A stretch of DNA of 64,000 nucleotides from Geosiphon pyriformis uo1 (lineage: Eukaryota > Fungi > Glomeromycota): NCBI GenBank assembly GCA_016748015.1, contig JAAOMT010000040.1, positions 124,001 through 188,000 of the forward strand. The letters run 5' to 3'. The notes under the pieces are model-generated. The model made no database searches. It had not been told where the DNA came from and saw only the letters and a program-made list of their open reading frames with translations. Positions 1 to 64,000 of this stretch are shown piece after piece. Made by a program: the position numbers and the translations under genes. Each line of letters starts with the position of its first letter. Position 1 is the first letter of the stretch.

Positions 1-111
1 GTAAAACATTGATTTTATTTAGTTTTTTTAATATTTTTACCAGTTTTATATAATAACTTTGATTATAATACTTAATTTAAATTTAACTATAAACAATACT
101 ACTTTTTTTAA

Positions 112-154
<43 letters not shown>

Positions 155-1850
155 GTAACATATTTATTAAAATTAGTACATGACTAAATTGTTTATTATA
201 TTAAATTTTGGCTAATATTTACCAATTTTAAAACCAAACCAAATTGTGTTTTTGTATATAATTTTAATTAATTTATTAAATTATTTAATCTTAAAAATTA
301 AATAAATTAAATAAAAACTAAAGTATTTTTTTTGTTTTTTAATAATATTAATTTTGGTAGTATTTAGAAAACTATTAATAATTATTAAAAAAATTTTAAA
401 TAAATAATTTTTGTTTTAATATTTAATATTTTTTTTAAAATTAAAGTGACTTTTATTAAAATTATTTTTTAATTTGTGCATAATTTTATTAATTTAAAAT
501 TAATTTTTAAAAACAATATTAAACAATATTATATAAAATTTGCTTTTTAAATTTTTTTAAATTTTGTTAATTAAATTATGATTGTTAATTTTTAATTTTT
601 ATTACTTTAAAGATTGTTAAATTTTTTGTAATGTTTATTATTATTGTTATTTTTATTATTGTTTATATAATGTTTTTTTACATTTTTGTTAATAATATTG
701 TAAATACTTTAAGTATTTTTGGTAAAATTTTCAAGATTAATTTGAATTTTATTAGTTAATAACAATATATTATTTTGTATTTTAAAAGTTTTAAAGCTAT
801 TAAAACAATTTTTGCTTGTTAATTGATTTTAATAATAAAAAATTGTATTAAAATATATTTTTTAATTAGAAAAAAATTATTATTTTTTATAATATATTTA
901 AGATTAAATTAATTAATTTTTTTTCTAATTATATTGTATTTAAGATTAATAAATTAAATTTTTAGATTTATAATCACACTTGTTTTATTTTTTATTTTTT
1001 TTACGTTTTTTTAATAATTAAGATATACTAGTATTATTATTATTATTATTTTTGGTTTTTAAAAGAATTTAAATATTAAAAATTATTAAAATTAATACTT
1101 TAAAAAAGAATTATATTTTAAAAAAATTTTAATTATTAATATTGTTTCAAAATATTAAGATTTAAGTTATTTGACTTTAAATTACAAAGCATTTTTATTT
1201 TTATTTTTAAAATTTTTGCTTAAATTTGTAATTAGTTTTAAAATAGAAATAAAATACAACTTAAAATAAAATAAAATAAAATAAAATTTTTTGATTTTAA
1301 TTTAAGTAAGAAAATAATTAATTTTAAGATAGAAATAAAATACAACTTAAAATAATACTTAAAATAATATATAAATTAAAATCATTAAAAACATATTTTT
1401 AAATAAAAAAACTTTTATTAAAATAATAATACTATAAAAATTAAATACAATCTAATATTAGATTTAATCTTTAAAAAACTGTTAATTAAATAGATAACTT
1501 GATTAAAAATAATTATATTTTTTAAAAGTATATGCATAAAATAACTGCTTAATATATAGGTTTTTTTTTAATAAATTCAGAATAATATAGTTTTAATTAA
1601 CTTAATTCAACTGGTTATATATAGCCAAAGGATAAATTACATCTTTTTTATAATATTTTTTTATTGTATGATTTGAAATAATGATTAGATTACACTTTAT
1701 TATAATATAATATAATATAATATAATATAACAATAAAAAATGATAAAAATAATGATAAAAATTATACCATAAGCAATTTAAAAATAAAAACAAAAACATA
1801 TTAATTATTTAAAAAGTAACTAATTTAATAAATAATGTTTATTTGTTTAT
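1..1850. mobile_element. Heavily degraded unclassified repeat (element X, copy 1; runs off the window start)
   Basis: Very AT-rich. 1-~1220 is co-linear with ~58700-59880 (e.g. 'ttatttaatcttaaaaattaaataaattaaataaaaactaaag' vs 'ttacttaatcttaaagattaaattaattaaataaaaattaaag'). ~1440-1640 resembles the reverse complement of ~4450-4634. No protein motif recoverable. Confidence 0.55.
112..155. repeat. (AAT)n microsatellite
   Basis: Direct AAT run. Confidence 0.9.
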
Positions 1851-2302
1851 TTAATTTAGACAAAAAAAAAGGAAAAAAATCCTATTTTACCAATACCGAA
1901 GCCACAAATGCCCAGTAAAGTGGCACTCAGATATTAATATAGTAACTGAAAATTGACACAAACCAAACCACTTATAAATCATGACAACATGCTTCAAATT
2001 CTCATTGTACAATATCTTGGTGTCGTAAATATTGCGTCACATCACTTTTTCTTGGCCCGTGATGGGAGTATGACGGAATAATGTTTTTTCATCAATTGGG
2101 CAATGCGGCTATTTAAGGCATGAAAATGGGGTCTTATCTGAATTGGGAATAGTAGATTAACATACTGCCAGGGAATGTGAATTTTTATATAAATTGAGGT
2201 CATCAAGACCAAACTTTTTTCTGAAAATTAAAATACATTTGAGACTCGACAAAACTTTTTAATATACACAAAATAAACAGATTCAAATCTCTTCTCTCAA
2301 AA

Positions 2303-2613
2303 ATGGCCTTAACTTTTACTGACATTTTCAAATTCTTCTTCGCCGTCCTTCTTCCACCACTCGGCGTCTTATTGGAACGTGGCTGTGGTTGTGATTTGCT
2401 GATTAATATTGCGTTGACATTACTTGGATTTATTCCAGGTAATTATTAATCTTTTTTTAAAAAAAATTTTCACGCATTATTTTTTTGATTTTAAAAATTA
2501 AAGTTTTCTAATTATTTCTAATTCTAAATTTCACTCCCCCCCCCTCACTCTTTTTTTTTTCAATCTCTTAATTAGGAATGATCCATGCTTTTTACATTAT
2601 TCTGAAATACTAG
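2303..2613 (+). CDS. PMP3: Plasma membrane proteolipid 3 / RCI2 (UPF0057) family, 57 aa; join(2303..2438,2576..2613)
   Basis: Spliced product MALTFTDIFKFFFAVLLPPLGVLLERGCGCDLLINIALTLLGFIPG|MIHAFYIILKY*. It has the family motifs LPPLGV and LLTLLG.IPG.IHA. GT-AG intron 2439-2575 with a pyrimidine tract keeps the frame (174 nt). Not in the ORF track. Confidence 0.93.
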
Positions 2614-3164
2614 ATTGGACCTTAAATATTATTCTACCACGAATATCGGATTTTGCAAAAAGAAATCGTTCCTCAATTTTTTACTTTTATATTTTTATAA
2701 TTTTAATAACAAACCAAAATTCCAACCAACATGAATCATTCTCATCATTCTTATCATTTGTAATCTTTATCACATAAAAAAAATTTTCTCATAATACAAA
2801 TACTTTTGCTAATGATAGTTCATTAAAACCTAAAGTTTGAAAGAGTAAGATTCGATGATTATTTTTAATCAAAGTTATTTATTTTAAATTTGAAACTATA
2901 TCAAAAAGTCATTAAAACATGCGATAACTAAATTGTTATGTTAATAAAATCGAGGGGTTCAGTCAAATCTCTTGATACGTTGGTCAGATGAAATTTTAGT
3001 CAGATTTACAATTAAATTAAATTAAATTAAAGTTAAAATACAAAAATGATAAAGAATTAATTGATGATCAATTTTTTTTTACAATCACTTTTTACTTTTT
3101 ATCAGCAGACACGAAAATTTTTGAGATATCTAGTTTTACCCTACAAACATTGGTAACAATGATG

Positions 3165-3166
3165 AT

Positions 3167-3217
<51 letters not shown>
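3165..3217. repeat. (ATA)n microsatellite
   Basis: Direct run; it generates the spurious poly-Ile ORF 3150-3365. Confidence 0.9.
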
Positions 3218-4280
3218 TTGTGAAACGAAAATACAAAGTATTTATATTAAAGAAATCATTTCTATAAAATTCAAAAGAATCCCGAAAAAAGTAAATGAAA
3301 ATGAATTAATAATAGAAAAATGGTACCACATAGAATTGACACTCGTCTTTACTAACATTGAATAAGTAAATAATATTTGGGAGAAATTTTAATCCAAAAA
3401 GTTTCACTTGAATTCTTTTTTGTTTAAGTAGAAATGAAAAAATTATGATTATCTCAATTTTTTCAAGAAAATAAAGGTGTCGATTAGAATATTCTTAGTT
3501 TCTTAAAAGGAAGGGGAATTTGGGGAAATAACACTTCTTGATAAAATGGTTTAATTGATGTTTTAAGTTTCTTTTGTAATTGGATGATGGGTAGTAAAAA
3601 GGTATTGAGTAACAAAACCTTTTTAATTGTATGCAAACAGAAAATTTTAAAGGAGACTGACACTGCATAGTTTATTTATTTTTTGAGTCACGATGCTCTA
3701 AATTAATTATTTAGGAATTCAACCATGTTGATCGGATTAATTCGAAGATTTGATTGATAAAGTACAATACTGAAAAAAAAAATTGTGGTTTTTTTTATTT
3801 TCAGTCTCTTTTTCTCTTGAGAAAAAAACTTTTAAATAGTGTTCTTGAAGAAAGGAAAAAAATAACCTGAATAGAAAGTATTCTCGCAGAAATGTGAATT
3901 TAATACAATTTTTTTTCAATAATATTAAATCTTTTGATTTAAAAAAGAAATTCAATAGCTTTGGTTTACAAAATATTTCATGAATAATGAAATGAATTGA
4001 CGATTTAGTTTTTTATAAAAAAACACCAGAGTTTTTATATTGTAATCAAAGAAATAAAAATTAAATAAATTGTTGAATATATTAAAACAATAAATTTAAA
4101 AAAAAAACAATAAATTTAAAAATTAATAATAATCAATACTTAAAATAAAATAATATTAATATGTTATATTTACAAAAAATATATTTAAAAAACAAAAAAT
4201 ATTAAATATTATATTTTATAATAATATAAACAAAAAAATTATTTTGTTATATTTTATAATTATTTTATTTATTTATTAAT

Positions 4281-4343
<63 letters not shown>

Positions 4344-4364
4344 GTTGTTGTTGTTGTTGTTGTT
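4281..4364. repeat. (TA)n followed by compound (TTA)n(TTG)n microsatellite
   Basis: Direct runs. Confidence 0.85.
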
Positions 4365-4646
4365 AATTAGTTTTAATTTGATTATAAACATAATACTTTT
4401 TTTTATTTAATATATTAAGTTTAATTATTTAATATAATATAATTACATAAAGTTTTAAATTAAATATAATTTACATACTTTCTATATAAAACCAAATATA
4501 AATTCAATTTAAGTTATATTAAATTTAAAAAAAACTATTTTAAAAAAACATTTTATGTATAAATATAATTAATATATTACTATTTATTATTATATTACTT
4601 ATTTATTTAATAATTTTATTTGTATTTAATTTAATATTAAATATTT

Positions 4647-7600
4647 TTTATTAAAAAATTAATAAATATAGCTTAATTATTATCTAGTATATATAAACAA
4701 ACTAAATATTTACAATTAAATATAATTTATATATTTATTATAAATAATTAATTATTTAAATTAATTAAAATTATACTAAATACTTATATAAATATTAATT
4801 ATATTATTAAAACTAAAAAAAACAAATACTTATTACATAAATTAAAATTATTTATAAAAATTTTAGCTATATTTAGCAAATAAACTATCTTATTAAACAA
4901 ATTACTAAATAAATTATGTAAACTATAAAAAATAAACATATTATTATTAATTAAACCACATTTTTTTATTATAATTTTATATTTAAATTTATATAATTAT
5001 ATTTTTTTTTTTATAATTTACTATTAATTATTGTATAAAAAAAACCAAATATAAATAGACTAATTTAATATTTTTAAACATTAATACAATTTTAACAAAT
5101 TATATTTTACAAATAAAATTTTTACAAAAAATAATATATAAAAGTATTATTAAATATATATATATAAAATTGCAAAATTAAAGATAATAAAAACAAAATA
5201 TTAACAAATAATATTTAAAATTTATTAATAACTTTATATAAACAATAATATTTAATTTATATATAAAAATATAATTCAAAAATTTTACTTTCTTATAATA
5301 AAAACAAAATAGTTTAAAATACAGTTTGTTATACAGATGTTTTTAGATAGTAATAAATAATTATCTATAAATTAATTTTATTAAATAAGTATATAAACTA
5401 GTTATAAACTTGTTAATAAAATCAAACTATATATAAAAAAATAAAAGTTTAATCTACATTTTTATTAATTATTATATTAATATTTAGCTTAATTTTTTAT
5501 TAAATATAATTACTACTTGATATATACCATAATCAAAATAATAAATATTATTTAAGATTGTTATATTATTGGCTTAAAAATATTTTTTATAAATTAAAAC
5601 AGAAAAATATAAAGATAAATAAGTAGTTATATTAACTAAATTATTAACAATTTTATTGTAACAATATTAAAGTAATTTTAATCTTAAACCAAATAATTAA
5701 CAATCTGTTTTTTTTTTAATCTAACAATAATTATAAAATTCTAACAACTTTAAACTAAGCTTAAAAACCACTTAATTATTAAAATAAATTTTTATTATAC
5801 TAAAAAATAATTTATATTTAAAATCCAAAACAATAATTTGTAATTTAGCTAGTATTAATAAAGCTAAACTAAAAACATACTTATATTTAAGCTTTTAAAA
5901 AATGTTATAATATTACTAATTATTTTATAAAAGTTTAATTTTTTTAATAAATTATTCATAAAAACATTAATAACAAATAAATTTATTTTTATTAAACACT
6001 TTTTAATTATATAAATTATGTATATTTTGGCCATTTAAACTACAATTAAGTCATATTTTAACTTTTATTTAAAAAAAATTTAATAATAATAATTTTATAA
6101 ATAATTTTTTAGATTATTTAAATTTTTATTAAGTTTAATAATTCTTTAATTTAAAATTTTTTAAAAATTTTAAAAGTTGAGTTTTTTGTATAATAAACAG
6201 AAATTTAATATTGATAATAAGTAATAAATAATATTTAATTTTTTTAATATAGTAACTGGTTTATTCTAATATTTTTTACTTTTTTAATAAACAATTTTAA
6301 TTTTTTTGATTATATTTTATGTTTTGTCTTAGTGTTTTTTACTAAACAATTTTTGATATCATAATTTTAATATTTTTCTTTTAATTAATTAGTAAACATA
6401 AAATAATACAAAAGAGAAAATAAAATAAAAATAAAAAATTGGTATTTTATTAATAACTGTAATCAAGAATTATTGTTTTAGTATTATTAGTAATATTGTA
6501 TTAATATTATCAACATTAATAAAAAAATAATTAAAGTTTTTTTTGGATAATGTAAATTAATAAATTTATTTAGAATAATTATAAACTTTAAATATTAAAT
6601 TGTTAATTATAAAAATTACTTAATAAAATAGAAATTAAACTTGTTTTTAATTTAATTTGTCTGTTTTTTCTGTTTTTAATATTTTTGTTATATATACATA
6701 AATTTTTATAATATAAAATTTTTAAAATTTTTTTCAATTTCTTTAAATTATTATTGAAATTTTTAAAATTTTTATTAAAATTTTTAAAATTTCTAATATT
6801 ATATACTTTAATAATTTATACTATGCTATTGGTTATTTATATTATATTTTTTTTATTTTACTTTACAAGTAATAATATTGAACTATAAAACACAAAACTT
6901 TTTGAATTCAATTTTTTTTAGTAATAAAAGATTTTTTAATTAAAAATCTAACTATGCTTATTAAAAAATGCTTACTAAAAATTATACCAAATTTTTTTAA
7001 AAAATTAATCACTTTATAATACAATAATATATTTAAAATATTTAATATAAAAATGCTATTTATTAAATAAAATACTATAAGCAAAAAATTCACAAAAATA
7101 ATATTATAATTTAATAAAATTTTAATTATATAAACCAAAAATTATTAATTAAACTAATTCTTAACTTAACAAAAAATTACAATAAATTTTTAAAAGTCTA
7201 ATTTACAACTTATAAATCCAAAAACCAATTATTAAAAAGTTAATCAACAATATTAAAAACATTTATAAAACTAATAAAGATATAATCTTATTTTTAATCT
7301 AAATTTGCTTAAAAATTTTTAAATTATACAAAAAAAAATAGTACAAAGTCTTATTTAAAAAGTTTTTTAAAAAATTAATTTTAATTTTTAAGCTTTTACA
7401 AATTATTATATTTTATTTTTAATACATATTTTTAAAAATAAATTAAAATTAAAATTTGTAATTAATAATTAATTACAATATAACAACAATTAGATACAAA
7501 AATTATTTGTTTAAAATAGTTTTTTTTAAGACTATATTGGCAAAAAACTTGATATTAAAATAAGTTTTAATCAAATTAAACTTAAAAAAATTGTTTATTA

Positions 7601-8029
7601 ACAAAAAAATACTTAAATATTAATATAATTCTTTTTTTTTAATAATTATAATTGGTAATTTATTAATAGCCAAAAAAATACTAATAATCTGCCAATTAAT
7701 AAAAATAGTCAGTTTTGTTAATATTAATTAAAATATTATTGATCTTAAAAAATTCACTTATAATATTAAGAAAATATTAAGTAAAAATATGTTAATTGTT
7801 AATTTATATAGTATTATTATCAAAAATATTAGCAATTAAAAGAAATATAAAATTTATTTAACTTTTTATTTAATTTATTTTAATTATAAATTTAATATTA
7901 ATATAATATTTATAAAATTGTTTATATTTTTTAATCTTATATAATAAAAAATTATAAAAAATCTGTTATTATAAAGAAAAAATACTTTACTTTAAGTTTG
8001 TTATTATAGATATTACCAAAAAACTTAAC
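4647..8029 (-). mobile_element. LINE A (oldest relic), 3' part: poly(A), 3'UTR, ORF2 C-terminus, RNase H and distal RT
   Basis: The T-tract and 3'UTR at ~4647 align with the 3' ends of the younger LINEs. Minus-strand relics such as TYFIKLIYR*LFITI*KHLYNKLY correspond to TYFMKSLHHRLPVAVQKRLYDKRY. ICNKFVKFFGNIY reads continuously across the B insertion. Confidence 0.75.
6093..6874. mobile_element. Degraded solo LTR (family LTR-B) inside LINE A; boundaries approximate
   Basis: Shares 'ttttgtataataaacaga' and 'atcaagaattattgttttagt...tatcaacat' blocks with 13777-14729 and 43536-44450, and interrupts LINE A. Confidence 0.6.
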
Positions 8030-10130
8030 TTTTTTCTCTTTTATGTCCAAAATTTTCCAAAGAGCATTTTTTTGAAAAGGTTTTTTATTTTATTTTTTCT
8101 AGTTATATTTTTTTTAATATTTCTTAAGCTAATAATCCTTTTATAATAAACTTAAAAGCTGCTTTAAATAGCAATATGTCTAAGAAAAAGATGTTTAAAG
8201 AAGTTTTTTATGGTCTTGTTAGTGGTATTTTTTCTTAAAAAAAAAGAGTTTTAGTGAACAATATTAAACACTCTGGAGATAAAAAAAAATTTTTTTGGTT
8301 AAATTTGGTCTTAATAGTAACATGTTTTCAGATATAAATAATAAGTCTAATAACAATAAAATTAATAATATTATGTTGAAATTTGGTAGTAGTTCTTTTT
8401 TTGGCTTAGTTGTAACAACTTCCAAAGCCAAAAAGTTTAATACTAGTTTGAATAGTGGCTTTTTTATTAATATAATTGACTTTGGAATAGATTAAAATAC
8501 AGGCTCCCTCCTTTTTTTTTAATATTTCTCTTAATAAAAAATAGATTGACTTTAAAATAGCTAAGACTTGAGTTGAGATGGCAATGAAAAAATCTTTCAC
8601 ATTGAATATTAATCTTTCAGCTTTGGAAAAAAAATCAGTGATAACAAAAACTCAGTTTATTAGAAAAAATTTTTCATCAATTAATAGTTTTGAGAAGATT
8701 ACTACTTTCTTAAAATTTGAAAAAATTATCAGATTAATATTTACTTCTAAAGAAAGTATAAAAAAAATTGTGTTATTGGTTAAGAAAAAAAGGATTATAG
8801 TAAATACCAATCTTAAAAGACAAAAAATTTATTCAGATTGGACCATAGTTATTAAGAAAATTTCTATAAATACACTAAAAAAAATAATTATTACAGTTTT
8901 CTTTAAGTTTGGTTAAGTAGTATTAATCTATTTACAATTAATTAGACTATAACAAAAGACTATAATAGAATTTGTTAAATCAAATTAGACTGATCAATTG
9001 ATAGCAAAATAATAATTTTTTATTGAAAAAAATTCAATACATATAACTAAAGCTATAGGAGATTATAATACTTAGATGTTTAAAAATTAATTCAGGACTT
9101 TTTTGTTTATTTTTTTTATGAGAACAACTGTTCATGATCTTAGTGCTCTATTGAAAAAAACTGGTGAGAAAACTTGTGTCATAAATTGATTATTTAAAAC
9201 TGATAACAAAGTTTGCTATACTGTGATTGGGTTTAAATCAGATAAAAAGTTAGAATTTGCCTTTTATACAAAGCCAATATTTGGTGGTGTGAAATTTTTT
9301 TGAACTAAAATGAATTTGGCTTGATATGAAAAATGTGAACATTTTAATTATTTTGCTTTAAAGTACAGTACATCTGATTTTTCCATTTTTTTATCTTTGA
9401 TAATATTTAAAAAGTTTGTTTTAAATGAAAATTACTTTTAGTTGGCCAAGTTATATGCCAAAAAAAATATTTTTATCTTTCATCCTGCTGCTTTTAGTAG
9501 TAAATTATGAATTCAGATAAGTTTGGTGGCTTTTGTTTCTAACAAATTGTTTTCTGGTTTTGGTTTTGGTTTTTTTTCTCTTAATACTTTAAGTTTTAAT
9601 GAAAAATTTCTTTTCATTTTATTAAATAATTCTTTTTTAAATGATTATTTGGTCTTTTTGAATGTTTTTTAAAGCTCTTAACTAACTAAATATCAAGTAT
9701 TGTATATAAGCTCAGCAGTATAAATTTGGTATTTTTGATTTTATTTTTTTCTTTACAAATTTTTGTGAATTTACTGACCTCTAGTTTGAAATCAGATTTA
9801 GACATAATATTGAATAATTTGCAAACTCTACTTTTACCTTTTTTTTGGTTTTGGCTAAAACTTTAATATTGGGTTTAAGTAGTTTAAAGATCTTAATCAT
9901 TAAGATAAATAGTCTAAAATCAAAACTGGTGGCTTTTGAAATCTCTGTTGGTTCTATTTTGATAAAGTTGGATTTGTTGTATACTGGCTTAAGTTTTTCT
10001 ATGTTTATCTCATCTTAATAACTGATCTAATCTGAAAAATTGTTATATATAATATTTGTAATATTAATATATTTACTAAACAAAAAAATGTAATATATTA
10101 GTATACAAAATTAGATAACACAATTTCTAT

Positions 10131-10936
10131 TGTTAATTATAAAAATTTAGGAATTCTTAATAAAGATATAAAGTAACTGATTAGAGATAGACATAGTAAG
10201 AAAAAATTTTTAGAATTCTTGGCTAAAAGAATTAAAAAAATCCAAGAAATCTTGTATAACAGTAATTATGTATATATAGCAAGAGTATTAAAAGCAAAAA
10301 AAACAGAATCCAGTTCAGAATTAATACTTATAATTAATTAATTATCTCATATTTTTTCTTTTAAAAGTAGTTTTTTATGACTTAAAGTGAAATCAAATTA
10401 CATATCAATAAAATATTAATTATTATCTAAACTTATATTATTATTGCTTAATTAATACATCTTAAAATTACTTCTACTCTATTAATATTTTATGTTAATA
10501 GAATTTAACACTTAACTACACTAGACTAATAACTCTTAATTATGACTATTAACAGAATATTAATTTCTTATTTTTTATTATTATTTTTTTATTATTTTTT
10601 TTATTTTCATTGTTGTGTATTAACTGATTAAAAAGATTAATATGTAAAGTTATTAATATCAAGAAAAACTAATAAAAGATCCAAAAACAAAAGTATAAAC
10701 TTGGAAATTAAAGATAGCTTATAAGAAGAAACTGGCCATCAAGCTGAAAAAAAATTCATAAAATACACTTTCAGAAGAGTACTGAAACAACTATTGAATT
10801 TCTGTTCATTATATAAAAAACTTAACCAAAACTTTCAGATCATAAAAACCTTTAAATATTATTAATATAATCGACTATTAAGCACCAAGTTACAGATTTG
10901 TTATTTGTACCAATCCCTAAATAATCATCTGTAATA
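10131..10936. mobile_element. Solo LTR (LTR-B), opposite orientation to the other three, in the APE domain of LINE B
   Basis: Termini tgtta...tgtaata. Right end is the reverse complement of the 13777 start. 4-bp TSD ctat/ttat. LINE reading IS|IITETKL is restored on removal. Confidence 0.8.
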
Positions 10937-13776
10937 TTATTATAACAGAAACAAAATTAAAATCTAATATTAAATTATAGATTATAAATAAGTTTAATAA
11001 GATTTAGATTTTTACTTCTGGCTTAAATGTGGATTTTTATGGTACAAATGTGACCATAATTATAAATAGTTCTCTGGCTTAGCATATTTTTAAAATAAAT
11101 AAGATTTCTGATTGATTGATTTCAGTATATTTTTTGTTCAAAAACAAATTTTTAGTTATAATTTTAAGTTTGTATATTGGTGCTTTTTTTGAATTAAGCT
11201 TTAAAGATCAATTTTTTTATGGCCAAAGTAGTTAACTCCAGCAATTTTGTAGTTTTGAATGGGAATTTTAATAAAAATGAGTCAAAAAAAAGTATTAGTT
11301 TAAGGAAATGCTTAGATATAGATTTAGTGAATTTATTTTTTGAACATTTTTTAGTAAAAATTTCTACTTAAAGCAACTTTAAAGAAGCTAAAAAGATCAT
11401 CAATTATATTTTTATTAGTAAAAATTTATTATTGGCAATAGTATATTATGAAGTTGGCTGTATATCTGATTTTTTAATATTAATTATATGACAATTATGG
11501 TTTTAGTTAAATTAAGAAGTCTTTGGAATACTTATTTAAATAGTATTTGCAAACAAACAAATAAGAATTAATAGAAATTCAAAATTGATTGTGTTAATAG
11601 TATTAAGTGAAGCAATTTTTGTGATCTCTTTTCAATTAAGCTTTCTTTGGTAATAAATGAGTTTGGTAAAGCAAATAAAAAAAATAATCTAGATATAATA
11701 AAAAAACTTTTAAAGAATATAATGATAAGGGCAGTTGACAAAACTTTTTCTAAACATTGATACAATAAGACCAAAAATTTGTTTAACAAACAGTTATCAA
11801 AATTTTTCAAATTAGAATTGTTAGTAACAAGAATTGTGAAATCACTTAGATTTGGTAACATGTTTAAAACTGATGCTTTTCTTCATACTTAATTGGCCAT
11901 TGATAAAGATAGAGCTTCAGAAATGCAAATTATGATTCAAAATAGTACCAAATTATTAAATGTTTTCAGCTGTCTATTTAAAATCAGAAAAAATTATTAC
12001 AAATTCAAAATACATAAGTCCAAAGCTGTTAAGACAACTGTTATAAGATGTGCAATTAAGAAAAGAATAAAAAATTTTTGCTTGAATAAAAACTATATAA
12101 TTAAAAATATATTAGAAAGACTATTTTGTAAAATAATACTAAATTATTTAATAGTTAATAACAATCTGATTTTAGAACTTGATAATATTAAATCTAAAGT
12201 TAACACTATTATAAAAAATTAGACCAAGAAGTGAATAGTTTTTGATTTTTTGCTTGGAATTTGGACTAGTCAATATGCTTTTCTGTACTATATAGATAAT
12301 AATACATTTTTATATATTATAAGTGCTATTGGTTTTGAAAAATTGGTTTAAGTAGTCAAAAATTTGCCAAATAGAAAAGCTGCTGGTTTAAATAATATTT
12401 CAAATAAGTTGTAAAAACATTGAGGTAATAATATTCTTAAGTGTCTTTTGGAATTTCTGAATTCATGTTTAATTTTGGGTGCAGTTCTAACTTTATAAAA
12501 AAAGGCATGAGTTTTAATAATACTTAAACCTTATAAATAAAATGAAATTTTAATGAACATTTGACCTATTGTTTTGATTAAGACTCTTAAGAAAATTTTT
12601 TCAAAGATTCTTTTGGACCAAATTTTTTTTGCTTGTAACAAATTTGGTGTTCTTTATGAGAATAACTTTTTTGTTTTGAAAAATACTTTGATACAGTCTT
12701 CTATTTTTGCTATTGGTTTAGTAGTTGAGAATGTTTTAGAAAAGAACAGAAGAGTTTGGTTAGTTTTACAAAACATGCACAAAACATATAATTTAATTAA
12801 ATGACATTATCTAAAAGCTAGTCTGCAATATATTAAAATATGTGAAAGATTTATTAGTTTTTTTGGCAACATCTATAAAAATAAAGTAAACAAGATTATG
12901 ATAGATTTTGGCCTTACAAATAAATATTAAATACATAATTAACTTAATCAGAATGAAATGTTTTCTTTTTTTCTTTAGAGAATTTTTTTTTGTATAAAAT
13001 TAAAAGACAAAACTATCTATGTAAATACTGAATTGATACCAAATTTGTGACTAAGTCAGAAAAGATAAAAATCATAAAAAGAACAATTTTATTTTTTGCA
13101 GCTAGTGCATTTATCAATAATATTATCTGAATTGAAAATAGTCAAACTTTTACACAATATATATTTAACCTTACTAGTGAATTTTTTTTGATTAATAATA
13201 TTTCTATTAACAATAACAAGATGGTGGTTATTCTCATTAATTAGAAAATTAAAGATGCTTCTTTGAAGATTAGTGAGTTATTTATTTTAATTACCAAAAG
13301 TAGTATGCTACATAAATATTTGGGAATTTTTTTGTCTATTAATAGAATGTTTAAATCCAGTTTGGCCAAGACATAATCTGATATTAAGCTTTTTTTAAAT
13401 CTAGTTTTGAGAAAAACTATTATAAATAAGCAGTTTTCAATTTGGTTTCAGTAGTTTTGCAATCTATTATCAACTATTGTTTACAGTTCAGTTTTATTTT
13501 TTTAGACATTTGTCACTAATGAGATGTCTTAATCAGAAAAAATTTTAAGTTAAAGGCTGGTTTACTCCACAATTTTCTAAGTAAGACACTATATTATTTT
13601 TCATTGTATATTTAAAAACATTTAAAAAAATTCAAGCTAAAGGAAAGATGTCTTTAATTATTGTTTTTATAAATGCTTCTGGAATTTTTGGTCAGCTTTT
13701 TGAACACAGATTTTTAGATTTTCAGGTTTTGGGCTGGGTCTTTTTAAATTTTTTATAGTATTTGGTAAGAATATAT

Positions 13777-14729
13777 TGTTACAAGTGATTATTTGGGGTC
13801 TTAAATCAAATAACAAACCCATAACTTGGTGTTTAATAGCTAATCTTGTTGGTAATATCTGAAGGTATTGATTGTTTGAGGGTTTTGATTGGAATTTTTT
13901 GTATAATAAACAGAGATTCAAGTATAATTTTCTTTTAATAATATTTCAAGTGTTTTTTTTAGTTTAGTGTGTTTTGTTGTTTATCATTTCCTGGAATTGC
14001 AATTCTGTCAATTTTTTTCTTGGCATGGTGGCTGGCAATCTCCTAATAAGCTATCCTCAAATTTGAGTGTCTACTCTTATTTCTGGGTTTTTTATTAATG
14101 CTATATTTTGACATTAATATTTTAGCACTTAATCCTTAATCAATTAGTATACAACAATAAAAGAAAAAAAGAAAATAAAGAAATAAGCCAAGACAATGAA
14201 AAGTTAATATTCCATTAATAGTCATGATCAAGAGCTATTGTTCTAATGTGGTTAAGTATTGGCAGCTATCAACATGAAGTGTTGATAGTTAGAGTTTAAT
14301 AAATATTTCTTAATCAAATAATAACAACATGAATTAGATGTTGATAAATATTTATTGATAATTTAATAATTTTACTTTAGTAAATATGAATTATTCTTGA
14401 AGTGATTAGGGAATAGATAAAAAGAGAAGTCAAAAAAACTAAAAGATCTGTTTTTTCTGTTTCTAACACTACTGCTATATATACATATTTTTCTTTATAC
14501 AAGAAATTTTTTTTCTTTGCTAGATTTTTTGTAAAATTCTTGATTTTTTGAAACATTCAGGATTTTTTGAAAAATCCTCAACTTTTCTAAAATATCTTGA
14601 ATTTCCTAAAACATTCAGAATTTTCTGAAAAATTCTCTTTTTTTGTCTTTTATTCTAATTGGCTAATTTATAATTATGTGTTTTTCTCTTTTCTATTATG
14701 TATTATTTTTCTCTTTTTTAAGTGTAACA
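13777..14729. mobile_element. Solo LTR (LTR-B) in LINE B ORF2
   Basis: Perfect TGTTACA...TGTAACA termini and 4-bp TSD atat/acat. LINE sequence resumes after it (ISFFNNFLARVV). Contains a ~19-20-bp tandem array at ~14520-14635. Confidence 0.88.
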
Positions 14730-16533
14730 ACATATCAGTTTTTTCAACAATTTTTTGGCCAGAGTGGTAAGAATCTTTTTGAATAACAGTTTTTTATTAA
14801 AAAATAGTTTGTTTTGTGTATTTTTTAGTCTTGGCAAGTTTTTTATATTAAGTGTCTTAAGGGCTTTATTGTATTACAAAAAAGTTAATTCTTTAAAAAA
14901 GTTTAATATAGCATTTTGTAACAAACTTCTAAATAAGCAGAATGGAGTTATAGATTGAAAAACATTCTATTATTAAAAGAAACTAGAATTTTAAAGAGCC
15001 AGTACCTTTTTGGTTTGTTTTAATATCAAAATTTTTGTACAATACTAAGTTTGTACTGGCTTTTTTTAGCATAGTTTTTGAATTAAATAATAATAATATT
15101 GTGTTGTTAAATTAGTTTTCAACTTTGAAAGAATGTTTTTTCAAGATCTAATCAAATACAATTACTATGTATACAAATAGTTCATTAAAAAATCTGGGTT
15201 TTTTTACTGTAATTGGTGAAGCTGCCACATATTTTTCCAAAGTTGACTTAGAAATTGATATCAGAGTTAATAAACTACTGTTATTAACAATAGTTAAATT
15301 ACAGACTGTTGCTTTGATTTTGAAATATGTGTCTTTTTTTTATGCTGTAATTGTGTACTTAAACAGCCAGATTGTCATAGATACATATATTTTAAAATTG
15401 AAAATGTTAAGTCCTAATTTTCAAAACTGTTGTTGAATAAAAAGAAAATATATTGTGAATTTAATTGACAGCAAAAATTTTTCAGTAATTTGGTTGAAGA
15501 TTAAAGAACATTCAAACATTTTGAATAATATTTGTGCAAATGTTTTGATAAATGAGATTGTTTGTTTTTGTTTTGTAATATGTATAAACAGTTTATTAAA
15601 GCTAATAGTTTGCCAGTATTTGGTAATACTTACTAAGAAAATAGATCTGGTTTTAAAGTACTAGATGGCTTTTTGATTTGAAAATTTGATTGGATTTGAA
15701 CTATTGTAATTTGATATTTAGATTTACATATATTATTAGATTTTATGAGTAAAATTTTAGCTGGTTTATGTACATATTTTAAGAAAATAATTTATAAGAG
15801 GTTGTTAGTTGCAGTCAAAAAAAAACTTTATGACAAAAAATATCTGGGCATTTTGTGTTTACAGTATAAGAAAGTTGAGTTTTCTGATTATCTATTTATG
15901 TATTCTAAAGAGTCTGATTCTTATATAAAAATTTTGCTTGATCAAATTGTGATTTAAAAATCTCTAACAGAGTCTTGTTTTATATTTTTTTCTATGATTG
16001 TGAAATCTTTTTTCTTATATTTGTTAGATATAGATCTGTAATCACTTTTCTGCAAAAACTTTGTACTTAAAAGTTAATATAGTAAAGTCATATAGATATT
16101 TAAAAATTATAAGAAGACTGTTCAAATTCTGGTTGATTTTGTGCATAATTTGAGTAAATAGCATCATTTTAATTTGTAAGAGTTCAGATCTAAATACAAA
16201 GTGAATATAAAAAAATATAAATTAATTAGTAATTCTAGAATAATATCTAATATGTCTTGTAATTTGGTATTAAATTTGTCTAATAAAATAGTTAAGTTAA
16301 TTGGTATTGATAGGTTTTTTGTAATTAACTTTGGTTTTTACAAACTTTGCTTGTTTTTTTTTAATCTGAATAATGATATAATAGTTTATATAGAGATGTA
16401 ATATTGTCTTAATTGGTTTAAATAACTGGTTATATGTAGTAAGAGCATAAATTACATTTAGCTAAAGTTCTTAGTTTTGATTCTGTATACTAAATAGTGA
16501 TTAAACTGTATTTGTTAAACTTTAATAATAATA

Positions 16534-19086
16534 AAAAAACTTAACAAATTTGTTACATATTTTAATTTTTTATAAATTATTTATTATATAAAACTAATTA
16601 ATTAAATTATATATTTTATAGAATCAATTATAATTTGTAATTTTTTTTAAGATATTTTTTATAATTAAATTTATAATAAATATTAATAAAAAAATAAAAA
16701 TGTTTTTAATACTAAAAAGTTGTTTTCTTAAAAAAATATCAACTTTATTATAAGCAATTAAATAATTTTTTTAATAAAGTTTTTCTAATAGTCTTAACCA
16801 AAATAATTAAACAAATATTAATTATAAAATTGAAAAATTATTAAAATTCAATATGTTTTTACTAAACAAAAACGAATTTTAAAACAAAACAAAAATTTGG
16901 CAAATTTAATAATAAGTTTATAATATATTTATATTATTTTTAAAGTTTATTTAAAATACCAAACAATCTAATAGTCTTGTTATCAAAAAAATTTTTAACA
17001 ATACATAAAAGTTTATCTTGTTTAATTTAATTTATAATACTAGTAAAACATTATTATTAATATGATTAAAAAAAATATATTAATATTGTTAAAAATAAAG
17101 CTATTTTTTAAAAATAAAATTAACAGATAATTTAATATTATTAAGATCTAAAATAAACTTATTATTTATAATCAAATAATTCAAACTCACTTTATAAAAA
17201 AATATTTTAAAATATTACAAATTATATAAAATTTTATCATTAACAAAGTTTTTTATATATTTATTAATTATTATATTGATTTTATTTAATTTAATCTTAT
17301 AAAACTTCAAAAAACAGTAATTTTTTTTAGTTTTAAACAAAGCTAATCTAATAATATTAAAACCAAATTTATTATACATTAGAGTTTAGATTATAAAAGT
17401 TTTTAAAAAATCTATAATTAATTATTTATACTTTTTTTTATTAACGTTTAATGAGTGAGGTCCAAACGTTATTTATACATAAAATAATTGAAATTAAAGT
17501 CTAAATATAAAACAAATAATTTGAAATTTTTAAAAATTAAAAGTTTTAATTCATAAAAACGTAATATTTAAAAGTTTTTTGTATATAATAAGACTTAAAA
17601 AATATTTAATTAACAGTAAAATACATAATGTTTTTTATATTATTTTATATAATATCTAAATTTTTAGCCAATTTAATTTCTTAAAAACATCTAAAATAGT
17701 CATAATTTAAAACAAAAAAACATTTTTAAATTTAATTTACTTAAAATTATTAGTATTTTTAAACTTAAAATTTTATTGATTTTTATTAATTTATTTATAT
17801 AAAGCAAAAAATTGCATATTTAAAAAACTTTTTAAATTAACAAAGATAATTACAGTTTTATAATTTATAGAAAAAATTTTTATATATTAGAAACATTATA
17901 AATAATTATAGTATTGTTAAAAAAAAGAAACATTAAGATAAAATTAATTGTTTTTTTTATATTATATAAGTTTATTTAAGTAAAAGTTTTAATAAATAAA
18001 CTATTAGAAAAAAAATTAACTTAACTTAAATTTAAATATTTTTTAAAATTAATACTGTGTTTTAAATTATTTTTATTAAAATTATTATTCAAAATAACAA
18101 AAATACTTTTATTAATTATTTTAACAATAAATAAATTAACAATTGTAGCTTAATTTAAATATGCACTAAAAAAGTTCTAATATACAAACTTAATTTTGAA
18201 ATTAATATATTGTGTTTAAAAAATAAATAAATTAACAAAAAATAACTAAGTATTTTTATAACTTTAAAAATATGTTTAATAATATTATTATTTATAATGA
18301 CAATAATTTTAGAATTCAAAAAATTTAAATCTAAGTTAAATATAAATATATAAATTTTATTAAACTTGTTTATAATTTAAAACTTAATATTATACTTTAA
18401 TTTAGTTTTTATTATAATAGAAACAAGATTACTATTTTTTTTATATTAATAAATTATATTATTTTGTTTTGTAAAAACATTTATATTTTTAATATAATAT
18501 ATAATAATATTTTAAATTAAACTAGTTATTAAAAAAAGATAAAAAACCAGAATTAGTATTTAAATATCTAATCTTACTAAAACTACATTTATAAAACTTT
18601 TAAAAATTAATATATTAATCTTTAAATTACTTATTTTGATAATAAAAATTTTTAAACTATAATCTAAAAATAGAAATTACTAAAAATATTAAATAAAACA
18701 AAAAATAATACACTTAAAATATTAACTATTATAACTAAATTTACAATAACTAAAAAAATAATAAAAATAAAATAAAATAATAATAAAAAATCAACAAAAA
18801 TACATCTAATTTTTAAAAAATTTTAAAAACTTAATTAGTTAATAATTTTAAAAAGTATTTAAAAATGTTTAAAAAATATTCATTAAAAAAATAAATGACA
18901 AAAAAACAATAACAACAACATTAAATATAAAAAAATTCCAGAAAAACAAATAAAAAAAGCATTAAAATAGTTATTACTAATTATTTATGCTCAAAATAAA
19001 TTATTAAAAAATATTAGCCAAGCAATTAAAACTGTTTTTTGGCATAAATAACAAAAAGTTTGTATTTATTTAAATCTGAAAAAAGT
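16534..19086 (-). mobile_element. LINE A, middle part (proximal RT, APE, end of ORF1)
   Basis: Minus-strand relics IKICNKF, NLVSIIIKTKLK (cf. NMVSFITETKLR) and IYAKKQ. Continuous with the 4647-8029 piece across the TSD of B. Confidence 0.72.
17432..17468 (-). mobile_element. 37-bp 5'-truncated LINE insertion (3' terminus plus poly(A))
   Basis: tttttttt-attaacgtttaatgagtgaggtccaaacg matches the 3' end of LINE F (51141-51178). Exact 10-bp TSD ttatttatac at 17422-17431 and 17469-17478. Confidence 0.85.
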
Positions 19087-19230
19087 AATTAATACTAAAT
19101 TGGTCTTTTTTTTATCAATCCCCCAACTATGACAAGAGTGAATAATTTTTTCTTGAAGCTGTAATATTCTTTTTCTTCTTTCCCTTTGTTCTTACCAGTT
19201 ATTTCTTCAAGCATATCTGTATTTGTTGTG

Positions 19231-21267
19231 ATGGAGCCAGTAAACATGTCTGCTGGTGGGTCTGGCACTGGTTCAACTGATTTGGGGACCCATTTGAGTG
19301 CAAAAAAACACTGTGTAGATAACATCTACTCCTATAGTGCATTTCATAAGAAGCTAAAAAAGCCTGTTGCCAATGATACTGTCAACTCATCTGCTGGCCT
19401 TTTGAGCATGGGTGACTTTGTCAGCACTGGTGTCAAACCTGTAGTGTCTTGAAGTAGTGAGGTGAGTAGCATTGTGAGTAGTATTAGTGGTCTTTCTGAT
19501 GTTGAGAACATAAAAAACATGGTGGCAGAAAAAACGAGCTATGCAGATTTGGATGCTTTAGTTGAATATAAGAATATGGATAACACTACTCTTAGAAAGA
19601 CTCAAACTTGTACTTACGTGTTGAGCCATCTGCTAAAGCAGCCTTTGTTTGATTGTATGAGTAACAATGATAGCATTCTGAAGCTTCCTCTATACATAAA
19701 AGCTGGATTCAATCAGGTGTTACTGTCTGGGTCATGTGCTCCAGATATGTGTAGTTTTAATTTAACCAAATCTTTTACACTTAATATTGAGCTTTCTGCA
19801 GTACCTGGTAAATCTGTTGGTGATAAGTTAATTTCAATCAAAAAAATTTTTTATAGAATTGATGGTTTTGGGGGAGCTTCTACTTCTTCAAAATTCCCAG
19901 AGATCATTAAATCTTCATTTACATCTGAATCTAGTTTAAATAAGGCTAAGAAATTGACAATGTGTAAAAAAATTATGGTTAATGATGATTTAAGAAAGGT
20001 AAACAACTGTTCAGATTAGGAGGTAATCATCAAGGAGATTCCAGTCAATCTTCCCAAATCGGCTGTGGAATCTGTGTTTTCTAAGTTTAGAAAGATTGTA
20101 TCAATCAAAATGCAATTGATTAGTCTGTGGCAAAAAGCTTTGGTCGAATATGAATCATTTGAAATTACTGAATTGGTCACAGCTAATTGGTCTATCACCA
20201 TAGGAAAAGATTCTGTTCAGGTGGCAAAAGCCATTGGTGACAAACAATCATGGGTTTCAAGAGATCAGCATAGGACTTTGCTTTATACTTTGCCAGTTGG
20301 CACCACTGCTTATGATTTGTCTGGTTTATTGGATTCATATGGTGAGAAAATCTGTTTTATTGGCCATAATTCCAATTCCTATGTATGTGACAGATGTGCT
20401 GTAGTTTGTTTTGCTGATGAAGCATCCAAGTTGGCTGCTATTAGTTTTGTTCCGGTTTTTAAAAGTGTGAATTTGCAATGGGCTGGTCTTTTTTTGGCTT
20501 GTTGCACCAAATATAAACAATTTGGTCATATATCTGATGTGTGTTTGGTTGGTGGGAATTCTGGAATTTATGGGAAGCAAGTGGTGATTGATCAGAATTG
20601 GGTTTGCCTGGCCAACATTTATAAAAGGAAGCAGGCATCTATTATTCATCCAGTTTCCTTTGGTGGCAAAACTTGGGCTCAAGTTGCAGGTGGTTTCTCT
20701 TCTCTTTTGGGTTTTTCATTTCCTTTAGGTGCTAGTCCATCTCCTGACACTAAACTTTCTATTGGTGTTTGGTCCTTTTCTAGCAGTGCCAATCCAGATG
20801 GTGTCTTTAGTTTGTTCAATTGCTTGGCGTTTTTGGAATGGTCTTTGGAGCTTTTAACTAATCAGGTTTCTGATATTGTAAGAAAGTTAAGCTTTGTAGA
20901 ACTAGTGCTTTTGCCATCTGTTTCTCATGAGCTTCCTTTGGCTGTTTTTACATCTTTGGCTCTAGAAGTTAACTCAGATATGGTTTTGGATGGTGCACCA
21001 GAGCCTTCTGCTTTCTCTTTTTCTACTGTTGTTAATGATACTTCTGGTTTTAATTTGAGTAGCTCCAAGATTCTAACCACCAAGGTGGGTGGATTAGAGT
21101 TAAAGATGATGTCTTTGAAAGCTTCAATTAATTTAGTGTTGAACAGATTGAATTATTTGTGTTCTGGTTCTGGCTCTCTATTACCTTTTTCATTCCTATG
21201 GAAGATTTGGTTTAGAAATTTGCTATATGCAACATTCGAAGTATCAATGTTCTTGCAAAGCAAGTAG
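19231..21267 (+). pseudogene. LINE C ORF1 (RRM-like regions, CCHC knuckle, coiled coil)
   Basis: VIIKEIPVNL..FSKF..IKMQL..WQKALVEY, LLYTLPVGTTA..KICFIG..CAVVCF, and decayed knuckle CTKYKQFGHISDVC. In-frame stops. Confidence 0.85.
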
Positions 21268-24200
21268 ATGTTGTTTGCTGGCATATAAGTTCTGGAAATA
21301 TGGTTTCTTTTATTACTGAGACAAAGTTAAGGTCTTTTTCTGGGCTTTGGATCAAGAATAAATATGATGGAGTTCGGATTTTTACTTTTGGTTTGGATGT
21401 TGGGTATCTTGGTGCTGGTGTTGCTGTTGTTATAAACAATTTTTTGACTCATCATGTTTCTAAGGTTGAAGTGGTTCTTGGTTGAGTTATTTTGGTGTGG
21501 CTTCTGTTCAAGAGCAAGCTCTTAGTGTCTGTTCTCAGTTTGTACATTGGTGCTTTTGCTGGTGTCCGTTTTGGACAAACATCTGAGATTAACTCTATTA
21601 TTGTAAAGACTGTTAACACCAGTACTTTTGTGGTCTTGGGTGGGGATTTTAATGAATGTGGGTCTGGAAGAAGTGTGAGTTTCAAGTTTTGCTCAAGTTT
21701 GAATCTGGTTAATTCATTTAATGGCTATTATTTGATTAAGGCTCCTACATGGTGCAATTTAAAAGGTGCTGAGAGAACTATTGATTACATTTTTGTTAGT
21801 GAGAGTCTATTTTCCACTGTTGTGAAATATTGGGTCAGTTTTGTTTCTGATTTCTTTGATATGGACCACAATGTTGTAGTGATATCAGTTGGTCTGGGTG
21901 AACTCTTGGATGTTCAGTTAAATGGTTTGTGCAAACAAGCTAACAAGGATCATTGGAAGTTCAAAATTAAGAATGCAGACAGTACTGGATGGTCTTGCTT
22001 TAGGAATTGCTCCTCTGTCAGGATTCTGATAATAAAGAATAGGTTTTTCGCTGCTGCTGTGGGTCATAATTTAGATGTTATGTGGTTACTACTGGAAGGG
22101 GCATTGGTGGATTTTGTAGATAAGGTCTTTTTTAGGCTTTGGTTCAGTGATTTTCAGTGTTCAAAAAATAAGTGGTCTTCTAAATTTCTGGGATTGGAGT
22201 TGTTGGTTGCCAAAATTGTCAAGAGGTTGAAATTTGATGACACTTTTGGGTTCAATTACCTTGTTGAAAAATGGTCAATTTTAGATGCTGATAAGGCTCT
22301 TGTGTTGAGGAACATGGTTCATGCTAATCAAAAAATGATAGATGTTTTTAAATATTTGTCAATTGTCAGAAAAGGATATAGAAAATCCAAAATGTATGAA
22401 TTGAAATTAGCGCAAGAGACTTCTATTAGAGCAGCTATTGAAAAACACATGGAGAAGTTTTGTTCAGACAAGGGCAGTATGATCAAAAGTGTTTTAAATA
22501 GACCCTTTTGGAAGGTGGTGTTGGATCACTTGGTGGTTGATAATAAGCTGGTGTTGGATCCAGATGGGATAAGATTGAATGTTGATAGGATCATGAAAGG
22601 TTGAACAAGAAAATGTGTGGTGTTTTCTGCACTGTTTAATCTCTGGGCTTGCTAGTATGTGTTATTGGATTATGTTAGAGATAATGCTTTTTTTGGTGTG
22701 ATGGATGCAATTAGCATGAGTAAGTTGCTTGTAGTTGTTGGTGGTCTGCCTGATGGCAAAGCCACTGGCTTGTCTAACATTTTGAACAAACTTTAGAAGC
22801 ATGGTAGTGAAAGTATGATAGAGTGTCTTTTGATGCTATTGAATGAATGTTTCTTTGTTGGTATGGTGCCTGCTTTGTGAAAGAAAGCATGAGTTTTGAT
22901 AATTCCTAAACTTTATGATTGGGATGGAATTCTTACGAATACCCACCCTATTGTTTTAATTGAGATAGCCAGAAAGATTCTTTCCAAGATTCTTTCTGAT
23001 CAAATTTTTTTCACTTGCAGCAAGTTTGGTGTTCTCTGTGGTGACAATTTTTCAGTGTTAAAGGATACCTCTACTCAGGTTCTGGTGTTTGCTGTTGGGT
23101 CAGTAGTTGAAGATGCTTTTGAGAAAAATAAGAAACTTTGGTTGGTTTTGCAGAATATGTGTAAGGTATATGATTCTGTTAGTTGGCACTACTTAAAAAC
23201 TAGCCTGTGGCATATCAAGATGTGTAACAGATTTATCAAATTTTTTGGCAGTATCTATAAAGATAAGATTAACAGGGTGATAACCAATTTTGGCCTCTCA
23301 AATAGTTATAAGGTACATGATGATTTGGATCAGAGTGAGGTTTTTTCACTCCTTCTTTGGAGGATTTTTTATGATTCACTATTGTGTAAAGTTAAAAAGC
23401 ATGAACATCTATGTGAGTACTGAATTAATACTAAGTTTGTGGCTAAATTGGGCAGAGTTGAAAGTAGTGGTGGAATGTCTTCCTTTTTTGTGACTGGAGC
23501 ATTTGTTGATGATACCATTTGGGTCAGAAACTGTTAAGCATCAATACAGTATGCCTTGGACATTGCTAATGAATTTTTTTCAATTAATGATATTTCTATC
23601 AATAGTAAAAAAACTGGTCATTCTTATTAATTAAGGTGTCAAGGTTGCTTCTTTGAATATTAATGGGCAGCCAATTTCTATTGCCAAAAAGGCAAAACAC
23701 ACAGATATTTGGGAATTTTTTTGTCAACAGAGGGCTTGTCTAGGCCTAGTTTGGCCAAGACTTATTTAGATATTTGTTTTTTTGCCAATGTAGCGCTCAG
23801 GAAAGCTATCATGGATAAGTAGTTCTCATATTTAGTGTTGGCTGTCTTACAGCCCATTGTCAACTATCGTACTCAATTCAGCTTTGTTTTTTTGAATGTG
23901 TACTGCAAGTGGGATGTTTTGGTTAGAAAAGACTTTAAGCTTAAAGCTGGTCTTTTTCATGACTTTTCTGATGCAGCTTTGCATCATCTCTTATTGTATG
24001 GCCTGAAATCTTTCAAGCAGATATAGGCTAAGAGCAAATTGGCTACTGTGGTTATGTTTTCTAATGCTTTGGACATTTTGGGGTATTTGTTTGATCATAG
24101 ATTCTTGGATTTGCAGGTTCTAAGTTGGGCTCTTTTGGATCCCCTGCAATTCTCTGTCAAGTTACATGTTAGTTCTGTGAACAATTTTTTGACTGGTGTG

Positions 24201-25886
24201 GTTAAGATTTTTTTGGGTAATGAGCTATTCCTGGCAAATAACCTGCCTTGCACTTTTCATAATCTTGGTAATTTTCCTATGTCATTGGTGCTAGGGAGTG
24301 CTTCTTACTTTGGTTCTGTTCATTTTTTGAAGCAGTTTGGTGTTGCCTTTGGAGACAGGTTGCTTGACAAAAAGAGTCATGTGATGGATTGGAAGACTTT
24401 TTGCCAGTAGAAAAGGCTTGACCCAAGAGGGCCTGTCCCTCATTGGTGCAAGTTCACATCTGGGTTTTTGCATGATAATGGTGCTTTGTCATCTGGTCTG
24501 GCTAGAGTCAATCAACTTTCTGGTTTGGACATTCTGGCTTCTGAGAAGTTTTCTGATTTGCATAGTAGTTTACACAAATTATGATCTGGTTTTTTTAAGA
24601 TTTTTACAGATGGTTCACTAAAAAATTTTGGCTTTTCTAGTGTTGCTGGTGGTGCTGCTGCATATTTTCTTGCTATTAACTATAGTATTAGTGTTAAAGT
24701 CTATGGTTTAATGTCTTTTATCTTGGCCAAGTTGCAGGCTGTTGCTTTGGCATTGGAATGTGTTTCATTTTCTAGTGTGGTGACAGTATACCTTGATAGC
24801 CAAGCTGTCATTGATGCATGTGTCTCTGAGTTGTCTCATCTGATGCCTGATTTCCAGGTTCTGTGCTGGGTGGAAAGACATTACATTTTTAATTTGATTA
24901 GAGAGAAAGATTTAAGCATGAGTTGGATCAAAGTTAAAGGTTATTCTGGTGTTTATGGCAACATTAAAGCTGATGCTGCTGCTGGTGCTGTTACATGTTC
25001 TTGGTTTTCCTTGTCTATTGGAGTGCGGAAACAGCTTTTGATTGCTGAGAGTACAGTTATGTCTGACAATGCCTGCCATTTTGTTAGGGATCTGTTTAGG
25101 TTTGTGTGTCAGGCATGTTGGGAGGCTGAGTCTGGTTGTGATGTGATTCAGAGTAGTTTGATCAAATGTATAGACTAGAGTGCTACCTTAAGAGTGTGGC
25201 ACTCTGATTTATACATGCTTACTGGGTCTATTAGCTGGAAGTCTTCTGTGCTATAGTCATATTTGATGAAGGCTGTACACCATCAACTTCCTGTGGTTGT
25301 TCGAAAGAAGTTGTATAATAAAAGTTACCTTGGTGTGCTGTGCTTGTTGTGTAGGGAGGTAGAGTTGCCCAATCATGTGTTTTCTTGTGTCATGAATGCT
25401 GGTGTCCAAGATGAGATCCTTGCTAAGGCCACTGTATTTTGGGTTTCTTTGGTGAGTTCTTATGTCTTGTTCTCTTCTGCTGTTCTGCAGTTTTTTAGTC
25501 ATTGTTTCTTGGATGTTGGCTTGTATTTGGCTCTGTGTAAGAGATTTGTCATAAGTGATTGGTGCTTAAAAGCTGTTGAGATTTTTGAAGTTAGGAAGAT
25601 GGCTGTTGGTGTTGTTGTCAATTTTATAAGGAGTATTGTTAAGCTAGACTGTAGTAGGGTCTGGCTGGTAAGATCTAGTTATAGGGTAAGCATGGAAAAA
25701 ACTGGTTCAGTTAAGGATGATGGGGTGTTATCAGGTTTGTCATGTTGTAAGACATCTGTGTTGTCTAATGGCATAATTCAGATACTTGGTGTTTTGGGTT
25801 CTTTTTCTGTTAGCTTTGGCTGTCATAGGCCTAAACTTTTCTTTTCTGGTTTGGATTTTAGTTCTCATGTCATTATAGATATGTAG
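21198..25886 (+). pseudogene. LINE C ORF2 (APE, RT, RNase H, Zn finger)
   Basis: GGDFN / TIDY / DMDH (APE). NTHPIVLIE, DLDQSEVFSLLLWRIFYD, AFVDD (RT). FTDGS, YLDSQ, WIKVKGYSGVYGNIKAD (RNase H). CLLC-x8-HVFSC. Many stops. Confidence 0.9.
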
Positions 25887-27087
25887 TATTGCCTTGTTTG
25901 GCCTGAGTGGCTAGCCACATATAGTAAGTGCGTGAGCTGCATTTAGTCTGGGCCTCTTAGTTTGGCTCTGTATACTAGGCAGCAGTTGGGCTTCACTCGT
26001 AAAATGCATAATAAAAAAAAAAAGTTTTTTAATTTTAAATCTAAAAATTAATAAGATATTAAAATTATATACTGATAAAACATGACCAAAATTTTTATAT
26101 ACTAAACAAAAAATAATAATTTTATCTATTTTAAATTGAATTTTCTAAAGATTAAAATAATAATTAAATTTATTATTAAATTATTTCTAAACTTAAAACA
26201 AACAGTTATATATTTTGTATATATATAAATAATTAAATAATAATTAATTATATATGTTTTTTTATTAATTAATTTTAAAGAGTTTTATAAATTATTGGCA
26301 AAATATAAAGCATAAATTTTTTTTTTATTAGCTTAACAAGTAAAATCCAAACACTACCTAGTGCTATATATCAAAGAAATAATCTAAACTAGGCATAAAT
26401 TATGTATTTTCCACACATAACTAGCCACTTGGGCTAATCAGAACAACATTACGCCACTATGTGAACTGAAACTGAGTTATTTACACCAAAGAAAAATAAA
26501 CAAGATTTGCGAAAGCCAAAATAAACACCAAAAGCATCAGCAATACCAAACAATTTGACCACCCTAATTGACAACTCTGAAGCCAAACCAAAAACTAAGA
26601 CAAGAACCAAACCATCGAGAATTAACTCATTCTTCTCTATGTAAGCATGATGTTTGACACAAACTGACCAGACATCACTTCTAAAAGCAAGACTAAGAGA
26701 GTGCACAAATTTAACAATCTCCAAACCAGCAATCTTGGGATTATAAAAAACAGTGACTGCTTCACAAAACCAATTATTAAAAACAAAACTCTTAAAGAGC
26801 ACTATGGACAAAGAGGAATCAGAAAAACATGAAAACAACAGTTGAAGTATATTTAAAGAAGAATAAGAGAAACCAGAAACCACCTTCCAAGAGTCCACAT
26901 GGAATTCCAACAACTGATGTTGAACAGAATTATCAATCTTACAAGCAAACACATGATCTGAAGCTTCTATATTGTCACAATATAAGCACAACACACTAGG
27001 ATATAATCTATTATAAAGGCGCTTCCAAATGGCAACTGGCAGCTGGTGGTATAAAGTCTTCATGAAATAAGTGCATGCATTAGCTGA

Positions 27088-28055
27088 TGTTACTGGAGGT
27101 TTTTGGTCTCTTTTCTTAAATGTTGGTAATGTTGATTTGCTGTGAATTCACGTTTTTAGGAAGTAGTTGAACCTCCAATAACTGAATTTATCTTCAAATT
27201 ATCTCCTATAATTTGAACTGCTGGGCTTATAAGTGGAATGGCCAATTCCTTGCCAGTTACTTTATGTAGTTACGTTGTAGTAAATGTCAACTCTTTCCCA
27301 GGAATTGCTCATCTGAAAGCTCACTAAAATGTATAGTTATTTTGCTGTGAAAGTCAACTCTTCTACAGGAATCTTGTCTGTAGGCTACTCTAATGATTGT
27401 AATAAGAAAAAAAAAAAAAAAAAAAAAAAATAAAAGAAATAGAATTTTGTCAAGAGAAACGTTTTCTATCCAGGCCTGGAGTCACTAACAGTTTACTGAA
27501 ATTGGTNNNNNNNNNNNNNNNNNNNNNNNNNNNNNNNNNNNNNNNNNNNNNNNNNNNNNNNNNNNNNNNNNNNNNNNNNNNNNNNNNNNNNNNNNNNNNN
27601 NNNNNNNNNNNNNNNNNNNNNNNNNNNNNNNNNNNNNNNNNNNNNNNNNNNNNNNNNNNNNNNNNNNNNNNNNTTCTTTTATACAACTTGTTGTAGTACT
27701 AGTCTATGAACTTGCACTTTTTCTTTTTGCTCAAATTTCGGTGAACTAAAGATACATTTTGATAAACTACAAGTTATTTCGCTGAACTATTGATTAATTT
27801 GGGTGAACTATTCATAATTTCGGCAAATTTCTGTAAATTTCGGCGAATTTTTGAATGTTACAAAGTTCAGGGTATTGTGTAATTTGATCATCCTACTTTC
27901 TGTTATACTAATTAGATTATTTTAATTGAATCGTAATATGTGATAATTGATTAGATAATAAATGATAATTTGAAATGATATTAATATACTAATGAATTAT
28001 AGGAATTATAAGGGTAATTTCATGCTAATTAATAGCTAAAATTCTACTGGTAACA
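27088..28055 (-). repeat. 3' LTR (968 bp including a 167-N gap)
   Basis: TGTTAC...GTAACA termini; direct repeat of 35994-36963. Confidence 0.95.
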
Positions 28056-28701
28056 TAATCTCCTCCTTAAGACTGAGTTCCATTGAAGTCCAAGCACTAT
28101 CTGTAATATTGAGATAGTAATCTAAAATAATTGAAGTAATCTGGTCTGAAAATTGTTGAAATTTCAGTTCTGTGAGTTTGCCAATGTATTGGACTTTCAT
28201 TGGTTACAGTATTGGATTTTGTAGAACATTTTTACAAGTATTAAACAAGTCATAGAGTCTAAGAGCTGCTCTAAGTTTGTAGCAAGTGTTTGTTGGTCCA
28301 GCTGCTGTTTTGAATTCATTGTGGATTTGTTTTTGTATAACTTCAAAAGTGAGATTTGTTGCTTCAAGTTCCAGTTTTTGTTCATAAAGTGTTTTTCCAA
28401 TTTGAAAGTATTTATAGATAGGGGTGTGTTCATTGTTCTGTTCATTAAGAAGTAGTAGAAGTTTTTGTTGTATTGTAGTATTTGGTGAAATGTCAATAGG
28501 GGCAATTAAAAGATTTTCTTCTAGTGTCTGCTTCACAAGTCTTGGTAATCTATTCTCAGAGTGACTTCTTGTTTTTCTTCTATAGGGATGATAGTTCTGT
28601 AAATAATTTGCTACTGGGGCTGTGGTTTCTTTTTGAATGTAATTAATTTGACTTCTATTAATCATTATAGATAAGTCAGGGAGTGTTTTCAAGGCTAACA
28701 T
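28036..28701 (-). pseudogene. Extra 3' ORF of the Gypsy element (~221 codons, one internal TAA), function unknown
   Basis: The track ORF 28204-28701 continues in frame past one stop as PMKVQYIGKLTELKFQQFSDQITSIILDYYLNITDSAWTSMELSLKEEIMLPVEF*, ending inside the LTR. Confidence 0.7.
28059..28068 (-). promoter_or_regulatory. Polypurine tract
   Basis: AAGGAGGAGA on the minus strand, 3 nt before the 3' LTR. Confidence 0.8.
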
Positions 28702-28919
28702 TAATTTTTGGGATATTTGTTGAATATTTCGGGGAATAATTATGATAAAATTGACTAATTATAAAAAGAGAGAATAAAAAAAATGATTTTTGGATATGGG
28801 GTTTTTATTTGTTTTTGGGTTTGGGTGTTTTGTAATTATTTACTATTTTTGTCTTTGTGTTTTTATTAAAGAATTATTGTAAAATTTAAGTGTTCAAGTT
28901 TGGTTGTTGTTCTATTATA

Positions 28920-30270
28920 ATTATTGGTTCTAAATTTCGGGGAATATCTTTAGGATTAATTAAAGGGGAATGTGTACCAATTTGTGGAATTAATGGTTCA
29001 GAATTGTTTCTGGAATAATAGTATTTCAATCTGTCTCCATGTGCAACTTTTGTTAATATTTTGTTATCAAGTCTTAACTTGTATGATCTATTGCCTAGAA
29101 TTTCGTAAATATAAAATGGTTCATCCCATTTGTTTTCAAATTTTTCACTCCATTGTTTTTCAGCCTTAGTTCTGTGTAAGAGAACTTTATTTCTAACTTT
29201 AAATTTGTTGATAATAGATGGTAATTTGTTGTCATGTCTTTCTTTTTGTTAAGCTTGGAAATGTTCAATATGAGTTGCTGCTATTCTTCTTTTTTCTTCC
29301 AGTGTACTAAGAAGAGTGTAGGCTCTTCTTTGGAGTGTCTCTTGAAAGTTTTCTTCATTGATTGGTTGCACTAGATATGTTTCCACTGTGAAATTAATTG
29401 GTAATATTGCTGTCCTTCCATAAGTAAGATCAAATGGTGTATGTTTCATAGTATCTTGTTTTAGTGTTCTGTATGCTAGTAACACTGATGGAATAAAGAT
29501 ATCCCATTCCTGCTCAAAGTCTGTTGAGACTTTGGTTAGAGATTCACACAATGTTCTGTTGAAACGTTCTACAAGTCTATTTGTTTAAGGGTGATAAGGT
29601 GATAATAAAGGTCTTTTGACATTGAACCATTCACAAATTTCTTGTATCAAGTTGTTCACAAAATGTGTTCCTTGATCAGATAAGAGTTCAATTGGGCATC
29701 CATGTCTACAGATAATGTCTTTATAGATGAAATTTGCTATTGATTTTGCATCTGCTTTTTGGATAGCTCTAGCTTCAGGCCATTTGGTAAGATAATTCAC
29801 TGCAACTGCAATATAACAATTTTCTTGGGTTGTGATAGGTAATGGTCCGACTAGATCAATTCCAACTCTGTCAAAAGGTTGTCCAACTTTGATTGGATTT
29901 AAAAGTTCTGTGGGGCGAGTTCCTTCTCTTCTTTGACAATTATTACAAGATTCTATATATTGTCGAATGTCTTTTTGCATGTGAGGCCAAAAATAATGTT
30001 CAAGAGTTCTTTGAATTGTTCCCTCTTTTCCCAAGTGTGCTGAAGATGAATCTGTGTGCATGTTGTATAAAATTGTTTTTTTTTCATTCTCTTGTACTAA
30101 TTTGAGTGGCTGGTTTGGTTTTCTGTGATTTTTATAATAGATTTTGTTCTGGTGTATGAAATATTGTTTTGATTGGTGTTGTAAGTGGTGTTTTTCACTT
30201 GGAGACCAGTTTTCTGGCATGGTAAGAGTCTCCAAATAATTTTTAAGATTGCTATAGTTTCTGGGATCTA
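28920..30270 (-). pseudogene. Gypsy integrase
   Basis: Zn-binding H..H..C..C (MHTD..AHLG..YFWP..CNNCQ), catalytic core (VGIDLVGP, LSDQGTHF, VERFN) and a GPF-like WDEPFYI. Confidence 0.92.
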
Positions 30271-30339
30271 TTTTTGTTTGGTTATTTTGTTGGTAAGTTG
30301 GTAAGTTGTGGTGGAATTGTTGTTGGTATTAATCTTGTC

Positions 30340-31700
30340 TCATTCTTGAAAGGCTATCAACATTGGTATGTAGTTTTCCTAGTTTGTGGTGTACAATATA
30401 TCTGTAGTCTGCTAGGAAGTTATTCCATCAAGACTGTTTGGCACTTTGTTTAGTTTTCTTTTTATTGAGCCATTTGAGACCAATGTTGTCCGTTATTATG
30501 TCAAATTCTTTTTCATTCTTCAGATATTGTTGAAAATGTTTAAGAGCCCAAATAATTGCAGCAGCTTCTAATTCAGTTGAGCCATATTTGAGTTCTGTTG
30601 GCTTGAGTGTTCTGCTGGCATAGGCAATAACTTGTTCTTGGCCATTTTCATCTAATTGTGATAAGATAGCACCAAATGCTATGTGTGAAGCATCAGTGGC
30701 TAATTGAAATCGTTTGTTGAAGTCTGGGTAAGCAAAAACTGGGGCTGTTGTCAATTTTGTTTTGAGAATTTCAAAAGCTTTTTGTTGTTTTTCAGTCCAT
30801 TTGTATGGTACGTTTTTGTTGGTAAGATAATTGAGTGGTTTGGCAATTTCTGAAAATCCTTTTATGAATTTTCAATAGTAAGAGACTAATTCCACAAATC
30901 CTCTTAGTTCTGTAGTATTTCTGGGGGTTTGAAAGTTTTTGACAGCACTGATTGTTTCTGGATTTGGTTTGATTCCATCTTTACTAACTATGTGTCCAAA
31001 AAAGATCAAGCTTGTTTTTCCAAAGTGACATTTCTCAATATTTAACTTTAATTCTGCTTTCCATAATTGTTGAAAAACTTCTCACAGGTAAATGAGATGG
31101 GCTTCAAAGCTTGGTGAGTATATATCAGTATCATCAAGATAAACAACTATTGATTGCCACAAGAGCTCTTCATAGACAACATCCATAAGTTGCTGAAATG
31201 TTGCTGGTGCATTGCAGAGTCCAAAAAGCATAACATTAAACTCATAATTTCCTCTTTGAGTGGTAAATGCTGTTTTGGATCTATCTTTTGGATCCATTTC
31301 GACTTGTCAGTATCCACTTTCCAGGTCTAGAGTTGAAAAGAACTTGGCTTTTCCTAGAGCATCTAGCATGTCATCAATTCTTGGAAGAGGGTAGGCATCT
31401 CCAATTATAACACTATTCAGTTGTCTTAATCAACACAGAATCTGATTTTTCCGTTTTCTTTTTAACTAAAACTACTGGTGAGGCCCAAAAACTTCTTAAT
31501 GGTTGAATCAATCCGTTATTGAACATTCTTTGGACCTCTTCTCTGATGAATTGGTGACTGGCAGGTGGCACTCAATAAGCTTGTTGATGTTTTGGTAGAG
31601 CATCTTCTGTATGGATTTGATGTTAAACAATGTCTGTTTTTCCCAAGTTATTGTTGTCTTTTGCAAATATATCTGCAAATTCAGCTATCAATTGTTTCAA
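30340..31700 (-). pseudogene. Gypsy reverse transcriptase and RNase H
   Basis: LPRIDD, KTAFTT, FGLCNAPATFQ, VYLDD; then ATDAS, IAYASR, ELE, IITD. Stops and at least one frameshift. Confidence 0.93.
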
Positions 31701-32169
31701 TTGTTTTTGTTGTTGAGGTTCTAAGGGATCCATATTGATTCGAGAGAGTTTTTCTTCCAACAAGTGGTAGTTTTCAGTAGTGGGAATGATATTTGGATTT
31801 GGGAGTAGAGTGTGCTTTACAATTTCGATGAAATTAGAGACAATTTGAGGGTTTTCATCTTGAAAGATATTGCTGTGTATGATTCCAATTTCTAATTTGT
31901 TTAATAAAACAATAGGGTAATTATTGGGGTTGTAGAATGTAACTCAAAATTTTTTCATTCCTTTGGGAATATAAACATTTGGAATTGATATTTCATGCTT
32001 CAAACAGATTTGTTCATTGGATTCAAAGATTTGTTGTGTAGTGGTGGATTTTGAGCAAATGTAAATTTTGTGATGTTCTTCAAAAGATAAAATGGTAATT
32101 GGCTGGAGAAGTTGAAGAATCTGGTGAGATTCATTTTGTGTATTAAGAACTATGTTTATTGGGACTGTA

Positions 32170-32600
32170 AATCGTCCAGTTGAACCAAAACCTTGAGTTC
32201 CTCTTTCACTTTTTCCCAATTGTTCTCTGTTGTTTACTGATTGTAAATCCGAAATGTTGATTAAGGGTAAGTAAATTGCTTGAGCAATTTTTTCAGCATG
32301 TTCAATTTTGAATGGTTTGTCTGTCTTATTCTGTAACATGATGGTAATGTCTCCAGTGTATCCTGCATCTATAACTCCTTCTCTAATATTGATTCCTTTG
32401 CTTGCCAATGATGATCTGGAGGCAATTTGAACCATTGTTTCTGGTGGAATTTCGAGAGCAATTTTTAGATTGATTTTTGTCAAAGACTTTGGTTGGAGAA
32501 TTAAAGTATCTTTTCCTGGGTATCTCAAGTCATATCCAGCATCAATTTCGTGTACTTTTTTTGGTCTGATTCCTTGGCCATGGTTGTCAAAATATTTAAG
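32170..32600 (-). pseudogene. dut: Trimeric dUTPase domain, in frame between protease and RT
   Basis: All five motifs are recognisable: DAGYDL, SRSS, GVIDAGYTG, KIAQ, RGTQGFGSTG. Confidence 0.92.
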
Positions 32601-33518
32601 TTGTAGAGATGGTTGCTTTTCAAGAAAATAGATGGGAGTGGTTGGTAGTTCTTCTACTTGTTCAGATACTCCAAATTTGATTTCATTTTCATCATTCTCA
32701 TCTGGCAGAGGAATGCTAAAAGCATAACATTCTAAACACCATTGGTTATCACAAGACATAACACATTCTTCACACAATTGAATGTTCATTTGCTCTAATT
32801 ATTGAATTTGAGCTTCTTTGGTCAGATATGTGTGGCTTGCAATTTGGTGGTAGGTTTCTACTTCATCTTCATAATCAAATCCAGCTAATTTCATAGTATA
32901 CTCAATATATTCAGCTTCTTTCATTTGGTGGACATCTTCTTGGGTGGCTCCATTGATCAATGCCATTGCTAGGTCAAAAATCATTTTAGCATCATGAGGA
33001 TAGTGGTAAAGTTTATTGAAAGCACTGTTGTATGCTGCATCAAATGGTGTTCCTCTTCTGACTTTTTTCGAAATTAATAGAGCATATTAACAGGTTTGAT
33101 CACATACTCCTCCTCTCATTGCTACATCAATCCAATTGCATTCTTCTGGTAGCATTTCTCTACATGTAAGACAAGATGTGTTGTCTCATTTTCCACTTTT
33201 TTTTGGAGATCCAAATCGTTTTCTATGGCATGCTTTGCAAAAGTAACAGGTACGAGTTTCATATTCCTCTTCTGAAGAAATACATGCTCCCATTGATGAA
33301 AGTTTTTTGTTGCAATTTTTGCATTTGAGTAGAATATAGGGTGGTTGTTTCTGTGGTTCTGGTGTAGAATATTTAACTTTCTTCTATCTCCTTGATTCTT
33401 CAAAAATCTCTTGTTTGGTTTCTTCAGCCCAATTGGATATTGATCCAAGAGCCATGTAGGTTTCAGTAAGTGGCATTTCTTTCTCCTCTTCAAATTCAAA
33501 TACTGGAGCTTTTTCTGA

Positions 33519-35948
33519 TCATTTGTTAAAGGTACCACAGGTTGCAGATACTATGGTATATTGTTCTTGGTATGAGATTTTAAGTTCTTGAGTTTTCCAG
33601 TTCAGGTTTGCATTGGCCTTGAGAAGCCAATCATTTCCGATTAGAGCTTGGTATTGAGGTGCATCCATAACAAGAACTTTAACTGGAATGGTAATTCCAT
33701 TAATTGAAAAAGAGAAATCATCAATTTTTCCTACTAGAGTCTTCTTCATACCATCAGCTGTGACAATAACTGTTTGAGCTGGTCTGTCTACATTTTGTTT
33801 GAGTTGTTGTATCAGCTGGTAAGTGATAATACTTCCAGCTGATCCACTATCTAAAATTAAGCAAATGAGTTTTCCTTCTACTGTAGCTTCTGTGTACATA
33901 GCAGTAATTGCTTTCTGTTCATTGACTGCTGCATTACTAAGCAGAAATAGTGATTCATTTGCTTCAAATTCAAATGGAAATATATCTAACAGATTAGCAT
34001 TTTGGGCAATTTGAGCTGGTGGAATGGTGTGGTTGGAAGGGTTTGATCTTAGTGTTGTAACTTCATCTTCAGAAAGTGCAGTTTGTTGAAAATTCGATTC
34101 CTTTGGTATTGTAAGATAACTGGGTTGAGTGTGATAGTGATTGGGTCTTTGCTGACCCGAATTTCGGGGAACTAACTGGTTATTTGGATTGATTCTGTTG
34201 TGGTTATTCTGCAATTGATTTTGGGGTGTGAATTGGTTATGTTGAACCAATCTTCTTGCTGGTACTTGATATTGTTGAATGGGTGGTGTCTGATATGGCT
34301 GAATTGGTAAAGGTTGCTGATATTGTTGCTGTATTGATTGTGGAGCTAGTGAATAGTAGTTTTGATTTTGTGGTCTTGGTGAATAATAGGTTGGTGGTAA
34401 AGATTAATAATAGGATTGTTGTGGTGAAGAGTAATATTGATTACTCCTGTTTTGTTGGTCTCTTTGTAATTTCCTACAATCTCGTTTCCAGTGTCCTGGA
34501 ATTCCACAATAATGACAATTTTGAGATTGGTTGTTGGATGGTAATCCAAAATTGTTTTGGTTGCATTGTTGTGGTAGTTGATATCTTTGTGGTTGTTGCT
34601 ACTGTTGTTGTTGGTTTATAAAATAGCTTTCAACTTTTCTTGTGAGTTGGTCTATCTTTTCTTCAGCTGCTGAGCTGGTTTCTCCAATTGCAAGGTTTAC
34701 AAGCTTGGTGTGATTTGCTTCTTCCATTGCCATTTCATAGCTCTTTGCATGTCTAATAGCAGTTGCTAAGTCTGCTAGAGCATGTGGACGGACTTTTTTA
34801 ATCAGTTTGTCTTTTAACTCTGCTATAAACTAATCCAGAATTTGAGCATCAGAATAGTAGTCATTGGTTTTTAATTGTCAGATTTGTCTGAGAAGTTTGT
34901 TAAATCTTCCAAGATAAGTCATAACAGATTCAGATGTTTCTTGTTTGATATTGTAAAAGTGGTTTCTGAGAGTAATAGAGGTATTGTTGTCGGTGAATTG
35001 TTGTAGAAAAGCATCTTTGAATGCTTGCCAGTTTTCAAATGGTTCTTCTAAATTTTCAAACCATTCTCTTGCTGTTCCTTGAAGAAAGTAGGGAATTGCT
35101 TTGAGCATTTTTGCTGCAATCCAACCATTTGCATCTCCTGCTTTTTGAACCTTGTCAAGCCATTCTTGAAGACTGGTATCATTGTCTTCATCAGTGAATT
35201 CTGGGATTTTTGCAATGTAAGCAGTTGCCATTTCTTCTTTGTTTTCTGTAATTTCTTCTGGTTCTGATTCAGTTTCTTTACTTTCTAAGCTTTCTGAGTG
35301 ATTACTTTCGTTTTCCTGTAAGTAATCAATGATATTGGCACTTGTTAATATTGGTTTCTGCTGTTGAATAGGATTTCTAGATGACTGAAAATCTTTTGGT
35401 CTGGAGAAACGGCTAAGTGGTGAACTTGGTGTTTGTGGTTGAACAAGTGAAATTGGAAATAGTGTAATAGAAAGTGGTAATTTGACACTGGTTCCTTGTT
35501 CAGGTGTTTGCAAGTGTTTGGCAGTTGTTTTTTGTAGTGTTGGAGTGTTTGGAGTGGTTCTTGAGTATTGCTTCAATCTTTGTTTGCCTTTGTTGCTTGT
35601 TTCTGTCTCTGATTCAAAGTCAAAAGAGTATTTAGACTGTACTGGGTATTTTTCTTCACAATACTCAATAATGTTAAAATTAAGTTCTTGGAAGTAGGTA
35701 GCAAGTGTTTCACTGTTCAGGTCTTCTGTTTCCAATTGTGAATAGTGCACTAAATTATTGTAGAGGTTGCTTCTAACTTCTGAAATGTTGTAGTTTCCAA
35801 AAAGATAATTGTTGATGCAGTTTTCAATATATTGGTATACTGATTTCTTTACAACTTCAATTCCGTCTGGAATGTTGAATCTTTGCTTGCAGTGGGTGTA
35901 AATTGACTGATAATACTCTAGAGTTGCTGTGTTTGGTGTGATCGCCAC
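33519..35948 (-). pseudogene. Gypsy gag (capsid-like plus zinc knuckle) and aspartic protease, same frame
   Basis: IPEF..WL..ANGW..L.G.A..WF..W..FK..F..F; CHYCGIPGHWKRDC at ~34480-34520; LILDSGS and LIGNDWL. Starts 35948, 34250 and 32789 are in one frame. Confidence 0.9.
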
Positions 35949-35975
35949 TTTGAATTTGTTGTTGCTGTGTTATTT

Positions 35976-35991
35976 CCGTGAGAGAGCACCA
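35976..35991 (-). promoter_or_regulatory. Primer binding site TGGTGCTCTCTCACGG
   Basis: TGG begins 2 nt after the 5' LTR. Cognate tRNA not determined. Confidence 0.8.
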
Positions 35992-35993
35992 AA

Positions 35994-36963
35994 TGTTACC
36001 AGAGGTTTTTGGTCTCTTTTTTTAAATGTTGGTAATGTTGATTTGCTGTGAATTCACGTTTTCAGAAAGTAGTTGAACCTCCAATAACTGAATTTATCTT
36101 CAAATTATCTCCTATAATTTGAACTGCTGGGCTTATAAGTGGAATGGCCAATTTCTTACCAGTTACTTTATATAGTTATGTTGTAGTAAATGTCAACTCT
36201 TTCCCAGGAATTGCTCATCTGGAAGCTCACTAAAATGTATAGTTACTTTGCTGTGAAAGTCAACTCTTTTACAGGAATCTTGTCTGTAGGCTACCCTAAT
36301 GATTGTAATAAGAAAAAAAAATAAAAATAAAAAAAATGTAAAAGAAATAGAATTTTGTCAAGAGAAACGTTTTCTATCCAGGCCTGGAGTCACTAACAGT
36401 TTACTGAAATTGGTAGCTAATCAATTTCGAAATATTAGTTGGGTTTTGGAGATTTTCCAAGTGCAATAATTAAAAAATTTGGTTTTTCAAATTATTTGAT
36501 ATTTATTTCTTTTTGTGTGTATAGGAATGGTTCTAAGTGATAAATCTAAAGTAAAATACATTTTCCAGAAGAGAAAAGCTCTTCTTTTATACAACTTGTT
36601 GTAGTACTAGTCTATGAACTTGCACTTTTTCTTTTTGCTCAAATTTTGGTGAACCAAAGATACATTTTGATGAACTACAAGTTATTTCGCTGAATTATTG
36701 ATTAATTTGGGTGAACTATTCATAATTTCGGCGAATTTCTGTAAATTTCGGCGAATTTTTGAATGTTACAAAGTTCAGGGTATTGTGTAATTTGATCATC
36801 CTACTTTCTGTTATACTAATTAGATTATTTTAATTGAATTGTAATATGTGATAATTGATTAGATAATAAATGATAATTTGAAATGATATTAATATACTAA
36901 TGAATTATAGGAATTATAAGGGTAATTTCATGCTAATTAATAGCTAAAATTCTACTGGTAACA
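35994..36963 (-). repeat. 5' LTR (970 bp)
   Basis: TGTTACCAG...CTGGTAACA 9-bp inverted termini. Confidence 0.96.
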
Positions 36964-39900
36964 CCAAGAGTCTGTTAGTGAAACTGGCAGCCATGTGCAA
37001 GTTAAAGTGCCAAACCAAAGATAAATGGAACCAGTCAACCTCAGAAAGCAAACTGCCTGCCAAAAATCTGGAACCAGAACCAACCTTCCAGCATGCATAA
37101 CAAACCAAACAATAAATATCATGGACAAAATGTCTGGAATTGCCAGAAACCACACCATTATCAGCTATTATAAAGTGTTCATCCAAGCAAAGAGGAAGAT
37201 ACCAATTAGAAAGAGAAGTAACACCAGCAATTGCATCAGTGCACTCATTTCCTGAAACACCAGAATGGCCTTTAACCTTATGCCAGCTAACTTTTAAATT
37301 TTTACTGTGAATAATATTGGCAATATGACAACATTTGGCCCAACACTAATTATAAAAGTCAAAACACACCAGACCCAATTCTGACTTACAAGCATTCAGA
37401 GCAGATTGACTATCTGAAAACAAATTAACAAAGCACAGAGAGGGGACACTTTCCAGAGCCAATGCAATAGCCTGCAACTTTGTCAAAGTGGACAATATTA
37501 AACCTGACACACCAACACTCAAATCCAAATTAATGTTCTTGAAAAAGACAGCAGTGTCAGTTTTACAGCCAACTGAGCCCAGATTACTAAGAAACCCATC
37601 TGTATATACTGACAAACTGTCAGCACCAACCTGCAAGAAACAATCACAAACAGAAACAAAATCATGAGATTCAAAAATATTCAAAGAACCAACACTATAC
37701 AAAACTGAAGGGCAAGTAGAAGATAGACTTCTACTATTTAGAAACACAACAAAAAGCTTGAACCACTCAAGAATAGGACCACGGAGATCCAATTTTCTCC
37801 AATACTTGAAAGTGTACCAATCAAAAACAAAACCATGATGATCATGAAGTTGATTCACAAAAGCAATACTATATCATCGAAGAGAAGGAAAAAACCTAAA
37901 AAACTATAACTCGCCCAGAACAACAGACATAGAGATTCCACCACAGAACTGAAAGAGATTGGCCAAAGAGCTACTCAGAGACAAATTGCAATCAAGAAGA
38001 ATGTGAATCATGTCTGCCAGAAAGTTATCAGAAGCACTGACATGAATACGCACAGAAAAACTCAACAGATGAACAGGGTGCCAGCACAGAACTTGTAAGT
38101 CATGAGATCTGTAAGAGAACAAATGACTCAGGATGTCACCAGAATTTGCAAAACTAATGAGAGAGGCTATCTTGCTCTCAGACTGAATCTAAACAAAAAA
38201 CTTCAAACCATAAAAGGAAGGGTGATGGATAATATCACTAGGAAAATTAAGAGGTAGGCCAGATTTGAACTTCAAGCTCTTATAAATCAAAGCATCTTAC
38301 TTGTTGTACATACCAATGAGAACAAAGCTGAATTGCATTCTATAACTAACTATAGGATGAAGAATTGTTGATACTAAATATAAGAACTGCTTATCTGAAA
38401 CAGCTTTTTTCAAAACCAGATTGGTAAAAAAACAAACATCTGAATGTGCCTTTGCCAAACTAGGCTTTAAGAGACCTTTAGTTGAAAAAAAAATACCCAA
38501 GTATTAATGAGATTCACTCTTTTTGGCAATGGAGATTGATGAGCCACTGATGGAAAGAGAAGGAATGCTGACTCTGCTATTGATGAGAATGGCCACTGTT
38601 TTGTTGTTATTAATAGAAATATCATTTATCCAAAAAAATTCACTTGCAATATTAAAAATATGTTGAATAACTGCCTGACTACAGCCAACCCAAATTGTAT
38701 CATCGATGAAAGTGCCAGCAGCAAAAAAAGAAGAAAGCCCAGCCCGGGACTCAGCATGACTATTTCTTGAAATAAAATAGAAACTTAACCTATAACTACA
38801 TATGCTTTCCTGTCTCTTAACTTCACATAGCAGAAGATCATAAAATATATGCCACAAAAGAGAAAAAAAGACCTCCTTTTGGTTCAAATTATCATGTACA
38901 CAATAACCATCTGTTAATCCAAAATCTGACATCATCCTGTTGGTATGATCTCTATAAATACCACTGAAAAACCAAATGAACCTGCCGCACATCTTGATCC
39001 TGACCAAACTTTTCTCAAGATGTTCTCAATTGACTGAATCATATGCTTTCCACATATCCTGCAAGACCAATCAGAGCTCCTGATTCTTTTTCAATGCATC
39101 TTTAACTACTAAACCAACTGCAAAAATAAGAGACTGAGTCATTATGCCTTTTAAAACTGAAAAATTGTCCCTACAAAGAACACTAAAAGTGCTGCATGCC
39201 AAAGAAATCTTATTAGAGAGTATCTTGGAAAGGATCTTACAAGCTGTCTTAATCAAAGCAATAGGGTGAGTATTCATGAAAACATCTTCCCACTCATATG
39301 GTTTAAGAATTATCGAGACCCAAGCCTTCTTCCAAGATTTGAGCACCAATTTGTAAGAAAGACACAAGTTCAAAAGTACTAAAAGCATATTCAAAATTGA
39401 CTTGTCATAATGTTTCTAAAGCTCGTTTGTGATACCCAAAAGACCAGCAGCTTTGCCATCAGGCAGATTAGAAACCACATCAAGCAACTCACTAAACTCA
39501 ATTGAATGCATTACACCAGAAAAGGCCTCATCAAAAACATAATCTAATGGCCAATATTGACAAAACCAAACATTAGAGACATTAGCAACCACACCACACT
39601 TCCTGGTCTATCCTTCCATAATAATGTCCACCTTAGATTTAACTGAATTGGGCTCCAAAATAAGTTTGTTATCAACAACCAGATGGTCCAGAACTGCTTT
39701 ACGGAAAGGACACTCCAGAACACTCCTAATAATATGACTCTTATTCATCTCAAAGCTTTCTATCCTCCTATCTATAGCAGATCTAATGTTTGCTTTCTTA
39801 GCTGCCAGAGATTCAGCAAGCTTGGACGCACAATATAATTTTCTTATGCCAGAGAGAGCAAAATAAACATGATTAGAGTTTGCATCAGAGTTAATAAAAT

Positions 39901-42900
39901 CCTAAACAACTGAGGCCTTAATACAGTTCAGAGAGTCCCAGCACTTTATAAGGAAGACAAAACTGACACCACTTTCCTCACAAGAGGCCTTAATAATTTT
40001 CAAAACCAAAAGCTCCAACCTGTGAAACTTCGAAGAAACTTTAGTGAACACACTGTCAAAATCTTTGAGCCATTTCTTCCTAAATATCTTATTTGCTGAA
40101 AAAGTCATTATTCTATGTAAAACATCTCACATGGCATCCAAGTCCGAGAGCTCAATAGTGGCAGCAAACTCATTAAAGAACATCCCAGCATTGGCCAATA
40201 TGGTGTTTTTAAAATTTTCTTACTTATTAACATTAGCACCCTTGATATCAAACTTCCACTGATTCCTATTTGCTTGCTTGCAAAGAAAATTCAACTGTAC
40301 ATTCAAAAGTTTACCCAAACTCACAGACATAAAAACAGCCCAATAATCAGTATCAAAGAATTCTCCAACATCACACACATTGTGATCCACCACAGCATTA
40401 ACCAAGTTTGAGGAAATGAACAGAAAGTTGATTGTTTTAGTCACACAACAAGAGTTGGCCCAAATAGAAGTCTTAACAAAGAAACTTTTACCAAAGGAGT
40501 TAACCAAATCAAGATCTAGGCATTTTTTGAAACTAGTACACTTATGAGAACTATTTTCATTGAAGTCACCACCCAAAACAACAAAAAAAGATTCATTCAC
40601 AGCTTTAGCAATCATAAAGTTGATCTCATCAGCTTGGGAGAACTGAACTAACAAAGAAGCACCAGCATAAAGCCCCAAAATTAAAACAGAAAGTTTGTTT
40701 TTGAAAAGTAGCTTGACAGAAAGAACCCAACCAGGAATCTCAGAAATTTTACACACATGATGAGCCAGAGAAATGTCTATAATAATGGCAACCTTAGAAC
40801 CTAAGTTATCAGAATCTACATCAAAAGTAAAAATCTGGATATCATCAAATTTATTAGCAATCTATGGATGAATCTTATTCCATAATTTGGTCTCAGTAAT
40901 AATTGAAATCAAATTGCCCATATCCCTGTGCTAATGAACAATATCCTCCTGTTTTGTAGAATTATTCATACCCTGAACATTGCAAATAGCAATTTTCTAA
41001 ACTAGACTGATCATTAAGATGGATGAAGAGCTAACGAACCCAAACCAAAACACAGAGAGTTCAATCTCACCAAAACTGAACTGACCAAAATCTCCAGAGC
41101 CATTATCTTTGATTCCAAACCATCTATCTTGGTGGTAAACACCTTTGAACTGCTCAGACTTAGTTCAGGAGTAGTATTATTGACCAATAGGAAAGAAGGA
41201 GAAGAAAGCACCACCACACTATCTACAGCCATATCTGAATTCAAAGCTGAATCCAAGGGAGAAGCAACAAAAGGGAAAAAAGCACAAGATGGCAATGACA
41301 CTGGCATCAAATTTACAAGACTCAATTTTTTTAAAATATTTGAAACCTGATCTGACAAAAGCTCCAAGGAGTGCTCCAAAGAAGCCAAACAGTTGGCTAA
41401 ACCAGAATCATCAAAAGGATTGGAAGATGACACCAAAGGTTTTGTGCTTAAAAACAAATCTGCACCAAAAAAAACTAATAAGACCACATAAAAAAGAGAG
41501 CTATCAATAATCTGAGCCCAAGTTTTTCCACCAAAAGACATTGAGCAGGCAATTGGAGCCTGTTTTTTCTTATAAATAATAGCCAAACAGACCTGATTCC
41601 AAAAAGACACCACCCGTTTACCACAAATTCCAGAATTTTCACCAACTGAACACACATCAGAAATATGACCAAAATGTTTACACTTGGCATAACAGGCCAA
41701 AGAAAGACCTGCTCATTGCAAATTCACACCCTTATAAACTGGAACAGAACCAATAGCAGCCAATTTGGATGCCTCATTATCAAAACAAACTACTGCACAT
41801 CTATCACAAGCATATGAACCAAGATTACAGCCAATAAAACAAGTTTTCTCACCATAAAAATTCACTAAACTTGACAAATTATGAGCTGTAGTGCCAATTA
41901 GAAGTGTGTACAACAAAGTCTAATAATGATCTCTGGCCACCCATAACTCTTTATTATTTAATGCTAATGCAACATGAACAGAATTTTTATTTACAAGAAC
42001 TGACTATTTAGAAGCAATTAAGCTAGCCATATCTGAAGACTCAAATTTCACAAAAGTTTTTTGCCAAAGCCCAATCAGTTGCATCCTAATTAAAATTATC
42101 TGACCAAATTTACAGAACACTGACTCAATCACCAATTTAGAGAGATTTACTGGAATCTCTTTGACAATCACCTCCTGATTTGAATGGTTGTTTACTTTTC
42201 TCAGATCATTATTGACAATAATTTTCTCACAGATTGCCAATTCCTTTGCCTTTTTCATACTAAACTCAGATGTAAATAAAGCTCTGATGATCCTTGGAAA
42301 TTTTGAAGGAATTAATGCCCCCCCAAAACCATCAATTTGATAGAAAATTTTTTTAATTGCAATCAACTTATTACTATTTGTTTTTCCAGGCACAGCAGAC
42401 AACTTAACATCTAATACAAATGATTTTACTGGCTTAAAGCTCCTTTTTTTCAGAACATGTGACTTAGTACTCAGCAGCTGATTGAAACCTCAAAACTTGA
42501 GAGACTGGAGCTCCAAAACATTATCAATGTCACTTATATTATTAAAAAAAGGCTTCTTCAGTGGTTGTCTTAGAACATATGTCCTTATTTATGTCTTTCT
42601 TAGAGTCATATCATCCACCATATCATTAGCTTTGGAATTGTCGGAACTCACATAACTCATTTCCTCTGTCACCAAATTGGCCATGTTTTCTAAGTTAGAC
42701 ACCTTACTAACACTAGCATTCTCACTCTCTACTTCACTATTTCAAGACACCTTGCACTTCAAATCACCAGTTTTTAAAATGTTGTCAGGAACAGAACCAG
42801 CCAACAAATCTACCACACCACTAGGTATACTGGAATTTTTAGATTTTTTGTACAAAGAGTCACAAGAGTACATATTTTTAACACATACTTTTTTATTATT

Positions 42901-43111
42901 ATTAGACTGGATCTCCAACCCAGCCAAAACAAAACTAGAACCACCAGCAGAGAAGCCTATCAGTTCTATTACAACAAAAGAAAGAAAATCAGAAGAAATA
43001 ATTAGAAAAAAAACAAGGGGAGAAAGGAATAGAATTAATTAAAACTTCTATAAAATATTGCTCTTATTATAGTCAGGGGATCAACAAGAGAAAAAATTTT
43101 TTTTTGTAATT

Positions 43112-43519
43112 ATATAAAGCATAATTTTATGTGTATTTTTAAAATTTTATAATAATTTGTTAATATTAGTTTTAGTTATTTAAATTGTATTTTTTTTAAT
43201 AAAAACAGATTACTTAATCTTAATTATTAAATTCTATTAATATCTTTTATTAAAGTTTTACTATTGTATTTTAATTAATTAATTATTTTATATTTAGTTA
43301 ATACAATATATACAATCTTTATTAATGTTTTTATTAAGATTTTTTTGATTATTATAGCTTAATTTATATAATTTTTTATTAGTTTTTTGAAATTAATATT
43401 TACTATTATGTTATTATTATTTATTAAGTTTGTAGTTTTTATTATTTTTAATTTAAATATAAAGATTATATATATTATTTTATTAAATTTTAAGAAAATA
43501 AACACTTTTTCTTTAATTT
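43112..43519 (-). mobile_element. LINE A ORF1 segment between D and E
   Basis: Relics IIKKILIKTL and K*SVFIKKN...MLYILPII join 26024-26315 across the TSD of D. Confidence 0.68.
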
Positions 43520-43535
43520 TTTATTATTATTATAG

Positions 43536-44450
43536 TATTACAAGTAATTATTTGGGGTCTCAAATCAAATAACAAATTCATAACTTGGTGCTCAATAGTT
43601 GATATGATTGGTATTTATCTGAAGATTTTGGTTGAGTCTTTTGTATAATAGACAGAAATTTAAGTATTGTTTTATCTATTGCTTTCCAGAATCACAATTC
43701 TATCAATTTTTTTCTCAGCATAGTAGTCAGCAATTTCCTGGTAAGCTATCCTCAAATCTGAGTGTCTACCCTTATTTTTAGATATTTTACCAGTACTATA
43801 TCTTGACATTAGTACCTCCATATATTAAATCTTTTTAATCAATTTAGTAAATACACAACAAAAAAGGAAAAAAAAAATAAATAAAAAATAAAAAAAAATA
43901 AAAAAATAAAATGAAGAAAATAAGCCAAGGCAAGAAAAGTTAATATTCTATCAATAACCATGATTAAAAGCTATTGTTTCAGTATAATTAAGTATCAAAT
44001 ACTATCAACATAAAGTGTTAATAATAGAAGAATGATTTAAATAGTAAATAATTTTTTATTGATATTGATGATTTTAATTATAATGTTGTTAAACTGGAGA
44101 ATCTTGGTATTAATTTTAGCTGGAATTTTCTCTTTTCTGCTTCTAATGCTCTTGTTATATATACATAATTTGAGTTCTATAAGATTATTCACATTTCTAA
44201 GCAATATGCTATAATTTCTCAAGTAATACTCATATTGCTGAGCAATATGTCCTAATTTTTTAATATTGCTCTATATTGCTAAGCAATATGCCATAATTTT
44301 TTGATAATGCTCTATATTGCTGAGCAATGTGCTATGATTCCTGACAATGCTTTATATTGTTGAGCAATATGTTTACATGTTAATTACTATTTTTTTATTG
44401 GTCTATCTGTTTTTTTTACTATTTTTTTGTATGTTTTTCTATAAAAAACA
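43536..44450. mobile_element. Solo LTR (LTR-B) inserted at the tail of LINE E
   Basis: Start tattacaagtaattatttggggtc is homologous to 13777. It separates the T-tract of E from its 3'UTR. Degenerate 4-bp TSD atag/atga. Confidence 0.82.
44197..44371. repeat. ~41-bp tandem repeat (4+ units) with palindromic core CATATTGCT-N-AGCAATATG
   Basis: Cores start at 44231, 44272, 44313 and 44353, with a half core at 44197. Confidence 0.88.
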
Positions 44451-47400
44451 ATGACTTTACAAGTATAGTTCAATTACTATTTAGAAATATACAATATATA
44501 TGTATTGTAAACTAAATGTAATTTATGCATTTGCTATATATAACTAGTTATTTAGGCTGATCAAGACTACATTACATGTTAGTTATCATTATTAACTTAC
44601 TATTTAAGCCTGAAAAAAATAGATAATCACAGTACAAACCAAAATATATGTCTCAAATTTTATCAATACTAAGTAGTGCAATCACTCTATTACTTAAATT
44701 ACTTATACCATAAATGTCAAAAGAGAAAACACTACTATTAGCAGATATCAAATCTTTTTTTTCATATTAGCTCTGTATTTGAATCTACAGCATTATATTT
44801 CAAATTTATAGAACAATACTAGTTTTCTTACAAATGTCACAATCTAAGCATCAACTAGTTTTAAATCACCAAAAATTGTCATAGATTTATAATACTAGTT
44901 ATTGAACACAAAACCCTTAACTAAAATAGAATACAAACCAATATTTACTTTACAATAAAACAGATCTCAGATAATGTTAGAAGATAATCCAACAACACCA
45001 AGTATAGACTTCCATCTTTGTTTAAACTTAAATAAAATATTATTACAAGCAATGTTGTCATAAATACATTCAAAAGCATGATTGGAAGTGTCAATTTTGT
45101 CACAAACTACACATTTTACACTCAAATATAAAGCACTATATAGGTATTTTTAGACAGCCATCAGTAAATATCCATGTATGATTTTCATAAAATAAGTTTA
45201 CAAAAAAGCTAAAAAGTGGTTTGTGAAATCAAATACCATGTTCTTATCGAAATGCCAAATCTTAACAGTTCTCTTCTAATTTATCTTAAAAATATTGTAA
45301 TTATTTTTTATCCTAGAATCTGATTCACTTTTCTATTTTGCACAACACAAAGTTTTAAAAAAATCTCTAATATAGTAACAAATGTTGCAGAAAAGTACTA
45401 AATTGCCTGACAGCACATAAAACTTATGTACAAATATGGAGAGAACTAAATTAGAAAAACAAGTATTAGAGGCAAGAGCATTAGCATATTTATTTTCTAC
45501 AATGTTAGTGTAATCCTTGATCTTAATCCAGAACATCATAAGTCTCTTTTTATAAATCAAATTTACTATTTGACAATGTTTTATTTACAAACTCTTTTTG
45601 AAATCTGGTCAAACCAGTTTAGATTCATTAATACATGCACAAATAGCAGCTTGACTGTCTAAATAAACTACTATATTACATCTAACAGAAACATAAGCTA
45701 GTGCCAATAAAATAGCTTTTAGTTTAACCAAAGTTGACAACATAATATTATGGATTTTAACTCTAAAACCAAAATCAATGTTAGAAAAAAATACAGTAGC
45801 ACTTTCAACAGCAGAAGTTGTTCCAAAATTTTTCACAAATCCATCAATATATATGTCAAACCAAATTTTAGTAACATCTGTTTAGCATTATAAACCCAAA
45901 TAGCAATATCAAAGTTAAGAATATGACTACCAGAAGATTGAAACATAATACTGGTTGCAATTAATTTGTTCTTCAAAAATTTGATGACAAAACCAAACTA
46001 GTTTAGAATTGGTCTTCATGAATTCAGACTTTTTCAATGTTTAAAGCACTTTCAGTCAAAACAAACTCCATTCTTGTTTAGTAACTGCTTTACAAAAGCT
46101 ATATCATAATATTTCAATGAATGAACAACCTAAAAGAAATCAATATTCCCAAGAATGTTAGAAATCAGCATACTATCAGTAAAGTAAAATGTGTTTGACA
46201 GAGCATTGAAAAAAAATAAGCCACAAAACAAAAAAATTTTTATAATTTCAGCTAAAAAATTATTCTTAAAACTGATTTTCAATTTAACAAAATAATGCAA
46301 AAGATGAATTGACAGTCAACTAAAAATTTGTAAATCTAAATAATAGTAGACAAAAAATCAATCAAAGACACCTAAAACATTTGCAAAACTTATAACAAAA
46401 GACAATTTACTCTTAGCTTGAACTTGGCTAAAAATTTTTATGCATAGAAAAATGGATGTAACAAAACATTCATAAGAAAATTATGTAAAAAACCAGCTTT
46501 AATCTTAAGATATTTCCTAATAATAGCATCTTATTTAACATATACAACATTAAAAATATAACTAAATTGCATTCTGTAACAAATAATAGATTGTAACACT
46601 ATGAAAACCAGATTGCAAAATTGTTTATTAGACACCACTTTGTGCAAAACCACATTTAAAAAAAAATAAACATCTAAATTGGCTTTAAATAGACTAAGCT
46701 TTGAAAGTTTTTCTATTAATAAAAATATGTTGAGATAGCAGTAAGCTTTGTTTTTCTTAGCAATTGCTATTAATAAGCTATTAATAAGTAAAAAAGTGTC
46801 CTTAACTCTTTGATTAATAGGAATGACAACAATTTTTTTATTGTTTATAAAAATATTATTGAGTACAAAAAACTCACTTGCTATGTTTAAAATATGTTGT
46901 ATAGCAATCTGGCTGCTATTAATCCAGATGGTGTTGTTCACAAAAGCCTTAGCTACTAGATAAGTAGTTAAACTGGACTAAGCTTTCATTCTACTAAATC
47001 TTATCAGAAGTTTAGAATCAATTCTGTATTCACACAAATGCTTCTGCTTTTTGACTTTACACAAAAATAGGTCATAAAAGATACACCAAAAAAGTGGTAA
47101 AAAAATTTCATCTTGGTCAAGCTTATCATGTATTTTATAGTCATCAGTTAGGCCAAAATTCATCATTACTCTGTTTGTTCTGTTCAAATAAATATTTTTA
47201 AAAAATCTGATAAATTTGCTACACATTTTAATATAATCTAAATAAGCTTTCAAATGATGTTATTTTACTAAATTATATGCCTTCTGTATATTCTGCAAAA
47301 CCAACCACAGTTTTCAGCTCTTTTTCAACACATTTTTCACAATAAAACTAACAATAAACACAGGAGATTGAGTTAATGTGCTCTTTAAAACCAAAAAATA

Positions 47401-50400
47401 ATCATTACAGAGAACATTAAATTTGCTGCAAGTTGAAAAAATATGATCAGATAAAATCTTGAACAAAATCTTTCTTACTGTTTTGATAAATACAATTGGT
47501 TATGTGTTCATAAAGACTTTATTTCATTTATAAGGCTTAAAGATTATTGAAATCCAAGCATTTTTTTAGAATTGAAAAACGTTTTTACTTAATATACATG
47601 TGTTTAGCAAATCCAAAAAACATGCTAATACAGAGTCATTACAGTGCTTTCAGAGTTCATTTAAGATGTCTAAGATATTAGCAGTCTTGTTAACAAGTAA
47701 GTTTCTAACATTTAAAACCAAATCATCTAAACTGATTTCATTCATTATACCAGAAAAAACATTATCCTTCATATAGCTCAAAGGAGCATATTGAAGAGAC
47801 CACAAATCAAACTGCATAGCAAACACTTTTTGCTTTTCCATCTAATCAACTATAATTTTGTTAACTTTGAGTTTAATTTTTTTTGGATCCAAGATTAACT
47901 CATTACCAATTACCAAGTAATTTAGCACTATCTTGTAAAATAAACAATCCAGAATGCTCTTAATTATATTATCTTTGCCCAAACAAAATTTTTCTATGTG
48001 TTTGTCAATAGCTTTGGTAATTAATGCTCTTTTAGCCAACTCTAATTCACAATACTTAAATTGACAATAATTTTTTCTGCATAATGGCAAATGTCTAAGA
48101 ATGTCTGTGGAATTTGTTTTTTTACTGACCATATTGTCAATTATAATAGTTTTCTTACTGTCAAAAGTCAACCATACTTTAACAAAATAAACAAATTTTA
48201 AACTATTATTTGAACTTAAGGCTTTAACTATTTTTGCAACTAACAACTTAAGCTTGTAAAATTTAGAGAATTGTTTGTTTTTTAAACAATCAAAGACATT
48301 AAATTATTGTTTAAAAAAGATTGAATCTACTAAATTTATTATTATCTCTTGCAAAATCTTTCACATAGAATCTAAACTACCAAGTTTTTTTGTATTCACA
48401 AATTTACCCAAAGTTGTTAACATATTAGTGTGAGAAAATTTTTTAAATCATAACTATTTGTTATTACTTGTATCTTTAATTTTGAATCTTTAACAGTTCC
48501 AATTAGCATCCTTACATATGTGATTCAAACCAACATTTAAGAAATCACTCAGACCAACTGAGACTAAAACAGCTTTGTGATTAATATTGAAAAAATTTGA
48601 TATAGAACTCATCTCACACTCAATAATTATTAAAAACAAGTTATTACTAACAAGAATATAATCAATAGTTTTCTTAATATCTCTAAAATTGCCCCAAATA
48701 GGAGCTTTAACCAAAGAATGCTCACAAAATGAATTGATTAAACCCAAATCTGCACAAAATCTGAAACTTGCATTCTTCCTTAAATTATTTTCATTGAAAT
48801 CTCTGTCTAATATCATAAAAATACTAAAAACAACTGTTTTGACTATAAAAAAATTGACCTCAAACATCTGACCAAATTTAGTCTCAGTAAAAACACCAGC
48901 ATACAAATCCAAAATTGTAACAGATAGCTTTTTTTTGAATAATAGTCTAACTAAAATAACTTGACTGGGAATTTTTTTTATCTTAAATACATAATAAGCC
49001 AAAGAATTATTAATGATTAAAACCATTTCGGCACCAAAAAAACCTTTTTTTAAACCAAATATAAAAATTTGCACTCCATCAAATTTGTTTATAATCTATA
49101 GTCTAATATTAAATTTCAACTTTGTTTCTGTAACAATAAAAATCATATTAACTAAGCCTTTGTGTTAGCATACAACATTTTTTTGCTTAGCCAGTATATT
49201 AATATCATAAATATTGTATGTAGCAATTTTCCAAATTGACTTATTTATTGAGATAAAAGAGCCACCAGTAAATCTAAGCCAGCACACAACTAATTTAACT
49301 TCACCAAAACTGAACCAACAGAGACTTTAAGGACCACTAATTTTATTTTCAAACTGCATACCTTGATAGTCAAGATTTTTGAACTGCTCAAATCTAAAAC
49401 TAAAACTTTAAAATCAACTGGAAAAAGAAGCAGAAACATTATCTTAGAACTATTCAAAATCATATCTGAAGCTAAATCCAAATCAGCAGTTACTAAGATA
49501 TCCAAAACATAAGAGAAAGAAAAAAAAGCTAAAGATACCAATTTCATGTCACTGAGTTTGTATACTATGCTGGAAACTTGATCTGCCAAGAGCTCTAAAG
49601 AGCATTTTAAGAATGCCAAATAAGTGTTCAAAGTAAAAGTATCAATAAAAATGGGAAAGTAATAACCACTAGAATCTAAAACACCAGATAGAAGGAAATT
49701 AGAACCAGAATTAGTAAACAATTCATGAGATAAAAAAGCTGTTAAAACTATCTAAACCCATAATTTGTCATCAAAGACAACAGAACAAGAAATTAATATG
49801 TTTTTTTTAACATATAATTTGGCCAATTGGAGGTGAATTGTATCAAAAACAGACTTTTTTTAAATATTTTTGAAAGCACAGAGATAGATGCATTTGGTGT
49901 ATTACATTCCAAAGCCAAGTGGCCAAATTTTTCATATTTCTTATACTAAACTAAATCTATTCTAGTTCAAGAAAGCTTTGTACTGCCAAAAATTGGTTCT
50001 ATGCAAAATACAGATTCAAGTTCTTTTTCTGATCCAAAACCAACAATGGCACAGCAAATCCGATTATCAGTTTTCAGTAAACAATTAATTATGCAGATTT
50101 TTTTACCAGCTTCTTCCAAAAGAGTGCCAAAATCATAAGCTGTTGTTCTTATAGGCAGCATAAACAAAAGTGTTTTGAATTAATCCTTAAATGTTCAAGT
50201 ATTGTAATTCCTTACAGCCATAGCCATATGTACTGAATCTTTCTTAATCAGAAATAACTATTTAGAAATAAACTGTTTAGTCTGATTTAATTTAGTGAAT
50301 TCTATCACAGTTTTTTACCATATTCTAACTAGTTGGATTTTAATTAACACAATCTGACTGAACTTGGCAACAATAGCAATAATCATTTTTTTAAACATAT

Positions 50401-51273
50401 TTATAAGAATTTCCTTAATAATCACAGTCTAATTCAATCTGATCTCTTGTCTTTTAAGATTACCATTTATTTTGATACTTTTATTTTTAGCCAATAATGT
50501 GGCTTTATTTATGTTTTTCTCTGAAGTAAATATTAATTGAATGATTCCTTTAAATTTTAAGAGAATAGTGGCCCTTCTCAAAACCATTGACTAATAAAAA
50601 AATTTTTCTGATAAACTGAGTCTTTATTATTGCCAATTTTTTTTCTACAGCCAAGAAATTAATGTTTAAGGCAAATAATTTTTCAACAAATACTTCTACT
50701 TAAGTTTTTATTACTTTAAAATTCATTTATTTTCTGTTTAAAAAAATATTGAGAGGAGGTAAAAGAGGCCCAATTTTCTTATTCATGTTAAAACTGAAAG
50801 AACTGAAAGGGGAACCACAATCCAAACCAGTAATCACCTTTTTTGTTTTAGAAGTAATTGCAGTCAAACCCAAAAAAAACCCATTATTAATATTAGTTAT
50901 ATTATTATTATTATCATTACTAAATATACTGTCTATATTTAAATACACACTATTGCTTAATTTAGACTTAACCAAAGATATATTTTTTTTATTACCAGAG
51001 TGTTTAATATTTTCAAGAACAACTTTTTTTTTTGAGAGAAAAAACTATTAACAGAATCATAAAAAGCACTTTTAAGTGCTTTTTTTTTAAAAATACTACT
51101 ACTTGAAGCTGCTTTCAAGTTCATGACAAAAGAGTTGTTATTTTTTTTATTAATTGCTTAACGAGTGAGGTCCAAATACTACCTAGCACTATACATCATG
51201 GAATTGATCTAAACTAGGCGTGAATTATGCACTTTCTACATGTGACCAGCCACTCGGGCCGATCAGAACAACA

Positions 51274-54200
51274 CTACGCAGCTATATGAACTGACACTAA
51301 TTCACCTATACCTGAAAAGAACAAGCAAGTCTTGCGAAAACCAAAATGAACACCTAAAGCACTAGTAATGCCAAGTAACCTAACCACCCCTGCAGAGAAC
51401 CTCAAAGCCAAACCATGAACCGAGACGACGGCTGAACCATCTAGTGGGATCAGTCCATTCTTTTCCATATACGCACAATGCTTAGCACGAATTGACTAGA
51501 CATCCTTCCTGAAAGCAAGACCAAGAGAGCGCACAAACTTGACAATCTCCAAAACAGCAATCTTGGGGTCATGAAAGATGGAAACAGCCTTGCTAAACCA
51601 TCCATTGAAAATAAAGCCCTTAAAAAGAGCCATAGACACAGAGGAATCAGAAACACTGGATGACAACAGCTGCAATATACCCGAAAAGGAGTGAAAGGAG
51701 CCAGAAAGCGCCTTCCAGGACCCTACATGAGAATTCAACAACTGGCGCCAAACAGACTCGTCAACCTTGCAAGAGAACACATGATCTGACACCTCCACCT
51801 CACCACAATACAAGCACAACACACTAGGATAACGTTTATCATAGAGGCGCTTCTGAACAGCAACCGGCAGCCGATGGTGCAAAGACTTCATAAAATAAGT
51901 ACACACACTGGATGAATATCTGCTGGTGAATCCTGCAGCCATGTGCAAATTAGGATGCCACACCAATGACAAACGGGACCAATCAACCTCAGAAGACAAG
52001 CTGCCAACCAAAACCCCAGAACCAGAACCAACCTCCCACTGCGCACGACAAATAAAATGATAAATATCACGAACAAAATGCCTTGAATTTCCAGAAACAA
52101 CATCACCATCAGCTGCCAAGAAGTGCTCACTCAAGCGAGGGGGAAGATACCAATTGGAGAGAGAAGCGGCACCAGCAATCACATCAGCACGCTCATTTCC
52201 CGAAACACCAGAATGACTTTTCACCTTGCGAAAGCTAACCCTTAACTTCTTACTGTGAATTACATTGACAATATGACGACATTCGACCCAACACTGATTA
52301 TAAAAATTGGGACACACTAGATCCAACTCCGACCTGCAAGCATCCAACGCCGATTGACTATCTGAGAACAAACAAACAGAGCTCAACGGGGGAACACACT
52401 CCAAAGCTAAAGCAACAGCCTGCAATTCTGCCAAAGTAAACGACATCAAACCCAATATCCTTACGCCCAAACCCAAACCAATGTCCTCAAAAAAAACAGC
52501 AGCACCAGCTCTACAGCCAACCGTGCCAAGACCACTAAGAGATCCATCCGTATATACTGACAGGCTGCTAGCACCGGTCACCAAGAGACGATCATGAATA
52601 GACACAAATTCACCAGACTTAAGAATGTTCGAAGGACTACCATCCCCCAAAACTAGAGACTGATCACGAGAAGATTTCACACTATTGAGAAACAAAACAG
52701 AATGCTTGAACCACTCAGGAACTGGGCCACGGGGGTCCAATTTCTTTTACCGCTTGAAAGTGTACCAATTATAGACAGCACCATGACAGTTACGAAGTTG
52801 ATTCACAAAGGCAATACCATACCGCTGAAGGAAAGGGAGAAACTTGAGAAACTTTGACTCGCCCAGAACTTCAGACATAGGCACTCCGCCATGAGACCGA
52901 AAGAAACTAATCAAAGAGCCACCCAAAGACACATTGCAATTGACAAGAACACAAACCATGCCTGCCAGAAAGTTATTAGAAGCACTGACACAAATACGAA
53001 CAGGAGAACACAATGGATAAACAGGGTGCCAACACAGAACTTGCAAGTCATGAGACCTGTGAGAAAACAAACAACTCAAGATACCACCAGAGTTTGCAAA
53101 ACTGACAAGGGAAGCGATTTTGCTTTCAGATTGAACTTGAGAAAATGACTTCAAACCATAAAACGAAGGGTGGTAAACCACATCATTGGAGAAATTGAGT
53201 GGCAAACCAGACTTGAGCTTCAAACCTTTACGAATCAGAGCATCCCACTTCCCGCACACGCCAACAAAAATAAAACTGAACTGAGTTCTATAGCTGACTA
53301 TCGGATGCAGAACTGCCAACACCAAATACAAAAACTGCTTATCTGAGACTGCCTTCCTTAACACCAGATTGGTGAAAAAACAAACGTTTGAATGCGCCTT
53401 AGCCAAGCTAGGCTTCGAAAGACTCTCAGTTGACAGAAAAATGCCCAGATATTGGTAAGATTCGCCCTTTTTGGCAATAGAAATGGGCGAACCACTGATA
53501 GAAAGGGAGAAACTGCTGACTCTGCTATTGATAGGAATGGCTACCGTTTTGTTGTTGTTAATAGAAATGTCATTGATAAAAAAAAATTCACTAGCAACAT
53601 CAAGAATATGTTGAGTAGCCGTCTGACTGCTACCAACCCAAATCGTATCATCAACAAAAGCACCAGCGGCAAAAAAAGAAGAAAACCCAGCCTGGAATTC
53701 AGAACGACCATTCTTGGAAACAAAGTGAGAGTTCAACCTATACCCACATACACTCTCCTGTCTTTTGACTTCGCACAAAAGAGGATCATAAAATATGCGC
53801 CAGAGAAGAGGAGAGAAGACCTCTCCCTGGTCCAAACCATCGTGCACACGGTAATCGCTTGTCAGTCCAAAATCAGTCATGACTCAGTTGGTATGATCTC
53901 TATGAATATCACCAAAAAACCGAATAAATTTGCTACATATCTTAATCCTGACCAAACTTTTCTTGAGATGCTCCCAGCCAACTGAGTCATACGTCTTTCG
54001 CATGTCCTGCAGAACCAGCCATAGCTCCCTGTTTTTTTCTAAAGCATCTTTGACCACCGAACCAATTGCAAAAATAGGGGACTGGGTTGTTGTACTTTTC
54101 AAAACTGAGAAATTAGCCCCTCGAAGCACGTTAAAAGTACTGCACGCCAAAGAAATCCTGTCCGAGAGTATCTTGGAAAGAACCTTGCGAGCTGTTTTGA

Positions 54201-55962
54201 TCAAGGCAATAGGACGTGTGTTCATTAAAACACCTTCCCACTCATAAGGTTTCGGAATCATCAAGACCTATGCTTCCTTCCAAGGACCGGGCACTAACTC
54301 ACTAGACAAACAAAAATTCAAGAGCACCAACAACATATCCAAAACTGACCTATTACAATGTTTCCAAAGCTCATTTGAAATACCCAACAAACCAGCCGCT
54401 TTACCCTTCGGAAGATCAGAAATCATCTCAAGGAACTCATCATACCCAATCGAACACATGACACCAGAAAAAGCTTCATCAAAAACATACTCCAGTGGCT
54501 AATATTAAAGGCGCCAATCATCCGAGACATTATCGACCACCCGACGCTTCCTAGTCCAATCTTCCATGATCGCATCTACCTTGGATTTGACCTGCTCAGA
54601 TTCCAAAATCAATTCGTCATCAACCACCAAATAATCCAGCACAATCTTACGAAACGGGCGCTCCAACACACTTCTTATTGTATGACCTTTATTTATCTCA
54701 AAGCTTTCCATCCTCTTGTTTATTGCAGATCTGATGCATGCTTCTTTAGCACTCTGAGATTCAATGAGCTTGAACTTTCGATAAGATTTCCTGACACCAA
54801 AAAGAGCAGAACAAACACGACCAGATTCCACACCAGAGTCCACCAGATCCTGAATGACCAAAGCCTTGACACTGTCCAGAGAAGCCCAACACCTCATGAG
54901 AGAAGCAAAATCCACAGCACACCTCACACAAAATGCCTTAATAATTTTTGAAACCAGAAGCTCCAACTTGTGGAACCTTGACGACTCTTTGGTAAAGACA
55001 CCATCAAATTCCTTGAACCACTTTCTCTTGAACACTTCATTAGCCGAAAGAATCATTATTCTGCGAACAACATCCCACATTGCATCCAAATCCAAAAACC
55101 TCACAGAAACAGCAAACTTATCTGAGAACATTGTTGCATTAGCCAATGTGGCACACTTAAAATCGATCCATTTACTCTCATCAGCACCCTTGAAATCAAA
55201 CTTCCATCTGTCTCTGTTTGCTTGCTTGCGAAAAGAGCTCAATTGCATATCCAGAAGCCCACCCAGACCCAAAGACACTGAGACAGCTTGATGATCCATG
55301 TCAAAGTGCTCACTGACACCCGAAACATTACGATGTACCATCGCATTGACCAGATTCGGAGAGACAAACACGTAATCAATCGTTCTTTTGACACCCCTAG
55401 AGTTCTCCCAAGTGGGCATTTTCACAGCCGGGCTCCTGACCAAAAAGTTAATCAATCCCAAATCAAGGCACTTCTTGAAACTTGCACACTTATGAGAGCC
55501 GTCTTTATTAAAATCACCACCGAGGATAACAAAGGAGGACTCGTTAACAGCCTTTGCAATGATAGAGTTGATTTCGCCTGCCTGAGAGAACTGGACCGCC
55601 GAAGAAGCACCAGCGTACAGTCCCAAAATTGACACAGAGAGCCTGTTCTTGAAAAGTAACTTGATAGACAACAACCAACCCAGGACTTCAGACACCTTGC
55701 ACACATGTCTCACCAAAGAAGAGTTCATAACCACCGCCACACCAGCACCCAGATACCCAGAATCCAAACCAGTAGTAAACACCCAAATCCCATCAAACTT
55801 GTTAATGATCCAGGACCAAATCTTACTTTTTAACTTAGTTTTAGTAAAAATTGAAATTGAATTGTTCATGTCCTTATGCCAACGAACGACATCACCCTGC
55901 TTCGCAGGGTTGTTCATTCCTCTAACATTGCATGTAGCAACTCTCCATACTAATTCACTCAT
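51274..55962 (-). pseudogene. LINE F ORF2, 1562 codons, 6 in-frame stops, no frameshift
   Basis: ATCNVRG, GGDFN, TIDY, DMDH (APE). NTRPIALI, QDMRKTYDSV, GLDQGEVFSPLLW, AFVDD, YLG (RT). YTDGS, AELQA, SDSQ, KSHSGVSGNERAD (RNase H). CLYC-x8-HVFSC. Confidence 0.95.
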
Positions 55963-55973
55963 TGAGAGGGGGA

Positions 55974-57536
55974 TTAGAAGTTCACACCACCAGCCAAAGC
56001 CAGACTATCGAAACGAGCGGACAAGATCAACACAGATTTGGAGAGGCCCTCCAACATATTTTCCAACTTGACAACATGGGAGGACGTGGATGAGTCCATA
56101 ATTGTGGCAGATTCATGGCCATCAGCCATACTCAAGTCCATATCCAATGTCACATCACTTTCCGAATTCTGTGGCGGGGTGACCACTGGCAGCCGGCATC
56201 CGTGACCAGGCTGGGGAACCACCGGCACAAGCAAATCTAACCTCTTGGCCAACCCATCAATTTGTTTTGTGAGACTGACAAGACCATTCTCGATACTGAC
56301 CAGTCTTTTTTCCAGATCTTTTGCAATAGGAGGGGTAGGTTTACCATCGACGACAGAACCAAAACTTGTCTTACCACCAGAGAGAGAGGGAGCAGAGGGA
56401 GTGCTAACCACCGATGCCCAAGTTTTACCACCAAAAGCCAAAGGACGAGAGATAGACGCAGATCTCCTTGCATAAATTTTCGCCAATCTGGATTGGTCCT
56501 GAACCGAAAGGTGAGCCTTTCTGCCTCCTGCAATCCCAGCACCTTTGACTGTTCTGCAACCAAGAGAAGTATGACCAAATTTCTTACAAACCGCACATGA
56601 AACTAAAGAAAGACGGAACCAATAGAGACCAAAGCTCTTTATAACTGGAGTCATTGTCATTGCATTAACTAATTCCACTTCCAAGCTAAAACACACAGTG
56701 GCACAGCGGGCGCGAGAATAACTGACGGGATTGCGATCGATGAAGCAGGTTTTCCCACCAATAGAACCAATAAAATTCCACAAATCATGAGCAGTGGTTC
56801 CCATGGGAAGAGTATATAGCAAAGCCCTAAAATTATCTCTGGCATCTCACGATTGTTTGTCGATATCAGCCCTGGCCACCCGAATCATGTCCTTCTCAAT
56901 GAGGATAGACCACTTAGAGGCCAGAAAATCAGCCTGGTCTTGATCTTCCAATTCGATGATTGCCTTTTGCCATAAACCCACCAGCTGCATTTTGATCGAC
57001 TTAATGATGCCAAATTCGGCTACAGCCGCACGCACAGCCTCCAAAGATGTTCTCACAGGAATTTCTTTCAGCACAATTGCCCGATTTGTACAATTGTTGA
57101 CAGGGCGCTTGAGATTGGTGTTTACCACAACACCACGGTCATTAGCCAGATTAGCTGCAGTCATCATCGCCTCTTCAGAAGTGAAAGTAGCCCGAATGAT
57201 TCCACCAAATTTTGAAGGGGTAGAGGCCCCCCCAAAACCATTTACACCTGAAAAGATTTTTCTGACAAAATTGACTTTTTCCTGAAAGGATTTACCCACC
57301 ACCGCCACCAGATCTATATCCAAAGCAAAGGACTTGCGAACAGGCACCTGAACGGACGGCTTGACTGGAAAAGGAGGCGGGAGAAGAAGAGATTCATCCA
57401 ACACATCACCATCCGCATCGACAGCATCATAATCAATCACACCCAATGGCTTCCCTAATACCTTTTTGGTCTTTACACACAAACCTCTAGGCGTTTGATC
57501 AGGATCCTCTCCCACGAAAGGACCATCATCACCATA
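55974..57536 (-). pseudogene. LINE F ORF1, C-terminal portion
   Basis: Two RRM-like segments, a CAVCKKFGHTSLGC knuckle and a heptad coiled coil. One internal stop at 56847. Confidence 0.9.
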
Positions 57537-60342
57537 AAAATAATAGACTTAATAATTTAAATATATATAATATAAAACTTATAAAACAGATTACAAATTT
57601 TAATAAATCAAAAAAAAAACAAATTTACAAATTAAAACCAATAATTTAAACTTTAATATTTTTAAAATTATTAATTTTTAAAAGTTTTTTATTAAATATA
57701 AAACTTTTTTAAAGTATTAATTTTAATTATAACTATATTAAAAGCTTTTTAAAAATTAAAAATAACAAATATATTTTAATAATAGTTAAATTTGAATTAA
57801 TTATATATTATTATTTTTAAAAATTATATAATAAGAAAAAAACCAAAATATTTTTAACTATTTTTTTTATTAAATATTATTTATTAAAATAAACTAATAA
57901 ATAAAAACAAATTTAATAAATTAAGCATATTAATACAAATTAATAGATTTTAATTTAATAGTAATAACTTTATTAAATATTTAAAAACATTTTAATATTG
58001 TTATGAATCTACTAAAAAAAATCTGATAAAATATAACAATAATAAAGAATTATAATATATTTTTAATTTTAATATAATAAAATAATTAATTTAATATTAA
58101 TAAATTATATATTAATTAAAAAACAGTTTTTATAATCTAATTTGATTTTTAAAAAATATTAAATATTAAATAAATTTTTTTATCAAAAATTTTTTAATAA
58201 TTGTTTTTTAAAATAAAATTACTAACATAAAAATATAACTTATTTTATTAAAAATGTAAAATTAAATGTAAAATTAGCTATTAATTTTAATTTATTTTAA
58301 AAATATTTTGTTTTTATTGTTGTTTAAATTAAAAAAAAAATAAAACAAAAAACATTAAATATTTATTTTTATAATTATAACCAAACCATTTTTTTGGCTC
58401 TAAATAAAAATAATTTTCTTTAAAGTCTTTTTTAAATAATTAATTATGATTAATTTTTATATAATTATTACTATTATAAAAAATTCTAAAACTTTTAACA
58501 ACAAATTAATAATAAAACTTATCTTTTTTTACTACCTTTTTTATATTTGTTTAAATAACCAAAAAAGTTAAAGATATAAAAAAACAGTTTTTTTTTAATT
58601 TAAAATAATTAATTCTTTTAAAATACCAAAAAAAAACTTGTTTTGGTATTTTTTAAAGTATTATTTTGAATTTAAAGTCTGTTTTTTTTGTAAAAAATGA
58701 AACAATAGTTTTTTTTAGTTTTTTAATGTTTATTTTAATTTTATTACAACTATATTAATTATAATATTTAATTTAAATTTAATTGTAAACAATAATTTTT
58801 TTGTTTTGAATAATAATAATAGTAATATATTTACCAAAACTAAATTTGATTATATTATATATTATATTAGTATTTGATTAATTTTTACCAATTTTATAAA
58901 CAAAACAAGTTATATTTTTCTATATGTTTTTAATTAATTAATTTATTAAATTACTTAATCTTAAAGATTAAATTAATTAAATAAAAATTAAAGCTATTTT
59001 TTGTTTTTTGGTAATATTGCTTTTAGTATTTAAAAAACTATTGTTAATTATTAAAAAATTTTTAAATAAATAGTTTTTATTTTAATATTTAATGTTTTTT
59101 TAAAATTAAATTAGTTTTTATCAAAACTGTTTTAATTTTATTAATATAAAATTAGTTTTTAAGAATAATATAAAGCTATTTTATATAAAGTTTGTCTTTT
59201 AGGTTTTTTTAAATACTAATTTTAAATTAAACTTATTGGTTTTATTTCTTTTTTTACTTTTAAAATTGCTAAATTTTTAATAATTTCTGAATTTATGTCT
59301 TTTTTTATTGTTATTATTTTATAAAATATACTTAAAAATGTTTTAATTATTAATATTAAAACAATTTTTAATGCTTTAATAAAAATTTCAAATTTAATTA
59401 AAGTTTGCTAATATTTGGCAATATATTATTATTTATTTTAAGTTTTTTAATACAGTTATAACTGTTTTTATTTGTTAATTGATTTTAATAAATAAAAATA
59501 ATATTAAAATTTTTTTTATTAATTAAAAAGAAATTATTCTTTTTTATAATATGTAAAATTAAATTGATTAATTTTTTTAATTATATTGTATTTAAAACTA
59601 ATAAATTGGTTTTTTAGATTTGTAAGTATATTGCTTTATTTTTTTTTTTATTTTACAATTATAATATGTAATTATTACTTTTGGTTTTTAAAAAACTTAG
59701 ATATTACAATTATGAAAATTAGTACTTTAAAAAAATATTATATTTAACAAAAAATTTTTGTTTATTAATATTTTTTTAGATATTAAATTTTAATTATTTG
59801 GTTTTTAATTACAAAATATTATTATTTCTTTTTTTAACTCTTTATTTAAGTTTATAATTAATTTTAATATTAAGTTTTATATTAAAACATTTATTTTATT
59901 ATTTTTTATTGTTATTATTTCTTTAATTATTTTTATTGTTATTAATATTATTAATTTTTTGGTTGATTTTTAATTGGTTTTACTAATTAAGTTTATTATA
60001 GCTTATTAATATTTTGGTTTTTTAATAATTAAGTTGATTAAAACTTTTTTTGTTTTATATATTAAATTAAAAAAAAATATGTTTTTTATACAAAATAAAA
60101 ATTTTAATTTTAGAAAAACTTTTGATAATATAAGTAAAAATATTGTTTAAACTTAAAATAAAATATAAAATCAAAAATAATAATATAAATATATTTACTT
60201 AATTTTTTTTTAATAAGTTTAATAAATATAGCCCAATTATTATCTAAAAACATATAATTATACAAGATCTTATATTAAGTATGACTTATGCTTTTTTTTA
60301 CACATGACCAGTCTTATTTAATTAATAACTTTTAAAAACATT
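57537..60342. mobile_element. Degraded repeat DNA including element X copy 2 (~58700-60342), inside the inversion
   Basis: Homology to 1-1400. The left part may be another LINE relic continuing at 61504-61880. Confidence 0.5.
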
Positions 60343-60354
60343 AAATATTTAATA

Positions 60355-61021
60355 AATTAAAAAACTTTTTTTTCTATATCTTTAATTTTTTTAAAAAGTT
60401 ATTTTTTAAAAAAAAAGTTATTTTTCTTTATTATTAAGTTTTTAATATTAAACTTAATATGAATATATTTTTTTATTTAAATTTACAACTGTTGCTAATT
60501 TAATTAATATAATAAGTCTTAATAAAAATGCCAAGAATTTGAATATTGGCTTTACTAACAAATTTTTCTTAATAAAAAAGAAAAAAAAATGTATTTTTAT
60601 TAAAAATAATAATAATAATACTAATTTTATTTCTTATATTATGATAATTTTAGTTAATAATATAAATTATATTAATATAAATAGTATTACTAAAACAAAA
60701 AATATTAATATTAATAAATATTATTTAATAAAAATATCTGTTTTTGGCTTTAATAATAATAATAATAATAATAATAAAATAAAGATATTTAATATAAATA
60801 CTATTTTAAAAACATTAAAAATTAAAACTTATATAGTAATAATAAAGTTTTTAAACAAGATTAATTTTAATAAAAACAATAATAATAATAGTGCTTTTTT
60901 TTTTGTTTTTTAAAATTATATACTTTAAATATTAATTTTTTTGCTATTAAAGTAAATTATCTTAGAAAAAGTTAAAATTAATTAGAAAATTATTTTTAAA
61001 TATAAATAAATTAGAGAAAAA
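60355..61021 (+). mobile_element. LINE A 5'UTR and ORF1 start (inverted)
   Basis: 5'UTR resembles those of B and E. It ends IRKLFLNINK, which joins 43519. Candidate 12-bp TSD aaatatttaata (60343-60354 / rc of 4635-4646). Confidence 0.65.
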
Positions 61022-61128
61022 AAAACTTTTTTTTCTCTTATATCTAAAATTTTCCAAAAAGCATTTTTTTTAAAAAAGAAGTTTTATTTTTTCTTGTTAT
61101 TTTTTTTCAATATTTCTCTAACTAACAA
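61022..61128 (+). mobile_element. LINE E 5'UTR (inverted)
   Basis: Aligns with B 8030-8132 and supplies the ~100 nt missing from E at 51140. Confidence 0.8.
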
Positions 61129-61503
61129 AAATAAATTAAAAACTTCTTTTTCTTCTTTGTTCAAAATTCCCAAAAAAGAGTTAAGAGTTTTTTTTGAAAG
61201 AAGTTTTTTACCATTCAGTATGATAAATCAAAACCGTTTTTCGATTACAAAGCCACTGTTGGCTCTGTTATCGCTGTTATGAAAAAGACTGCTAAAGTTT
61301 CTGGTTCTGAGAGTGGTTTTAAAGTGGTTGCATCAAGGAAAAAGAGGAAAAGAGGTGTGTTGGCAGAGGGTGTTGATAATGGAAGAGTTGCTGCTGAAGT
61401 TCCTGGTGTTTGTTCATGGGGTTCGGAGACTGGTAACACTACGGAATCTGAGAGTATTGACATGGAGGAAGAATGCTTGGTGGAAGAAACCAGTGTGGAT
61501 TAT
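61129..61503 (+). mobile_element. LINE F 5'UTR and ORF1 N-terminus (inverted)
   Basis: GC-richer block reading MKKTAKVSGSESGFKVV...EETSVDY, which joins in frame to (Y)GDDGPFVGEDPDQTPR at 57536 on the minus strand. Confidence 0.88.
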
Positions 61504-61639
61504 ATTATTATATTTAATACAAATTTTAAGTTTTTAAAATTTTAAATACAAAAATTAATATATTTAATAGAATTAATAATAAAATTTATTAATATTTTAA
61601 TAATACAATTTTTTTTGTTAAATAATAAATCCTAAAATT

Positions 61640-61880
61640 GAAATTTGGTTTTTTTAAAAACATATATTATTTAAAAGCTATCTTAAAATTAAAATATATC
61701 ATAATAATAATAAATTTTTAATAAATATAATACTTAATATTATTTAATAGTTTTATAAAATTTTGGATAAAATAATTACATATAGCAAGTACATAAAATA
61801 AATCTATTTTAGAGCTTTTTTGCTATATTGTTTTAAGTGGCAGTTGGATTACATTCGTAATTACATTTGTAAACTTTTAA
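61640..61880 (+). mobile_element. Degraded LINE 3' end
   Basis: 'tatagcaagtacat...gtggcagttggattacattcgtaa' resembles the 3'UTR of C ('atagtaagtgcgt...gcagcagttgggcttcactcgtaaa'). Confidence 0.5.
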
Positions 61881-62543
61881 AATTAAATTTAACAAAAAAT
61901 ACAAGCATTTAAATAAGCAAATTTGTTCAAAATAAGAAAATTTGAAATAATTTTATTGATAAAATAAATACAAAAAAGCTATTTTTGGTACTTAACTTAA
62001 TAAAAGTTTAAATAATTAGATATAAAAAAAATCTATAATTTATGTTTAATTTTAAATACAAAATTTAAGCTATTAAATAAATTTATTTTGTTAAACAATA
62101 AAATAAATTAAAAAATTAAAAATATTGTTATTAATTAAAATGCAATAATTAAATTATACATTATTTTAAATTTTGTAATAATTAAAAATTTATTAAAAAT
62201 AATATTTGTAAATTAAATTTTCAGCTCAAGACAATTCTTGCTAAAAAATTTTATTAAAAAGTGGTATGAAATATTTAATATTTAGTTGTTTTAAATATAT
62301 ATTTATCAAACAATTATAATACCAAAAAAAACCTTGCAGTAATATTAATTATAACAAAAAATATATCAAGAACTAGTTTTTTAAATCAACCAAAATATTT
62401 AGTTTTTAAATATATGATTTTTTAAAACAAATAATATTATAAATAATAATGTTTTAACAATTTCCAAAATTGAATGTATAATTAAGATTAAAAGTCGTTA
62501 AAAATCATAACAAATTTAGAAGCAGAAATACTTTACAGAAAAA

Positions 62544-63731
62544 TTAATGCTGCACTTGTACTGTTTCACGTCGCTTACGCCCATTCAGAATCCACTCATC
62601 CAGCACCTTATTCAACTCATGTTCCATGTGATTGGTTCCCCAAAAATGATCCGCGTCTTCTATTTCCCGTAAATCCCAGTTTTTCTTTTCACGTACACCG
62701 CTCTCCTCGATCCATTGCTGATATTTCGCGACACTGGTAAATTGATCAGAATTACCATAAACAAATAAAACGGGTGAATCAGAAACGAGAAGAGCGTCTA
62801 GGTAAGATTTGTATCGTTTGGTTCGAAGACAGGTCAGGAACCAGATAACAGATGCAGGATAACTTATAATGATAAACGAGATAGGAAATGAGAAGGTTGA
62901 GCTAATTGATGAGATAGATGTCGCTATTAAAGATCCGTAACTATAGCCCTGATATTTTGAGAGGTGCGTATTAGTTAACAGATTATTTTAAATATCAAGA
63001 AAAAATCAGATTGATTTTTTGCTTACCGCGATGACGACTTCATTTATAAAAGGTATTTGCATCACTAATTCACCATTAGCCCCCCCAGTTTTCCCGCCAT
63101 GCGCGAGGAATTCTAGCATCGTACTATAGTCACCATTTTCCGGCTCACCAGTCCAGCTGGTTGAACCTTTTGACCTACCGGATCCACTGTTTTTTTGGTA
63201 TTATAATGAAATTTAGATGTGAGGGTTTCACTTAATAACTGAAAATTAAAATTGATTAAAGTATTCACCGAAAGTTGAACGCTATTGTTAAATAGCCATG
63301 CTTTAAAAAGAAATATTCGAGCGCTACAACCACATTATTATGGTTGTTTCCACCTTATAGAAAATTGTCATAACATTTAAGCAGAGTTATTCAAATGTTT
63401 GAAAGATTTTCGAGCTCATAAACTAAATAAAAGTTCAATGCTTCCTTCCAAGCACCTTGCCTCTATATATACTTGAAACTTTAGACTCAAGCACCTCCAA
63501 ATGAAGAAAATTCGTACCTAATGGTCCATATGGGTGAGAAATTATGACACCTTTTAAGGGTTTCAGCTGTTCACCAGCCTTCTGGAAGGCCTGGGTAGAA
63601 TAGTAGGAGACTCGGGCTTCCAGAAGACTACCGTCATATGAGGAGGGTAAAAAAATGTCCTCCCTTATTAATGTGAAGGTTGGCTTTGACGGCGCTAAAG
63701 GTTTAATTAATTGAGTAGTGTAAGAGTCCAT
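62544..63731 (-). CDS. Alpha/beta hydrolase fold protein, 287 aa; complement(join(62544..62948,63027..63186,63269..63353,63518..63731))
   Basis: Three GT-AG introns with consistent phases (864 nt). Motifs HPYGPLGG..NNVV, FNFRGSGRSKG, nucleophile GYSYGS, acid GNSDQFT and histidine ADHFW. Confidence 0.92.
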
Positions 63732-64000
63732 GTGAACATTTGGATATCTGCGTTAAAAAATTCTGATGTATTTAACATTTTATAAGTGATATAACATGAC
63801 GATGAAAAGTTCTAGAATATCGATCCCAATGGCTAAGCCTTATTTATAAAATTCCGTTATCAGTTCATTAATTTGAATTTTTAAATTCAAACAATTGATT
63901 TATCAATGAAATTTTTATAGATCAAGATTTCCAACAACCTAATCAGATCTTGATTTCTTTTCTTGATCGAGAAAAAAAGGCAAACCAGCAGCTGATAAAG

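Follow-up and report, generated by a model that had tools for sequence, protein, structure and literature searches.

Age-graded loss of C:G pairs from nested repeats, on either strand and in every sequence context, in a genomic window of Geosiphon pyriformis

In a 64,000-nucleotide stretch of the Geosiphon pyriformis uo1 genome (contig JAAOMT010000040.1, positions 124,001 to 188,000; hereafter the window), repeats lose C:G pairs by C-to-T changes on both strands, in all contexts and in step with their age. Continuous decay linked to methylation accounts for the spectrum better than RIP before meiosis or an APOBEC-type enzyme does, because CpG is the fastest target, CpA is not favoured, the mutations are unclustered with uncoordinated strands, and near-identical LTRs are abundant. 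In the literature searched, which lay largely outside subscription journals, RIP-like decay was found reported neither for Geosiphon nor, in the form seen here, for Glomeromycotina.

The window contains six nested LINE copies (A to F), and the eroded ones were mapped with purine/pyrimidine seeds and transition-tolerant alignment. Copy A lies on the minus strand and was recovered in pieces by tblastn, the same alignment and composition: its 3' part with RNase H and the 3' end (4601..6050, about 10% GC), its RT region (6961..8017), its endonuclease-RT part with the end of ORF1 (16546..19164), and two further fragments of its ORF1, one between copies C and D (26011..26317) and one at 42836..43518. 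An insertion inside A (6051..6960), eroded to 10% GC, is related to repeats in B and at 43.5 kb. Copy B (8030..16533, plus strand), whose LINE parts are free of CpG, is interrupted by two insertions (about 9501-10930 and 13741-14725), and it is flanked by a 12-bp target-site duplication (8018-8029 and 16534-16545). Copy C (19110..26010, plus strand, 5' boundary approximate) belongs to a different subfamily. Copy D, on the minus strand, consists of a 3' part (26321..27087), the final 4 bases of which are one copy of the Gypsy target-site duplication, and a main body (36964..42830) with an ORF2 of the same subfamily as that of F. The Gypsy element comprises a left LTR with a 167-N gap (27088..28055), an interior on the minus strand that encodes gag, protease, dUTPase, RT, RNase H and integrase, as identified by Pfam and translation (28056..35993), and a right LTR (35994..36963). 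A repeat insertion akin to those in B (43501..44330) precedes the main body of copy E (44331..51140, minus strand), which is followed by the youngest copy, F (51141..57535, minus strand, 169 CpG), with ORF1 and an ORF2 (55962-51274, minus strand) that carries EN, RT and RNase H. A further segment (57536..61503) is inverted; it holds an AT block of about 10% GC and, on the plus strand, a weak trace of A's 5' ORF1 (60547-61020) and the 5' ends of E (61021-61130) and F (61131-61503).

The original prediction described the homologous LINEs as a decay series that agrees with their insertion order, and both parts were borne out. By composition, GC (with CpG o/e in brackets) falls from 44% (0.56) in F through 37% (0.08) in C, 36% (0.09) in D, 26% (0.04) in E and 22% (0) in B to 10% in A, two parts of which have no CpG and the third four. 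A's ORF2 is co-linear on either side of B, and its ORF1 pieces run in order across 18483-19164, 26011-26317 and 42836-43518, with scores of 122-383 against shuffle maxima of 69-100; A is therefore, as judged by these alignments, the host of B, C, D and E. The trace at 60547-61020 is weak (120 against 108 and 113 against 90, the third query scoring lower than its null). Given an inversion of 57536-61503, E is by the same kind of alignment the host of F. D is the host of Gypsy. The host copy is more eroded than its guest in all six host-guest pairs. Nesting, predicted to serve as an internal clock, gives a partial order only, as B, C, D and E are not ordered among themselves.

The G of a Trp codon never lies in CpG, and G-to-A change at these positions was used as an assay. 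The loss per G was 2/40 in F, 5/46 in C, 10/52 in D, 26/54 in E, 29/54 in B and 44/52 in A, which is a rise with age from 5 to 85%, and CGG was found at no Trp position in any copy. At codon positions 1-2 of A, ancestral G/C had become A/T by transition at 390/509 sites, against 32/1085 for A/T to G/C; the apparent A/T to G/C rate in F (123/1324) may be due to the proxy copies having decayed in parallel. Copy F has six premature stops in ORF2, one in ORF1 and no frameshift. The claim that all seven stops derive from CAA, CAG, CGA or TGG holds for the six that come from Gln or Trp codons, but codon 693 (TGA) may come from either a CGA or an AGR codon.

The Gypsy interior has 18 premature stops and one likely native stop at 30331, according to its translation and stop list. 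Its LTRs are 970-bp direct repeats, 8.9 kb apart, with 19 differences in about 770 columns. A recount that left aside the poly-A tract and the N gap returned the predicted totals, 6 substitutions at CpG and 13 elsewhere, with 27094/27095 being one CpG struck on each strand. All 19 are transitions, as had been stated, but "C/T or G/A" carries no direction, and direction was taken from family contigs. Among the 13 non-CpG differences, seven were polarised directly as G:C to A:T and one (36655) as T to C; four had no row among the 40 listed out of 68, which is consistent with ancestral G:C, and one (36021) has no assigned direction. Outside CpG the rate was 12/442 against 1/1080 for A:T to G:C (p=3e-6), C>T being about 30 times as frequent as T>C, and CpG sites (6/44) were hit about five times as often as non-CpG sites (p=0.003). 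Passive CpG-only decay of 5mC was rejected, since the excess outlasts the removal of CpG both in these LTRs and in the Trp codons.

The erosion was predicted to be repeat-restricted, progressive and mostly outside CpG. All three hold, the last by count of events, but site for site CpG mutates fastest: out of 91 CpG in F, 7 are retained in D, a hazard of 1.28 against 0.22-0.27 at non-CpG sites. The 5' base sets relative rates of 1 for A, 1.3 for C, 0.72 for G and 1.61 for T (n=1350, p=5e-10), and the 3' base outside CpG has little influence (A/C/T = 1/1.03/1.15, n=1203, p=0.42), CpA not being favoured over CpC and CpT. The repeats end as DNA of roughly 10% GC that has lost its CpG and has an excess of GpC. 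On the sense strand, C>T proceeds at the same rate as G>A in F, D, E, B and A (p 0.35-1.0); the exception is copy C, which leans to C>T (109/311 vs 128/480, p=0.014). Neither clustering (dispersion p 0.24-0.77) nor strand runs (p 0.07-0.42) were detected in F, D and C, with power limited and the proxy polarisation imperfect. Among the best 40 of 777 rows for F, chosen for high family share, the contexts were CA 9, CC 9, CT 7 and CG 3; this selection excludes most CpG, and the contexts were therefore not used as rates.

The bias extends beyond the window. In 119 proteins of the LINE family from other contigs, which show the same bias, 2148/3858 changes are of the kind that GC>AT transitions produce, and D>N outnumbers D>E by 264:24; the corresponding values for 119 related integrases, mostly from other sources, are 460/1868 and 24:28. 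All 120 of the matches listed belong to F's LINE family and 119 are labelled "hypothetical protein", which suggests that many "hypothetical proteins" of the Geosiphon genome are eroded LINE fragments. A search of metagenome contigs for relatives of the LINE RT gave 194 pattern matches and no confirmed case. A DNMT motif gave 0 hits in viral loci and 116 loci in the metagenome, by appearance bacterial, animal, plant or protist-like; one of these is an odd candidate, a short, intron-broken piece.

The explanation favoured here, with even confidence, is that repeats are methylated in all contexts and then slowly deaminated with poor repair, in the manner of the mitotic Dim2 mutator of Zymoseptoria though with another context. 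A de novo methyltransferase of the DIM-2/DNMT1 family would mark repeats in every context, and silenced repeats would carry 5mC both within CpG and outside it. These 5mC bases would deaminate, either hydrolytically or with the assistance of an enzyme, faster than repair; T:G mismatches in repeat chromatin would be poorly repaired, and decay would be continuous in vegetative nuclei, not a single premeiotic burst. LC-MS found 32.5-49.5% of cytosines methylated in the related Rhizophagus (PMC8298701), and CG sites make up 13.8% of cytosines (PMC8647823); across isolates and methods, this would imply non-CG methylation in a relative. Phycomyces is described as having DIM2 and CHH methylation on TEs (PMC11258239). 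In Zymoseptoria, Dim2 drives mitotic C>T in repeats, and CG is methylated yet unmutated, contrary to the window (PMC8016269). Methylation alone may not suffice, because 5mC in Rhizophagus is very high, R. clarus was scored "no_rip" and the related integrases are unbiased. Geosiphon may possess an active repeat-targeted cytosine mutator outside Dikarya with a code of its own (CpG first, then C by its 5' base), either an independent invention or an ancient RIP; this is possible but doubtful. Should such a mutator act before meiosis, its traces would amount to a genomic record of sex in Glomeromycotina.

True RIP, homology-sensing and RID/DIM-2-dependent, would have to act on duplicated DNA during cryptic sex, weakly in each of many rounds and with relaxed context, and is unlikely. 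The transition-only spectrum down to 10% GC and the sharp repeat/host borders (near 1860, 4020 and 62520) speak for it, and many weak rounds would appear unclustered. The AMF clade has DNMT1, DNMT2, DNMT5, DIM-2 and RID according to PMC8298701, which also indicates that the survey it cites lacked Glomeromycotina. However, CpA is not favoured and CpG is fastest, no clusters or strand runs were detected in F, D and C, and the LTR pair described above persists. Near-identical repeats are common as well, 6436 of 14214 aligned LTR contigs being at least 95% identical, and LTR elements make up 41.2% of the genome (PMC11952901). A kingdom-wide screen of 1,239 genomes, without Geosiphon, saw the RIP signature in ascomycetes only (PMC12543289; Geosiphon occurs in none of 19 text supplements), and RIP was undetected in Gigaspora and Mucoromycotina (PMC8647823). 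Of the "RIP-like", relaxed-context deamination system originally proposed, repeat restriction and the transition-only spectrum stand, but the CpG preference, the neutrality of CpA, the lack of clustering or strand coordination and the abundance of 95-100% identical LTR pieces do not suit RIP.

Deamination that is independent of methylation, through unrepaired C-to-U in heterochromatin or an AID/APOBEC-type enzyme that prefers TC, would have to act on top of ordinary CpG decay, and is quite unlikely. The 5' gradient T>C>A>G resembles that of TC-preferring deaminases, and the 3' base is neutral outside CpG. However, the gradient is merely 2.2-fold, ApC and GpC are heavily mutated too (ACA 23/47 and GCA 9/35 in B and E together), and the mutations are unclustered. 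The strand symmetry rules out cDNA editing during reverse transcription, and the progression with age rules out one event at insertion. APOBEC-type editing of retroelements or cDNA was therefore rejected: five of six copies are strand-symmetric, C leans to C>T, and decay grows with nesting age.

An extreme genome-wide bias towards G:C to A:T transitions, with host C kept by selection or biased gene conversion, is distinctly improbable. The host DNA of the window comprises a two-exon gene of the Pmp3 family (2303..2614, plus strand; Pfam PF01679, E=2e-16), the intergenic DNA next to it (2615..4020, CpG o/e 0.95, without repeat match within the window) and a probable alpha/beta hydrolase gene with several exons and an approximate start (62544..63700, minus strand; weak Pfam hit PF20408, E=0.02). 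Even the host non-coding DNA is AT-rich, at 25% GC, and Glomeromycotina have lost several DNA polymerases (bioRxiv 2025.09.02.673565), both of which would suit such a bias. However, the 1.4 kb of intergenic DNA has 22.7% GC against 10.3% in A (p=2e-30) and 17 CpG against 17.9 expected. As predicted, the two genes keep CpG (o/e 1.02 in PMP3 exon 1 and 0.90 in the region of the second gene). The context signature of host non-coding DNA is the reverse of that of the repeats, with TpC o/e 1.18 and GpC 0.77 against 0.53 and 2.38 in A, and CpG:GpC 31:29 against 7:74 in the oldest repeats (p=2e-8). The predicted restriction to repeats thus holds within a presumed single-copy control of about 2.4 kb, which is small, lies beside two genes, may be under selection and was checked for repeat matches within the window.

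UV photoproducts at dipyrimidines, in a fungus that dwells on the surface of soil and has a cyanobacterium as its partner, would suit TpC and CpC as the fastest non-CpG contexts, but they are very improbable and the UV signature was rejected, since tandem CC>TT is not in excess in D (5 against an expected 4.6), E (10 against 9.1) and B (13 against 10), the non-dipyrimidine contexts ACA and GCA are heavily mutated, and the sparing of host DNA is unexplained. In copy F, 2 tandem doubles occur where 0.5 would be expected.

Methylation-linked decay would connect the very high 5mC of these fungi to mutation in a testable way. Decay of the Geosiphon type would be partly invisible to CpA-based RIP indices, the substrate indices of C, D, B and E being about 0.95-1.7. 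LTR ages calculated with standard rates will be inflated in Geosiphon repeats, and the loss of Trp codons offers an age measure for each copy.

In plant LTR elements, methylation at CG, CHG and CHH would give C>T everywhere with CpG fastest, as in the window; unlike the window, transversions and indels stay common there and co-linear copies at 10% GC are not known to occur. TE hypermutation at CpG/TpCpG in Pucciniomycotina and Tuber, for which methylation followed by deamination is the proposed route (PMC4352252; see also PMC3318451), is alike in that CpG is fastest and a 5' T raises the rate. There, however, it affects CpG only or CpG and CpA, whereas in Geosiphon non-CpG sites supply most events and decay goes on to 10% GC once CpG is gone. 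Classical RIP of Neurospora and other Pezizomycotina, which homology triggers and which depends on RID/Masc1 and DIM-2 (PMC12543289, PMC4352252, PMC4943192), shares the transition-only erosion of repeats, the very AT-rich, sharp-edged blocks and the stops from Gln, Trp and Arg codons; its preference for CpA (CpT in some species), its premeiotic bursts and its removal of high-identity repeats are not seen in the window. The mitotic mutator of Zymoseptoria tritici, which depends on Dim2 (PMC8016269), is likewise repeat-restricted, nearly pure C>T and non-CpG; it can act without meiosis and inactivates TEs by nonsense and missense changes. More than 98% of its mutations are at CA and CG is spared, whereas in the Geosiphon window CpG is fastest, CpA, CpC and CpT are equal and the rate depends on the 5' base; in Zymoseptoria the enzyme is known. 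Repeat erosion of RIP strength has been held to be an ascomycete trait, and a glomeromycotan case with another context code widens the range of genome defence.

Repeat decay in the window is a real and strong feature, and the original prediction of an erosion that is largely non-CpG stands in that respect; its RIP-like mechanism has to be revised. Five further LINE copies, A to E, can be aligned with the youngest copy, F, which carries endonuclease, reverse transcriptase (RT) and RNase H domains. The GC content falls from 0.44 in F through 0.37 (C), 0.36 (D), 0.26 (E) and 0.22 (B) to 0.10 in the oldest copy, A. Copy B splits A and is flanked by a 12-bp target duplication, and ORF1 of A resumes, still co-linear, between C, D and E. 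Copy D is the host of a Gypsy element (LTRs at 27088–28055 and 35994–36963) with gag, protease, dUTPase, RT, RNase H and integrase domains. Its 4-base duplications read CTGA and CCAA (27084–27087 and 36964–36967); judged from these motifs, they appear to descend from a single CpG-centred site, with the CpG hit on opposite strands in the two copies. The stretch 61021–61503 carries the first 373 bases of F and the first 110 bases of E. Because these 5′ starts sit on the opposite strand, segment 57536–61503 is read as an inversion, or else as an assembly misjoin, which takes along the 5′ ends of both copies and has one break inside ORF1 of F, at a short AT-rich microhomology. Given this inversion, E is the host of F. 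The host is more eroded than the guest in six out of six pairs, as had been proposed. Nesting orders host–guest pairs but leaves B, C, D and E unordered among themselves, and more than one subfamily is present.

Other repeats were seen as well. Four related, unclassified insertions of about 0.8–1.4 kb lie at 6051–6960, 9501–10930, 13741–14725 and 43501–44330; erosion has brought the insertion inside A down to 10% GC and its three relatives to 21–24%. Another repeat has two copies (4–1244 and 58700–59870), both of about 10% GC and 74–79% identical.

The TGG codon provides a CpG-free test, since neither G can sit in a CpG. Using Trp codons with TGG kept in at least two other copies, and setting aside eight codons of other kinds and five gapped codons, G>A changes per TGG G were 2/40 in F, 5/46 in C, 10/52 in D, 26/54 in E, 29/54 in B and 44/52 in A; CGG was seen in no copy at these codons. 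The excess thus persists without CpG, whose removal had been named as a possible refutation. At codon positions 1 and 2, with the consensus of the younger copies as the ancestral base, transitions from G/C to A/T reached 183/745 (D), 221/553 (E), 245/528 (B) and 390/509 (A), against 57/1256, 60/1177, 36/1124 and 32/1085 changes from A/T to G/C. Contrary to this, F showed 80/647 forward and 123/1324 apparent reverse changes, and C had many transversions; parallel decay of the proxies, or their origin in another subfamily, probably accounts for both.

Beyond the window, the comparison relied on family proteins and on contigs of one DNA sequencing run; this run is not independent of the window and may stem from the source sample. 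These contigs differ from F in 773 places at ≥30%, flanks counted (640 transitions, 133 transversions). In a protein search with the endonuclease part of F, one match covers 94% of the query at 100%; the remaining 119 among the best 120 of 294 matches were all named Geosiphon pyriformis hypothetical proteins, which assigns the window to this glomeromycotan or to a very near relative. Among these 119, 2148 of 3858 changes in columns 70% conserved were of the GC>AT-transition type, with D>N at 264 vs 24 for D>E and P>L/S at 63 vs none for the transversion types. In 119 related integrases, some named Rhizophagus, the corresponding figures were 460/1868, 24 vs 28 and 68 vs 41, a soft control, as the element class differs, both sets favour open frames and selection also shaped the divergence of the integrases. 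Of 123 conserved columns, 19 differ in the integrase of the window's Gypsy, and GC>AT transitions could explain 12 of these differences. Since these family proteins, annotated as hypothetical host proteins, are LINE ORF2 fragments, eroded elements probably add spuriously to the gene count of the assembly.

The 19 substitutions counted between the Gypsy LTRs outside the poly-A tract and N gap were confirmed: all are transitions, 6 at CpG and 13 elsewhere. That they are "all C/T or G/A" gives no direction, as any transition reads so, and polarisation is required. Against 14214 family contigs on the right LTR, with 40 of 68 rows shown, the family majority is G:C at no fewer than 7 of the 13 sites outside CpG, and one such site, 36655, is a T-to-C change; four have no row among those 40 and one has no assigned direction. 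Counting these last five as C>T, the rates are 6/44 for CpG, 12/442 for other C and 1/1080 for A:T to G:C. Family-wide, the LTR places variable at ≥8% comprise 61 transitions and 7 transversions. The LTR pair by itself is suggestive, not decisive, because the p value for zero transversions in 13 depends on the ts:tv ratio assumed (0.005 for 2, 0.055 for 4). At 36239 and 36633 both LTRs carry A/T, against G/C in about 80% of the family depth; erosion of the parent copy had thus probably begun before it transposed. The Gypsy interior seems more decayed than LTR divergence would predict.

Copy F has the seven premature stops reported, without a frameshift; six derive from Gln or Trp and the source of one is ambiguous. 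Nineteen stops lie in frame in the Gypsy interior. Sources read from context are about 7 CGA lost with 7 left, 7–8 of about 185 Gln lost and 3 of 52 Trp Gs, of which alignment confirms only one codon (Gln at 29587), while 29251 may be a former Lys. The stop at 30331 (minus strand), which separates RNase H from integrase, is probably native; related integrases often occur as stand-alone proteins some 420 aa long. Past the integrase, on the same strand, a stop-free frame of 184 aa (28204–28758) has no Pfam match. The dUTPase (31944–32798; PF00692, E=3e-23) occupies the protease–RT interval and is of possible interest where the host has heavy cytosine deamination.

A hazard model fitted over D, E, B and A found no preference for the 3′ base (A, C and T at 1, 1.03 and 1.15; p=0.42) and a clear one for the 5′ base (G 0.72, A 1, C 1.3, T 1.61; p=5e-10). 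Among surviving Cs, the o/e in F, C+D, B+E and A is 0.95, 1.13, 1.45 and 2.38 for 5′-G and 1.09, 0.99, 0.90 and 0.53 for 5′-T. Per site, CpG decays about five times faster; events are mostly non-CpG because such sites are far more abundant. Both strands decay equally in five of six copies, the exception being C (p=0.014). No hit clustering or strand coordination was found in F, D and C (strand runs in F, p=0.07), and tandem doubles in D, E and B match the independence expectation.

The favoured reading, held at about even confidence, is methylation of silenced repeats at cytosines in every context, which a promiscuous de novo enzyme would lay, followed by slow deamination that would outpace repair, continuously and in double-stranded DNA. 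We infer its methylation, enzyme and timing: 5mC is indicated because the CpG class is fast, a promiscuous enzyme because the 3′ context is flat, and a continuous double-stranded process because the decay is strand-symmetric, unclustered and growing with age. Reports on relatives lend it plausibility: 32.5–49.5% of cytosines are methylated in Rhizophagus (PMC8298701), although CG sites account for just 13.8% of its cytosines (PMC8647823), and Phycomyces has DIM2 together with CHH marks on TEs (PMC11258239; PMC13297926). As R. clarus was scored no_rip (PMC12543289, supplement 12), Geosiphon may need something more, an active step or repair loss.

True RIP is unlikely. The end is RIP-like, but the tests for CpA preference, clustering and repeat depletion all came out negative, and the decay is therefore not classed as RIP. 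Somewhat less probable is cytosine deamination independent of methylation. A genome-wide bias, doubtful to a slightly greater degree, would act on host DNA too. The host DNA, comprising a Pmp3 gene, a probable alpha/beta hydrolase gene and an intergenic stretch of 1.4 kb, has sharp borders with the AT blocks. Host non-coding DNA (2403 bases, 25% GC) keeps CpG, with 31 CpG vs 29 GpC, TpC o/e 1.18 and GpC o/e 0.77; A and the AT blocks (10% GC) have 7 CpG and 74 GpC. The host signature is opposite in direction to that of the repeats, beyond mere weakness, which a genome-wide bias would not produce unless selection maintains those dinucleotides. Within this control, which is small, gene-proximal and only presumably single-copy genome-wide, restriction to repeats holds: the host DNA does not share the repeat spectrum, as the other refutation foreseen would have required. 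UV as the cause is highly improbable.

The literature search, whose scope did not include the Geosiphon genome paper, found no report of RIP-like decay in Geosiphon. The species is absent from 19 of 19 text supplements of a kingdom-wide RIP screen (PMC12543289), and the available portion of an AMF-wide TE survey covering it (PMC11952901) does not use the word RIP. In its mode of action the Geosiphon decay resembles the Dim2 mitotic mutator described in Zymoseptoria (PMC8016269), and it reaches an end state like that of RIP (PMC4352252, PMC4943192).
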